NCBI GenBank assembly: GCA_001643675.2
Contig: LSRY02000022.1
Location: 744,001 to 808,000 of the forward strand
DNA from: Monocercomonoides exilis PA203
Taxonomy: Eukaryota > Protista > Preaxostyla
Direction of reading: 5' to 3'
Length of the DNA: 64,000 nt
Shown: positions 1 to 64,000 of the stretch, piece by piece
How the letters are laid out: every line of letters starts with the position of its first letter
Position numbering within the stretch: the first letter of the stretch is position 1
Notes under the pieces: generated by a model
Told to the model about the DNA's origin: nothing
The model's input: only the letters and a program-made list of their open reading frames with translations
Databases searched by the model: none
Program-made: the position numbers and the translations under genes

Positions 1-618
1 ACCAGTGTAGATGGAGCTGATCGTGCTTGCTGTCCCCACCTTGGGGTTCACTCCAACCTCCGCTTTGACACAGTAAATATGATGCTTTCCTGAATAGTAT
101 TTTTTTCCATATTCCAGCTTTCCTCCCGGTCTGTTTGTTGGTATGACAGTGCAATCAACAACAATTCCCACATCTTTCAACTCCTCCAAACGATCAGGAC
201 GAAAAGACAGAAAAAGTTCTGTCAGTTGATGTTTGATAGATGTTGCTGTTGAGTGCAGCAAACGAACAACCGCACTTTGTGTTTCATATTTGGATTTCGC
301 CAGCAACAATGTCATTGTGAGCGAGCCATGATGAAGAAAATTTATTAGTAAGAAAAGTTGCTCCTCCAAAGAGTCAATTGCTTTGACCTTTCCACGATGA
401 GGAAAAGCATTATCAGAAAGAAGCTGAGAAAGAAGATCAAATTCTGAACGACTAAATCCAGTCAATCTGAAAAATCCAGTTGACTTATCCAAAAATTTCG
501 AACAAGCTATTTCGATAATTGTTGTGTTTTTTTCTTCTTTTGTTACATGAATATGTGTCGGAATGACATTCCTTTTTTCTACACATTTCAGAACATCCAT
601 AAAAGTGTTTTGAGACAT
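1..618 (-). CDS. PIF/Harbinger/ISL2EU-type (DDE_Tnp_4) transposase, 3' part outside the window
   Basis: Manual translation from the ATG at 618 is open to the window edge: MSQNTFMDVLKCVEKR...GFFRLTGFSRSEFDLL...VGIVVDCTVIPTNRP...YYSGKHHIYCVK. These are the FRLTG helix-turn-helix region, the first catalytic D (VDCT) and the YSGK motif. It is homologous to 39287-40414. It is absent from the ORF track because it has no stop in the window. Confidence 0.85.
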   Translation of the reverse strand, partial: MSQNTFMDVLKCVEKRNVIPTHIHVTKEEKNTTIIEIACSKFLDKSTGFFRLTGFSRSEFDLLSQLLSDNAFPHRGKVKAIDSLEEQLFLLINFLHHGSLTMTLLLAKSKYETQSAVVRLLHSTATSIKHQLTELFLSFRPDRLEELKDVGIVVDCTVIPTNRPGGKLEYGKKYYSGKHHIYCVKAEVGVNPKVGTASTISSIYTG

Positions 619-1430
619 CAATTCACTCTTTTCAAAACGTCAAAAACAATGCAACCCTTTGTTTATATTTATCAAATGATCAAAAATGCACCCATGATTT
701 AATTTAATAGTTTTGACTTTGTAAAAACCGTTTTTTATTTATTATATTTGTTTTATGTTCGTTTAAATGGTATTGGATTTATCTAACACCAAATGACTAA
801 ATAAAATAGTTTTAGTTCTATTAGCGTGTCAAATACCCGGGAATAATTCCCTTTTTAATTATTATTAAAGATCAAGTGAAAATAAATCCCATTTTCAGTT
901 TAAAGAAAAATGTTCTTTGTGAGTTTTAATACTTATAAAAACAAATTTGAGTGAAACAACTCAAATCTCAACAGTTCGGTTGAATGTTAGTTATATTCTT
1001 TCAATATTTTTATTTTCTAACTTCTTATTCTTTGATGATTTCTTTTTCATATTTTTCATTCAATAAATCGATGAATCCAAACTAATGCAAAAACAACAGA
1101 TGTAATTATTCACCACAATTCATGTAGAAGAATGTACAAATGTGTTTTAATTAAAATCAACAAGTTTGTTAAGTATAAATTGTTATCATATCATTATTTA
1201 GTTTGGAATTAAATATTCTAATTGTTTATGAAATAATCGCAACTATAAATGTTTTTATTGATTAAAACGTTACGAATTCTTTCCAGTTATAAGCGATCAA
1301 AAGTCTATACGAAAATGTGCTCGCGTGGAAGTTGAAAATCCAATATGCATTTATTTCGCGTATGTGAAAACAAGTCTTTTTATCATCAACACCTTCTTGT
1401 GCATGACCCATCTCAACCTCATCCCTCTCA

Positions 1431-4400
1431 GTGGCTGTCCACTCCTCACTGCCCAACACCACTCTGCTGCCACCATCTGCTCCTCCACTTGCACCATCCA
1501 CCCACCTTCCCTCACCAACAGCCACCACCACCACTGCCCCCTCTTCCTCTCTGCCCATGCCTCCCTCGCCCTCACAAACTTCTCCCTCATCACCCACCAA
1601 CCTGCCATCTTCTCCTTCCCCCTCTTCTCCACCACAAACAATCTCCTCCATAATGCCCACTCCCCAATCCCTGCCTCCTTCTCCATCTCCCATTCTTCTT
1701 GCTCCTCATTCATTCTCTTCTTCCGCCTCTTCCTCTTCTTCTTCCATCTGTCCCTCTTCTTCACTCACCCCACCTCCCGGCTATTATGATAGCCTCTCTT
1801 CCTTTCCACCTTCTGAATTGTCAAACTCACACAACTCTCCCTCTGCCTTCCTCAGCTCCCTCTCTGTGCATAAATCTTTCACTGTTCGTGCTGCTGCATC
1901 TCCTCTCAGAAGATCGGACGATTATTATTCGGAAAGTGGGCTGCAGCCAATCTTTCCAACATTTTTAGACAGAATTGAAGGCATTGATGTCACAGTGGCA
2001 GTTTTCGAGACACTTAGTGAGGTCGACGAGACACAAAGTCCTGGGTTCAAGGCACGCATATAACAGTTCGATTAACAATCTGAAAAGGTCACAACACTTG
2101 CCACTCTTTTGGCAGAAAATGGCATTGCAGTGCAGATAGAACAAAGTATTCTTCTTCATCAGCCTTCAAGACATCACCATCACATGCTTCAAAGCCCATC
2201 CGTGCTCCAACATTTTCTTCACAGCAGATTCAGAACTTGTGTGGCATTTCCAACAGCTCTCCAAACACAGGTGCGTATGCAGCTGTCTCTGCCACAACTG
2301 CCCTGCCTCTGTCTGTCCTCCTCTCCTCCCCCACCATCTGCCAGTCAGCTCTCTTCCCTCTCCTCTCTCCACTCACCAAGGATATCGAGCTGCTGATAAC
2401 TCCAATTCTTTCCTTTGCATCGCAGCAGAAGGAGAGCAGAGCAGACAAGACAGTCAAGCAGCACGGCATGAATACCACAAACAGTTGCCAACTGCCCTCT
2501 CAGCTGCTCGGCAGTGCTGGCTGGATGCTCAGCAGGGACCGCATTCGGAAGATCAGCGAGGCAGACAGCGCAACCCAATCGTCTCTGATCCAGATGATGA
2601 TGGACGAAGGTAGCATCGCCAGCGGCCGGCAGAAGATTTCAATCTGCTGGCCGATGCAGTCAATTCGATCCGTCTCCACTCACATTCCACAAGGCGATGC
2701 CTTCTTTGGCACAGAAGAGGCTGGCGGGGTAAAGCAGTGCTTTGGGTTATCCACAGTCTGCTTCATCGTCTTCTGTGTTGCTGGCTCCTGTGATGCCAAC
2801 TTCTCCTTCATCATCCTCCTCCACCACCTCATCCTCCTCCTCTTCTTCAGGTGTAGTTTCTCGTTCAACTTCCACAGCGAAGTTAACAAACACTTCATCT
2901 GACAATACGCCACCTCTTCTTCACTCTTCCTCCACATTGTCAGTCCCATTCGTCAGAGTAACCACTTTTGTGATGCATCCGAGTACATCCACAAAGCCTC
3001 CCTCTTTTTCGAGTGAAAAAAACTACACTTCTGGTATCTCCCTCCGCCCACTTCCAACAACCACACAGCTTTCACCTTATTCCTCTTCCACATTTGCTAA
3101 GAATTCTGCATTCAACGCATATCATTCCATTTATCACCTCCATCTTCATCCTCCTCTTGTCGACTTTGGGCGCCCGTTTGTTGTTGAGCAGCTCAATTCC
3201 TTCGCCAAGCCCAGGCAACAGGTTACTGTTAAGGCATCTTTGGAGCGGTGTGGGCAGTCGATGGAGGCGCACATCACAGCCTTGCACCAACGGGGCCACG
3301 TGTTCAGTATGGCAAGGAGATGTGCGTTCAGAATGGCAAGTGCTGCTTCTACTGACGGAAGAGTTGCTTCGGCAGGGATGTCAGCGGCAGCTGTTGTGAG
3401 CTTCATGCAGACGCTGAGTGAGATTTTGGAAGGTGTAGCTGCGGGTGGGATGAATGTGGCACATGGATCAGCTCCGAAGGCGTGCTCTTCTGCTTCTCTA
3501 CCAATCTCAAAGGCAGCTTTCAACAAAGATGAAGATGAGGATGGAGATACATTGTTGGGAGACAAGGCATCGTCGGATGAAGGAAGGTTATCTGTTCCTG
3601 CAAGCACACGCTCGTCTTTGTCCATTTCTTCAACATCTCCTTTGAGATCATCCTCTTCTTCTGCTTCTATTTCTCCACTCTCAAATTCCACAAATTCACA
3701 TGCTTGGCAAAGTATCCTTCCGTTCAGTTATCAATCACTCTTTCTACTGCTCCCACTCTTCCTTTCTCTCCCTTCTCCACATTCTCTCCTCTTGTTCTGT
3801 CTCTTCTCTGTACTCTTTTCACCTCTCCTTCTGTCAATCTTGCTCTTTCCTTCTGTCAACTCGCACAGCAGGCAGCCGACTTCATCTCCCAGCGAATTTC
3901 ACAGTTAGTGGTGGTTGGTGGAGCTAAAGAGAGACTGGCTATTACATCTGGCAGTGGCAGCAGCAGCACATCTGAAGCAACAGCAGTGATGAGAGGAGAC
4001 AAAAGAGACGATGGAAAGAGCAGTGATTATGGTGATGATGATGAAGACGATGAATCAGCAGATGATTAGGCTGCGAAGACGCGTGCACATCCGCCCGATG
4101 ATTTAATCAAAAGCGGGTCTGTTTCGCGGAAGTTGTCACCAGCAGTTATTCTCCCCCATGTGCAGCTGAATGACTTGGGGGTGCAGCTGAAGCGGATGCT
4201 GAAGATTCCTCTTCAGACGCTGTTTGTGTCGACCGCTTGCTGCCCTCTGCTTCCACGTAGGTGAATGGGTTCACCAGAAGCTGCAGCAGACAATGTTCAG
4301 AGAGCAAATGACAGCCAGCGTGGACTGTTCGGATAGGAGAACACACTCACCGTCTTTGCCTCTTTCGTCACTAGTACCTCATAAGGAGCAGAATTCGGTG

Positions 4401-4688
4401 TCTTCATTGAGTGCAATACAACAGAATACAGATGCTATTTCATTATCATCAGCAGCAGTTGCTGAGCTCTCATCTTTTTCTGCACCAATTCCACCTCCGC
4501 TCACTTCTGCTGATTCCTCCACCCAGTCAACTCCTTCTTTATCTCCTTCGTTATCTCTTTCTCCTTCACCTCCTCAGCTAACTTTCCTCAGCTCTTTCGT
4601 CAACAAGCTGACTAATCCGCTTCTGAACCCCTCAAATCTATCGGTCACAAACCCAGTTTCATGCACCAACGAAAAGTTGTTTTTTTGA
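1431..4688 (+). pseudogene. Fragmented Ser/Pro-rich low-complexity protein gene remnant
   Basis: GC-richer coding-like island. Successive Ser-rich ORFs (1431-2063, 2109-2396, 2742-3908, 3704-4069, 4224-4688) are broken by stops and frameshifts. No recognisable domain. Confidence 0.5.
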
Positions 4689-4895
4689 AATGAGTAAATC
4701 AAATTAATCTGTCACATTTCACTTTGCATGATTATGCATAAACTGAACACTTCTTCAAGTTGAAAAATAAAAACAATCGATTGGAATTATCTTTAAAAAG
4801 AGTTATGATATTTTTATTATGGAAACGAATGAAAGAACCTTAATCAAATCATCGTTGATATTCCCCCTTTGCTTTGTTTTTGTGATGATGAAAAA

Positions 4896-6382
4896 ATGGA
4901 TGAATATTTAGAAAAGGAAGATTGTGGAGAAGCTTCAAGCCAAAAGGCTGTCGAAGGAGAGAATGATTCAATAACGCTTGATAACCATGACATTGTAATC
5001 AGAGCTGTCGACAGGGAGGAGAAGTTGCTTGAATTGTTGAATGCAATGGAATCGAAGAAGCTTAGGCCTACAGATTTATTCAAGAACGGATTCGTTTCGA
5101 AAAGCAGCTTCTATCGTGCTGCAAAGGCAAGGAAGGAAGGAAGGGACATTTGCAGAATAGGAAGACCTCCAATTCTGAATAAGCGAAACAAAACTACGTT
5201 CCTCTCAAAAATTAAAGATAAAATACAACTTGGTGCCTTTCCGTGTGCAAGACAAGTGAAAGACATAGTTGGATTTTTCTTTCTTTCTTTTTTATTTTTT
5301 TTATGTGTTTATATCTCTTTACTTGAATTTATTAGGCAATCGAAGTAATAGCCGAAGATCAACACAAGCCAACTCAGAGCATTCATGTGTGCCGCACTTG
5401 GCCATATTCTTTTATCAAGTCGAATGAGGACCTATTCTTTGTACATCCTATTCATTTGCCAGCAGCGAGAGCTGCTCATTCAACAAAGGAATGCCTTTTT
5501 CCTTGGTTTGAAAAAGTTAGACATTTGTATAATGAGCATCAGTACAAATCGGAATTAATTTTTAATTTGGACGAAGTGTTTATTACAACTCCTGAAGTCA
5601 AGCCAAGCCTTGTTGTTGCTTCAAACAAAAATGATGTGTACATGACGCCAGAGCCATCGCTCCCAGCAGGCATCTCAGGGCTCTTCCTGGTTTCAGCAGA
5701 TGGAGTAAGTTATCCAGCTATTTTCAAAATCAGAGCAAAAAAACTACCAAAGGAATATTCTGACGCTACTGAACACTCATTACGTTTCACGGTTGATGAC
5801 ACTCCCTCAATGACTGCAGAAAGCTTCCGGTTCTTTTTCGAAAAAGCGATTGTTCCGTTTATGATCCAAAGAAGAAAATTCGTCAAATGCGAAGAAGAGC
5901 ATTGTTTACTATTCATGGATTCACTTGCTGCTCATTTGTCAAGGAATATCATACAATGTGCGAAGGACAACAGAGTTGATCTATGCTTTCCTCCTTCACA
6001 TACTTCTCATTTGGTTCAACCTTTGGATTTATACGTTAATGCCAATTTTAAAAATTCTCTAAGAATAACTGATTACGAAACTCATGAACCCAATGCGAGT
6101 AGTGCAAGGAGAAACTTTGTTTTAAAACTGAGAACTGCATTGTATGCTGCATTCAGTCCCTCTACAATCACAGCTTCATTCAGAGATGCAGGCATCTGGC
6201 CTTTCAACCCTGATATTGTTCTATCAAAACTTCCAGAGAAAAAGCCTGAGTGGGCGAAAGTGTCTTCAAAAATCATGGATCCTCAATTGCCTTATTTCAA
6301 CGGAAGAATTTTTTTGTCAACAGACCCAATGGCCCCTTATGATGACGGAGTTCATCCATATTTTTTTAATTTTCATGTTTAA
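4896..6382 (+). CDS. pogo/Tigger/Fot1-type (DDE_1, CENP-B-like) transposase, two exons
   Basis: HTH-like N-terminus (VSKSSFYR...IGRPPIL). Catalytic motifs FNLDE, LLFMDSLAAH and PPSHTSHLVQPLD. A phase-0 GT-AG intron at 5268-5335 joins ORF 4869-5348 to ORF 5387-6382 in frame (...VKDI|AIEVIAED...). The start codon is uncertain. Confidence 0.88.
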
Positions 6383-6658
6383 TAACATTTTCAAACTGAA
6401 TTTTTTTTTTTATGTTTAATAAATTTTTTAATGTTAAATATTTTGTTTTAATGTTTAATATTTTTTTTAATGTTTTATTTTAATAAAATGAAAATATATG
6501 ACAGTTGATTTTTTCTCATTTGTTTTCAGAACAAATATCGGTCATATTTGAAAAAAATCAATTATTAAAAAACGAAAAAAAATGAAGTTCCGGGTTTATG
6601 ACATGTCCCGGATTTTTTACACACTAATGGGGTTCTATTTTTAATTTTTCTTTTATTG

Positions 6659-6797
6659 CCAACCCTAACCCTAAAAAAATTTTGCTAAGAAAAACCTAAA
6701 AATTTTGGTCAAAACCCTAAAAAGAAGCACTCCGCGCAAACCCTATAGCTAAATAAAACCCTAGCAAGTATTTTCGAGTGCTAACCCTAACCCTAAA
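6659..6797. repeat. Cluster of degenerate telomere-like CCCTAA motifs
   Basis: AACCCTAACCCTAA at 6661 and ~6783, plus several AAACCCTA(A/G/T) units in between. Confidence 0.7.
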
Positions 6798-9221
6798 ACT
6801 GCAATCAATAGAAAAAACCAAATCAAAAATAACCCTTGGAAAATAATACTGGGTCGGATCAATTGGTACCAGTACACTTGAATTATACCTTTTCAAGGGA
6901 TATATATGATATAGAATAGTTTTATCTGAACTTCAAATATGATAATAATTAACCAAATAAAAATTCCAAATTTCAAATTTTGACATTTCACATTGCTCCA
7001 CGATCTATTAAATTAGTGAAACTTTTTACAAAAGTTATAAAAAACGAAATTAAACTATTAAAAACACATGACAATTTTATATGTCACTCATTTTTTCAAG
7101 ATTTCAATGTTTCTCAAGCAGTCCAATTTCATTGCATTTTTGCTTTAACATTTTCCTTATTCAAAATCTTCAATTTGTGAATCTGCTTGATTTTTGGATA
7201 TTTCCGTTAAAAAAACCATCAATGGCATTTGTAAATAAGTCATATGTGTATGAATCCTTTTACGAGTTCAATTTACGTCAACTACATTAATTGAACTTTT
7301 GATATTGATGATATACTTCTTCCAAAATATCGGAATGATTTTGTTCTTCTCTTTTTGCTTATTAAATAATCAACCTAATGGTAAACGTCTAACAGAAAAA
7401 TCATGAAAGAAATAAACTTAAAAAACTTTGTTCACATTTATTCCATATTCAGTATTTCACAATTTACTTGGGGGGAGGTGAATGTGCTTTCTGTGGCTTC
7501 AATTATCAATTTTTTTGTTCCTTTTATCAAAATAGAAAAATAACTGAAATTCAACAAAATGTTATGGTTGTTTGATTCAGAAAAATGAAAAAATAACATT
7601 CTTGAGATTTGGCTAACATGTTTCGCTATTCTTTTAATTCTCTTGTGTTTTTCGAATAATAAACATGAAGAAACACAAGTCACATCAGTGAAGAAAGTAA
7701 CTTGTCAAAATTCCTATTCTGCCAATCACGTCAGCATAAAATGCGTAATGGATATTTTGATTTGTGAGAATTAGAAAATAATTTCTAATAAAAATTGAAA
7801 TTAACATTTTTATCAAAATTATTTTATGATTTAAAAATATATATTTTAAATTTTATTTTTTTTCTTGTAACGTGGAAATATTTGTCACGTCCGTCAAAAA
7901 CATAGAATACCACTTCATAAGTTACCACGTAATCCAGAGCTAATTTTACCACCTGTTATTCACTCATAAACAAAAATTAATATTAAAAACCTCCTGGTTT
8001 TTGAGAAAAATCGTTTTTGAATGATGGAAAAAATGAATACCATTTAAGGATGGATAGAAATTGATCACGTTAATGTCTCATTTTACAGATCGCTAATCAA
8101 ATATTTTTCGAATTACAAAATATATTTTTATAATAATGAAACAACATGGAATCAAATAATGCAGTTTTGTCCACTTGCAGTGAACAGAAGATGAATTAAG
8201 TGAAGGAAAAATTTCTCCACAGATGTTAGATAAAATTGCAGAAATAACAGGTGTTTCAGATGCGGAAAATGGTTCTCATTGTTGGAATAAACTCCTTTGA
8301 AAAATTCAAAGATCCTAATCGAGAAAATAATGATGATTTTTTAGTGTTTCTGGACAAACTTGAAATAAAAGGATGAATTTTTATGAAAAGTACCTTTTGT
8401 TTTATTTACAAAAAAAATTAAAATATCACATTAAGATTTAATTTCTGTTCACATTCAAGAAATTTCACAAAAATAGAAAAAAATAACATTGTCAAGAGAT
8501 TGTTTTCATAATAGCAAAATTTGGTGAGCAAGAGCATAAATTTAATCGTTTAATGACAATTCTATTTTATTTGAAATTTTAACAAAAGGAACTTTCCAAA
8601 AAAAATTTCTCGCATAGTCAAAATTTCATATTTCGATCAAATTTTTGTTTCCACTCACCTAATTATTATGATAAGAAAACAAAATCTTGATAATAAAATT
8701 ATTTCCATTAAAGTGAAGTTACAAGAGTGTGAACAGAAAATTGATGTAAATATGAAATTTTTATCATATTCGAAAAAAATTATATGGAACTTTTCAATAA
8801 AATGAAGACATATCAGTGTTGCAAAATGACTGATGTTTCAAGACAAATTGTTAGTAGCTTTTATTCCATGGAAAGTGAATGCATGGCTGACAACGGTTCA
8901 ACATCTGTGTGATTATTTTTGAAAACATATTGTTTCATACAATAATTTCGGTACAAAGATATTTCAAGAATACAAATAAAAAAAAATTGAAAAGTGAAAA
9001 GGCTTATTGAATACATTATAATCTTTTATTCGGTAAAAATATTTGTTTCTTAAAACAATTATCATACTTTTTCTCTTTTGAATTAAAAATTTCTTTCTTT
9101 GAAAAATCTACACCCCGAAAAAATATATGATTTCAAAAATTATTACCCAAATATTAACATATAGAATACAAAAAAGATAAATTAGGGATGTGGTGTATTG
9201 TTTCATTCAACTATTAAATAT

Positions 9222-10734
9222 GGTCAACTTTTTATGAGACTTTTTTCTTTATTGGCACTTTTTTAATTTTCGATAACAAAAAGCTGAGAAGTGTGAAATG
9301 GCATTCAGCATTCAGATTACAGATTTTAACAAAATTAATTCTATTTCTAACCAGTTTGTTTTTTTATTTTTGCTTTTTACACATCGAGAAATTTCGTTTT
9401 TTTGCTTAATTAAATAGGACTTTTTCCAGCCAATCATGAAACTCAAAAGAAATTGGATACATGCTTTGAATTGCATAAACTATTATCTAACTGTTTTCAA
9501 ATTCTTTTTTATTTTTGTTTTTATTTTTTATTTTTTATTTATTTTTTTTTTTGGCAATCATTTTTATCATATTATTTTTGCATTTCATTTTTTTAACAAC
9601 ATTCTAACATAAAACTGATTATTTCTTTGTAAATATAATGAAATGATAAAAATAAAAAATTTGAATTGAGAATAAAACATTTCAACAATGAAATACAGTG
9701 AAGCTCAGTTATAATCACAATTCATTTTGCACGATTTTTTGTAATTATAACCGAACTTGATTATAACCGAGCCATTTTTTTCATTGAAAAGTTTTTTTAA
9801 ATTTATTCAGAAGATAAAAAAGAAATTTTTTAATATTTATTAAAATCCACACATTTGAATCGATTTTCTAATTTAAAATGAAAAAATGAACTATATTGTT
9901 AATTATAAAGCAGAAAAAAACAACTTTCATTTTTTCAAAATTTTCAAAATACACAGAAAAATACCCATTAATTTTCAAATTTTGTGATTATTCGCGATTT
10001 TGGCTTGATTATAACCGATGAAATTACACATAAAAAAATGCGAAATTTGTTAATGCACGAAATAATGTGATTATTCGCGGTCTTGATTACAACCGAGGTG
10101 ATTATATCCGAGCTTCACTGTATTTCAAAAATTCACATTAGTTTATTCTATTTGTGAAGAATTTGTATTTCTCACAAAAACTTAATCATTTATCATTTCA
10201 AGTTTACTGTATTTATCCGTTATAGATAAATAGAAAAAATTAATGTTTTATTTTAACAACACTTCTTTCTTAAAAAATTTTTATTCTCAATTCAAATTTT
10301 TTATTTTTATCATTTCATTATATTTACAAAGAAATAATCAGTTTTATGTTAGAATGTTGTTAAAAAAATGAAATGCAAAAATAATATGATAAAAATGATT
10401 GCCAAAAAAAAAAATAAATAAAAAATAAAAAATAAAAACAAAAATAAAAAAGAATTTGAAAACAGTTAGATAATAGTTTATGCAATTCAAAGCATGTATC
10501 CAATTTCTTTTGAGTTTCATGATTGGCTGGAAAAAGTCCTATTTAATTAAGCAAAAAAACGAAATTTCTCGATGTGTAAAAAGCAAAAATAAAAAAACAA
10601 ACTGGTTAGAAATAGAATTAATTTTGTTAAAATCTGTAATCTGAATGCTGAATGCCATTTCACACTTCTCAGCTTTTTGTTATCGAAAATTAAAAAAGTG
10701 CCAATAAAGAAAAAAGTCTCATAAAAAGTTGACC
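9222..10734. mobile_element. Non-autonomous foldback element with ~456-bp TIRs (MULE-like)
   Basis: 9222-9677 is the reverse complement of 10279-10734, with termini GGTCAAC...GTTGACC. The flanks TATTAAATAT / (T)TATTAACATAT resemble a degenerate ~10-bp TSD. Confidence 0.85.
9696..10120. mobile_element. Tc1/mariner-pogo type MITE nested in the foldback element
   Basis: TA|CAGTGAAGCTCAGTTATAATCAC...GTGATTATATCCGAGCTTCACTG|TA, i.e. ~23-bp TIRs with a TA TSD. Subterminal repeats of TTATAACCGA. Confidence 0.88.
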
Positions 10735-10762
10735 TTATTAACATATTTTAAAAAGTTACATA

Positions 10763-12965
10763 CCATGGGTGCTTAACCCGCACCCTGGTGCCAAACCCGC
10801 ACCCTGCAAATTTCTTGAAAATCTAAAAGTCAATTTTTTCCTTTCAAAGAAGTTCATTGATGATGAAATTGCTTGAAACAGGTTTCAAAAAATACTATAT
10901 TCTATTTTTTTAATCAAAAATTTTCAAAAAGATGAATTTTTTATTATTTTGCTCCTAAAAGAGCATTATCGATTTTTACTGAAAAAGAACAAAACAAGAG
11001 TTAAAAAAATATGTGCATGCTTGTTTGTTAATGTGTTTTCAAATGTCTTCAAAATTTTTTATGATTTGAAATATTCTGCAATAAATATCACATTTTTCTT
11101 TGTTAGATCGTGCCCATAAATATGTGAAAAACAAATAGAAAGTTCTTCAGCTTCGTCGAAAGGGGTTTGTTGAAGTTATTTCTTATGCTTTTTAATCAAA
11201 AATCGCTCTTCTTATTAATGTTCATTGAAAATTTCATAGTTCCATGAATTTATTAATGAGCTGTTATTGCATTTATTAAACACGAAATATTTAATGTTAA
11301 TAGGATAATATCACTGTGATAATAGTTCTATTTGATTAAAGCATTTTAATTCATTGTTTTGTATTATTTGTTATATATTCTATTTGTTATAATATGTTTC
11401 TTTTGTGTAACATTTAAAAATGTTATATTTTGCGGATATATTAATTGTTTGCTGTTAGCAGCATTTTAATCTTTATAACATCTTAACTGTTGATCATTGA
11501 TAATATTTAGAGAGCAAATATTTGCATGTTGATTTTGAGAACTTTGATTTTTTATATTAGAATGAAACTATTTCTTTCATTTTATATGTTTCTGTGGAAT
11601 TGCTAAAACTTATAAATGATTGAAAAGTTGCAGTTTTCTTGATTATTTGCAATATCATCGAAAGTTTATGTTCCATTTTTGTGCATTATGCTTGTATTTT
11701 TAAACTCTATTCAATTTTGTTTTTGATTCAAATTTCACTATTTCAACAAAAATCGAACTTTTATAGCTCATTGGTAATAAAAGGCTAATAATATAATTAT
11801 TGTGCCCAATATCAAAGTGTATTGATCATGAAAAAATCATGAAAAAACATGTTAAAATAGAATTTTGACGTTGATTGTTTCAATGAAGCGTTAAATGGAT
11901 ATTGCATATTTTTTTTCAATTTCAATATATAATATTACCGAATGAATTGTTTAAAAAACTTTTAGAATTGTTTTTTGCTGTTTTTATGATGAAAACAAAT
12001 CTTAAAAATATTGAAATCACATCATTTTCAAGTATGAGATAGAATATATATATAAAGTGCAACTTGGAAAAAAAACTATTCGTAAAGTCAAACAATAAAT
12101 AAATAACAACTTTTTTATTGTTAAGAACGAAAATAATTTCAAACAACAGTTTAATAAAAAAAAACAAATCTAAAAAATAGAACTTTTCTAACTGAATTGA
12201 AAAAATTGATTCAAGAAAACGAAACTTGTAAAAAAATTTTAATTCATTTAACATTAATATGTTCGATGAGAATCAGCAAATAATAGATTCATCAACAAAA
12301 ATCGATCAATTTATCTTGAGCAAATAATTTTGTGAAATTAAAAAATCAGTTTAAAATAATCAATAAAATATTGAAGATATAATATATTGGTAATTAAATC
12401 AAAAAATTATAAAAGCACTATTACATCAATGTAACGAAAAAAGACAACATAACATAATATAAATAAAACTTGACATATTCTAATAAAACTATGAAATTTT
12501 CAATGAACATTAATAAGAAGAGCGATTTTTGATTAAAAAGCATAAGAAATAACTTCAACAAACCCCTTTCGACGAAGCTGAAGAACTTTCTATTTGTTTT
12601 TCACATATTTATGGGCACGATCTAACAAAGAAAAATGTGATATTTATTGCAGAATATTTCAAATCATAAAAAATTTTGAAGACATTTGAAAACACATTAA
12701 TAAACAAGCATGCACATATTTTTTTAACTCTTGTTTTGTTCTTTTTCAGTAAAAATCGATAATGCTCTTTTAGGAGCAAAATAATAAAAAATTCATCTTT
12801 TTGAAAATTTTTGATTAAAAAAATAGAATATAGTATTTTTTGAAACCTGTTTCAAGCAATTTCATCATCAATGAACTTCTTTGAAAGGAAAAAATTGACT
12901 TTTAGATTTTCAAGAAATTTGCAGGGTGCGGGTTTGGCACCAGGGTGCGGGTTAAGCACCCATGG
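10763..12965. mobile_element. Non-autonomous Tc1/mariner-type element with ~479-bp TIRs and TA TSD
   Basis: TA|CCATGGGTGCTTAACCCGCACCCTGGTGCCAAACCCGCACCCTG... at 10763 and its reverse complement ending at 12965|TA. The arms are 10763-11241 and 12487-12965. The interior is AT-rich and non-coding. Confidence 0.9.
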
Positions 12966-15416
12966 TATTGGACAAAATTTTTGCAATTATGAAAAATACA
13001 AAGATTGATTTCATACTTTATTTGCAATCATATCATAATGTTTCAACCGAAACAATGCAAAAAAAATACTGAAAAATATTAAAATCGAGAAAAATTTTTC
13101 TAAAATATAGAATGGATCAAAATTCATGAAGCAAAATACTTTATCCCATATTCTCGACACAGAATCAACATTTTCAAATTATTCAAATGATCTTTGATTT
13201 GAATTGGACAAATTTTGGGTACTTGTGGAATAATCTGAAAAAAAAAGTTTATCGAATTGTTTATTTTTGTTTTATTGAATTTATTATTTTCCATTCATTC
13301 TCTTTCTGAAATTATATTTCAAAAGAAATGTGTTTATTTTGAACCATGAATAATTTTGATTCATTGAAAGATGATGATATATCCGAAACATAACACACAG
13401 TTTATACGTTGAAATTCAACCTATTTGTGACTTTAATTACAAATGTTCTCCAAAACATAAATCTGGAATATTGATTATTAATAATATCGAAACACTGTTC
13501 CATTTTCTGAGATTGATGAGTGATTGTCTGAACTCTGAGTTGCATGGATGAGTTGCGTCGATTGACCGGATGACGATATATCAGCAAGGATTTTACACAC
13601 TTTCAGAGTTATTATTTTTCGAAATGGATGACACAGGAACTGTTGGACTTCCATTTTTGATAAAAAACGATTTGATGTTTGTTTTTTTATTTTTCCTCAC
13701 AAACTTGTTGATGTTTCGAGTTTTCTTTATCCTTTTGAAAACACAGAAATATGGCAAATAATAATTTGTTGAACAGGAAATGCATTTCAGACAGAATGAT
13801 GGAAAAGGCATGTTTTCATTTTATTGAAATTATTCAACGAGAGAAAGCACAAGAAAGTTTTGGAATTTTCAAAACTATTGATGAAATTGAAAATACGAAC
13901 CAAATAGGCTTTCAATTCGTTGGATTATATCAAAAGGGAAATAACTTATTCTCAGATTGCATTTGGAGCAAATGTTGGAGAAATGCACCTCAGAGATTTT
14001 TGAGAAGGAAAGTGGCTGTCATCGTCAGCAAAGGCTTGATATTTTCATCAAACAAGAGGAGATTAGACATACAAAACAAGCAAAATCGAATGACCTTTTT
14101 ATTTCACAAAGAAGTGGTTCCTCTTGCAATTGAAAGGGAATTCATCTTTTTAACAGAAATGCCATTTGCCAGCCAAAATTGTTTCAGGTTTCGTTATCAG
14201 CGCGAAACAAAAGAAAAGCAACATCAACGAAGCATTCAACAATATATCTATTTGCAATCAAATAGAACAAAAAGCATTTTTCATTTTTATTTCTTTTTCT
14301 GAAAATCTGCCAATTGAGAAAGAAAGGCGATTTCTTCTTCGAGATTGTCTTCAACTCCATCGCAAACATCGGTGAAGAAAAAAAATAGAGATTGTCAAAT
14401 TCTTTGTCTTCCTCTTCATTCTTCATTCTCTTCTGGACAAGGTTATGATTTCTCTCCACTTCTTCAAATTTGTGAATGAATTATTGGACGTTGAGCATCG
14501 ATTGTTGAATATCACAAATCGAGCACATTTCAGTCAACTCATTTCATTTTCATTCATCTGCTCTCATTTTCATCTTCATCTTCATCTTCATTTTCATCTG
14601 CCAGATATTCCATTGACTTTTTCTGCATTTCAATCTCACATGCAACTTTGAAGCATCTTCCAAAGCCAGAAAAAAGAATATTCATTCTTCATCATCAGCA
14701 ATTTCACTTCATTTGATTCGATCGATCGATGTTCTTTTTCAAATGGAAAAATAAATAAAATAGCAAAAAAAAGTTATCCAAAGTCGACTTTTCAAAAGAA
14801 AAAACAGACTTTTGCTGATGAAATTTATTAATTGTTCTTTTCAGTCACTTCGATTCAATAATTTTTGCTCTCCTGAATGTTTGCACTTGCTTCGCTTCGC
14901 AAATGATTGCTTTTCAAATCATTGCTCATAACTTTTTAGGAAGTTTTCAGCATTATCGATTTCTCTCAAAAGGAACAAGCTCCTCTTCCATTCTTATCAG
15001 TTTTTCAAGCAAGCAAATGTTAATAAAAAATTCGCAATAGATTTATAAAAATAACACAACAGAAAACAAAACAGAAAATCATCCAATAAAACCTCACAAA
15101 AAAATTAAAAAAATCAAAAATAAAATCGCAAGCATTTTATTTATCGAGAAATCTTTTATTTTTTTATCCTTCTCTATTAATGAAAGAGAAAGAAGCGAAA
15201 CAACCATTTTCTCTCTCAATCAAATCAAATCAAATCAATCTGAACTTTAACAAAACCAAATTTAATAAAATTATATTAAAATCAACAAAACAAAGCAAAC
15301 ATTCAGTAATAAATAGTAAAAACCACAATGTTTGAATGCTTTCCATCCAGGAAAAAGAAAAAAAAATCAATTTATCAAAATTTTGAATCTTTCACGATTT
15401 ATTCTCAGATATCGAA

Positions 15417-17295
15417 TCAGGCAGATTGAGCTGGCTGATCCTTCATTTTCATCTGGCAAATTGGGCACTCTCCAACAGTCTCTTCCCAGTCACTCCCGCA
15501 GTTGCGATGGAACGAGTGACCACATTTGTATATTTGTACTGATCCGTTGAATTGCCATTTGTGGCAAATTCCACACACCTCCGGCACAGCCACATCATAT
15601 GGCAGTGTCGGATGCTTCACAACTCTCCCTCTGGGCAATGCCTCAATCTGCAGCAAAAGAAACTTTGCTGTTCCGGCTTCCTTCTCGTCGTATGTCGTAT
15701 ACTTTTCATTCCCTGCCTCCTTCCATGGCATTTGCATCCTTGTCCCATCCTCTTTCACAGATGAAATCCGCCATCTGCAATCATAGAATCCCGGCTTCAG
15801 AGGGACAATCTGCTTCAGGCAGCACGGACAGAACGGCTTGCTCCCATACAAATCAAATGTCTTCATTCCCCATCTGCAAATTACCTGTTTCTTGAATGCA
15901 GGACATCCCTCGTTCTCGCATATTCCTTCGATGTTGATACCACTTCCCACAATACGCCACGGTGGAGCTGTATTGCTGAAAGAACTCTCCACCAACGCAT
16001 CAGTCTTCGTCACATCCACAAATGCATGCGATGGGCAGCTCCCTCCTCCGCGTAACCTCAAAACAAGATTGATAATAGCTTCACGATATATTCCATAGTC
16101 CTTCAAAGTACGACCATTTTCCAACTGTTTTCCAGCAAATATCATCCTATATTTAGATGAAAATGTGTTATCATATTCGTATATCCTTTCTTTCAACTCT
16201 TCAATGGTCATCTCCGAATTAACATCGATTCGAAGTGTTTTTCCTGAAAGTTTTTTGATGAAAATGAAAATCATTTCTTCTATTTCTTCATGTGCACAAA
16301 GCCTATCTTTATCTTTAAAGCCGAATGAAGAAATCTTCCTGTCATCATCCATTATCCTTCCTCTCCCAACGAGCATCATCTTATCTGCACAAATTCCCAC
16401 TTCCGGTTCCAATATCTTCTTCAGCTCTTCCACAAGCATCTCCTCTTCTGCTTCAATGAACAGTTTATTTCCTTGACCATACTCTATCTGCAGCGTAAGC
16501 GTTTGAGATCCATTTTGTTCAGCAGCCTCTGATCCAACATTTGATGGGCTTGAGTTAGAGGATGGAGTGGATGAGGATGGCGTGGATGAAGAAGCCTGCT
16601 CTTGCAAACAATTCGCTGTAATCAACTTATAAATGCAGCAGGACAACCCGCTTTGCCCGCAGTACGTCAGCTTCGAAACATATTTTTCTTCTGAACTTTC
16701 CCAAAGTCCGAAACCTCCACTTTTCCATGTTCCGGAATACTTCGTGCCCGTTTCTGAAACAATTGAAATCCATCCAACAGGAACATTCAAGGCCTCTAAT
16801 GCTCTTTCAGCAAACTCGTCAATCGTTGTATCTGGCCTCACATTTTCCACTGTAACCGCTTTCCCTTTCATTTCGTTGTTGCAAACAGTAACGCGAACAG
16901 CAAACGGCTTTGAGCTGCGCAGCTCTGGCGAAATATTTTCTTCAACTTTTGGCAAGGGCTCTTCATTTTCAGTGGCTGTGCCCGCCGCTCCAGATGAAGA
17001 TCTTCGCTTCACTAAATAAATTGTTTCTTCAGAATTCTGTCAATAAGGAAAAGAATGACAAGAAAGAGAAGTTGAAAACAAAAGAAATGGGCCACACTTC
17101 AAGAACATCTCGCACTTTTGAATCGTCAGAAACTATCTTTTGCTTTTGAGCGAAATACAAATCACGCGCATCAACATCGTATTTGTCGGCAAGCCCTCGC
17201 TTAACCCCCTTCATCCAATCATCATTATTCAGATTTAATGAAATGTTCCCCTCCTTGAAAGTGCAAAATTTCACTGTTTGCGTGTTCGTTGACAT
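15417..17295 (-). CDS. Multi-ubiquitin-like-domain protein with a Cys-rich domain and C-terminal RING-H2 (putative E3 ligase), ~605 aa, two exons
   Basis: Exon 1 is 17295-17098, the GT-AG intron is 17097-17037, and the join is in frame (...VRDVLE|[12 protein letters not shown]). There are up to four UBL repeats. The last is clearly ubiquitin-like (IKKLSGKT...[18 protein letters not shown]...LVLRLRGG). RING-H2 motif CGIC...CGHSFHRNC...W...CPIC. Confidence 0.85.
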
Positions 17296-17972
17296 TCAGT
17301 TCAGTTTTCTTTTTTGATTATAACCCTTTATATTTTTTGTTGGATTTCGATTTTTTTAAACTGTTATGTTTTTCAAAAAACAGAATTTCACGAGGTGGGG
17401 GAAAAAATCTAAATGTATCTTTTTTCGGTTGTTCATCAAAATTTTTCGTTTCAAAAAGAATATGTAAATAAATGAAGGTATTTAAATTGTTTTTAATGAA
17501 GAAGACATTTATTCACTTTCTTCTCTTCGATCTGAGAGTTTGTAGTAATTGGGCGTTATGGATTACTTTCTGAATTTTCTCTTTCCATCATTTCTTTTCG
17601 TCTCTGTGATCTTGTTCGAATTATTAACTGGATGCATTTTTCTTCGATGATTTCATTATCGTTTTTCTCGTTTTCATTGTTCGTGGTATTTTCTTGCTTT
17701 TCGTGGAAGGATTGAGACTCATTATCTTCTGGCTCTTCGATACAGTCTGGTTGTGAGATCTCTTCAATTGCTTTCTTTGTTTCATGGCATTCTGGCAAAC
17801 GTGATTATTGATTGATGGGAACGATGGAATCTTTTTCGTCTGATGCAGTTGTGGATGGAGGAACCGTGGAAGGCTGTTGAATTGCTTTCTTTGTCTCCTG
17901 ATTCGATGAAATAATCTGGGCCATCTTGTTTGAAATGTTGGACCTGAAATAATGTTTGATAACTGTGTTGCT

Positions 17973-19189
17973 TCAGACGGATAATCTTGCGAATTTTGCC
18001 ACCTGTTCAACTGGAGTTCCCGCGATTGTTAAGGCTGATATTGAGGCGTGTTTCAAGGTGTATGGGCTGTAGTTCGAAGGGATTCTTGCGTTTTTCATCA
18101 TTTCGCTGGCTTCTTTTCGAATTGCTCCTGCCTTCATAGGATCATATGTTGAAGAGCTCAGAAGTTGTTTTTTGGAATATGGAATGTGAATTTTCACTCG
18201 ATCCCACAATTCTTTAACAGCTGTTGCTGGACATATTAAACTTTCCTTTCTGAGGAATTGGATGACAACGTTGCTTCTTTCAAGTCCAGTTTTTAGTGAC
18301 GTATCCAGGTTAATTGATTGCTCCTCTTTTTCTGATTCCTTGATGTTGATTCTTTCCAATTCTGTGAAGCTGCATGCTGATAACATCATACACAAACAAA
18401 TTGTTTTCCTCGATGGTTGTGAGAACAACAAATTTTCGTTCTTTCCAATCGTTTCTATATAGGTGAAGAGTTGTTGAGGATTCCACATATCTTCTTGTTT
18501 TTTTATTCTTTCTGCATTCTGATCTCCTGAATGATCTGATCAGAATTGAGATCAAGGTGTTCTCTCCAAGTGATTTTCCGTATAATACTGATGTTAGGAA
18601 GGAAATGGCAGATCTGACAATTCTCAATGAAGAAGCTTTCATTCCAATGTTTTTTTAAGGCAACAAACACATCCAAGCATCTTTTTTGCCAAATCTGAAA
18701 TTTGGAAGGGACGTCTTTGAATTTCAACTGATCCCATCCGTCTTTGAAATGTGCAAACCCATCTATGTATCCCATCCATGAGGCACATGCGACGCCTGTT
18801 AAGCACTCTTTGGCCAGTTCACGTGACATGTTTTTTGATACCAAAATCTCGTTCCACCACGATTCTCCCTTTTCGGTTATGGATTGATTAGGCATATCCT
18901 CAGTCTCCCTGGAGGAAGCGTTGCATTCATTAGCTTCGTCCATCTTCCTTCCTAGCTTATCTCCTCCGTTCTCCTCAATGTCCAAGAGAAGTGATTTGTG
19001 TTGTTCAAAAGAGGTTCCCATATCTGACCCTCCCAATCTGGAAGAAGAAGAAGAACTCGAGCTTTCTCCATCGCTGCTTTTTGGATCCCAGCTGGAATCA
19101 TAGGAATCGGGAGAAGAGCAAGTACTGTCTCGTTTCTCCAAGAAATTTGTATCCTTTCTTGACTTAAACCGTTTTCTGGTCCGCACCAT
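17973..19189 (-). pseudogene. DIRS tyrosine recombinase (frameshifted)
   Basis: ICPATAV and YSPYTLKHASISAL...VEQVAKFARLS resemble the phage-integrase-type box II region. It overlaps the MT region in another frame, as in DIRS1. Confidence 0.75.
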
Positions 19190-20659
19190 CTCGTTGCTTT
19201 TGTGTTTTCTTTTGTCGCGAAGGCATCGAAAGTGATATGCATCTGAAGCTGATTGGTAATCTCTTCGAGTGTTTTTTGTTCAACTTCGTAATCTCCTCAT
19301 TTTGCCAATTTCTATAGGCCGACTGCTCTGACGTTTTTCTCTCCAGGAATATGTTGAGCTTTCACAACAACTTTCAGCGCTTGAGTTTGATTCCATATTT
19401 TCTTCAGAAGGGTTCTGAGATTCGGACCCGCTCCCCATCGATTCAGATTGAAAACTGCTGTTGTGTTGTCTGATTGAATAAGCAGATTTCATATTTCTTG
19501 ATTTCGAATGGAAATTGAGTAATGCGCGATGGCTTAATTTATTGCGAATAGCTCTCTGCAATTTGAACTTTGGTTTCTGACAAAAAGTGGAAGAGGTTTG
19601 TGAAAGTCCATCATTTGATTGTTGACTTTCAGTGTTGCGCCGATGGCAAGCCCCGATGCATCTGTCGTCAGAATAGCTTCTGGTCGAAACACTGGATTCA
19701 ATCTCCTTGGTTGGTTCTTTTTCAGCCTTTCGCTCCACTTCCTGAGACAATTAGTTATCCATCCATTCACGCACAGTTTTCCTTGCCATCCACTCAGACT
19801 CAAAGCTTTGTTTTGGAGTTTGAACAGTTGTGACAAATTCAGGGAAGCTTTTTGACACACGAATCTGGTCACATTCAGTTTCCCTATCAACGAGGCTTAC
19901 TTCTTTATCGAAACAACTCTGTTGTATTCGGCAATCCTCCTCCATTTCTGGCACTCTTTCATCAGCTCTGTTTTCTTCGACTCCTTCATTTGAACCACAA
20001 ACCGATTGGAATTTGTTGAACAACGAAAGAGTTTTCTTCGCTATAATATTGAGTTCCTGTGGGTATTGATGAAGAAGAATAATATCTTCTAAGTATGCGA
20101 TGGTTCTCACATTCCATTCATCCCTCATGTATTTCAGAACTTTACTCATCACTTTTGTGAACGTTCGAGGTGCATTTTTGTATCCGAAAGACATTCCGTG
20201 GAAAGCGTAGTATTTTCCTTTGAAAACGAACGAAAGGAATGGCGATAATTCTTCGTGACTTTTATAAGATAATAAGCTTGGCTCAAGTCCAGCTTGACTG
20301 CGTAATCCTTTTCTTGTATAATTTTCTCCACTGTTTTGTGGTTTTCTTGCTTGCAACACATTGTCTTGATTGCATTGTTGAATCTGCCAAAATCCACAAT
20401 TTGCCTCCAGCCACTGTCTTTCTTTCTGATAACAAACACTTGGTTCTAATGCTTCACATCCTTTTCCTAACTCGGTTTGATGATATTTGCTTCCAGTTGC
20501 TTCTTGATAATCTCTGAAAAGGCTTGATGGGCTTCTTGACTCTGATGCTCCAAAGGGTTGAACACTCCTGTTTTCTTGAAAGATACTTTCGTAGCTTTGC
20601 TCCTCTATACAGAACTTACTCCTTTCCCAATAATTCGTGCTCCTCCAATTTTTCTCCAT
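18952..20659 (-). pseudogene. DIRS RT / RNase H / adenine-methyltransferase-like ORF (frameshifted)
   Basis: RT motifs FVIRKKDSGWRQIVD, KLDLSQAY, MSFGYKNAPRTFTK and IAYLEDII (YLDD changed to YLED). RNase H motifs LTTDASG and SSNCRELFAI. MT-like motifs FDAFATKENTK and VLLLLPDWEGQIW. Confidence 0.85.
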
Positions 20660-20699
20660 TCTTCAAGAACTTCTGATTGCCTTTGAGTTAGAAGACTTG

Positions 20700-21276
20700 T
20701 AGCTGAGCTTTCCTTCATCTGTGCAGCTGCCCTAAAGCCGAATCTTCCTTGAATTCTTACAGATCTTGCTTTCTTCAGCGCTTTTGAAACGAATAAAATT
20801 TTATCAGTAATCGATACTTATAAATCATCTTTTTCTTTCAATTTTGCACGTGTGAAAAGCAGGATTTTAATGGCTGGATACAGAAAGGCTTCAGTGCGCT
20901 CGCCTGCCTTATCCAACACGTCGTTCATCCAATTATCTGTTTTCGATGTTGCAGGAGGAGCCCTTGGCAGAAATGGACTTAAATCTTCTTCCTTCAAATC
21001 ACTTACAAGATCTTCCAAATATCTTTCTGGTAGATCCATATCATATAAGCTGCAATCTAGATCTCGGAGAAATATTGTCTTAAAACTGCTTTCTAGTAGC
21101 AAACTATCCTCGTCATAGCTTATTTTCGCTTCTGAAGCTCCCGGGATCTGCTGGGAAAATTCAGAACTGGAATGAGTAATTAAACTTGAAAAGGTCTCTC
21201 CAGGAGGTCCATCTGACATCATTGATGTGGCGGAATTCAACGCGGGTCCAGTGCTGAGTGGAGAGCAAGGGAGCAT
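20700..21276 (-). pseudogene. DIRS gag-like ORF1 remnant
   Basis: First ORF inside the ITR and upstream of RT. Called by position only. Confidence 0.45.
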
Positions 21277-22417
21277 TCTTTTTTCAAATTCGCAGCGACT
21301 GACACTTAAGTGATAATCTCTGATCGAAGAGAAGAAAGTGAATGAATGTTTTCTTGAAAATCAAAATGCTTGCGTTTTGATTAATCCGAATTCCATCATC
21401 ACTTTGCAAGGGACAAAGAAGACTTTGAAAACAACAAAATGTTTCAAATGATAATTCCTTTGTTGTCAAAACACTGCTTTTTAAAAAAAAATAAAATTCA
21501 ACATATCAGGAATTTAAAGCATTCCAACAAGAATTATAAGTGAAATCCAATAAAGACAGAAGAAATGGCAACATACACACAAACAAGAAAAAAATTAAAA
21601 AATATAAAATATAAAATAAAAAATAAAAAATATAAAAGTATAAAAATGAAAGTGAATTCAAAATACATACAAAAACAAACAGTGAAATATTGTTTGATTT
21701 CTTATCAACCAATGAAGCAGAATCGTATTTCACCCAGCAAAAGAAAACAACAATCAGCAGAAATGCTCCAACGAATGAGTGTCCAACAAAAAGAGAAGGG
21801 AAAAGCTTAAGCAAAATCAACAGAGCAAAAAGTGTTTTTTTGGATTGGCTGTTCAGCGCTGATGCAAAAACAACCGAAACACGAAACAGAAACAGAATGA
21901 AAGAGCAGCTGCGAAATCTGGATGATATCCCTTTCCAGACTCACCACATCTGAGCAACCAGCAAATATTCAAAAGAAAAATAACATAAACAAACACACAA
22001 TCACTCTTTGAGCATTTCACAAACATACTTCCTCTGCATACAAATACAAAATCAAATAAAACTTAACCAGTCCAAATACCTCTCGAAACACAAATAAAAT
22101 TATTAAAAATACAAAAAAAAATGTTTTTTTTGTCCAAAAATGAAACAGAACGAAAGTGAATGGAAAGAATACATAAAAACAATAAATACACAACAGAATC
22201 CTGTACCACCTCATTTCGATGCCCTCTTCTCTTCTCTTCTCTTCTCTTCTCTTCTGTCTCCCTCACCTGCTTCGCTGCCCAATCCTAACAAACTGCCTGC
22301 TCATACAAAAACAAAATCTGATTTTGGGTTGCCAGATGAGCTGGCTGAGCTGGCTGTGCTGGCTGTGCTGCTTTGTTTCAGCATTCCGAGAGTGAGATTC
22401 ATTCCCAGACGCACTTT

Positions 22418-25400
22418 TCAACAAACAGTCTCTGAAGGCGCGCCAGGTGGAAAGGAAGGGCGAAATGTGTCTTTTGGCGAGTTACTCGAGGAGTCAGATG
22501 CCGATGAAGTGGAGGTGGAAGAAGAAGTCAACAAAGATGATTTACAAGCCGATGAAGAAGATGAATTGAATGAGGAAGAGCAAGATGAACGGGATGAAGA
22601 GGAGGAAGAGGAGGAAGGGGATGAAGGGGATGAAGGGGATGAAGAGGATGAAGAAAAGGAAGAGGATGAAGAGGAGGAAGAAAAGGAAGAGGAAGCGGTT
22701 GTTGCTTGCTTCTCTGATGGAAGCATGTTGCCAACTGACGAGTCCGATGTGATCTCCAGCGCTGCAGACGATGTCGAAGATGGCGTGCTCGCACCAATCG
22801 AAGAAGACGATGAAGAATACTGCGGCAGCGTCGAAGATGATACAAGAGACGAAAAAGAAGAGCTGGGAAAGGACGAACTTGACGACGACGGAGCAAAAGT
22901 CGTGCTGAATGACGACATCTGATGCGAAGACATGATGAACGAAGTCGACGAAATAGATGGAATGAACGACGTCGAGAAATACGAGGCAGACGCTGTTGGA
23001 AGCAAAGAAGACGAGTTGGATGAGGAGGAGGAAGATGAAGAAGACGAAGAAGACGAAGAAGGTGACAGTTGAGAGGAATAGAAATAATGCGATGCACCTA
23101 GAACAGCTGTGGATGGAAGGGATGATGTCGGTGATGAAGGCGAAGGAGAAAACGGAGGAGAGCGCGGAGACACAGGAGACACAGGCGACACTGGTGATGC
23201 AAGCGACACAGGAGAGACAGAAGAAGACGGAGACGGTGAAAGGGGATGGGTGGATGTGTTGGCAACACTCGTGGGCTCAGAAAGTGCATCCAGATGGTGC
23301 AATGCATCGGGACGAGAGCCGAATGCCGCCTCACCTGCCTTTGGGGATGTTGTCGAGCCAAATGGAAGGCACGCCGAAGCAGCCGACACGCTTTGTGTGG
23401 TGGTGTTTGTGGTGTTGCCAGCAGATGACACACTTGCAGCTGATGCCATGTCTGCCTGAACACCACTCGATGCAGATGAACCCGATGATGCTGATGATTG
23501 TGATTCACGAACACAACCAGAGACACCTTCTTCTGTCTCATCTCGTCTGCTCCTTTCTCCTCCATTGCAACCTCTATCCTCCATTTCCGTCTTCCCACAC
23601 CTTCTTCTCCGCCTTTCCTCTTCCTCTTCGTTTTTCTCTTTATCGCCATTCGCATCATCTGCAGATCCCACCGTGTCCATCTGCCCTCCTTCCTTTCCTT
23701 TTCCCTCCACGCTCCTCACTCGAAGCTGTGATGTTGTAGAACGCATCTTTGTCTTCCCTAGCGGAACAATCCCCATGTTCAGCGAAGTGCCATCTCCCAT
23801 GCGCGAAAGATAGGAGAAGGTCTGTGAGCGAACAGATGGTGTGTGGAAAGGGAAGCGCTCCATTCCAACAGGACTATCTGAAGAAGGAGAAAAAGAGAAA
23901 GAATTTTGTTCAGCTGCTGGAATTGTTGAAGATGAGGAATTTGGCGGGTTGAAAGAAGGAGGAGGCGGAAGAGGAAGAGGCGGATACGGAGGCAGTGGCG
24001 GAAGTGCCGGAGGAGCCGGAGGAGCTGAAGGTGCTTGAGGCGCTGGAGAAAAAGAACTTTGAGAGGAGAGCAATTTTTGCTGCGGATGATGCTGAGACAA
24101 AGGAGTTGGCAACTTTCTTGAATCAAACCGCAAATCGCATTTTGACTGCTCATTTCGATCGCTTTCATCCTCTTTCCCCTCTTCCCTCTTCCTTCTTCCT
24201 TCCTTTCCCCCTCTTTTCTCCTTTCTTCTGCCACCAAGACATGACGAATTGCTTTCCTCTTCTTTCTTTTCTTTTCGCTTTTGACGCCTGCCGATGTGTC
24301 CATGCCGAAGGCCCTCGTCCATGTGCTCCGTTCTGCCACCATCTGAATCGCCACCGCGATGCTTGTGTCTGTGTCTGCGTCTGCGTCTGTGCCCATGTCT
24401 GTGTCTGTGTTTGCCCTGATAGGATTTGTGCGAATCCTCAAGACCCCCCAACAATCTGCTGCGCCTACACCTTTTGCTCACACTGCTCGTAGACTGCTTG
24501 CCAATAGAGCAGAACGAAAAAGAAGAAGAGAAAGAAGAACGCGAAATGGTTGTTCCAAAAAAAGAGCTGGGCGAACGAGGAATAGGCAATGGCGAGGAAG
24601 AAATCGAAGAATAAGACGAATGCAACCCTTTCTGATCGCTCTCGTCTCTGCTTGCCCTTTCATCCTTCTCCTTCTTTCTTTTCCCCTTCATTTTTCTTGA
24701 TGAATTCTTTCTCTTTTTCTGGCCATGTGAAGGAAATAGAGAAGTGTGTTTACCTCCCCTCTCGTGTGCCGGAAACCTCACGCTGCTCATTTCCATCTCC
24801 CTTGCACGGCCTCTCTGCTTCTGTCCCTCCAAAACATTTCGCATTATCCCCTCTCCTGTGCTGCCTTCCCCCTTCCCCACACCGGCCACCGATGACGTTG
24901 AAGCCCTGCTGGAATATCCAATCCCCACAGATGGCCCAATAGAATGTGCCTTGCGTTGCTGTTGGCTTATGTGATGCTTCAAGTGCAAATGTCTTCTGCA
25001 ATTGCGATGGCTTCTGTGCAAATGAGGAGATCGATGATGGCTCCGATGGCTTCGATGCGCACGTGATTTCTGCCCCTTACGAACCTTGTGAGCTTCGTGA
25101 GCTTCGTGAGCTTCGTGAGCTTCGTGAGCTTTGTGAGTGTTGTCAGACTTATAAGATTTGTGTGTTTGCTTGGGTCGAGACTCCGTTTGTCTCTTCCTCT
25201 TCGTATGGCTGGATGCTGAACATGAGGAGGAGGTAGCAATGGGAGATGAAGAAGCAGCAGAAAAAGAAGAAGAAGAGGAAGGAGACTTTGGTTGGAGCCT
25301 CGCATTATGCTTGCCAAATGATAACAACGAAGAAGCAGATGATGAAGCTGACAGATGCGTGGTGGGTGTCACAGATGTGCTCGCTGGAGTCACCTGGAAC

Positions 25401-27791
25401 TCCTGCGAAAAGATCGTCTCCAGCTGGTGCCTCTCAATTTGGATGGGTGATGGCCTTTTCGACGGAAGCGGGAGAACTGGAAGTGGAAGAAAGGGAGGCA
25501 CATTGGAGAAGGGAGATGGGTCAGAAGAGGAGGAGGCTACAGAAGAAGATGAAGACGATGACACTGTTGGAGACGACGACGATGATGATGACGAAGATGA
25601 TGATGCAAGAGAAGAAGAGGAAGATGTTGTCACTGACTTCGGAATCTGCATCATCACCTCCAAGTCCAGAAACTTCTGCAGCGAGCTTGTTCCAAATGCC
25701 GAAGAAGACGAAATAGAAAACGAGCGAGCTGATGAGAAAGACGAAGAAGAACGCGAAGAAGAATGTGAATGCGAACCAGAACAGCTTCCGTTCTTCAGCT
25801 CAAACGCCATCGAATCCAGCGAAGACGACCCATTCATCTCTCTTGCCTCCAGTCCATCCATCTTCCGCGGCGTTGCTTGCTCATTCTGATCAAATGCAGA
25901 TTCCGTCATGCTTGCCACTTTTCCTGCTTCCATCCCCTCTCTCTCCTCCTCCTCCTCCTCCTCCTCCTCTCCATCTCTCTCCCCCTCTTTCCCTTTCAAT
26001 TCATTTCCTCTCTCATCTTTCTCCTCCCCTCCATTTCCTTTGCCTTCCACAGCATTCGCTACCGCATCTCTTTTCAGACACAACTCATCCCCTTCTTCCT
26101 CAACTGTTGTCCCCTTCCCCTTTCTTTTCTGCTTTCTCATCTTCCCTCTTTTCAAACAGAAAATCGGGCAAAGCAAACAGAACTTGCTTCGTATAGGAGT
26201 TTCTGCCATCGAACCGCTGTCATCCAAATCACCCTCATCGTCATCATCTTCTTCTTCTCTTCCTTTCGTTCCTGCTCCAATCCCTCTTCTCTTCTCTTCT
26301 TTCTTCTTCACTTCCACTTCCACATCTTCTCCATTCTTATTCCCTTTTCCTTCCCCGTTCTGGTCCAGGATTCCACTTTGTAACTTCACACCCTGCATAT
26401 GTTCCTGCTCAAACTCCTTTTTTCTGCTCCATGCTTCTCCGCCAAGCATCTTCAGCAGCTCATCATCATCATCATCTTCCTCTTCCTCTTCCTCTTTCTC
26501 TTTCTCCTTCTGTCCACTCTCCACAAAGCCACCTGCCGATGATCCCGAGCTTGTGAACATAGGAGGTGTTGATGCAGTTTCCAATGAACACGAAAAAGAT
26601 GAAGACGACCCTGCTGATGATGATGGCAGGGAAGTGTTTGTGAGAGAAAGCCCCAAATGGTCACTCGATTTGACATCCATCTTGTTCTCTTCATCCTTCT
26701 TTTCCTTTTCTTTCTCTTTTTCCTTCTCCTTCTTCCGCAGTTCTTTCGCTGCCTGCCGCATCAATAGCCGCGGTGACATCAGCCTTTTGTTCGATGGCGA
26801 CGAAAACATCACCTCTTCGTTCGCATTGTGCAGCTCCCCCATAAAGTCCTTCATCATCCGCTTGATGTCTGCCTGCCCTCCTTCTCCTTTCCTCTTCCTT
26901 CTTCTTCGCTTCTCGCTTTCTTTCTGCCAGTTCCATCCCCCAAAGTCACCACCCATCCCTGACGAATGCAGTTTTTGTCTTTCTTCGTTCGGCCTGGCTG
27001 TCTCCGATGCTGATGTCGGACTGCCCTTCTTCTTCCCTTTGACTTCATCTCCATCATCATCATCTTTTTCAGTCTCTTCTTCTTTTTCTTCTTCTTTTTC
27101 TTTCCTTCCTTTGTGGTGCACCCTCTTCTTACCCTCTCCATAACAGCTGCTTCCTCCAACCTTCTTCACCTCATCCGAAAACTGCCTGCGAAGATCCAGG
27201 CCAGAAGAGGCGTTGGAAGAAGGTGAAATACGAATGGATGCTGTTGCCGATGATGCTGACTGTTCTTGGCGAGTGGCTGAGGATGCAATGGATAAGGAGG
27301 CGCTTGGGGTATTTTGTGTGTTGGGAGTGTTTATTGAATGAGCAGGAGATGGAAAAGTGGAAGAGGAAGAAGTAGAAGAAGAAGAAGAAGAAGGGTAAAA
27401 GGACTGTGAGACAAGCTGCTGTGACAGGGTCGACGATTGTCTTGTAAATGGAACAAAGTTTGTGTCAAACGAAGTCGTTGATACCGAAGACGGACTCACA
27501 ATGCGCGACGAAGGCGCAGGCAGAACAGACGACTTGTAGCTGCCTGTCGAGTTGTGAGAAGAGGGCGTGATGTTGTTTGTGTGAGATGTGGAGGCAGAGG
27601 TTGTTGCAGATAATGATGATGGACATGATGATGACGAAGAGGATGATTGGGATGACTCGGATGCAGAGCATGTGACAGTGGAAGACGACGCTGTCACGAC
27701 AGACGCCAAAGAGGTGAACGAAGTGAGCGACACACAGCCACCAACAGCTGGCCCAAATGAAGAAGACGTCAAAGCAGCACCACAGCAACCA

Positions 27792-27824
<33 letters not shown>

Positions 27825-30800
27825 GCCAAATACGCCATCACACCAGTGGGAGTTCCAGCAAACGGAGAATATGGCTTCATCTCGCACCCCATCCCCGACA
27901 ACTGCTGCCTCGACAACTCGTTTCTGGTGTGCTGAGTGGACAGAGAGGTCTGTGTGGATGGTGATGAAAAGGCCGATGACTCTGAGCATTCTGATGCACA
28001 TCCACTTTCTCCATCTTCTCTTTCTTCTTTTTCTTCTTCTCCTCTTTTGCTCCTCTTCAAATCCTCTTCTTCTTCCAACCTCTTCCCTTTCCCTCCTTTA
28101 TCCTTTGACGCCTGCGCCTGTGCCTGTGTGGATTCGCTTGATGCCTCACTTGATGGCAAGAGACATGGAGATGCTGTTGAGGAGCATGCAAGTGGATGCA
28201 CCGCTTTTGCTGCTGGATGTTTCGAATTCTTGCCTCCAACAAGACAATTGGAAGACAAAGAAGAAGCAGGCTGGTGCCCATTCATTACCCGCACCCCTGT
28301 CTCCTCTGTCTCCCCTGTCTCCCCCGATGCTTCTCGCCCGGGTGTTTTCGAGTGTGGAATCAGCGAGATCGTGCAGTGCCTCGACCTGTGCGCACTCTCA
28401 ATCTCTGCTGCCACAAGCAGCGGAGGCGCCACCCCATCAGATACACACAGCGACGACAGCCCTGGCAGCACATTCAGAGATGACGACATCGGCGAAAACG
28501 AACACTCAGCACTCAGCGATGCAAACGAGAAAAAGGGAGATGCCGGATGGAAAGGCTGAACAGACGAGGAAGAGACGCTGGATGGCTGATGGGCGTGCTT
28601 GAGCAATGCCGCTGTCGCTATTGATGATGATGATGATGAAGATGAGGATGAGGATGAGGATGATGCTTGTGGTGGGCTGCTTCTTTCAAACAACAACAAC
28701 TCATTTGGCCCTTGCCGCTCCGCAAACTGAGGGTTACTAATCTCCCCAACTTCACATTTCTTCCCACTTTCCGAAGACAAAACACCACCATCATACAGCA
28801 CCATCCCCCTTTCAGACACGCATGATAATCGTGCAGAAGGCACATCGGCCGCTCGAAAAGAACTTGATGAAGAGGAAGAGGAAGTGGAAGTGGAAGTGGA
28901 AGAAGAAGTAGATGAAGGCAGAAACAATGGAACTTCATTCAAAGTGAAAGCTTGTTGCGATTGGCTCTGCTCTCCTTCTCCTTCTCCTTCTCCTTCTCCT
29001 TCTCCTTCTCCTTCTCCTTTCTCTCCCTTCTCTTCCTCCTCCCCCCACTGTTTGTGATGCACAGGATAGATCGGCGTGGAAGGCGCATCCGTACGCAACA
29101 CTGATCCCTGCGAGCTCACCTCAAAACATGCCTTCCCGCTCAATGATCCAAAAGACAATTTTTTTCTCTTTCTTCTTCTCTTCCTTTCTCTTCCTCTTCC
29201 TTTTCCTCTTCCTCTCTTTCTCCCTTGTCCATCCCCCCTTTTTTTTTGCCCTGCTCTCTGATGTTTTCCTGCACAGCCCATCTGTCTCTCCAAAGGCCTT
29301 ACGTCTGCTCCTGACTCCATGCTTGCTGCTCTCCCGACTCCCATCCTCATCCCCATCGCTCCGCATTGTCGAACGTGAATAGCAGTCCGAATCTGAATCT
29401 GAATCCGAATTCGAATCAGAGTGTGTTTGAGAAGAAGATGAGGAAGAAAAAGAGGAAGAAGGAGAACTAGCCAGATAATCAGAATATTTCATCTTTTCAC
29501 TCCCATCCTGCTCATCTCCTCTTCCCCTCTTTTCTGTTTCTCTCCCCTCTTCGCATTCCTTCTTCTTCTTCTTCTTCTTCTCCCCAACTCTCCTTCTTCT
29601 CCTCTTCCCACCCTTCCCACCCTTTTGTCCCTTCCTCACTTCTGCCCTGTTGATCTTCCGCTCCAGCTCCAAATACACTTCAAATGACCCGCTTCTCAGT
29701 GCATCCACCTGCCTCAGCTTCAGATTGATCAGTCCAGATGACACAGAGAATGACGATGAAAACGATGAAGATGAGGAGGACGCTGGAGAAGACGATGAAA
29801 AAGAAGAAGAAGGCGACGGCGCCGAAAAAGACAAGGAACATGAGGAAGAAAAGGAAGCAGTTGGAGAAGCAAAGGAAGTTGATGAATATGAGCCACTGGT
29901 CGATGCAGATGAAATAGACGTTGGAGAATCTGATCTGCCGGAAGAGGAAGAACAAGTATAAGACGGTGAAGAAGAGTTCGTCTCTCCATTTCCACCCTCT
30001 CTGCTTTCCTCTTCTTCTTCTGTCTCCCTGCCATTCTCCCTTCCCTTCTCCTTTTCACTCTCCTTCTCCTTCTCCTTCTCTCTCCTGCCTCCTGGAAGCA
30101 TCTCTCCCTTAACTGTGACCACCTGACGCACTAACGGCGACAGAGGAGCCAAAGAGCCCGAAAGCATAGGCAGCAAAGATGCTGATGATGAAGACGAATT
30201 CGTCGGCGAATATTTCTTCTGCAACAGTGTCGGAGAAAGCAGCACCGACGACCCGCTCACAGGAAACGCCTGCGAATAGCGTGTTGTCGAGTTCATGTAC
30301 TCCGAATTTTGTGAGTGCAGCACAGATGCAGATGCAGATGCAGATGCAGAAGCTGTTGCGATTGCTGAGACTGACGCTGATGCTGATGCAGACACAGCCA
30401 AAGTAGCTGATGACGAAGAAGGCAACGACGCAGCAGAAGGAGACACCGATGAGACTGTCATCCCATGTGCACATGCCAATGCAGAGGCAGAGGCAGGGGA
30501 TGAAGCAGGGGCTGAAGCAGAGGTGGGGGCAGTTGCTGTTGCCGTTGCCGTTGTTGTGAATGTTGATGTGTGGGTGTGTGAAGAGGTGCGAGTGGGAGAG
30601 GAAGAGAAAGAGGAAGAGGAAGAGGAAGGAGACGCAGCCACAAGAAGAGGAGAGAGAGGCGGTGCATGTGTCGGAAGGGGAGGTGGAGAAAATGAAAGGG
30701 GTTGGTCACCAAGCTCAGGAGTTTCCGAGCAGCCTGGCAAAGGATTGTCTGAAGCAGAAAGATGCGCATTCTGTTGTTGAAGCAACCGAAGTGGCAAAGA

Positions 30801-33800
30801 AGAGGAGGAAGAGGAGGAAGAATTAGACAACAATAGCGTTGCGCTTTTGACCAAACCAGGCCCATCCCCTTCGCGTCCGATGTCTGTCTCTGCTTTGGCT
30901 TCTGCATCTGTCTCTGCCCCTGTTTCTGCTGCTAGCGTGCTCACAAACTGTGGGTTGTCCTTCGGAAAAGGAGAGGGCGGAAGAGATTCCTTCTCAAACC
31001 GATGCTCGCTCGCAAACAGCTGCTCCGCAGGCACAATTATGCTCATCCGCTTCGCTATGTTCCTGGGGGAACAAGATGACGCAGCCGTCTCAGTTCCATG
31101 TGAACGCTCATCAGAGCAGTTGTGCCTGCGATGCTGCCTGTTGACTCCCTCTGAATGATGATGATGATGATGGTTAGACGGCAATTGTGGCTGCTGCCGA
31201 GATTGTTGTCGAGATTGTTGCTGCAGCATTTGCTGGGACTTGTGGCACTGTTTGCTGCCTTGATTGCTGTGATGGCTGTGGTGTTGGTGATGAAGGTGAT
31301 GATGACGATGATGCAATTGATGTGGATGACAATCTTGATGAGCGCGTGCATGTTCATTGCCTGTGTTCATTTTCGTCTTTGACTTCAATTTCTCTTTCTG
31401 TGGTGATGGACCTGTTCCAGTTTCTGTTTCATGTCGCTGTTGTGTTGCTTTCAGAGCGCGTTGTTCGCATGAACAAGTCGAAGAAGAAGAAGAAGATGAT
31501 GATGATGAAGATGATGATGAGGAGGAGGAGAAGGCAAAGGGAGAAAGCAAGATTCCATCACCTTCTTCATGATCCATCTCCTTTCCTTCCTCATCGCATT
31601 CTTCCCTTCCATCATCAACAACCTCATTGACAGCCTCATCATCCTTTTCGTCTTCCTCTTCTCTTTCACATTCTCTTGCTCCCTCGTCCAGCTTGTTCCC
31701 ACACTCCTGATCAGGCATCGTCGCCTCCATCGTCGTCTCCATCGCCATTGGTATCGAAATTGGCATCGGAATCGTTGCAGTCGTTGCCTTCTGCTCGTCC
31801 TGTCTCAGAGTATTCAGCGAATGTGTCACAGTCTGCTGTAGAGACTCCAACCGCGGGATCGAAATCTGTGCCACGCTGTACGACTCCACAGGCCCAGATG
31901 CCCCGCCACTTTGCGCATCGCGCTCATGCAGCACAACTGCAGACTGCTCTTCCTCCGCCTTGCACCTCCCGATCCTGCACTTGGCAGACCCCGGAAGCGT
32001 CGATTCCAACGAGGAATCGTCTGAACATGCAGCTGTGATCGAGGTGAGGGTGGTGGATGTGTTGGTAACAGAAGTCGTGTTCGTGTTAATGTTGGCAGCA
32101 TTGCTGGATGCTGCTGTGGATGTTGATGTGGAGGAAGCCAGAGAATGCTTGGAAGCTAAAGAAGTAGAAGTAGAAGTAGAAGAAGAAGAAGAAGAAGAAG
32201 AAGAAGAAGAAGAAGAAGAAGAAGAAGAAGAAGAAGAAGAAGAATGAGAAGGGGAAGAATAAGTTAAATTAGAAGAAGCAGAAGAGGAGGAGGAGAAGGA
32301 AGAAGAAGAAGAAGAAGAAGAAGAAGAAGATGATGATGATGATGATGAAAAAGTCGGAGAATATATATAATTCAAATGTTTGGATGAACCTGAGTGGTTG
32401 TGAGTGTGTAAATGCGAATGTGAATGGCTGTGGGAGTGTGCGTGGATATGGGAATGATGCAGAAGATGTGCACAGTCGCGATGTGAGTGGAAGACATTGT
32501 TACGGGCAGAGGATTTACACGAAGGAATAGATGGAATTGAAGAAGTTGAAGAAGAAAACAATTGCACAATTGATGCTGACAGTTGAGGGTGCTCACAGCA
32601 AGGTGTCAAGCATTCTACTACCATAAGCACAAACAGAGCACATGTCGCATCTTCGCAATAGGAGCATACGCAATTGCAGCTCACTCCATCATCGCCTCCA
32701 GAAATCTGTTGCATCTTTGAGGAATCAAATCCGTGCAAAGTGGTTGAATGCTCAGATAAGCTCGGAGCAGCTGCAAAAGACAAGGGAACGAGAGGTATGG
32801 CAGCTGAAGAAGAAGAAGTAGTAGTAGAAGAAGAAGAAGAAGGTAAAGAAGAAGAAGAAGAAGATGATGATGATGATGAGAAAGAAACTGAAGAGAATGA
32901 GCCTGGGCTCCCCATCAGCGGCAGCAGAGGAACAGGTGACATGACAGGAGAAGTGAGTGTCGTTGAAAGCGATTGTCTCCTGACAGATCCTGCCTCAGCA
33001 GAAGGCGTAAGAAACGGGGAAAGGATCGAGCGGTTTGACACAGGCGACAGAGCGGTGGGGGTATACTGCGAGGAAAGCGATGAATGCAGAGAAAACAGTG
33101 TCTGTGCAGGAGGAGAAAGAGGATGCAGAAGAGTAAGCGGAGATGCAGAGGGAACCTGGCAAGAGCTGCGAGGAGTCGAAGAATTGTTCGACGAGGCTGA
33201 AGAAGGAAGAGAAGTCTGTCCAGAGGAAGAAGAGGAGGAAGAAGAAAAAGGAATTGAGGCAGAGATAGACTGTGCATTGCACGAGGAAGCAGAAGAGCGA
33301 GCCGATAGATGTAAGTTCGGCTCGTGTGATATTACCAGCGAAGGCACAAGACGCGGCGATGACAGCACAAAAGAAGGTGTCAGACGCAAACTGCTTGCCG
33401 GTCCTATGCTCCGAAGCTTGAACTGATCGTCTGCCATGCCAGGCATGCTGCATGCAACGTAGCATGAATCTGGAACTGGATGTTCAGCAGGAATAAGCCG
33501 ACAGTTGCTACAGCGTTTTGCCTCGCTTGTGGCGGCCTCGTAAGCTTTGTCTGACCACAGGAGCAGCTGCTTCAGAACACGTACCAATTTTCCAACCAGA
33601 TTCTCGCGATCATCATCCAAAGTGCTCTTGAACTCCTCATTTCTTCTAAGTTCCTGTTTTTTTTCGGAAACAAGCTCACTTACTGTACTATCAATACATG
33701 GAGTAATTTTTCGATAGTCTTGGGCCTCCTTCAACATCTTCTCTGTACGTTCATGCAGTTTTTCCACCTCTTCTTCCGATATCCCTTCCCATGTAACCCC

Positions 33801-34515
33801 TCCAAAGATATACGCCATCGACGTAATCACGCTGTTGATTGGCATGTTTTTACTTCTAAGCTCGCAGCGTTCCACACACGCAAGAATTGTATACAAGGCG
33901 TTATATATTTTTTGTCTAAATAATCAAGAAATCGATAAATTTTGTTTAACAAATATAATTATTCAACAAAATATTTTTTATAAAATGTTTATAAACATGC
34001 AAACGCATTGAAGGTGCATTTCAGGAATACTTTATTTAAATAAAATGATAATTGTCATACAAGATTTTTCCAAGAATTTGTCCTTCATATGCCGCCCACA
34101 ACTCAATAAAAAAATAAAACGAATCAAAATATATTAGCTCATCCTTTTCGCTTCCTGAAGTCAAACAGTTGAAAATCGATAATTTAATTTTATCATTAAA
34201 TTTACTGAAGTGGAATAAAGTAACAATGATATACAAACGCAAAAGCTCAAAAATGAAGTGAATATCTTCTTCTTTAATTGTTGGCAGAAAACGTTCGCAA
34301 AATTTCGTAAACCCTTGATACTTCATTCCATTGTTTGGTTTGCAATTCCTTAAAAACCATCTCAGTAAAATATATCTTCCCTCCGGAACATAAAATAAAT
34401 ATTTTAACTCAAATTCACTTTTCAATCCTTCCAGTTCCGAGCCAAACACCTCAAAATGAGACTGCCACCTTACTTCTTCCGTTTGTGTAATGTGCCGTTG
34501 CCGTGAACTAACAGC
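22418..34515 (-). CDS. Giant Ser/Glu/His-rich low-complexity protein (~3,800-aa last exon plus small upstream exons), left-arm copy with apparent homopolymer frameshifts
   Basis: ORFs 29121-33896 and 22418-29356 become one frame if four extra homopolymer bases at ~29160-29250 are removed, as in the mirror copy. An upstream globular exon region lies at ~34036-34515. The 5' end is not determined. Confidence 0.7.
32161..32349. repeat. (GAA)n/(GAT)n coding microsatellite (poly-Ser on the minus strand)
   Basis: Long GAA runs. The mirror copy at ~57079-57148 is 15 nt (5 codons) shorter. Confidence 0.9.
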
Positions 34516-35499
34516 GAGACTCTACTCGTCTCAATGAAATAAAACGCAAAAATTATAAATAAATTAATTAGTAAAGGGTTAATTTTTATTTCTTTTTTCT
34601 TTGGGCATTATGACTATAAAAGTCAATGCATTTAAATGGAGTGTTGCTCAGTTATAATAAAACTCAATAAACAGGAAATTTTATGTTTTTCAAAAACAAT
34701 TTATTATAATTGACATAATTTTGAATTATTAGATAAATTGTGAAATAAAAAAATATTTCAAAATGTTTTATTTATTTCAAGATTCCCCAGTAATTTTAAA
34801 TAAAAGGCAGTGTTTTTAAGAAAAACCAGTTTTTTTCAATTGTGACCTGAAAGTCTTGCATTTATCAAAAAAACATTTTTTACATGTCGAAGCCAAAAAT
34901 GCATCAACATTAAATATTATGTTATGTTTTTCATAAATAAAGCTTTTTTTTTGTGAGTTTTTTTAATTATTTTTATCATTTTCCTTCGAATGTGAAAATG
35001 AATCGTTTTCTAATAATAATGAATTTTAGCATGAAGATAAACGTTCAGCGAACATTTGCATCCATTTATATCAGAGTTTTGACTCATACCTGTTGAATTT
35101 CACTTTTTTGGCATTTTGAACTTTCTGTATTTTAGTGAAACAATGTAATAATCAAAAACAATTGGTTCACACTTAATCAACAAACAATATTTAACAATAT
35201 TATAGAAATATTTTTCTGTTTTTGAAATTTTCACATTGATTAATACTCACTTACGCAAATGATCAAATCATTTTCAAGGTTTCTCGACACATATGGATTG
35301 AAAACAAAAATGCAATTAAAACCGGTTTAAGAGCATTTATTTTTGTCAATTTTAATTATTTTCTACCTATTTTATTTTCTTTTTAAAAAGCTTTCTTGCA
35401 TAAAGTTTGAATAACTTTTTATCAGCACTTTCTGATTGACATCCATTGCTAAAATGCTGGAAAGAAACGACACAAATTAGATCACGAGAATGCAGTTGC

Positions 35500-36640
35500 T
35501 GTTGTGTATGATTTCTTGATGTTCGGATATTTTTTATTATTTTGAATAGATTTATTTTTCTGGTTTGTTAGATTGAAATGAAGAGAAAAGAAGTAGATAA
35601 TATTTGAAAAGAATTCAATGAACGATGAAATGAATAAAGAAGAATAGAAATCTATTATAGGATGAAATGTTCGATGTCCTTCATGAAATGAAAAGAAATA
35701 AGAAAAAGAAGGGAGAGCAAGTGAGTGATCCATGTCAATGCAATGTTTCTCTTAGTCGCAACTCTGCGCTGGATTCACTTGAATTACGTGTTTTGTACCA
35801 TCTGTTTAATGTTTTGAACAAAATGGAAAGCAAAGAAGAAAGAAAATTGAAATTATCTTGATGGAATTGAAAAATATTAGAAATACAGTGTGACAATTTT
35901 TCTTTCATTTTTGACATTTTCAAATATCATTCTCATTTTTTGATAAGGGATTTGAAAAAGATCAAACCCAGATAACATCAAAGAGATTTTCAAGAATAAT
36001 CAGGTACATTTCATCCTCACTCATCTTGCCTATCAATTGGCTTGGGTATTTTTATTTAGTTGATTTTTTGAAAAAAGGAGTTTGGAAGATGTCAACGTGA
36101 ATGAGTAGAGTTTTGAAAGAGAAGCAAAAAGAGAACTGGAATATCTGATGAAATGTGTGTATCGGAAGAGAGAAATAAAAAAGAGAGAAAAGCAAAAGTA
36201 TTGCTTGTGTTGGAAGATTGCTCCATCAATTTTTGATTTATTTCGATGTTGTTGATTGTGAAATGAAGCATTTACTGGGCTTATTGGAGATATTTCTCGT
36301 TTGAATCGAGCAAGGAAAGATAATTGTTGAGAAACATGTGATGAATGCATTGAAACATTAGGTATATCATTTCATCGCTCAGATGCGCAGATTGAGGATT
36401 CGCTGAAAAGTGGAGCAATTGATGCTAATTTGGAGGAAGTATTTGAATCCAGTGAGAGAGACATCATGATTGATGGTAACTCCCTTTCAAAGAAATATGA
36501 GAAAGATTGAAAGAAAAGACGGAAAATGAATAGAAGGAAGTGAAGCTGAAAGAGATACGATGAAATCTATATGAAGAGATAGAAGTAGAACTTTTCGAAG
36601 ATTTCATATATGGATTGTGTTATGTTTAGATAAGAGGAAA
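35500..36640 (+). pseudogene. Decayed member of an expanded helical hypothetical-protein family
   Basis: Broken frames with remnants such as EDSLKSGAIDANLEE and RLKEKT...EAE. From memory these resemble a large Monocercomonoides hypothetical family. Boundaries are approximate. Confidence 0.45.
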
Positions 36641-37399
36641 ATGAAATTAATATTTTTTTCAAAAATCATTGAGAATATGGGCGATTATTTTTGAAATCAT
36701 ATTTTTTCATTCTAAAATTTCAGTTCGAAAATTTCACTTGAATATCAACAAAAGAACACTGAAAAAGGAAAAAACTTATAAAAGAAATCATCATCTTTAT
36801 TTGAGAAAAAACACAAATTATTAACACAATCGTCATGAATTGTGCATTTGTTAACAAATTTATTTCCAAAAATCAACTATTTTGGAAAATAATCACCCCG
36901 AAAAAAGTTATGTTTTCAAAAATAACCACCCATATTTATTTGTTTTTTGCTTTTCAGATTTTATTGATATTTCATGCTTTTGTATTTTTGCTTTTCTCAT
37001 CCTTGAACAAAGCATTTGTTTATCTAAATTGTGAAGCGATCAATTTTTCTTTTATAATCAACGTAAAAAAAGGAAGAATCTAATTTGAAAAATACAAGTT
37101 TGTAATTGCTCTTGACTCAAATAATACACTTTTTTCTTCAATGTTGATTAATGAAAAGAAAAATTCGTTCATTTTGAACTTTTGAAAATAAGAAAAAATA
37201 CAACCATATATCAAGTTGAAAAAAATATTGCTCATAGAAGTTAATTTCTTTCTCCATCAAATCATCACAAAGAATTATAATTTTTGAAAAGTATAGTGGC
37301 ATTTTTTCCACATTGTTTTTGTATTCTTATCCAGATTTTAATTGCTGAATTCCTATGTAACATTTGAACTCGCGTTTATCGAATTTAATTTTCATGAAA

Positions 37400-38100
37400 T
37401 TCAAAAATCAACTGCTCGCTTGCAGGTTGTTTGCATTTTTTAATTCTGTTTAATTGTTATTGCAGCTTCCATTGTTCAACTTGCTGTCAATTTTTATCAT
37501 GTCCTTCGCAGTTAAAGCACTTTTCTTCTGTTAGTGGTAATATTGCCGTCGGGAAAGATCTTGCTAATTAGCTTCAATTAAACTTCGTATGTGTCATTCT
37601 TTGATGATCTGACTTCACACTGAACAGCACTTCTGCCGAAGAAGAAAATGATGAAGAAAATGCCACTGTTCCAATCAAACTTCTCTCTTTGTTTGTAACA
37701 ATAACAGAATTTTTTTTGTCCCAGTCGCAATAGTTGTTGTCGCACATACATGATTTCCATCCATCAATGTGGTTGTCAAGTTAATCTGTATCTCGCTCAT
37801 CTCAAAGGCTTTCGTCACTATTTTGCACGGATATGTTGTATTTGCCCCACAAAGCGGAAATGTATCATTTCCACTTCCTGAAATATAAATCGTCTTGTCT
37901 TTCAACCAATCCTTTTTAGATGTTTGATCAAACATCCAAGCACTGCATTTGCATAACTGAAGGATTAGAACATTCTCCTTTCATTTGCATTCGTATTGAA
38001 AAATTCATTGAACAAATTGATTGAAGACTCAAAAAGTTTATAGCTATCATTATGCAGCACTTCGTGAACATCTGGATTTATTGTTGTTCTGCATTTTAAT
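37400..38100 (-). pseudogene. Decayed fragment of an expanded surface/beta-helix-like protein family
   Basis: WLKDKTIYISGSGNDTFPLCGANTTYPCKIVTKAF...LMDGNH has the GxD..CG....PCxT-like motif. Flanking frames are broken. Confidence 0.55.
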
Positions 38101-39286
38101 TCGTAAAAGAACTTAAAATAACATTATAATCCATTGTTTGGAGCTTTTGCTTGAACTTGATAAAATAAAAGACTTTATCCTTCTATCAATGTTGAGCAAA
38201 AAATAAATTGAAAATTCTTCATTTTGAATTTTGTGGGAACGCATTCAACATATGTCTCTTCCACAGAATCTGTAAGCAAGAAATAACTGACTGAGCATTC
38301 AAACGCGCATGCTCATTATATTCATCAATTATCTGTTTGTTGAATCTCGATGTTTTAATCTGAACTTTCTCGGAAATATATCCATTTTTTGATAAAATGC
38401 TTTGAATGTTGACTTTAATACAATCAGGTGCATCTTATCTTCGAATAATTTTCTGTTTTCTTTTCCTTTTCTCGCTTCACAATCACATCTTCTTTCGACA
38501 AATTAAATTCTTCAAATTTTGCATGTCATAATCATCTATTCAAATTTTCGAAAACGACATGATATGAAATTTCAGAATTTAATGTCAGAACTTCTTATCT
38601 GTCGTCATTTTGTTCAGAATTGAAAAAAAAATTTTTTGATAAGATACCATAACTATCTGATCAAAGATAAAAACAACATTTTTCTATAATTTCAATGTGT
38701 AATTGTCTAATTATTGTTTTTTCTTAATATTCATTTTTTTTAATAAAAAGAAAACAATTTTTGAGAGAAAATTATTGGAAAATCTTGAGAATTCACAAAA
38801 AACTGTATTTTTATTGAAATTGCTGATTCAATTTTTACCAACAAATGATATTATTATCAAACAATCGTTATAAAAATAAATGCCTATGAATAATTTGATT
38901 TTTTAATTTCTAAATTACATTTAAAAACTCAATTTCGTCAAGACTCAAAAAAATGAATTTTTTAAAAATCTTTCCATTAAAAATGAAAAAATGCAATTCA
39001 GAACATGGTTGCAACCATTTTTCTATCAAAAATATTTCTATACAAGCTGAAACTTGAAATAACACAAACAATTTGAAATGATCAATTTATTTCTCATTTT
39101 ATCTATTATCTCATTTCCAAAAAGTTTGCGAAAAATATAAAAAGAAAAATAAATTTTCAAAAAAATCTCGAAAAATTGAAAAAGATTGAATCATTCACAA
39201 TAGAAAAAATGTTGGTATTCAATCAAAAAATTTTCATTTTAATATATGGAACTGATCAGTTCATTCTTTTTGATATATTTTTTATC

Positions 39287-40414
39287 ATGGAACAATCAAC
39301 ATTGCAAAACATTCTTTGTAATGTCGAAAAAAGAATTGCACTTCCCACGCATGTTGAAACTGTTTCCACATCAGTGAAAAAATTATTGATTGAAATATCA
39401 TTAGAATTTATTAAGGATCCTTTAAATGGATTTTTTCGTCTTACTGGATTTTCAAAAAATGAATTTGATATTCTTCTTTAACTTCTCGATCAAGAAATTA
39501 CTCCGCATCGAGGTAGAAAAAAATATATCAACACTTTCGAAGACCAACTTTTTATTTTATTGAATTTTCTTCATCTCGGATCGACTAAAATGACAAGTAA
39601 TATTACAAAACCATATTACAATTTTCATTCCGCAGTGATCCATTTATTACATGACATTTGTTGCTCGGTAAAACAACCACTTTTGGACTTGCTGTTATCT
39701 TTTAGAAATGATCTTGTGAGAGAAATTCAGGATGTGGGATTAATTGTCGATTGTACTATTCTACCAATAAACCGACCAAGTGGAAAAATAGAAGACGGAA
39801 TGAAGTTTTTCAGTGGAAAGCACCATACATATTGTGTTAAAGTGGAAGAAGGAGTCAATCCCAAACTTGGAATTGCCAGCACTATGCGATATTTTTCCTG
39901 GAAGCACACACGATTATGTTGTGTTTCAACATCATTATCCAATGTTTGAAAACAAATTAGGAAAAGCAAAACTGTTGGCAGACTCAGCTTTCATTGGAGC
40001 AAAAACATGGCTAGGTGCACACATTACGAAGCCGTGTGGAACGCCGGAGTTATCTAAGCACAGGGTGATCATTGAGCATTTTTTCGGAAGGTTAAAGACG
40101 GTCTTTGCTGTATTTCGACAGCATTTGCCATTAAGCATCGAAGTAGTTGGAGATTTTTTTATTGTTGCTGTTTGTTTAACAAATTTTCATATTTTACAGA
40201 ATCCTTTAACAGCCTCAGATTTAGAAGCCAATTATATTTTTTTGCTGAATTACAAATGGAATATGCAAGAAAGCAGAAAGCAAAGAAAGAAGCAAATCAG
40301 AAGTATTTGGAGAAACAAAGAAATAGATTGAATTCATCATCACCTACAACATCATGTTCTTCATTATTTCTTAATGACGATTTAGGCTTGTTTTTATTTT
40401 TTGACCCATATTGA
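39287..40414 (+). pseudogene. Harbinger/ISL2EU-type (DDE_Tnp_4) transposase pseudogene
   Basis: Motifs GFFRLTGFS, IVDCT, FSGKHHTYCVK, PGSTHD, LLADSAF and HRVIIEHFFGRLKTVF. Stop at 39479-39481 and frameshifts near 39880 and 40240. Confidence 0.85.
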
Positions 40415-40552
40415 TGTTTTATTCTTTGAAAAAACAACATTTTCATCAACAATATACCATTATTAATTAATTTTAGAAGTCTTAATGGAAAGCTGTAACC
40501 CATACTCAAGTGCAACGATAAGTGAAAAAGATCATGAAAAGAAAAAAAAAAG

Positions 40553-41032
40553 ATGAAGGTTTGTGAACGAGAAGAAAGAAATAGAGAAGAAAATGAAGAT
40601 CAAAGAAAAATTGAAAATGAAGTCAACGATCATGAAACCATAGACTACACATCTTCATGGCATCTTCCCTCCCAATGGAAATCTGCGTGTCTTCATAGAG
40701 TTTCATCATCAACTGATTTTCCAATTACATTTTGCTCATCACAATCTTCCTCGACACAACCTTCTTCAACTCAATTAGCAGCAACACAATCTTCTTCAAC
40801 TCAATTGTCTTCAACTTCACAATTGCATTCAAATTTGGTGTCTTCATCAATACCCTCGCAACTTCCTTCTCTGCCTCTACAAAACTTGTATTTTCCTTCA
40901 AATCTCACTCTTCCTTCTTCTTTTTGCATATTTCCCACTCGAAACAGCAGCTTTCAATCATCTTTGAATTTCACAGCTTCTTCAGGTTCAATTTCCACTC
41001 GAAGCAAAACTTCTTCATCTGAAAATTATTAA
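40553..41032 (+). CDS. Hypothetical Ser/Thr-rich ORF downstream of the transposase
   Basis: 159-aa ORF with short repeats (SSTQ) and no domain recognised. Confidence 0.3.
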   Translation: MKVCEREERNREENEDQRKIENEVNDHETIDYTSSWHLPSQWKSACLHRVSSSTDFPITFCSSQSSSTQPSSTQLAATQSSSTQLSSTSQLHSNLVSSSIPSQLPSLPLQNLYFPSNLTLPSSFCIFPTRNSSFQSSLNFTASSGSISTRSKTSSSENY

Positions 41033-41985
41033 ACTTCTATTTGAAATATGAAATCAGAAAGAAGCAAATTATTTTGATATTTTTGAATCGCAGATTTAGA
41101 TTTAAAGGGAGTTTTATTACTATTATTTATTCTTTTTGTTTTTGATACTATTATTTCCAAGTTGTTCATTATATGTTATTTGTTTTGCACATCACTCACA
41201 AATAAAACAAAAGCTGTTGCTAAAATTCTTTAAACATTCTTTTTTTTCATTTATCTTTCTATTTTGTGTGATTGAGATGAAAAACATTTCTAATTAACAA
41301 AACTTTGACAATATAAAAAGGATTTTTTAAATTATGTTAAAAATAAGACAAAAAAAGTTATTTAGTGAAATTTGATATGAGAGGTTAATAAAAAAAGAAA
41401 AATAGATCAGATTCATGTCAATGAAATTTTTTAATATTCCATCCTTACCTTGCTTTTGAACAAATTTAAAAAGTTTCAAGAATCGAATCAAACATACAGA
41501 AACAATAAAATACTAAAAGAAACATTTTAATACTGAACAAACAAACCTTCTATTTCATATTTTTTTATAGTTTTATTTTGTTTGTAATCATTAATTCTTC
41601 AATTAAAAAAACAGCGATCACCAAAGCTTTGATCATAAAAATGCATTTAATGGCAGAAAAAAGAAAAGTTTATTTCAAAAAAGATTGAGCCATTCGCGAT
41701 AAGAAAAAAACATTCACATAAGAATAAACAATTCGCAAAAGAAAAACACATTCGAATATAGGTCTAATCTGTAATAATTTAGAAATACATATTTTCTGCC
41801 AATGGTAATTTTTCGATGTTGGTGTAAACGTGTGTTACAGATAAAAAAAATATAAATAATAAAAAATAAAAATCTGTCACTTCCGTCAGTAATTGAAAAT
41901 CCACGTCTGTGTTAGTTTTTTAAATAAATATTAATTTTTACTGATTTTGGGGGATTTCGTTATATAAATCAATTTTCATTCATAT

Positions 41986-42253
41986 GGGGCAAAATATTTA
42001 ACTTCAGGCATTTTCATTGAAAAATTTTGCATTTTTGATTTAAATTTTGTGAATAGAAATTATCAACAAAATGGGATCATTTTAATTCAAATGGATGAGG
42101 TTACAAAACATAATGTTGCAATGTCAATTGCGTTAGTATTCGGATCAGAAAATCCAATTTACTCGAAAATCTGAGTTCGTTTTGTGAAGTTCTGAGTGAA
42201 ATAAAAATTTAATGCTTCGTGCAAAAAAAGCTTTAAATCTTGTATTTTCCCCC
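41986..42253. mobile_element. Possible small MITE with GGGG termini and AT flanks
   Basis: AT|GGGGCAAAATA...TATTTTCCCCC|AT. The mirror copy is at 47073-47340. Confidence 0.3.
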
Positions 42254-42853
42254 ATATATTCATTTTTTTTTATTCTTCAAACTTCACTTCATTTCATAAA
42301 TGAAATTAAAATTTCTTCCCTTCCGGATACTGCTACCATTGACAGTCACTGACTTCACTGATGGTCCGATGATCAAAAAATTCCAAGTTTGACTTTTTTT
42401 CAATATCCTTTTTAAAAAACGTATTTTTATTCTTCGCTTATATTAATTAATATTAAATAGAGATATAGTATATCAGTTATAGATCCATCTTGATTAAGAT
42501 CAATCAATATTATCTATTTATGTATGTCTGATGGTAGTTGTCATTTTGTATAATAAGTTAGAATAAGCAGTGTGGAGAGATAGATGATCGATACTTATTG
42601 CTAATAGAATTATCGATGACTATGAAGGCAGTGTTGTTCGATAAAGATGGGGTAATTGATTGGTGTATTCGATATGTATCTATAGCTGATATATCATATC
42701 TCCAGGAAGGATATTTGCTAAAAGATTAACTGAAAGATTAACCGGAGTGTCGAAGATGGTGAAATTAGTGTGAAAATTAGTGTGATCGTTTGTGAAATCG
42801 CTTGTGAAATCGTCAAATATAAATAATTGATTAAGTTTTTTGTTTTATAGTAA

Positions 42854-43066
42854 ATGGGTCGGAAGAAGATATACGCAACTGTGGAAGAAGCGAAAGCGGC
42901 TCAACAAAAACAAATTAAACAGTTTCAGGAAAAACGTAAGGAAGAAACTAAGTATTACAACGAACATGTATCTGAGAAACAGAAGAAGTTGATTAAGATA
43001 TTGAGGAGAAAGCTTATTGAAAGTGATGAGTCGTTAGATGAGTTGATGGAAAATGTTAATGGTTAA
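42854..43066 (+). CDS. 70-aa basic, helical hypothetical protein (MGRKKIYATVEEAK...)
   Basis: Clean ATG-TAA ORF with a T-rich upstream region and TAAATG context. The mirror copy keeps the ORF despite substitutions. Confidence 0.6.
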   Translation: MGRKKIYATVEEAKAAQQKQIKQFQEKRKEETKYYNEHVSEKQKKLIKILRRKLIESDESLDELMENVNG

Positions 43067-43403
43067 GGTGAATGAGTTTATTTTTGGTTGGAAGAGTTAA
43101 TTGTTTTGCCTGGACCGGGTTGATAGTCCAGGCAATGTGAGTGATGCTGTGGCACGGATATATTATGTTAAATCTCCGTGCAGGAGAGTGGACAGGTGGA
43201 AAGGACTGGACAGGATAAATTAAATTCTCCAAAATATGTGGGCAAACGGGCAAACTGAGCAAAGTGGGCAGAATACATTTAATGTGAAAATTAACTGTTC
43301 CCCGTCAAAGTTCGACATTAACCCCCACGTCATCTTCCTCGTAAATGTTCGTTTCAAAAATAAATCTGTTTCATAAAAATTTTGATTTTTTAATTTTTAT
43401 AAA

Positions 43404-45694
43404 ATGACAAACCCCCAAACAGACACTGACAACGTAATCCAACAACTAATCGATTCAATTTCAACAGAACAGCAAACGCTGGGAGAACGAATGAAATATC
43501 ACATCGTTGACTTGTTCGAATACAAGAAATACTCTGACAAGAAGCAGGACCAACGACACACTGGAACAGCTGTCGATATCAGCAAATGTGAGGATCTTTA
43601 TGTTGTTGATGTTGACATTAACAAATCCCTTCAACCTGAACAAACGAAAACCATCAGAAATTCCATTCTCGACAAACTCTCACGAAATGTCGGACTTGTA
43701 CAAACAGCTCATGGTGGTCTTCACATTTCCTGTGAGCTGTGTGGTTATCCCCTCAAATGTTCTTTACAAACCAAAGTGTTCACGAGTCCAGAGTACGATA
43801 TCTTCATTTTTGCGGGCATTGGAGATCAAAAACAGAGACTTGTTGTTCAAGCTGACTTTTCATACCGAGAGATGAAAGATGGCAAGAGAATCATCACCAA
43901 ATATATTCTCCTCAACAATTACAGAGAGCTCACAGATCTTTCTCCACTCGAGAGTGTTCTTGACGTATTCGGTATTGACCTCAAAACAGAGAATACATCA
44001 GCGACAATGGCAGCTGAACTACACAATCTTCTCACACAAGATGGAATCGCTGATATGTCTTCAACTGTCGCTCTTGCTCTTGTTGATGGACTCAAAGATG
44101 TTGAAATGCACAACACAGGTTCTTTGTCACTTGATTCTGAGTTAACTCTTTTATCGTTATTTGCAGCTCTCAACTCTCTCGTCAACATTAACGGTTTCGA
44201 CAACCAATCAATAGATTTTCTTTTCAATCAAATCAAAGATACAGCTGCTCTAACAGCAAATGCAATCACTCACTACGAAGAGAAACGAAATAGATACAGA
44301 GATCACAAGTCACATCCATTTGTTCTACAAAAGATTGTCAAAAGATGGAATCCAACATATTACAACGATGTGATCATTCCACTCCTCAGAAAAGAGAATG
44401 AGCAAAAGGAAGAACCTCCACGAGAGATTACAGTTCATGAAATTGATCTCAACTCATCGTTCTCGTTTTCTGAAATCAGGGATAAAGCTTGTCGAAGTCA
44501 ATACTCCTCACTATCTGAAGTCGCTGAAGATCTCACAAAAGTTCTAAGGTTTGTCGAAGCAAGGATGGAATTCATTGTGAAAGAGTTTGACATTCACTCC
44601 TCTTGTTATTCAATAATATTCAAGATAAAATCAGCAACGTACGAACTGTTCAAAACAATAAAACTCTGGCATGATGATAAAAAGACTCTCACAGTTGAGA
44701 CAGCTTTCGAACAATACTCTCATGTTCTATCGATCGATGGGGTGAAGTTCTTCTCAGATAACCTTCGAATATTCTCTCTGTTCCATGGGTTCAAATACTA
44801 AATGGCAAACGAGCAAAATGACGAAATCATCAAACCATTCCTCGATTTCACACGAGAAGCAATTGCCAACGAAAACGAAGAACTCTATCAACACACCCCC
44901 TGTTGGAATGCGTCAATTATTCAAAATCCTGGTAAAAAAGCAGAAACATCACTTGTTCTCAAAGGTTTGCAAGGTATTGGAAAGAATGTCTGGACAAATG
45001 TTCTTGCTGAACTGTTGGCAGGATATTCATGTCCAAATGTCACAAAGATTGCAGAACTAACAGGACAGTTCAACTCCATCGTTGAAGAGAAAATGCTCAT
45101 TTTCTTAACGAATTGAAAAATATTGGAGATGATCGAACAGCTAACTTTGACGCATTGAAGAGTATTATCACAGATTCAACAATCAGAATCAATGAGAAGA
45201 ATCAGCCAAGAAGAACAGTTGAAAATGTAGCTAATTTCATATTTGTGACAAATCACACATACCCGGTAAAGATTGAGATTGGTGACGGAAGATATGTTGT
45301 TTGTGATTGTAACTCAAAATATAAGAACAATCTCACATTCTTCAAAGAATTCACAAACACTTTCGACAATGAATTCCATGAACAACTTTTTTATTATTTC
45401 ATCAGCAAAGATCTCACCAATTTTAACACAAGGGCTATTCCAACAACGGATGCAAGGGAAGATATCATTGCAGTATCACTCTCTGTCATCGATGTGTTCT
45501 GACAGGAGCATTTCAATAAACTCAAAGAAGGGTGGAGATTCTCTGAAGCACTATGTTTCAGACCAGTTGAATACAAGAACGATCGCTCATTCCAACTGGC
45601 ATTTAAAGACAGATGTGAGAGAAAACAAATGTGTGGAAGTCGAAATCAAGTGTTTTGTTATAAACTCAAGCAAGAGTATGAACAACTCCTCTAA
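43404..45694 (+). pseudogene. Virus/plasmid-type primase-polymerase fused to a D5-like SF3 helicase (disrupted)
   Basis: Prim-Pol motifs LYVVDVDI and VQTAHGGLHI. Walker A LKGLQGIGKN, then GQFNS, Walker B LIFL(N)E, LKSIITD...INEKNQP and motif C FIFVTN. Lesions are TAA at 44799, a -1 frameshift at ~45108, TGA at 45500 and TAA at 45692. No introns. Confidence 0.85.
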
Positions 45695-46259
45695 CGACGT
45701 GAAGATGAAGATGACATCGATTGTTCTGCGGAAATTAACAAAACACATTCGATTTATTGGAATCATAAATACACAAAGGATACAAAAGTGTGTGCCACCT
45801 GTTATATACCACCAACGATTCCATATGGCAATGTGGCAAAATGACAACACTGTCGAAATTAAATAAAAACACTCAAAAACATAGTAAATAAGGTGGAAAA
45901 TGCCCATGTTGGCAGAAATGGCATGTTGGCAGCTCTTTTCAGATGAAATTGAAAGATCCTGACTACCTGACTACCGGACTACGCTTCCAGCACGGAGATT
46001 TTTGTCAATATTTCCCTTCATCCAGCATCTTGACATTGCAACAATTCGCTATCCGGTCAACCGATTTACACTTTTCCCAAGTGAAAATATAGATGTTTGC
46101 AATCCATCATAATGCCATAGTAGTTACCGTTTGATACAATCTACGATACAACGAACGTGTGGAGTCTGTAATGTTTCATCAATTTGCACATTTCCTGACC
46201 AGCTAAACCAGTGCAGGTGTGACAGTTAACTCATTCAACCAATACTAATCACATTCAAC

Positions 46260-46472
46260 TTACCCATTAACTTTTTCCATCAACTCATCTAACAACTCAT
46301 CACTTTCAATAAGCTTTCTCCTCAATATCTTAATCAACTTCTTCTGTTTCTCAGATACATGTTCGTTGTAATACTTAGTTTCTTCCTTACGTTTTTCCTG
46401 AAACTGTTTAATTTGTTTTTGTTGAGCCGCTTTCGCTTCTTCCACAGTTGCGTATATCTTCTTCCGACCCAT
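46260..46472 (-). CDS. Mirror copy of the 70-aa basic ORF (2 aa differences)
   Basis: ...SDELLDELMEKVNG versus ...SDESLDELMENVNG in the left copy. Confidence 0.6.
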   Translation of the reverse strand: MGRKKIYATVEEAKAAQQKQIKQFQEKRKEETKYYNEHVSEKQKKLIKILRRKLIESDELLDELMEKVNG

Positions 46473-48290
46473 TTACTATAAAACAAAAAACTTAATCAAT
46501 TATTTATATTTGACGATTTCACAAGCGATTTCACAAACGATCACACTAATTTTCACACTAATTTCACCATCTTCGACACTCCGGTTAATCTTTCAGTTAA
46601 TCTTTTAGCAAATATCCTTCCTGGAGATATGATATATCAGCTATAGATACATATCGAATACACCAATCAATTACCCCATCTTTATCGAACAACACTGCCT
46701 TCATAGTCATCGATAATTCTATTAGCAATAAGTATCGATCATCTATCTCTCCACACTGCTTATTCTAACTTATTATACAAAATGACAACTACCATCAGAC
46801 ATACATAAATAGATAATATTGATTGATCTTAATCAAGATGGATCTATAACTGATATACTATATCTCTATTTAATATTAATTAATATAAGCGAAGAATAAA
46901 AATACGTTTTTTAAAAAGGATATTGAAAAAAAGTCAAACTTGGAATTTTTTGATCATCGGACCATCAGTGAAGTCAGTGACTGTCAATGGTAGCAGTATC
47001 CGGAAGGGAAGAAATTTTAATTTCATTTATGAAATGAAGTGAAGTTTGAAGAATAAAAAAAAATGAATATATGGGGGAAAATACAAGATTTAAAGCTTTT
47101 TTTGCACGAAGCATTAAATTTTTATTTCACTCAGAACTTCACAAAACGAACTCAGATTTTCGAGTAAATTGGATTTTCTGATCCGAATACTAACGCAATT
47201 GACATTGCAACATTATGTTTTGTAACCTCATCCATTTGAATTAAAATGATCCCATTTTGTTGATAATTTCTATTCACAAAATTTAAATCAAAAATGCAAA
47301 ATTTTTCAATGAAAATGCCTGAAGTTAAATATTTTGCCCCATATGAATGAAAATTGATTTATATAACGAAATCCCCCAAAATCAGTAAAAATTAATATTT
47401 ATTTAAAAAACTAACACAGACGTGGATTTTCAATTACTGACGGAAGTGACAGATTTTTATTTTTTATTATTTATATTTTTTTATCTGTAACACACGTTTA
47501 CACCAACATCGAAAAATTACCATTGGCAGAAAATATGTATTTCTAAATTATTACAGATTAGACCTATATTCGAATGTGTTTTTCTTTTGCGAATTGTTTA
47601 TTCTTATGTGAATGTTTTTTTCTTATCGCGAATGGCTCAATCTTTTTGAAATAAACTTTTCTTTTTTCTGCCATTAAATGCATTTTTATGATCAAAGCTT
47701 TGGTGATCGCTGTTTTTTAATTGAAGAATTAATGATTACAAACAAAATAAAACTATAAAAAAATATGAAATAGAAGGTTTGTTTGTTCAGTATTAAAATG
47801 TTTCTTTTAGTATTTTATTGTTTCTGTATGTTTGATTCGATTCTTGAAACTTTTTAAATTTGTTCAAAAGCAAGGTAAGGATGGAATATTAAAAAATTTC
47901 ATTGACATGAATCTGATCTATTTTTCTTTTTTTATTAACCTCTCATATCAAATTTCACTAAATAACTTTTTTTGTCTTATTTTTAACATAATTTAAAAAA
48001 TCCTTTTTATATTGTCAAAGTTTTGTTAATTAGAAATGTTTTTCATCTCAATCACACAAAATAGAAAGATAAATGAAAAAAAAGAATGTTTAAAGAATTT
48101 TAGCAACAGCTTTTGTTTTATTTGTGAGTGATGTGCAAAACAAATAACATATAATGAACAACTTGGAAATAATAGTATCAAAAACAAAAAGAATAAATAA
48201 TAGTAATAAAACTCCCTTTAAATCTAAATCTGCGATTCAAAAATATCAAAATAATTTGCTTCTTTCTGATTTCATATTTCAAATAGAAGT

Positions 48291-48800
48291 TTAATAATTT
48301 TCAGATGAAGAAGTTTTGCTTCGAGTGGAAATTGAACCTGAAGAAGCTGTGAAATTCAAAGATGATTGAAAGCTGCTGTTTCGAGTGGGAAATATGCAAA
48401 AAGAAGAAGGAAGAGTGAGATTTGAAGGAAAATACAAGTTTTGTAGAGGCAGAGAAGGAAGTTGCGAGGGTATTGATGAAGACACCAAATTTGAATGCAA
48501 TTGTGAAGTTGAAGACAATTGAGTTGAAGAAGATTGTGTTGCTGCTAATTGAGTTGAAGAAGGTTGTGTCGAGGAAGATTGTGATGAGCAAAATGTAATT
48601 GGAAAATCAGTTGATGATGAAACTCTATGAAGACACGCAGATTTCCATTGGGAGGGAAGATGCCATGAAGATGTGTAGTCTATGGTTTCATGATCGTTGA
48701 CTTCATTTTCAATTTTTCTTTGATCTTCATTTTCTTCTCTATTTCTTTCTTCTCGTTCACAAACCTTCATCTTTTTTTTTCTTTTCATGATCTTTTTCAC
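48291..48800 (-). CDS. Mirror copy of the Ser/Thr-rich hypothetical ORF
   Basis: Reverse complement of 40553-41032. Confidence 0.3.
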   Translation of the reverse strand: MKKIMKRKKKMKVCEREERNREENEDQRKIENEVNDHETIDYTSSWHLPSQWKSACLHRVSSSTDFPITFCSSQSSSTQPSSTQLAATQSSSTQLSSTSQLHSNLVSSSIPSQLPSLPLQNLYFPSNLTLPSSFCIFPTRNSSFQSSLNFTASSGSISTRSKTSSSENY

Positions 48801-48907
48801 TTATCGTTGCACTTGAGTATGGGTTACAGCTTTCCATTAAGACTTCTAAAATTAATTAATAATGGTATATTGTTGATGAAAATGTTGTTTTTTCAAAGAA
48901 TAAAACA

Positions 48908-50035
48908 TCAATATGGGTCAAAAAATAAAAACAAGCCTAAATCGTCATTAAGAAATAATGAAGAACATGATGTTGTAGGTGATGATGAATTCAATCTATT
49001 TCTTTGTTTCTCCAAATACTTCTGATTTGCTTCTTTCTTTGCTTTCTGCTTTCTTGCATATTCCATTTGTAATTCAGCAAAAAAATATAATTGGCTTCTA
49101 AATCTGAGGCTGTTAAAGGATTCTGTAAAATATGAAAATTTGTTAAACAAACAGCAACAATAAAAAAATCTCCAACTACTTCGATGCTTAATGGCAAATG
49201 CTGTCGAAATACAGCAAAGACCGTCTTTAACCTTCCGAAAAAATGCTCAATGATCACCCTGTGCTTAGATAACTCCGGCGTTCCACACGGCTTCGTAATG
49301 TGTGCACCTAGCCATGTTTTTGCTCCAATGAAAGCTGAGTCTGCCAACAGTTTTGCTTTTCCTAATTTGTTTTCAAACATTGGATAATGATGTTGAAACA
49401 CAACATAATCGTGTGTGCTTCCAGGAAAAATATCGCATAGTGCTGGCAATTCCAAGTTTGGGATTGACTCCTTCTTCCACTTTAACACAATATGTATGGT
49501 GCTTTCCACTGAAAAACTTCATTCCGTCTTCTATTTTTCCACTTGGTCGGTTTATTGGTAGAATAGTACAATCGACAATTAATCCCACATCCTGAATTTC
49601 TCTCACAAGATCATTTCTAAAAGATAACAGCAAGTCCAAAAGTGGTTGTTTTACCGAGCAACAAATGTCATGTAATAAATGGATCACTGCGGAATGAAAA
49701 TTGTAATATGGTTTTGTAATATTACTTGTCATTTTAGTCGATCCGAGATGAAGAAAATTCAATAAAATAAAAAGTTGGTCTTCGAAAGTGTTGATATATT
49801 TTTTTCTACCTCGATGCGGAGTAATTTCTTGATCGAGAAGTTAAAGAAGAATATCAAATTCATTTTTTGAAAATCCAGTAAGACGAAAAAATCCATTTAA
49901 AGGATCCTTAATAAATTCTAATGATATTTCAATCAATAATTTTTTCACTGATGTGGAAACAGTTTCAACATGCGTGGGAAGTGCAATTCTTTTTTCGACA
50001 TTACAAAGAATGTTTTGCAATGTTGATTGTTCCAT
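48908..50035 (-). pseudogene. Mirror copy of the Harbinger/ISL2EU-type transposase pseudogene
   Basis: ORF fragments identical to 39287-40414, with the same lesions. Confidence 0.85.
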
Positions 50036-51220
50036 GATAAAAAATATATCAAAAAGAATGAACTGATCAGTTCCATATATTAAAATGAAAATTTTTTGAT
50101 TGAATACCAACATTTTTTCTATTGTGAATGATTCAATCTTTTTCAATTTTTCGAGATTTTTTTGAAAATTTATTTTTCTTTTTATATTTTTCGCAAACTT
50201 TTTGGAAATGAGATAATAGATAAAATGAGAAATAAATTGATCATTTCAAATTGTTTGTGTTATTTCAAGTTTCAGCTTGTATAGAAATATTTTTGATAGA
50301 AAAATGGTTGCAACCATGTTCTGAATTGCATTTTTTCATTTTTAATGGAAAGATTTTTAAAAAATTCATTTTTTTGAGTCTTGACGAAATTGAGTTTTTA
50401 AATGTAATTTAGAAATTAAAAAATCAAATTATTCATAGGCATTTATTTTTATAACGATTGTTTGATAATAATATCATTTGTTGGTAAAAATTGAATCAGC
50501 AATTTCAATAAAAATACAGTTTTTGTGAATTCTCAAGATTTTCCAATAATTTTCTCTCAAAAATTGTTTTCTTTTTATTAAAAAAAATGAATATTAAGAA
50601 AAAACAATAATTAGACAATTACACATTGAAATTATAGAAAAATGTTGTTTTTATCTTTGATCAGATAGTTATGGTATCTTATCAAAAAATTTTTTTTTCA
50701 ATTCTGAACAAAATGACGACAGATAAGAAGTTCTGACATTAAATTCTGAAATTTCATATCATGTCGTTTTCGAAAATTTGAATAGATGATTATGACATGC
50801 AAAATTTGAAGAATTTAATTTGTCGAAAGAAGATGTGATTGTGAAGCGAGAAAAGGAAAAGAAAACAGAAAATTATTCGAAGATAAGATGCACCTGATTG
50901 TATTAAAGTCAACATTCAAAGCATTTTATCAAAAAATGGATATATTTCCGAGAAAGTTCAGATTAAAACATCGAGATTCAACAAACAGATAATTGATGAA
51001 TATAATGAGCATGCGCGTTTGAATGCTCAGTCAGTTATTTCTTGCTTACAGATTCTGTGGAAGAGACATATGTTGAATGCGTTCCCACAAAATTCAAAAT
51101 GAAGAATTTTCAATTTATTTTTTGCTCAACATTGATAGAAGGATAAAGTCTTTTATTTTATCAAGTTCAAGCAAAAGCTCCAAACAATGGATTATAATGT
51201 TATTTTAAGTTCTTTTACGA

Positions 51221-51921
51221 ATTAAAATGCAGAACAACAATAAATCCAGATGTTCACGAAGTGCTGCATAATGATAGCTATAAACTTTTTGAGTCTTCAA
51301 TCAATTTGTTCAATGAATTTTTCAATACGAATGCAAATGAAAGGAGAATGTTCTAATCCTTCAGTTATGCAAATGCAGTGCTTGGATGTTTGATCAAACA
51401 TCTAAAAAGGATTGGTTGAAAGACAAGACGATTTATATTTCAGGAAGTGGAAATGATACATTTCCGCTTTGTGGGGCAAATACAACATATCCGTGCAAAA
51501 TAGTGACGAAAGCCTTTGAGATGAGCGAGATACAGATTAACTTGACAACCACATTGATGGATGGAAATCATGTATGTGCGACAACAACTATTGCGACTGG
51601 GACAAAAAAAATTCTGTTATTGTTACAAACAAAGAGAGAAGTTTGATTGGAACAGTGGCATTTTCTTCATCATTTTCTTCTTCGGCAGAAGTGCTGTTCA
51701 GTGTGAAGTCAGATCATCAAAGAATGACACATACGAAGTTTAATTGAAGCTAATTAGCAAGATCTTTCCCGACGGCAATATTACCACTAACAGAAGAAAA
51801 GTGCTTTAACTGCGAAGGACATGATAAAAATTGACAGCAAGTTGAACAATGGAAGCTGCAATAACAATTAAACAGAATTAAAAAATGCAAACAACCTGCA
51901 AGCGAGCAGTTGATTTTTGAA
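51221..51921 (+). pseudogene. Mirror copy of the surface-protein family fragment
   Basis: ORF 51386-51646 is identical to 37675-37935. Confidence 0.55.
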
Positions 51922-52682
51922 TTTCATGAAAATTAAATTCGATAAACGCGAGTTCAAATGTTACATAGGAATTCAGCAATTAAAATCTGGATAAGAATAC
52001 AAAAACAATGTGGAAAAAATGCCACTATACTTTTCAAAAATTATAATTCTTTGTGATGATTTGATGGAGAAAGAAATTAACTTCTATGAGCAATATTTTT
52101 TTCAACTTGATATATGGTTGTATTTTTTCTTATTTTCAAAAGTTCAAAATGAACGAATTTTTCTTTTCATTAATCAACATTGAAGAAAAAAGTGTATTAT
52201 TTGAGTCAAGAGCAATTACAAACTTGTATTTTTTCAAATTAGATTCTTCCTTTTTTTTACGTTGATTATAAAAGAAAAATTGATCGCTTCACAATTTAGA
52301 TAAACAAATGCTTTGTTCAAGGATGAGAAAAGCAAAAATACAAAAGCATGAAATATCAATAAAATCTGAAAAGCAAAAAACAAATAAATATGGGTGGTTA
52401 TTTTTGAAAACATAACTTTTTTCGGGGTGATTATTTTCCAAAATAGTTGATTTTTGGAAATAAATTTGTTAACAAATGCACAATTCATGACGATTGTGTT
52501 AATAATTTGTGTTTTTTCTCAAATAAAGATGATGATTTCTTTTATAAGTTTTTTCCTTTTTCAGTGTTCTTTTGTTGATATTCAAGTGAAATTTTCGAAC
52601 TGAAATTTTAGAATGAAAAAATATGATTTCAAAAATAATCGCCCATATTCTCAATGATTTTTGAAAAAAATATTAATTTCAT

Positions 52683-53823
52683 TTTCCTCTTATCTAAACA
52701 TAACACAATCCATATATGAAATCTTCGAAAAGTTCTACTTCTATCTCTTCATATAGATTTCATCGTATCTCTTTCAGCTTCACTTCCTTCTATTCATTTT
52801 CCGTCTTTTCTTTCAATCTTTCTCATATTTCTTTGAAAGGGAGTTACCATCAATCATGATGTCTCTCTCACTGGATTCAAATACTTCCTCCAAATTAGCA
52901 TCAATTGCTCCACTTTTCAGCGAATCCTCAATCTGCGCATCTGAGCGATGAAATGATATACCTAATGTTTCAATGCATTCATCACATGTTTCTCAACAAT
53001 TATCTTTCCTTGCTCGATTCAAACGAGAAATATCTCCAATAAGCCCAGTAAATGCTTCATTTCACAATCAACAACATCGAAATAAATCAAAAATTGATGG
53101 AGCAATCTTCCAACACAAGCAATACTTTTGCTTTTCTCTCTTTTTTATTTCTCTCTTCCGATACACACATTTCATCAGATATTCCAGTTCTCTTTTTGCT
53201 TCTCTTTCAAAACTCTACTCATTCACGTTGACATCTTCCAAACTCCTTTTTTCAAAAAATCAACTAAATAAAAATACCCAAGCCAATTGATAGGCAAGAT
53301 GAGTGAGGATGAAATGTACCTGATTATTCTTGAAAATCTCTTTGATGTTATCTGGGTTTGATCTTTTTCAAATCCCTTATCAAAAAATGAGAATGATATT
53401 TGAAAATGTCAAAAATGAAAGAAAAATTGTCACACTGTATTTCTAATATTTTTCAATTCCATCAAGATAATTTCAATTTTCTTTCTTCTTTGCTTTCCAT
53501 TTTGTTCAAAACATTAAACAGATGGTACAAAACACGTAATTCAAGTGAATCCAGCGCAGAGTTGCGACTAAGAGAAACATTGCATTGACATGGATCACTC
53601 ACTTGCTCTCCCTTCTTTTTCTTATTTCTTTTCATTTCATGAAGGACATCGAACATTTCATCCTATAATAGATTTCTATTCTTCTTTATTCATTTCATCG
53701 TTCATTGAATTCTTTTCAAATATTATCTACTTCTTTTCTCTTCATTTCAATCTAACAAACCAGAAAAATAAATCTATTCAAAATAATAAAAAATATCCGA
53801 ACATCAAGAAATCATACACAACA
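52683..53823 (-). pseudogene. Mirror copy of the decayed hypothetical-family gene
   Basis: Reverse complement of ~35500-36640. Confidence 0.45.
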
Positions 53824-54808
53824 GCAACTGCATTCTCGTGATCTAATTTGTGTCGTTTCTTTCCAGCATTTTAGCAATGGATGTCAATCAGAAAGTGCTG
53901 ATAAAAAGTTATTCAAACTTTATGCAAGAAAGCTTTTTAAAAGAAAATAAAATAGGTAGAAAATAATTAAAATTGACAAAAATAAATGCTCTTAAACCGG
54001 TTTTAATTGCATTTTTGTTTTCAATCCATATGTGTCGAGAAACCTTGAAAATGATTTGATCATTTGCGTAAGTGAGTATTAATCAATGTGAAAATTTCAA
54101 AAACAGAAAAATATTTCTATAATATTGTTAAATATTGTTTGTTGATTAAGTGTGAACCAATTGTTTTTGATTATTACATTGTTTCACTAAAATACAGAAA
54201 GTTCAAAATGCCAAAAAAGTGAAATTCAACAGGTATGAGTCAAAACTCTGATATAAATGGATGCAAATGTTCGCTGAACGTTTATCTTCATGCTAAAATT
54301 CATTATTATTAGAAAACGATTCATTTTCACATTCGAAGGAAAATGATAAAAATAATTAAAAAAACTCACAAAAAAAAAGCTTTATTTATGAAAAACATAA
54401 CATAATATTTAATGTTGATGCATTTTTGGCTTCGACATGTAAAAAATGTTTTTTTGATAAATGCAAGACTTTCAGGTCACAATTGAAAAAAACTGGTTTT
54501 TCTTAAAAACACTGCCTTTTATTTAAAATTACTGGGGAATCTTGAAATAAATAAAACATTTTGAAATATTTTTTTATTTCACAATTTATCTAATAATTCA
54601 AAATTATGTCAATTATAATAAATTGTTTTTTGAAAAACATAAAATTTCCTGTTTATTGAGTTTTATTATAACTGAGCAACACTCCATTTAAATGCATTGA
54701 CTTTTATAGTCATAATGCCCAAAGAAAAAAAGAAATAAAAATTAACCCTTTACTAATTAATTTATTTATAATTTTTGCGTTTTATTTCATTGAGACGAGT
54801 AGAGTCTC

Positions 54809-57800
54809 GCTGTTAGTTCACGGCAACGGCACATTACACAAACGGAAGAAGTAAGGTGGCAGTCTCATTTTGAGGTGTTTGGCTCGGAACTGGAAGGATT
54901 GAAAAGTGAATTTGAGTTAAAATATTTATTTTATGTTCCGGAGGGAAGATATATTTTACTGAGATGGTTTTTAAGGAATTGCAAACCAAACAATGGAATG
55001 AAGTATCAAGGGTTTACGAAATTTTGCGAACGTTTTCTGCCAACAATTAAAGAAGAAGATATTCACTTCATTTTTGAGCTTTTGCGTTTGTATATCATTG
55101 TTACTTTATTCCACTTCAGTAAATTTAATGATAAAATTAAATTATCGATTTTCAACTGTTTGACTTCAGGAAGCGAAAAGGATGAGCTAATATATTTTGA
55201 TTCGTTTTATTTTTTTATTGAGTTGTGGGCGGCATATGAAGGACAAATCCTTGGAAAAATCTTGTATGACAATTATCATTTTATTTAAATAAAGTATTCC
55301 TGAAATGCACCTTCAATGCGTTTGCATGTTTATAAACATTTTATAAAAAATATTTTGTTGAATAATTATATTTGTTAAACAAAATTTATCGATTTCTTGA
55401 TTATTTAGACAAAAAATATATAACGCCTTGTATACAATTCTTGCGTGTGTGGAACGCTGCGAGCTTAGAAGTAAAAACATGCCAATCAACAGCGTGATTA
55501 CGTCGATGGCGTATATCTTTGGAGGGGTTACATGGGAAGGGATATCGGAAGAAGAGGTGGAAAAACTGCATGAACGTACAGAGAAGATGTTGAAGGAGGC
55601 CCAAGACTATCGAAAAATTACTCCATGTATTGATAGTACAGTAAGTGAGCTTGTTTCCGAAAAAAAACAGGAACTTAGAAGAAATGAGGAGTTCAAGAGC
55701 ACTTTGGATGATGATCGCGAGAATCTGGTTGGAAAATTGGTACGTGTTCTGAAGCAGCTGCTCCTGTGGTCAGACAAAGCTTACGAGGCCGCCACAAGCG
55801 AGGCAAAACGCTGTAGCAACTGTCGGCTTATTCCTGCTGAACATCCAGTTCCAGATTCATGCTACGTTGCATGCAGCATGCCTGGCATGGCAGACGATCA
55901 GTTCAAGCTTCGGAGCATAGGACCGGCAAGCAGTTTGCGTCTGACACCTTCTTTTGTGCTGTCATCGCCGCGTCTTGTGCCTTCGCTGGTAATATCACAC
56001 GAGCCGAACTTACATCTATCGGCTCGCTCTTCTGCTTCCTCGTGCAATGCACAGTCTATCTCTGCCTCAATTCCTTTTTCTTCTTCCTCCTCTTCTTCCT
56101 CTGGACAGACTTCTCTTCCTTCTTCAGCCTCGTCGAACAATTCTTCGACTCCTCGCAGCTCTTGCCAGGTTCCCTCTGCATCTCCGCTTACTCTTCTGCA
56201 TCCTCTTTCTCCTCCTGCACAGACACTGTTTTCTCTGCATTCATCGCTTTCCTCGCAGTATACCCCCACCGCTCTGTCGCCTGTGTCAAACCGCTCGATC
56301 CTTTCCCCGTTTCTTACGCCTTCTGCTGAGGCAGGATCTGTCAGGAGACAATCGCTTTCAACGACACTCACTTCTCCTGTCATGTCACCTGTTCCTCTGC
56401 TGCCGCTGATGGGGAGCCCAGGCTCATTCTCTTCAGTTTCTTTCTCATCATCATCATCATCATCTTCTTCTTCTTCTTTACCTTCTTCTTCTTCTTCTAC
56501 TACTACTTCTTCTTCTTCAGCTGCCATACCTCTCGTTCCCTTGTCTTTTGCAGCTGCTCCGAGCTTATCTGAGCATTCAACCACTTTGCACGGATTTGAT
56601 TCCTCAAAGATGCAACAGATTTCTGGAGGCGATGATGGAGTGAGCTGCAATTGCGTATGCTCCTATTGCGAAGATGCGACATGTGCTCTGTTTGTGCTTA
56701 TGGTAGTAGAATGCTTGACACCTTGCTGTGAGCACCCTCAACTGTCAGCATCAATTGTGCAATTGTTTTCTTCTTCAACTTCTTCAATTCCATCTATTCC
56801 TTCGTGTAAATCCTCTGCCCGTAACAATGTCTTCCACTCACATCGCGACTGTGCACATCTTCTGCATCATTCCCATATCCACGCACACTCCCACAGCCAT
56901 TCACATTCGCATTTACACACTCACAACCACTCAGGTTCATCCAAACATTTGAATTATATATATTCTCCGACTTTTTCATCATCATCATCATCATCTTCTT
57001 CTTCTTCTTCTTCTTCTTCTTCTTCCTTCTCCTCCTCCTCTTCTGCTTCTTCTAATTTAACTTATTCTTCCCCTTCTCATTCTTCTTCTTCTTCTTCTTC
57101 TTCTTCTTCTTCTTCTTCTTCTTCTTCTTCTACTTCTACTTCTACTTCTTTAGCTTCCAAGCATTCTCTGGCTTCCTCCACATCAACATCCACAGCAGCA
57201 TCCAGCAATGCTGCCAACATTAACACGAACACGACTTCTGTTACCAACACATCCACCACCCTCACCTCGATCACAGCTGCATGTTCAGACGATTCCTCGT
57301 TGGAATCGACGCTTCCGGGGTCTGCCAAGTGCAGGATCGGGAGGTGCAAGGCGGAGGAAGAGCAGTCTGCAGTTGTGCTGCATGAGCGCGATGCGCAAAG
57401 TGGCGGGGCATCTGGGCCTGTGGAGTCGTACAGCGTGGCACAGATTTCGATCCCGCGGTTGGAGTCTCTACAGCAGACTGTGACACATTCGCTGAATACT
57501 CTGAGACAGGACGAGCAGAAGGCAACGACTGCAACGATTCCGATGCCAATTTCGATACCAATGGCGATGGAGACGACGATGGAGGCGACGATGCCTGATC
57601 AGGAGTGTGGGAACAAGCTGGACGAGGGAGCAAGAGAATGTGAAAGAGAAGAGGAAGACGAAAAGGATGATGAGGCTGTCAATGAGGTTGTTGATGATGG
57701 AAGGGAAGAATGCGATGAGGAAGGAAAGGAGATGGATCATGAAGAAGGTGATGGAATCTTGCTTTCTCCCTTTGCCTTCTCCTCCTCCTCATCATCATCT

Positions 57801-60800
57801 TCATCATCATCATCTTCTTCTTCTTCTTCGACTTGTTCATGCGAACAACGCGCTCTGAAAGCAACACAACAGCGACATGAAACAGAAACTGGAACAGGTC
57901 CATCACCACAGAAAGAGAAATTGAAGTCAAAGACGAAAATGAACACAGGCAATGAACATGCACGCGCTCATCAAGATTGTCATCCACATCAATTGCATCA
58001 TCGTCATCATCACCTTCATCACCAACACCACAGCCATCACAGCAATCAAGGCAGCAAACAGTGCCACAAGTCCCAGCAAATGCTGCAGCAACAATCTCGA
58101 CAACAATCTCGGCAGCAGCCACAATTGCCGTCTAACCATCATCATCATCATCATTCAGAGGGAGTCAACAGGCAGCATCGCAGGCACAACTGCTCTGATG
58201 AGCGTTCACATGGAACTGAGACGGCTGCGTCATCTTGTTCCCCCAGGAACATAGCGAAGCGGATGAGCATAATTGTGCCTGCGGAGCAGCTGTTTGCGAG
58301 CGAGCATCGGTTTGAGAAGGAATCTCTTCCGCCCTCTCCTTTTCCGAAGGACAACCCACAGTTTGTGAGCACGCTAGCAGCAGAAACAGGGGCAGAGACA
58401 GATGCAGAAGCCAAAGCAGAGACAGACATCGGACGCGAAGGGGATGGGCCTGGTTTGGTCAAAAGCGCAACGCTATTGTTGTCTAATTCTTCCTCCTCTT
58501 CCTCCTCTTCTTTGCCACTTCGGTTGCTTCAACAACAGAATGCGCATCTTTCTGCTTCAGACAATCCTTTGCCAGGCTGCTCGGAAACTCCTGAGCTTGG
58601 TGACCAACCCCTTTCATTTTCTCCACCTCCCCTTCCGACACATGCACCGCCTCTCTCTCCTCTTCTTGTGGCTGCGTCTCCTTCCTCTTCCTCTTCCTCT
58701 TTCTCTTCCTCTCCCACTCGCACCTCTTCACACACCCACACATCAACATTCACAACAACGGCAACGGCAACAGCAACTGCCCCCACCTCTGCTTCAGCCC
58801 CTGCTTCATCCCCTGCCTCTGCCTCTGCATTGGCATGTGCACATGGGATGACAGTCTCATCGGTGTCTCCTTCTGCTGCGTCGTTGCCTTCTTCGTCATC
58901 AGCTACTTTGGCTGTGTCTGCATCAGCATCAGCGTCAGTCTCAGCAATCGCAACAGCTTCTGCATCTGCATCTGCATCTGCATCTGTGCTGCACTCACAA
59001 AATTCGGAGTACATGAACTCGACAACACGCTATTCGCAGGCGTTTCCTGTGAGCGGGTCGTCGGTGCTGCTTTCTCCGACACTGTTGCAGAAGAAATATT
59101 CGCCGACGAATTCGTCTTCATCATCAGCATCTTTGCTGCCTATGCTTTCGGGCTCTTTGGCTCCTCTGTCGCCGTTAGTGCGTCAGGTGGTCACAGTTAA
59201 GGGAGAGATGCTTCCAGGAGGCAGGAGAGAGAAGGAGAAGGAGAAGGAGAGTGAAAAGGAGAAGGGAAGGGAGAATGGCAGGGAGACAGAAGAAGAAGAG
59301 GAAAGCAGAGAGGGTGGAAATGGAGAGACGAACTCTTCTTCACCGTCTTATACTTGTTCTTCCTCTTCCGGCAGATCAGATTCTCCAACGTCTATTTCAT
59401 CTGCATCGACCAGTGGCTCATATTCATCAACTTCCTTTGCTTCTCCAACTGCTTCCTTTTCTTCCTCATGTTCCTTGTCTTTTTCGGCGCCGTCGCCTTC
59501 TTCTTCTTTTTCATCGTCTTCTCCAGCGTCCTCCTCATCTTCATCGTTTTCATCGTCATTCTCTGTGTCATCTGGACTGATCAATCTGAAGCTGAGGCAG
59601 GTGGATGCACTGAGAAGCGGGTCATTTGAAGTGTATTTGGAGCTGGAGCGGAAGATCAACAGGGCAGAAGTGAGGAAGGGACAAAAGGGTGGGAAGGGTG
59701 GGAAGAGGAGAAGAAGGAGAGTTGGGGAGAAGAAGAAGAAGAAGAAGAAGGAATGCGAAGAGGGGAGAGAAACAGAAAAGAGGGGAAGAGGAGATGAGCA
59801 GGATGGGAGTGAAAAGATGAAATATTCTGATTATCTGGCTAGTTCTCCTTCTTCCTCTTTTTCTTCCTCATCTTCTTCTCAAACACACTCTGATTCGAAT
59901 TCGGATTCAGATTCAGATTCGGACTGCTATTCACGTTCGACAATGCGGAGCGATGGGGATGAGGATGGGAGTCGGGAGAGCAGCAAGCATGGAGTCAGGA
60001 GCAGACGTAAGGCCTTTGGAGAGACAGATGGGCTGTGCAGGAAAACATCAGAGAGCAGGGCAAAAAAAAGGGGGATGGACAAGGAGAAAGAGAGGAAGAG
60101 GAAAAGGAAGAGGAAGAGAAAGGAAGAGAAGAAGAAAGAGAAAAAATTGTCTTTTGGATCATTGAGCGGGAAGGCATGTTTTGAGGTGAGCTCGCAGGGA
60201 TCAGTGTTGCGTACGGATGCGCCTTCCACGCCGATCTATCCTGTGCATCACAAACAGTGGGGGGAGGAGGAAGAGAAGGGAGAGAAAGGAGAAGGAGAAG
60301 GAGAAGGAGAAGGAGAAGGAGAAGGAGAAGGAGAGCAGAGCCAATCGCAACAAGCTTTCACTTTGAATGAAGTTCCATTGTTTCTGCCTTCATCTACTTC
60401 TTCTTCCACTTCCACTTCCACTTCCTCTTCCTCTTCATCAAGTTCTTTTCGAGCGGCCGATGTGCCTTCTGCACGATTATCATGCGTGTCTGAAAGGGGG
60501 ATGGTGCTGTATGATGGTGGTGTTTTGTCTTCGGAAAGTGGGAAGAAATGTGAAGTTGGGGAGATTAGTAACCCTCAGTTTGCGGAGCGGCAAGGGCCAA
60601 ATGAGTTGTTGTTGTTTGAAAGAAGCAGCCCACCACAAGCATCATCCTCATCCTCATCCTCATCTTCATCATCATCATCATCAATAGCGACAGCGGCATT
60701 GCTCAAGCACGCCCATCAGCCATCCAGCGTCTCTTCCTCGTCTGTTCAGCCTTTCCATCCGGCATCTCCCTTTTTCTCGTTTGCATCGCTGAGTGCTGAG

Positions 60801-61480
60801 TGTTCGTTTTCGCCGATGTCGTCATCTCTGAATGTGCTGCCAGGGCTGTCGTCGCTGTGTGTATCTGATGGGGTGGCGCCTCCGCTGCTTGTGGCAGCAG
60901 AGATTGAGAGTGCGCACAGGTCGAGGCACTGCACGATCTCGCTGATTCCACACTCGAAAACACCCGGGCGAGAAGCATCGGGGGAGACAGGGGAGACAGA
61001 GGAGACAGGGGTGCGGGTAATGAATGGGCACCAGCCTGCTTCTTCTTTGTCTTCCAATTGTCTTGTTGGAGGCAAGAATTCGAAACATCCAGCAGCAAAA
61101 GCGGTGCATCCACTTGCATGCTCCTCAACAGCATCTCCATGTCTCTTGCCATCAAGTGAGGCATCAAGCGAATCCACACAGGCACAGGCGCAGGCGTCAA
61201 AGGATAAAGGAGGGAAAGGGAAGAGGTTGGAAGAAGAAGAGGATTTGAAGAGGAGCAAAAGAGGAGAAGAAGAAAAAGAAGAAAGAGAAGATGGAGAAAG
61301 TGGATGTGCATCAGAATGCTCAGAGTCATCGGCCTTTTCATCACCATCCACACAGACCTCTCTGTCCACTCAGCACACCAGAAACGAGTTGTCGAGGCAG
61401 CAGTTGTCGGGGATGGGGTGCGAGATGAAGCCATATTCTCCGTTTGCTGGAACTCCCACTGGTGTGATGGCGTATTTGGC

Positions 61481-61513
<33 letters not shown>

Positions 61514-64000
61514 TGGTTGCTGTGGTGCTGCTTTGACGTCTTCTTCATTTGGGCCAGCTGTTGGTGGCTGTGTGTCGCTCACTTCGTTCACCTCTTTGGC
61601 GTCTGTCGTGACAGCGTCGTCTTCCACTGTCACATGCTCTGCATCCGAGTCATCCCAATCATCCTCTTCGTCATCATCATGTCCATCATCATTATCTGCA
61701 ACAACCTCTGCCTCCACATCTCACACAAACAACATCACGCCCTCTTCTCACAACTCGACAGGCAGCTACAAGTCGTCTGTTCTGCCTGCGCCTTCGTCGC
61801 GCATTGTGAGTCCGTCTTCGGTATCAACGACTTCGTTTGACACAAACTTTGTTCCATTTACAAGACAATCGTCGACCCTGTCACAGCAGCTTGTCTCACA
61901 GTCCTTTTACCCTTCTTCTTCTTCTTCTTCTACTTCTTCCTCTTCCACTTTTCCATCTCCTGCTCATTCAATAAACACTCCCAACACACAAAATACCCCA
62001 AGCGCCTCCTTATCCATTGCATCCTCAGCCACTCGCCAAGAACAGTCAGCATCATCGGCAACAGCATCCATTCGTATTTCACCTTCTTCCAACGCCTCTT
62101 CTGGCCTGGATCTTCGCAGGCAGTTTTCGGATGAGGTGAAGAAGGTTGGAGGAAGCAGCTGTTATGGAGAGGGTAAGAAGAGGGTGCACCACAAAGGAAG
62201 GAAAGAAAAAGAAGAAGAAAAAGAAGAAGAGACTGAAAAAGATGATGATGATGGAGATGAAGTCAAAGGGAAGAAGAAGGGCAGTCCGACATCAGCATCG
62301 GAGACAGCCAGGCCGAACGAAGAAAGACAAAAACTGCATTCGTCAGGGATGGGTGGTGACTTTGGGGGATGGAACTGGCAGAAAGAAAGCGAGAAGCGAA
62401 GAAGAAGGAAGAGGAAAGGAGAAGGAGGGCAGGCAGACATCAAGCGGATGATGAAGGACTTTATGGGGGAGCTGCACAATGCGAACGAAGAGGTGATGTT
62501 TTCGTCGCCATCGAACAAAAGGCTGATGTCACCGCGGCTATTGATGCGGCAGGCAGCGAAAGAACTGCGGAAGAAGGAGAAGGAAAAAGAGAAAGAAAAG
62601 GAAAAGAAGGATGAAGAGAACAAGATGGATGTCAAATCGAGTGACCATTTGGGGCTTTCTCTCACAAACACTTCCCTGCCATCATCATCAGCAGGGTCGT
62701 CTTCATCTTTTTCGTGTTCATTGGAAACTGCATCAACACCTCCTATGTTCACAAGCTCGGGATCATCGGCAGGTGGCTTTGTGGAGAGTGGACAGAAGGA
62801 GAAAGAGAAAGAGGAAGAGGAAGAGGAAGATGATGATGATGATGAGCTGCTGAAGATGCTTGGCGGAGAAGCATGGAGCAGAAAAAAGGAGTTTGAGCAG
62901 GAACATATGCAGGGTGTGAAGTTACAAAGTGGAATCCTGGACCAGAACGGGGAAGGAAAAGGGAATAAGAATGGAGAAGATGTGGAAGTGGAAGTGAAGA
63001 AGAAAGAAGAGAAGAGAAGAGGGATTGGAGCAGGAACGAAAGGAAGAGAAGAAGAAGATGATGACGATGAGGGTGATTTGGATGACAGCGGTTCGATGGC
63101 AGAAACTCCTATACGAAGCAAGTTCTGTTTGCTTTGCCCGATTTTCTGTTTGAAAAGAGGGAAGATGAGAAAGCAGAAAAGAAAGGGGAAGGGGACAACA
63201 GTTGAGGAAGAAGGGGATGAGTTGTGTCTGAAAAGAGATGCGGTAGCGAATGCTGTGGAAGGCAAAGGAAATGGAGGGGAGGAGAAAGATGAGAGAGGAA
63301 ATGAATTGAAAGGGAAAGAGGGGGAGAGAGATGGAGAGGAGGAGGAGGAGGAGGAGGAGGAGAGAGAGGGGATGGAAGCAGGAAAAGTGGCAAGCATGAC
63401 GGAATCTGCATTTGATCAGAATGAGCAAGCAACGCCGCGGAAGATGGATGGACTGGAGGCAAGAGAGATGAATGGGTCGTCTTCGCTGGATTCGATGGCG
63501 TTTGAGCTGAAGAACGGAAGCTGTTCTGGTTCGCATTCACATTCTTCTTCGCGTTCTTCTTCGTCTTTCTCATCAGCTCGCTCGTTTTCTATTTCGTCTT
63601 CTTCGGCATTTGGAACAAGCTCGCTGCAGAAGTTTCTGGACTTGGAGGTGATGATGCAGATTCCGAAGTCAGTGACAACATCTTCCTCTTCTTCTCTTGC
63701 ATCATCATCTTCGTCATCATCATCGTCGTCGTCTCCAACAGTGTCATCGTCTTCATCTTCTTCTGTAGCCTCCTCCTCTTCTGACCCATCTCCCTTCTCC
63801 AATGTGCCTCCCTTTCTTCCACTTCCAGTTCTCCCGCTTCCGTCGAAAAGGCCATCACCCATCCAAATTGAGAGGCACCAGCTGGAGACGATCTTTTCGC
63901 AGGAGTTCCAGGTGACTCCAGCGAGCACATCTGTGACACCCACCACGCATCTGTCAGCTTCATCATCTGCTTCTTCGTTGTTATCATTTGGCAAGCATAA
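54809..64000 (+). CDS. Giant low-complexity protein, right-arm copy, large exon open from ~55409 to the window end
   Basis: Likely acceptor TTTAG ending at 55408, then ...QKIYNALYTILACVERCELR... It reads through the junction as RAKKRGMDKEKERK...KEKKLSFGSLSGK. It is missing from the ORF track, consistent with no stop before 64000. Confidence 0.75.

Follow-up and report, generated by a model that had tools for sequence, protein, structure and literature searches.

The window, that is, the whole 64,000-nucleotide stretch of Monocercomonoides exilis DNA that was analysed, contained a palindrome of at least 38.7 kb that, on the basis of contig depth, was probably real and not a mere assembly product. 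We considered it fairly likely that this was a real inverted duplication, made recently when the diverged terminal inverted repeats (TIRs) of an already dead primase-helicase element folded back on each other or through an equivalent template switch, the element contributing passive homology only.

Self-BLAST of the window gave a single inverted match, 25305-43104 against 46222-64000 (17,804 columns, 99.76% identical, E=0), and an alignment of the arms agreed with it. Thus, the two near-identical inverted arms of at least 17.7 kb that had been described from the letters alone were indeed there. However, their near-perfect identity stopped at 43031 and 46295, and the sequences were diverged further inward. 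Accordingly, the arms were delimited as follows.

25305 to 43031, plus strand: left arm, reaching at least to 25305.
46295 to 64000, minus strand: right arm, the mirror copy, running off the window end; listed short-read contigs over 46486-55400 were at about twice (some at three times) the spacer depth.

Over these 17.7 kb, 2 substitutions and 14 indels separated the arms, and 13 of the indels were in homopolymer runs. In the stretch compared with short reads, the longer homopolymer was the short-read version at 7 of 10 arm indels and probably at one more, the other two being without a call. Therefore, the indel differences were probably consensus errors, and the arms were nearly identical. 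As the sequence-only reading had noticed, the arms carried a giant gene and a dead transposon.

22418 to 33896, minus strand: left copy of the giant Ser-rich host ORF, interrupted by homopolymer indels at 29159-29239.
55428 to 64000, plus strand: right copy of this ORF, with 2,857 codons open up to the window end.
39077 to 40331, plus strand: broken DDE_Tnp_4 transposase remnant, with a second copy in the right arm at about 48991-50250, minus strand.

The right copy of the giant ORF lacked the indels that split the left one, and these were likely consensus errors as well. The Ser-rich ORF had no Pfam match, and no second full-length record of the giant protein was found at E<=1e-20, a result with no bearing on arm extent. 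A six-frame Pfam scan of 34000-43403 detected DDE_Tnp_4 only, although divergent capsids may escape Pfam. The window held no telomeric array; CCCTAA occurred there only as two short doublets.

Since almost all arm differences were homopolymer errors, the palindrome could also be an assembly artefact produced by fold-back chimeric long reads, by exit through the wrong repeat or by mirror-wise joining of two genuine but non-adjacent arm copies. A mirrored single copy, however, predicts equal depth of arms and spacer. Short reads came from four runs (X1-X4) of one sample, which was maybe the assembly's own source. In the two deepest runs, X1 and X2, all 11 listed arm contigs were at 1.9-3.3 times the depth of the spacer contigs, where the 8 longest pieces were listed per run and contig depth is not copy number. 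Namely, among the listed contigs of X1 the spacer was at 34.3 and 35.4, the arms at 67-104 (4 contigs) and other loci at a median of 31.5 (n=8); the corresponding values in X2 were 90.9, 191-303 (7 contigs) and 106 (n=22). Spacer depth was thus that of other single loci, the single-copy level in X1 and X2 being anchored by only three spacer contigs plus the other-locus contigs. GC content did not explain the arm excess, because diverged paralog contigs of arm-like composition were at 31-32 in X1. In the shallow runs X3 and X4 the comparison with other loci gave p=0.11 and 0.21; the arm-to-spacer ratio was 1.3 in X4, and X3 had no listed spacer contig. The comparison of arm and spacer depth proposed earlier therefore came out at about 2:1 in X1 and X2, and it speaks for two real copies of the arm rather than for a pure artefact.

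A ratio of 2:1 would also be expected if two diploid alleles had been joined head to head around a hemizygous spacer. Other-locus depths in X2 were bimodal, with 7 of the 22 contigs also near 200, which is compatible with such a joint and counts against the fold-back reading. However, M. exilis was reported to be monoploid by SNP frequencies and FISH (PMC6759080), and on that report the joining of alleles, raised by the sequence-only reading, was hardly credible.

The left junction was covered by one exact 265-letter contig at single-copy depth, which included 43060-43253 and extended 71 letters past the start of the stretch compared. The right junction, located in a very high-copy repeat, was crossed by no contig among those listed; we did not count this as absence, but it is what an artefact would also give. 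At 46308 the arm-specific letter reached a depth of 34.3 out of 15,761 in X1 and was absent from X2-X4; such a loss can come from the simplification of contigs in a high-copy repeat, although this is not proof. An X2 contig over 54567-55400 differed by one letter, while the X3 and X4 contigs did not. The sole arm-to-arm substitution within this interval was 55249, and a correspondence between the two, which would speak against an artefact, was suggestive only. Moreover, a 3.26-kb spacer with independently diverged end repeats would not be made by chimeric reads. Overall, an artefact appeared unlikely.

The single-copy spacer between the arms measured 3,263 bp. The earlier description of about 3 kb of unique DNA filled by one gene was thus right in length, but the gene was broken and diverged inverted repeats were present at both spacer ends, so that inverted homology existed at the boundary of spacer and arm.

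43032 to 43270, plus strand: left inverted repeat (putative TIR), its diverged inner portion, with 83 of 108 positions identical over 43032-43139 and a second gapped block.
45900 to 46294, minus strand: right inverted repeat (putative TIR), its diverged inner portion, exceeding the left one by about 150 bp.
42459 to 42701, no strand: imperfect 49-bp internal inverted repeat (E=1e-5), near the presumed outer TIR end.
42854 to 43066, plus strand: 70-aa basic ORF starting with MGRKK, in the left repeat and pointing inward; high-copy in the genome, with a depth peak at the mirror site.
46260 to 46472, minus strand: mirror 70-aa ORF in the right repeat, its 3' end differing from the left one at 43032/46294 and 43054/46272.

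Inward of the arms, the repeats were identical at 29 of 32 positions over 43032-43063 and at 54 of 76 over 43064-43139 (77% in total). A second, weaker gapped block, approximately 43156-43270 against 45900-46015, had a score of 50 that was reached by 0 of 500 shuffles. Identity therefore fell from arm to gene in steps of 100%, 91%, 71% and about 65%. The 3'-end differences between the two 70-aa ORFs indicated that the mirror ORF predated the duplication; in Pfam this ORF had a sub-threshold match only. Short-read contigs showed that other family copies joined regions 43032-43270 and 45900-46294 on opposite strands. These contig joints, together with depth, suggested that the repeats may be TIRs in the other copies too, and they looked like the TIRs of a dispersed, decayed element of about 4 kb. 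A hairpin end of the element was considered but found no support in folding of the whole region, which was not significant (z=-1.4).

The same steps in identity could mark where arm-to-arm gene conversion fades in an older palindrome with homogenised arms. The arm identity of about 99.99% was also the level that conversion would keep, as it does in mammalian Y palindromes. However, the diverged part was short and coincided with a genome-wide repeat family, and the arms carried remnants of decayed transposons, for whose upkeep no reason was visible. Additionally, such duplications were reported to arise in culture in Dictyostelium stocks and to be unstable near the inversion point (PMC2643946). 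We considered long-term homogenisation to be rather improbable.

The spacer gene itself was the following.

43404 to 45817 (2,414 bp), plus strand: Prim-Pol/SF3 primase-helicase pseudogene, NrS-1-like, annotated 'Poxvirus D5', with 3 in-frame stops and 1 frameshift.

The palindrome axis (44663) indeed lay next to the gene centre (44610), but the exact centring noticed earlier was owed to the symmetric inverted repeats, the apparent element TIRs, that flank the gene. The lesions were TAA at 44799, a frameshift near 45101-45107, TGA at 45500 and TAA at 45692. The stop at 45692 was present in exact short-read contigs of X1, X2 and X4, and the stop letters at 44799 and 45502 had residual depth in X1 only. 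A genetic code in which TAA and TAG stand for Gln was rejected, since the standard code left long ORFs open and CAA stood at 44799 in family contigs. Thus, this copy of the primase-helicase is dead. Two private changes (46308 and 46419), unlike the family majority, were common to both arms, and therefore the arms were copied after the decay. Decay of the gene preceded by a long time the copying, or the last homogenisation, of the arms.

The family to which this pseudogene belonged was better preserved elsewhere. Among 13 distinct paralogs retrieved, one was full length with all motifs checked, and the pseudogene was 89% and 78% identical to it. The N-terminal Prim-Pol domain, with DxD and GxH motifs, had Atlas matches of 0.95-0.96 to Prim-Pol/PriCT clusters; residues D69 and H107 were kept in at least 90% of 56 aligned family rows, and Pfam detected Prim-Pol in only one of these rows. 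The C-terminal SF3 helicase (PF19263) was found in 52 of the 56. The structure model of a paralog had a pLDDT of 90.7; an earlier model built from 8 rows (pLDDT 52) was unusable. The best match to the C-terminal half of the family was the NrS-1 phage primase-helicase (PDB 6k9c, 6k9e, 6lrb; sequence E=5e-24, fold E about 1e-18), which differed in being only 18% identical, the window copy moreover being a pseudogene. Full-length relatives were present in Streblomastix and in metagenomes, and searches of metagenome and viral contigs for the DNA around relatives found no locus. The short contigs of the relatives (14 of 15 listed were at most 5.2 kb, 11 of 15 at most 4.5 kb) were discarded as a sign of small elements because short contigs were usual.

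Since the family kept its Prim-Pol and SF3 motifs, including one full-length paralog, and the element seemed to hold little else, the family might have had an active role. The primase-helicase of the intact paralog would load at the repeats in trans and displace a strand, and the repeats would then pair and prime copying of the flank. However, this was a single case, in which the repeats were 23-35% diverged and the gene was dead; there was no amplification (2:1), and host repair alone would account for the geometry. We took such a role to be very unlikely. Transposase-driven alternative transposition on sister chromatids was suggested by the abundance of TIR elements and DDE genes in the region. 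Its probability seemed slighter still, because the switch was within the repeats, inside a small ORF and not at an element end, and because the element, about 4.3 kb long and holding a large ORF plus two tiny ones, encoded neither transposase nor integrase.

The fold-back reading that we preferred could have proceeded as follows. An element of about 4.3 kb (TIR, gene, TIR) would have inserted and then decayed. A long time afterwards, single-stranded DNA might have been exposed on one side by a break or a stalled fork, and there the two TIRs would anneal into a stem whose loop contained the gene. DNA synthesis starting from a primer in the outer TIR (outward of 43032/46294) would then have copied the other flank, and replication could have converted the hairpin to arm-spacer-arm, replacing the original flank on one side. 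Breakage and healing, or else a second switch, would have resolved the outer end beyond the window. Whether fold-back or another template-switch route operated cannot be told from sequence. The earlier proposal that a TIR-bearing replicase element nucleated the duplication was thus partly retained: the repeats lay at the turn-round and were a likely seed, but a replicase role did not fit a long-dead pseudogene. The alternative in which the element served as the centre or origin of a palindromic amplicon was not borne out, as a depth of about 2:1 meant no amplification.

Tetrahymena rDNA forms a palindrome that is seeded by short inverted repeats; it is programmed and highly amplified, its repeats are short and perfect, and its spacer is tiny. 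By contrast, no rRNA or other Rfam match was present here. Human inverted duplications were reported to have a normal-copy spacer with a median of 3,428 bp and, at 3 of 21 junctions, inverted repeats that were 82-95% identical (PMC3907307). They resembled our case in the inverted arms, the single-copy spacer of about 3 kb (here 3,263 bp) and the diverged inverted mobile-element repeats; our host, however, was a monoploid protist, and both repeats appeared to be ends of one element. In yeast, divergent Alu inverted repeats separated by as much as 30 kb and with up to 25% divergence were described as annealing in single-stranded DNA and giving palindromic chromosomes (PMC10164571). The repeats of the window, 3.3 kb apart and 23% diverged, were inside this range, but the yeast system, as described there, was engineered and ended in dicentrics, whereas ours was a standing structure. 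Leishmania linear amplicons were reported to have inverted duplications at repeats that are mostly extinct SIDER retroposons (PMC4028189), and likewise involved dead mobile elements as passive inverted repeats in a protist. Unlike those extrachromosomal, selected and amplified molecules, our palindrome had a depth of about 2:1, with the gene product on a contig of about 1.4 Mb. Dictyostelium Ax3/Ax4 was reported to carry a large inverted duplication of chromosome 2 (PMC2643946), similarly of ordinary genes in a cultured protist lineage; that duplication was far larger and had a different central structure.

Polinton-like viruses, Mavericks/Polintons and virophages, described as 15-30 kb with capsid and integrase genes (PMC10120064, PMC3671162), shared with our element the primase-helicase gene, putative TIRs and dispersed copies in a metamonad genome. 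However, our element is only about 4.3 kb, the six-frame Pfam scan of 34000-43403 gave no capsid, integrase or pPolB gene, and even divergent capsids would have no room between the repeats; it may be an internally deleted derivative. Transpovirons and Tlr1 are likewise small helicase-encoding elements without a capsid, but they were reported to have a superfamily 1 helicase and, in transpovirons, 6-8 genes (PMC3671162); in our element Prim-Pol was combined with superfamily 3, and only SF3-type matches were found.

The palindrome-forming mechanism itself is well known, and the surprise is moderate. If real, the structure would give an oxymonad example, natural and resolved to the base, of fold-back duplication between repeats with about 23% divergence, the seed being both ends of a single dead virus-derived element. 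A further caution would be that the genes of this region are doubled in a model amitochondriate. A bolder proposal, which we consider quite improbable, is that a minimal self-replicating element, so far undescribed, exists in oxymonads (TIR with the 70-aa ORF, Prim-Pol/SF3 gene, TIR; no integrase or capsid), that its repeats recurrently fold chromosomes back, possibly helped in trans by the primase-helicase of the family, and that it would thereby centre many large palindromes and be a driver of segmental duplication in this genome. Of more lasting interest is the dispersed TIR/primase-helicase family of about 4 kb, annotated so far only as 'putative Poxvirus D5 protein'.

Self-comparison of the window yielded a single long inverted alignment, pairing 25305-43104 with 46222-64000 at 99.76% identity over 17,804 columns, and thus the large palindrome described in the sequence-only reading was present. 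Its length of 38.7 kb was a minimum since the right arm continued beyond the window. Over 25305-43031, the arms differed by 2 substitutions, at 32862 (inside a GAA/GAT array) and 34075, and by 14 indel events, of which 13 fell in homopolymer runs and the other in a GAA array. Inward of 43032, arm identity dropped to 29/32 and then 54/76 positions, and a second gapped inverted block (approximately 43156-43270 against 45900-46015) had a score reached by 0 of 500 shuffles. The arms carried a broken DDE_Tnp_4 gene and a Ser-rich ORF that matched no Pfam family. The spacer was indeed single-copy (3,263 bp) and held one primase-helicase gene, but this gene was broken and the repeats at the spacer ends had diverged. 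The features of the spacer and its borders were as follows:

43404-45817, primase-helicase pseudogene, read with X at breaks, matching an 804-aa paralog
42854-43066, 70-aa ORF of the left repeat, directed inward
46260-46472, 70-aa ORF of the right repeat, directed inward

The spacer gene was 89% identical to the 804-aa paralog over residues 1-569 and 78% over residues 569-802. Its frame was interrupted by stops (44799, 45500, 45692) and by a candidate frameshift near 45101-45107. Among contigs from four short-read DNA runs of one sample (X1-X4), the stop at 45692 was contained in exact contigs of X1, X2 and X4, and those at 44799 and 45500 had residual depths of 80 and 65 in X1 only. The closest proteins were M. 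exilis paralogs named 'putative Poxvirus D5 protein' (9 of 16 matches, 69-89% identical); unnamed proteins from metagenomes and Streblomastix strix came next. The family combines a Prim-Pol with an SF3 helicase. PF19263 was found in 52 of 56 aligned relatives and the Pfam Prim-Pol in only one; the N-terminal part had Atlas matches to Prim-Pol/PriCT clusters (0.95-0.96, family agreement flagged as mixed), and a structure predicted from a paralog (pLDDT 90.7) matched NrS-1, ASFV PrimPol and phage primase-polymerases. The 13 distinct paralogs retrieved sat on contigs of 10 different sizes, and only one was full length with all motifs checked; the family is dispersed and mostly decayed. Full-length relatives (750-900 aa; proteins P0014-P0017 and P0049-P0198) also formed a broad family in metagenomes. 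They had no name in the clusters consulted, one of which, at 90%, had 110 members.

The 3' ends of the two 70-aa ORFs differed, so each repeat already contained the ORF when the arms became equal. In X2, summed contig depth, which gives no copy number, was mostly 1,000-3,600 over the gene, 15,000-24,000 over the 70-aa ORF and about 100 at single loci, showing that the repeat was far commoner than the gene. Moreover, other-locus contigs linked 43188 with 45984 and 43287 with 46185, each time across opposite strands, which is the pattern that two variants of a single terminal repeat, one on the left and one on the right, would give. We infer an element of about 4.3 kb, a gene between terminal inverted repeats (TIRs), with a presumed outer boundary at about 42450-42560. 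The palindrome had been described as centred on the gene; no more than about 50 bp did separate its axis (44663) from the centre of the gene, but the symmetric repeats of the element explain this. The element differed from Polintons/PLVs in size, capsid and integrase, as these are treated in the relevant part of PMC10120064, and from transpovirons in helicase type, according to the corresponding part of PMC3671162. It may have arisen from such elements by deletion, or it may be minimal in its own right.

All four runs contained the sequence as contigs, and depth was compared over 43060-55400, with 8 pieces listed per run. Among these pieces, X1 had two spacer contigs, at 34.3 and 35.4, and arm contigs (four, all exact) at 67-104, against eight other-locus contigs with a median of 31.5 (p=0.008); in X2 the spacer was at 90.9 and seven arm contigs at 191-303, against 22 other-locus contigs at a median of 106 (p=0.002). 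The shallow runs gave p=0.21 (X3) and p=0.11 (X4, arm/spacer 1.3). Thus, the comparison of arm with spacer depth that the sequence-only reading had proposed put the arms higher in both deep runs. A single copy mirrored by the assembler would give a 1:1 ratio, so two arm copies probably exist, and an assembly artefact was improbable, even though no contig among those listed for X1-X4 crossed the right junction, 7 of the 22 other-locus contigs in X2 were also near 200 and the runs were not mutually independent. Contigs at about 3x spacer depth at 46628-46830 and 52619-53927 (and their left-arm mirror sites) suggested a third near-identical copy of these segments elsewhere. Short repeats at 47287-47345 and 52616-52648 had a very high copy number and many loose ends and probably represent the termini of MITE families; the left-arm counterpart of one of them, 36674-36936, had 34-bp TIRs.

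At 7 of the 10 arm indels within 43060-55400, and probably at an eighth, short-read contigs carried the longer run, so the true arms are likely almost identical. The frameshift in the left copy of the giant Ser-rich ORF, outside 43060-55400, was probably a consensus error of the same kind. Likewise, the portion of PMC8767320 on a nanopore assembly of the species reported poorer polishing in multi-copy regions, the same kind of error as the inter-arm differences. M. exilis is reported to be monoploid, judged by SNP frequencies and FISH, in the relevant section of PMC6759080.

Elsewhere in the window, an element at 9217-10739 had 466-bp inverted repeats (99.6%) and enclosed a smaller one (9693-10123) with TA-flanked short TIRs; these had no ORF and were probably nested non-autonomous transposons. 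Adjoining it, the element at 10760-12968 had an AT-rich core of 1.2 kb without a credible ORF and inverted repeats of 482 bp (99.8%). The minus strand carried a decayed retroelement (17900-21300), presumably DIRS-like, with an RVT_1 match and a downstream ORF resembling a tyrosine recombinase tail (no Pfam match), and an intact 531-aa gene (15417-17012) whose product has a pair of ubiquitin-like domains and, at the C-terminus, a RING finger. A DDE_1 (pogo-like) transposase gene lay at 4869-6382 and a DDE_Tnp_4 fragment at 1-621. CCCTAA at 6663 and 6785 formed only short doublets and was rejected as a telomeric array.

Decay amounted to 11-22% for the gene, at the protein level, and to at least 23% for the inner repeats, whereas the arms differed by about 0.01% and had private changes at 46308 and 46419 in common. 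These comparisons place the copying, or the last homogenisation, long after the death of the element. An active nucleating role for the replicase, as the sequence-only reading had suggested, was therefore very improbable with so late a copying and a gene interrupted by three stops. Our favoured reading, held with somewhat better than even confidence, was a real and recent inverted duplication seeded passively by the dead element. By the simplest route, the two repeats would anneal within a single-stranded stretch, synthesis primed from their outer portion would copy one flank, and the loop would be left as the single-copy spacer. The Tetrahymena rDNA palindrome and Y-palindrome conversion serve as comparison systems. 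Human inverted duplications had the same geometry in the relevant part of PMC3907307, where the spacer median was 3,428 bp and 3 of 21 junctions carried inverted repeats of 82-95% identity; in yeast, repeat spacing of <=30 kb and divergence of <=25% permit fold-back, according to PMC10164571. Protist parallels appeared in parts of PMC4028189 and PMC2643946.

In the literature searched, we found no description of the palindrome or the element: a search on Monocercomonoides and Polintons gave a single review, the main text of PMC8767320 lacked the words 'palindrom' and 'inverted' (its four supplements could bear on this), and the genus was absent from the main text of PMC10120064. Neither of the two other TIR elements, with near-perfect 466- and 482-bp repeats, centred a large palindrome in the window, so there is no sign here that the primase family plays a special part. 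As far as tested, the palindrome belongs to the fold-back inverted duplications.

Follow-up and report, generated by a model that had tools for sequence, protein, structure and literature searches.

A decayed Prim-Pol/SF3 helicase gene between inverted ends at the centre of a host palindrome in Monocercomonoides exilis

A locus of Monocercomonoides exilis in which a primase-helicase gene lies between two copies of a small open reading frame (ORF) raises the question of whether such a gene can form a mobile element of its own and what has become of the copy found here. The locus lies in a window of 64,000 nucleotides (contig LSRY02000022.1, positions 744,001 to 808,000), the whole stretch of DNA that was analysed. 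We lean towards reading it as a dead copy of a multi-copy mobile element of ~4.5 kb, whose ends seeded a mirror-image duplication that takes in at least 17.8 kb of the surrounding host sequence. The element, which has no capsid or integrase of its own, is likely to be derived from Polinton-like viruses. The features are as follows, in window positions.

25305-43031, + strand: left arm of the inverted duplication (host DNA together with the left end of the element); the mirroring breaks off only because the right arm leaves the window
42435-46891, ~4.5 kb: putative element, consisting of a left inverted end with a 70-aa ORF, a Prim-Pol/SF3 helicase gene and a right inverted end
42435-43270, + strand: left inverted end (~0.84 kb), whose outer edge falls somewhere from about 42435 to 42470
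42427-42741: sub-terminal imperfect inverted repeat (42427-42521 against 42741-42641)
42759-42813: two short 12-bp tandem duplications (TRF), a stretch absent or replaced in other copies
42854-43066, + strand: 70-aa Lys/Glu-rich ORF, left copy (ORF list)
43032-43270, + strand: internal portion of the left inverted end, old and diverged (alignment to the right end)
43404-~45830, + strand: pseudogene for an AEP Prim-Pol, a helical domain and an SF3 helicase of NrS-1/DUF5906 type, intronless
45901-46294, - strand: internal portion of the right inverted end, likewise old, including 157 bp of additional sequence at 46030-46186
46260-46472, - strand: 70-aa ORF, right copy (ORF list), original right-end sequence being kept in the last ~12 codons only
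46295-64000, - strand: right arm, mirror of the left (blastn, difference map)

Coding content and the state of the replicase

The coding content of 42435-46891, as judged from the ORF list and Pfam, is limited to the Prim-Pol gene and the two 70-aa ORFs. No further long ORF was found there, nor a protein-primed PolB, a retroviral-type integrase, capsid genes or a packaging ATPase, for which there is no coding room; the preliminary description, made from the sequence alone, had been right that the unit lacks these and a transposase. A DDE_Tnp_4 transposase at 39248-40331 was considered as part of the element and rejected, as it lies 2 kb beyond the boundary and has a relative at 19-657 of the window. 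The loss of A/T-run character inward of ~42430 was also borne out, the share of bases in A/T runs of at least 5 falling from 15% at 41033-42434 to about 2.5% inside the element and GC rising from 0.25 to 0.34-0.37. Rfam gave no match, no RNA holder was listed and bacterial-type promoters were not in excess of expectation.

The two 70-aa ORFs are convergent and basic (pI 9.4, net charge +4), as had been noted, and differ from each other at 2 residues. They have no Pfam match above cut-off and a best Atlas score of 0.86, and the sole homolog found, in a search with only 2 candidates, was MONOS_17995 at 90% identity.

The protein of the window is a pRN1/NrS-1-like Prim-Pol with an SF3 helicase. 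A structure model of the N-domain (pLDDT 81.5) has the AEP Prim-Pol fold, with Z scores over residues 1-170 of 9.1-9.5 against pRN1 ORF904 (best rmsd 3.5, 147 aligned), 7.7-7.9 against NrS-1 and 3-4 against the ASFV PrimPol; the comparison rests on this domain, the full-length model being unusable (pLDDT 41). The helicase part matches that of NrS-1 (E 8e-23), and the C-terminus of the family member P0023 scores 77 bits against DUF5906 (Pfam, cut-off 27.6), which makes it an SF3 helicase. The match is to the NrS-1/DUF5906 type, where a D5 helicase was at first suggested; poxvirus-D5 Pfam families were not listed at E <= 0.5 for P0023, P0014 or P0015, an absence which is compatible with kinship. 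Four residues, D69, D71, H107 and D134 in P0023 numbering, are present in P0023 and invariant or at least 90% conserved among 28 family members; they correspond to the acidic and histidine catalytic residues.

The gene is intronless, as first described, but it is dead, being broken by stops at 44799, 45500 and 45692 and by a frameshift near 45101-45107, with two residues conserved in the intact copy lost (D134 to F, where the catalytic set kept in the family fails, and R630 to G). At 44799 and 45502 the window sequence is backed by short-read contigs of run X1, with depths of about 80 and 65, so the stops at 44799 and 45500 are not assembly errors. Recoding of TAA/TAG as glutamine was rejected in favour of decay, as it would clear two of the stops and leave the TGA and the frameshift, and other copies have sense codons there. 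Compared with an annotated M. exilis copy of 804 aa, the window gene has an identity of 89% in residues 1-569 and of 78% in residues 569-802. With a broken gene the window copy cannot replicate itself, contrary to the initial proposal.

Inverted ends and the palindrome

The inverted repetition at this locus is of host scale. In a blastn alignment of 17,840 columns, 25305-43139 is 99.7% identical to 64000-46187 in mirror orientation, and the match continues off the window; the arms include host genes unrelated to the element. The near-perfect right terminal repeat, first taken to be the element's own and confined to ~4.5 kb, is therefore a part of this duplication. Outward of 43032 the arms differ by homopolymer and microsatellite indels and 2 substitutions, and by nothing else. 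Inward, their identity steps down from 100% to 81% and then 70%: 86 of 106 bases are identical between 43033-43139 and 46293-46187 (inverted), and 86 of 123 between 43143-43270 and 46029-45901, where the score of 55 exceeds the maximum of 42 in 500 shuffles. Since this diverged inverted repeat inside the arms stands well above shuffles, the inverted ends of the element must predate the palindrome, and long terminal inverted repeats of ~0.8 kb, with an old and diverged inner part, are present. From the sequence, the step to about 80% at 43032 is likely to mark an exchange point.

Of the boundaries originally given, 42430 and 46896, the left fits the contig data, as short-read contigs of a different flank repeat end at 42413-42434 and the depth of the element family climbs from 42460-42503. 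The right is a mirror of the left and not an independent terminus; it would follow that the right arm overwrote the element's original right terminus and its flank. Polintons/Mavericks leave a target-site duplication of 6 bp, and here none can be read at the right terminus because of this mirroring. Near the left terminus the sub-terminal inverted repeat aligns at 70 of 92 bases (score 60, maximum 39 in 500 shuffles) and both of its arms are depth peaks among other copies in short-read contigs; its folding is marginal, with a z-score of -1.7 and 12 of 200 shuffles folding equally well. It may be a candidate origin or protein-binding site.

The depth of exact contigs in X1 was 65, 81, 96 and 73 in the arm (42265-42840) against 34 and 35 in the core, a ratio of 2.3, whereas the low-depth runs were mixed on a 2:1 ratio (in X2, arm 5.2 and 6.2, core 5.5); all four short-read runs come from one sample. 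One exact contig (42989-43253) covers the left junction and runs unbroken past 43032, although a fork is expected at that position, and among the contigs listed no exact one spans the right junction.

A fold-back duplication is expected to leave arms that are nearly identical, a single-copy spacer between them and an older inverted repeat where they join it, and this is the arrangement seen here. In yeast, spaced and diverged inverted repeats were reported to fold back and to give inverted duplications of 24-100 kb, in which, as here, a pre-existing inverted repeat lies at the junction of long near-identical arms with a unique spacer (PMC10164571, available text). That system was engineered with Alu repeats, whereas here the seed would be an element found in nature, and the window does not reach the outer ends of the duplication. 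By analogy, a break to the right of the element would be followed by resection and by intrastrand annealing of the right end to the left. Synthesis would set out from near 43031, copying first the left end and then the flanking host DNA in the outward direction, and replication would fix the product as arm, core and arm.

Other copies and relatives

The gene is repeated in M. exilis, which accounts for 15 of the 20 best matches listed. There are at least 19 annotated pieces on at least 13 contigs, nearly all of them fragments, and one full-length annotated copy, MONOS_12125. Short-read depth summed across the gene comes to about 2,800, while single-copy contigs have about 35; this sum is not a copy number, and the corresponding figure of about 80 copies is a loose upper bound. 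The co-occurrence of small-ORF end and primase, suggested from this one locus, was found elsewhere as well, in contig joints which place end sequence on both sides of the gene in other copies. The joints were derived from short contigs at 85% likeness, each side measuring 24-75 bases. Among 15 of the 43 joints, all five on opposite strands link 43102-43292 with 45789-46264, two connect the left end with the start of the gene (43105-43387, 43299-43401) and two more connect the end of the gene with the right end (45815-46266, 45948-46129). The inner boundary of the ends varies between copies: one skips 45949-46128 in all four short-read runs. Across the tandem duplications, joints in other copies run from 42661, 42704 and 42763 to 42814. 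Given the diverged inner repeat, the two-sided joints and gene copies that far outnumber the capsid genes reported for the species (6, against 820 for Streblomastix; PMC10120064), the arrangement of inverted end with small ORF, Prim-Pol/SF3 helicase and inverted end appears to be a trait of the family.

Among metagenomic relatives, 29 of the 30 listed members of two clusters are on contigs of at most 5.2 kb, a weak hint of small size. In ten further clusters this holds for 12 of 16 members, the other 4 being on contigs of 9.6-11.6 kb, and some relatives are on contigs of 10-18 kb. A Streblomastix relative, P0045, is predicted to share one ORF with family-B polymerase motifs, and together with the 9.6-11.6-kb relatives this points to larger viral contexts. 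A tree, in which no named Polinton or NCLDV proteins were included, grouped the M. exilis copies with P0048 on long branches, the deeper order being unresolved. No relative was confirmed in prokaryotic genomes or, by insensitive pattern scans, in IMG/VR viral contigs, while 8 metagenome loci and 12 plasmid records matched the helicase only (23-32%). An inverted motif near both ends of L001, in one of four loci scanned out of the 8, was set aside as promoter-like, its right arm lying directly before an ATG.

These larger contexts are also what one would expect had the locus been left by deletion in full Polinton-like viruses or Polintons, as a replication gene between viral inverted ends that was never independently mobile or self-copying. 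The polymerase-linked Streblomastix homolog and the fragmentary state of nearly all annotated M. exilis copies would fit this, as would the commonness of primase-helicases in endogenous Polinton-like viruses and the 6 capsid genes reported for M. exilis in the available text of PMC10120064. We nevertheless consider it unlikely, since several independent copies have end sequence joined directly to both sides of the gene, copies of the gene exceed the reported capsid genes, and the scans of viral contigs, for all their insensitivity, confirmed no relative.

Somewhat less probable again is a composite, in which two copies of an abundant small-ORF element of ~0.8 kb captured the Prim-Pol gene and were moved by a transposase in trans. 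Depth over the small-ORF region, at 15,000-32,000, is 5-10 times that of the gene and is not exclusive to the two-ended layout; the end carries an internal inverted repeat of its own, and the inner parts of the two ends, 70-81% alike, are more diverged than ends homogenised by replication should be. However, the outer end motifs (42482-42547, 42658-42701) peak at 2,600-5,200, about 1-2 times gene depth and not 10, the small ORF is outside the internal repeat, so that the end is unlike a self-contained MITE, and the inner boundary differs among copies. That there is no two-ended element, but one small-ORF repeat beside the gene made symmetrical by a host inverted duplication or a long-read fold-back misassembly, is very improbable despite the near identity of arms with unrelated host genes and the lack of a listed contig over the right junction, as a repeat diverged to 70-81% inside the arms is impossible for a fresh copy or artefact, the two-sided layout recurs in other copies and the depth of arm contigs in X1 is 2.3 times that of core contigs.

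Relation to known replicons

For the reading preferred here, of a mobile element now dead at this site, the element would have arisen by reduction from the replication module of oxymonad Polinton-like viruses. The sub-terminal inverted repeat would be where the enzyme of an intact copy loads, before unwinding, priming and copying the element in the way that pRN1 ORF904 and the NrS-1 polymerase serve their replicons. Chromosomal entry of copies could rely on the host's repair of DNA breaks, or on an integrase supplied by Polinton-like viruses or DDE transposons resident in the genome.

Several known systems resemble it in part. ORF904 of pRN1 and the primase-polymerase-helicase of phage NrS-1 share its Prim-Pol fold (Z 9.5 and 7.9) and, in NrS-1, its type of SF3 helicase, but are proteins of prokaryotic replicons, whereas the M. 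exilis gene is a eukaryotic nuclear repeat, broken in the window copy. Polintons/Mavericks and those Polinton-like viruses with a Pri-Hel, including a metamonad group, likewise have inverted ends, intronless genes and a primase-helicase replicase; these usually insert as units of 15-30 kb that include capsid and integrase genes (PMC10120064, available text), as against ~4.5 kb with neither. Transpovirons are also small, capsid-less, inverted-ended, able to integrate and thought to be reduced from Polinton-like viruses. According to the available text of PMC5499653, however, their helicase is of the SF1 type, in fusion with a protein-primed polymerase that has been inactivated, and they are carried in mimivirus particles, whereas the M. 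exilis element has an AEP Prim-Pol with an SF3 helicase and no known helper virus. Also similar are the stand-alone AEP and AEP-SF3 replicases of Polisuviricotina, Bodo saltans virus primase-polymerases being three of the six top viral fold matches. In the available part of a 2026 preprint (bioRxiv 10.64898/2026.10.13.758929) such replicases, lacking integration genes, are proposed from few examples as possibly self-mobile; the Bodo saltans virus copies are without flanking repeats there, in contrast to the M. exilis gene with its inverted small-ORF ends of ~0.8 kb, in many copies in a nuclear genome.

The family or its layout was not found described in the literature searched, most subscription journals and bioRxiv supplements being outside that coverage. 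Known eukaryotic DNA elements with their own replicase also have an integrase or a capsid, or need a giant virus. A bolder and quite tentative view is that the family is an undescribed class of eukaryotic mobile DNA: a self-synthesizing replicon of ~4.5-5 kb with the AEP Prim-Pol/SF3 helicase as its sole enzyme (no transposase, integrase, protein-primed polymerase or capsid), which would have spread to dozens of Monocercomonoides sites, given rise to hundreds of non-autonomous small-ORF derivatives, persisted intact in hosts known from metagenomes, with clusters of 110 and 35 sequences, and driven large chromosomal palindromes through its inverted ends. If real, a multi-copy family with defined inverted ends and a full-length copy, MONOS_12125, in a culturable protist would make the proposal of the preprint directly testable. 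The locus would also offer a natural example of a large palindrome of host DNA apparently seeded by the diverged ends of an element, one in which the point of exchange can be read to the base.

Features and ends of the putative element

The putative ~4.5-kb element (42435-46891) carries the following features.

42854-43066, + strand: 70-aa ORF, left copy
43404-~45830, + strand: primase-helicase gene (AEP Prim-Pol plus SF3 helicase), broken
46260-46472, - strand: 70-aa ORF, right copy, convergent with the left copy
157 bp, extra right-side segment between the two diverged inverted-repeat blocks

The loss of the host's A/T-run character inward of ~42430, reported in the preliminary description, is borne out by composition: such runs make up 15% of bases in the flank but about 2.5% inside 42435-46891, where GC rises from 0.25 to about 0.35. 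Both convergent 70-aa ORFs are present and the layout of a primase-helicase between them stands, but the gene itself proved to be decayed, with stops at 44799, 45500 and 45692, a frameshift near 45101-45107 and the loss of D134 and R630, two residues that 28 family members keep with little or no variation. Its two frames are 89% and 78% identical to P0023, the 804-aa annotated M. exilis copy.

Contigs of an unrelated flank repeat stop at 42413-42434 and the depth of the family climbs from about 42460-42500, and the element end is therefore ~0.8 kb long. Identity between the two mirrored arms steps down at 43032; inward of this 43033-43139 agrees with 46293-46187 in 86 of 106 bases and 43143-43270 with 46029-45901 in 86 of 123 (score 55, against 42 for the best of 500 shuffles), leaving a unique core (43271-45900) barely larger than the gene. 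Graded divergence rules out a fresh duplication or an artefact as the source of this inner inverted repeat. Since neither could leave a graded remnant inward of 43032, the element's own inverted ends are, on sequence comparison, older than the large duplication around them. Inside the end lies an imperfect inverted repeat (42427-42521 versus 42741-42641, 70/92), the arms of which are the best-conserved upstream portions among other copies, and the folding energy of 42427-42741 only marginally beats that of shuffles (z -1.7). A perfect 14-bp A/T palindrome (42440-42453) sits exactly at the outer boundary and could be either chance in AT-rich DNA or what is left of a hairpin or of a resolution site.

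The surrounding inverted duplication

The stretch 25305-43139 mirrors 64000-46187 at 99.7% identity and the duplication continues beyond the window. Only homopolymer or microsatellite indels and two substitutions separate the arms over 25305-43031. Besides a very long gene of the host, both arms carry a DDE transposase and MITE-like repeats. The right terminus previously placed at 46896 is thus a mirror image of the left terminus and had to be abandoned as an independent end, so that no target-site duplication can be read.

The duplication is very probably real rather than an artefact. In X1, one of four sequencing runs that all come from one sample, exact arm contigs (42265-42840) had depths of 65, 81, 96 and 73 and exact core contigs 34 and 35, a ratio of 2.3, and one exact arm contig crosses the boundary between flank and element. 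Against the duplication, the shallow runs were mixed (X2 arm 5.2 and 6.2 versus core 5.5; X3 arm 3.9-7.4 versus core 2.9), no exact contig across the right junction was found among the contigs listed, and the left exact contig shows no break at 43032. For the published long-read assembly of M. exilis, the text available describes sheared genomic DNA and a ligation kit and mentions amplification for cDNA only (PMC8767320). The palindrome would have arisen from a break to the right of the element, followed by resection and intra-strand annealing of both ends, which would prime synthesis near 43031 and yield an arm-core-arm product; an alternative route to this product would be for the ends to recombine on sister chromatids. 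A yeast study describes, in the portion available, inverted duplications of 24-100 kb from repeats 1.5 kb apart, suppressed only by repeat divergence above 25% (PMC10164571).

Other repeats were observed in the window. A MITE-like repeat at 41981-42259 (mirror 47067-47345) has 15-bp inverted ends (14/15 matching). Its left end occurs in extreme abundance (28,500 in summed depth, run X1) and next to varied flanks, and the repeat is missing from a paralogous site (joint 41974-42276). A second MITE-like family (36674-36936 and 8903-9152, copies 68% alike) has 37-bp inverted ends starting with a similar motif. The adjoining elements at 9217-10739 and 10760-12968, which may be of foldback type, have long and almost perfect inverted arms, of 466 bp (99.6%) and 482 bp (99.8%); six-frame reading of the larger spacer gives no long ORF. 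A broken DDE_Tnp_4 transposase, which we take to be Harbinger/ISL2EU-like, lies in both arms (39248-40331, mirror 48991-50075) and is 49% identical to a copy at 19-657; a DDE_1 transposase lies at 4833-6382. The broken retroelement at 17973-21360 has an RVT_1 match (19754-20662), and the ORF downstream appears by eye to be tyrosine recombinase-like, presumably DIRS-like. A very long Ser-rich ORF, doubled by the palindrome (22418-33923, - strand; 55401-63998, + strand), is open for at least 2,866 aa in the right arm, its left copy being frame-shifted by homopolymer indels at 29159-29239 that are probably sequencing errors.

Protein family and copies in M. exilis

The reading of the gene product as a primase-helicase was upheld by its fold. 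Residues 26-332, modelled from 36 sequences (pLDDT 81.5), matched the Prim-Pol of pRN1 ORF904 (Z 9.5, rmsd 3.5, 147 aligned) and NrS-1 (Z 7.9); among viral models the Bodo saltans virus primase-polymerases came top (E 8e-7). The helicase part matched NrS-1 (E 8e-23) and also DUF5906/VapE. The family is large, with intact metagenomic members of 751-802 aa at 43-46% identity. Contigs of 5.2 kb or less carry 29 of the 30 listed members of two metagenomic clusters and 12 of 16 from ten more, the remainder being on contigs of 9.6-17.8 kb; this is a weak hint of a small element, because metagenomic contigs are short in any case. As candidates for a larger viral parent, close full-length relatives (the P0081 cluster and P0086, on contigs of 9.6-11.6 kb) rank first. 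At one metagenome locus, L001, an 841-aa gene (57-2582) whose SF3 helicase shares 32% identity with the family stands almost alone on a 2.9-kb contig.

Among the 20 protein matches listed, 15 were from M. exilis (69-96% identity), which makes this species or a close relative the likely host. The annotated gene pieces number 19, with the entries P0002 and P0023 taken as one, and lie on contigs of 13 different lengths. Contig depth added up along the gene is some 80-fold that of single-copy contigs, an upper bound because summed depth is no copy number. Contig joints, of which 15 of 43 were examined, are short and display copies in pieces, none whole. All five opposite-strand joints among these 15 link left-inner (43102-43292) to right-inner sequence (45789-46264), two run from left-end sequence to the gene start, two from the gene end to right-end sequence, and the other six involve flank, outer end or a local repeat. 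Such a pattern would be expected if copies had two ends and inner boundaries that vary from one copy to the next. In summed contig depth the small-ORF region exceeds the primase-helicase gene 5-10-fold, which suggests that many derivatives lack the gene or that other elements share the region. The 70-aa protein has one homolog; a family search gave nothing above the cut-off and the Atlas no match of 0.9 or more, and DNA binding by it is a guess.

Affinities and proposed mode of spread

One Streblomastix gene model joins the same Prim-Pol to polymerase motifs that we take to be family-B, and, although this fusion could stem from a faulty gene model, it suggests a Polinton-type origin for the primase-helicase. 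Tables S1 and S4 of PMC10120064 report only 6 major capsid genes for M. exilis and 820 for Streblomastix strix, counts from which divergent capsids can be missing. The earlier reading as a transpoviron-like element or reduced Polinton survives in part: compared from sequence, the element would resemble the transpoviron as a reduced replicon in its way of working, but its helicase departs from the transpoviron criterion as set out in the text available (PMC5499653), and its gene content is neither that of a Polinton nor of a Polinton-like virus. An autonomous class of its own is less likely but keeps a fair chance. No published description of this primase-helicase family was found in the literature searched; what comes nearest is a preprint's proposal that AEP replicases move alone (10.64898/2026.10.13.758929), and its supplements may contain elements of a related kind. 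In the proposed mode of spread, an intact enzyme would start priming and copying at the sub-terminal repeat, and copies would be integrated either through the host's own repair or by means of a borrowed integrase.
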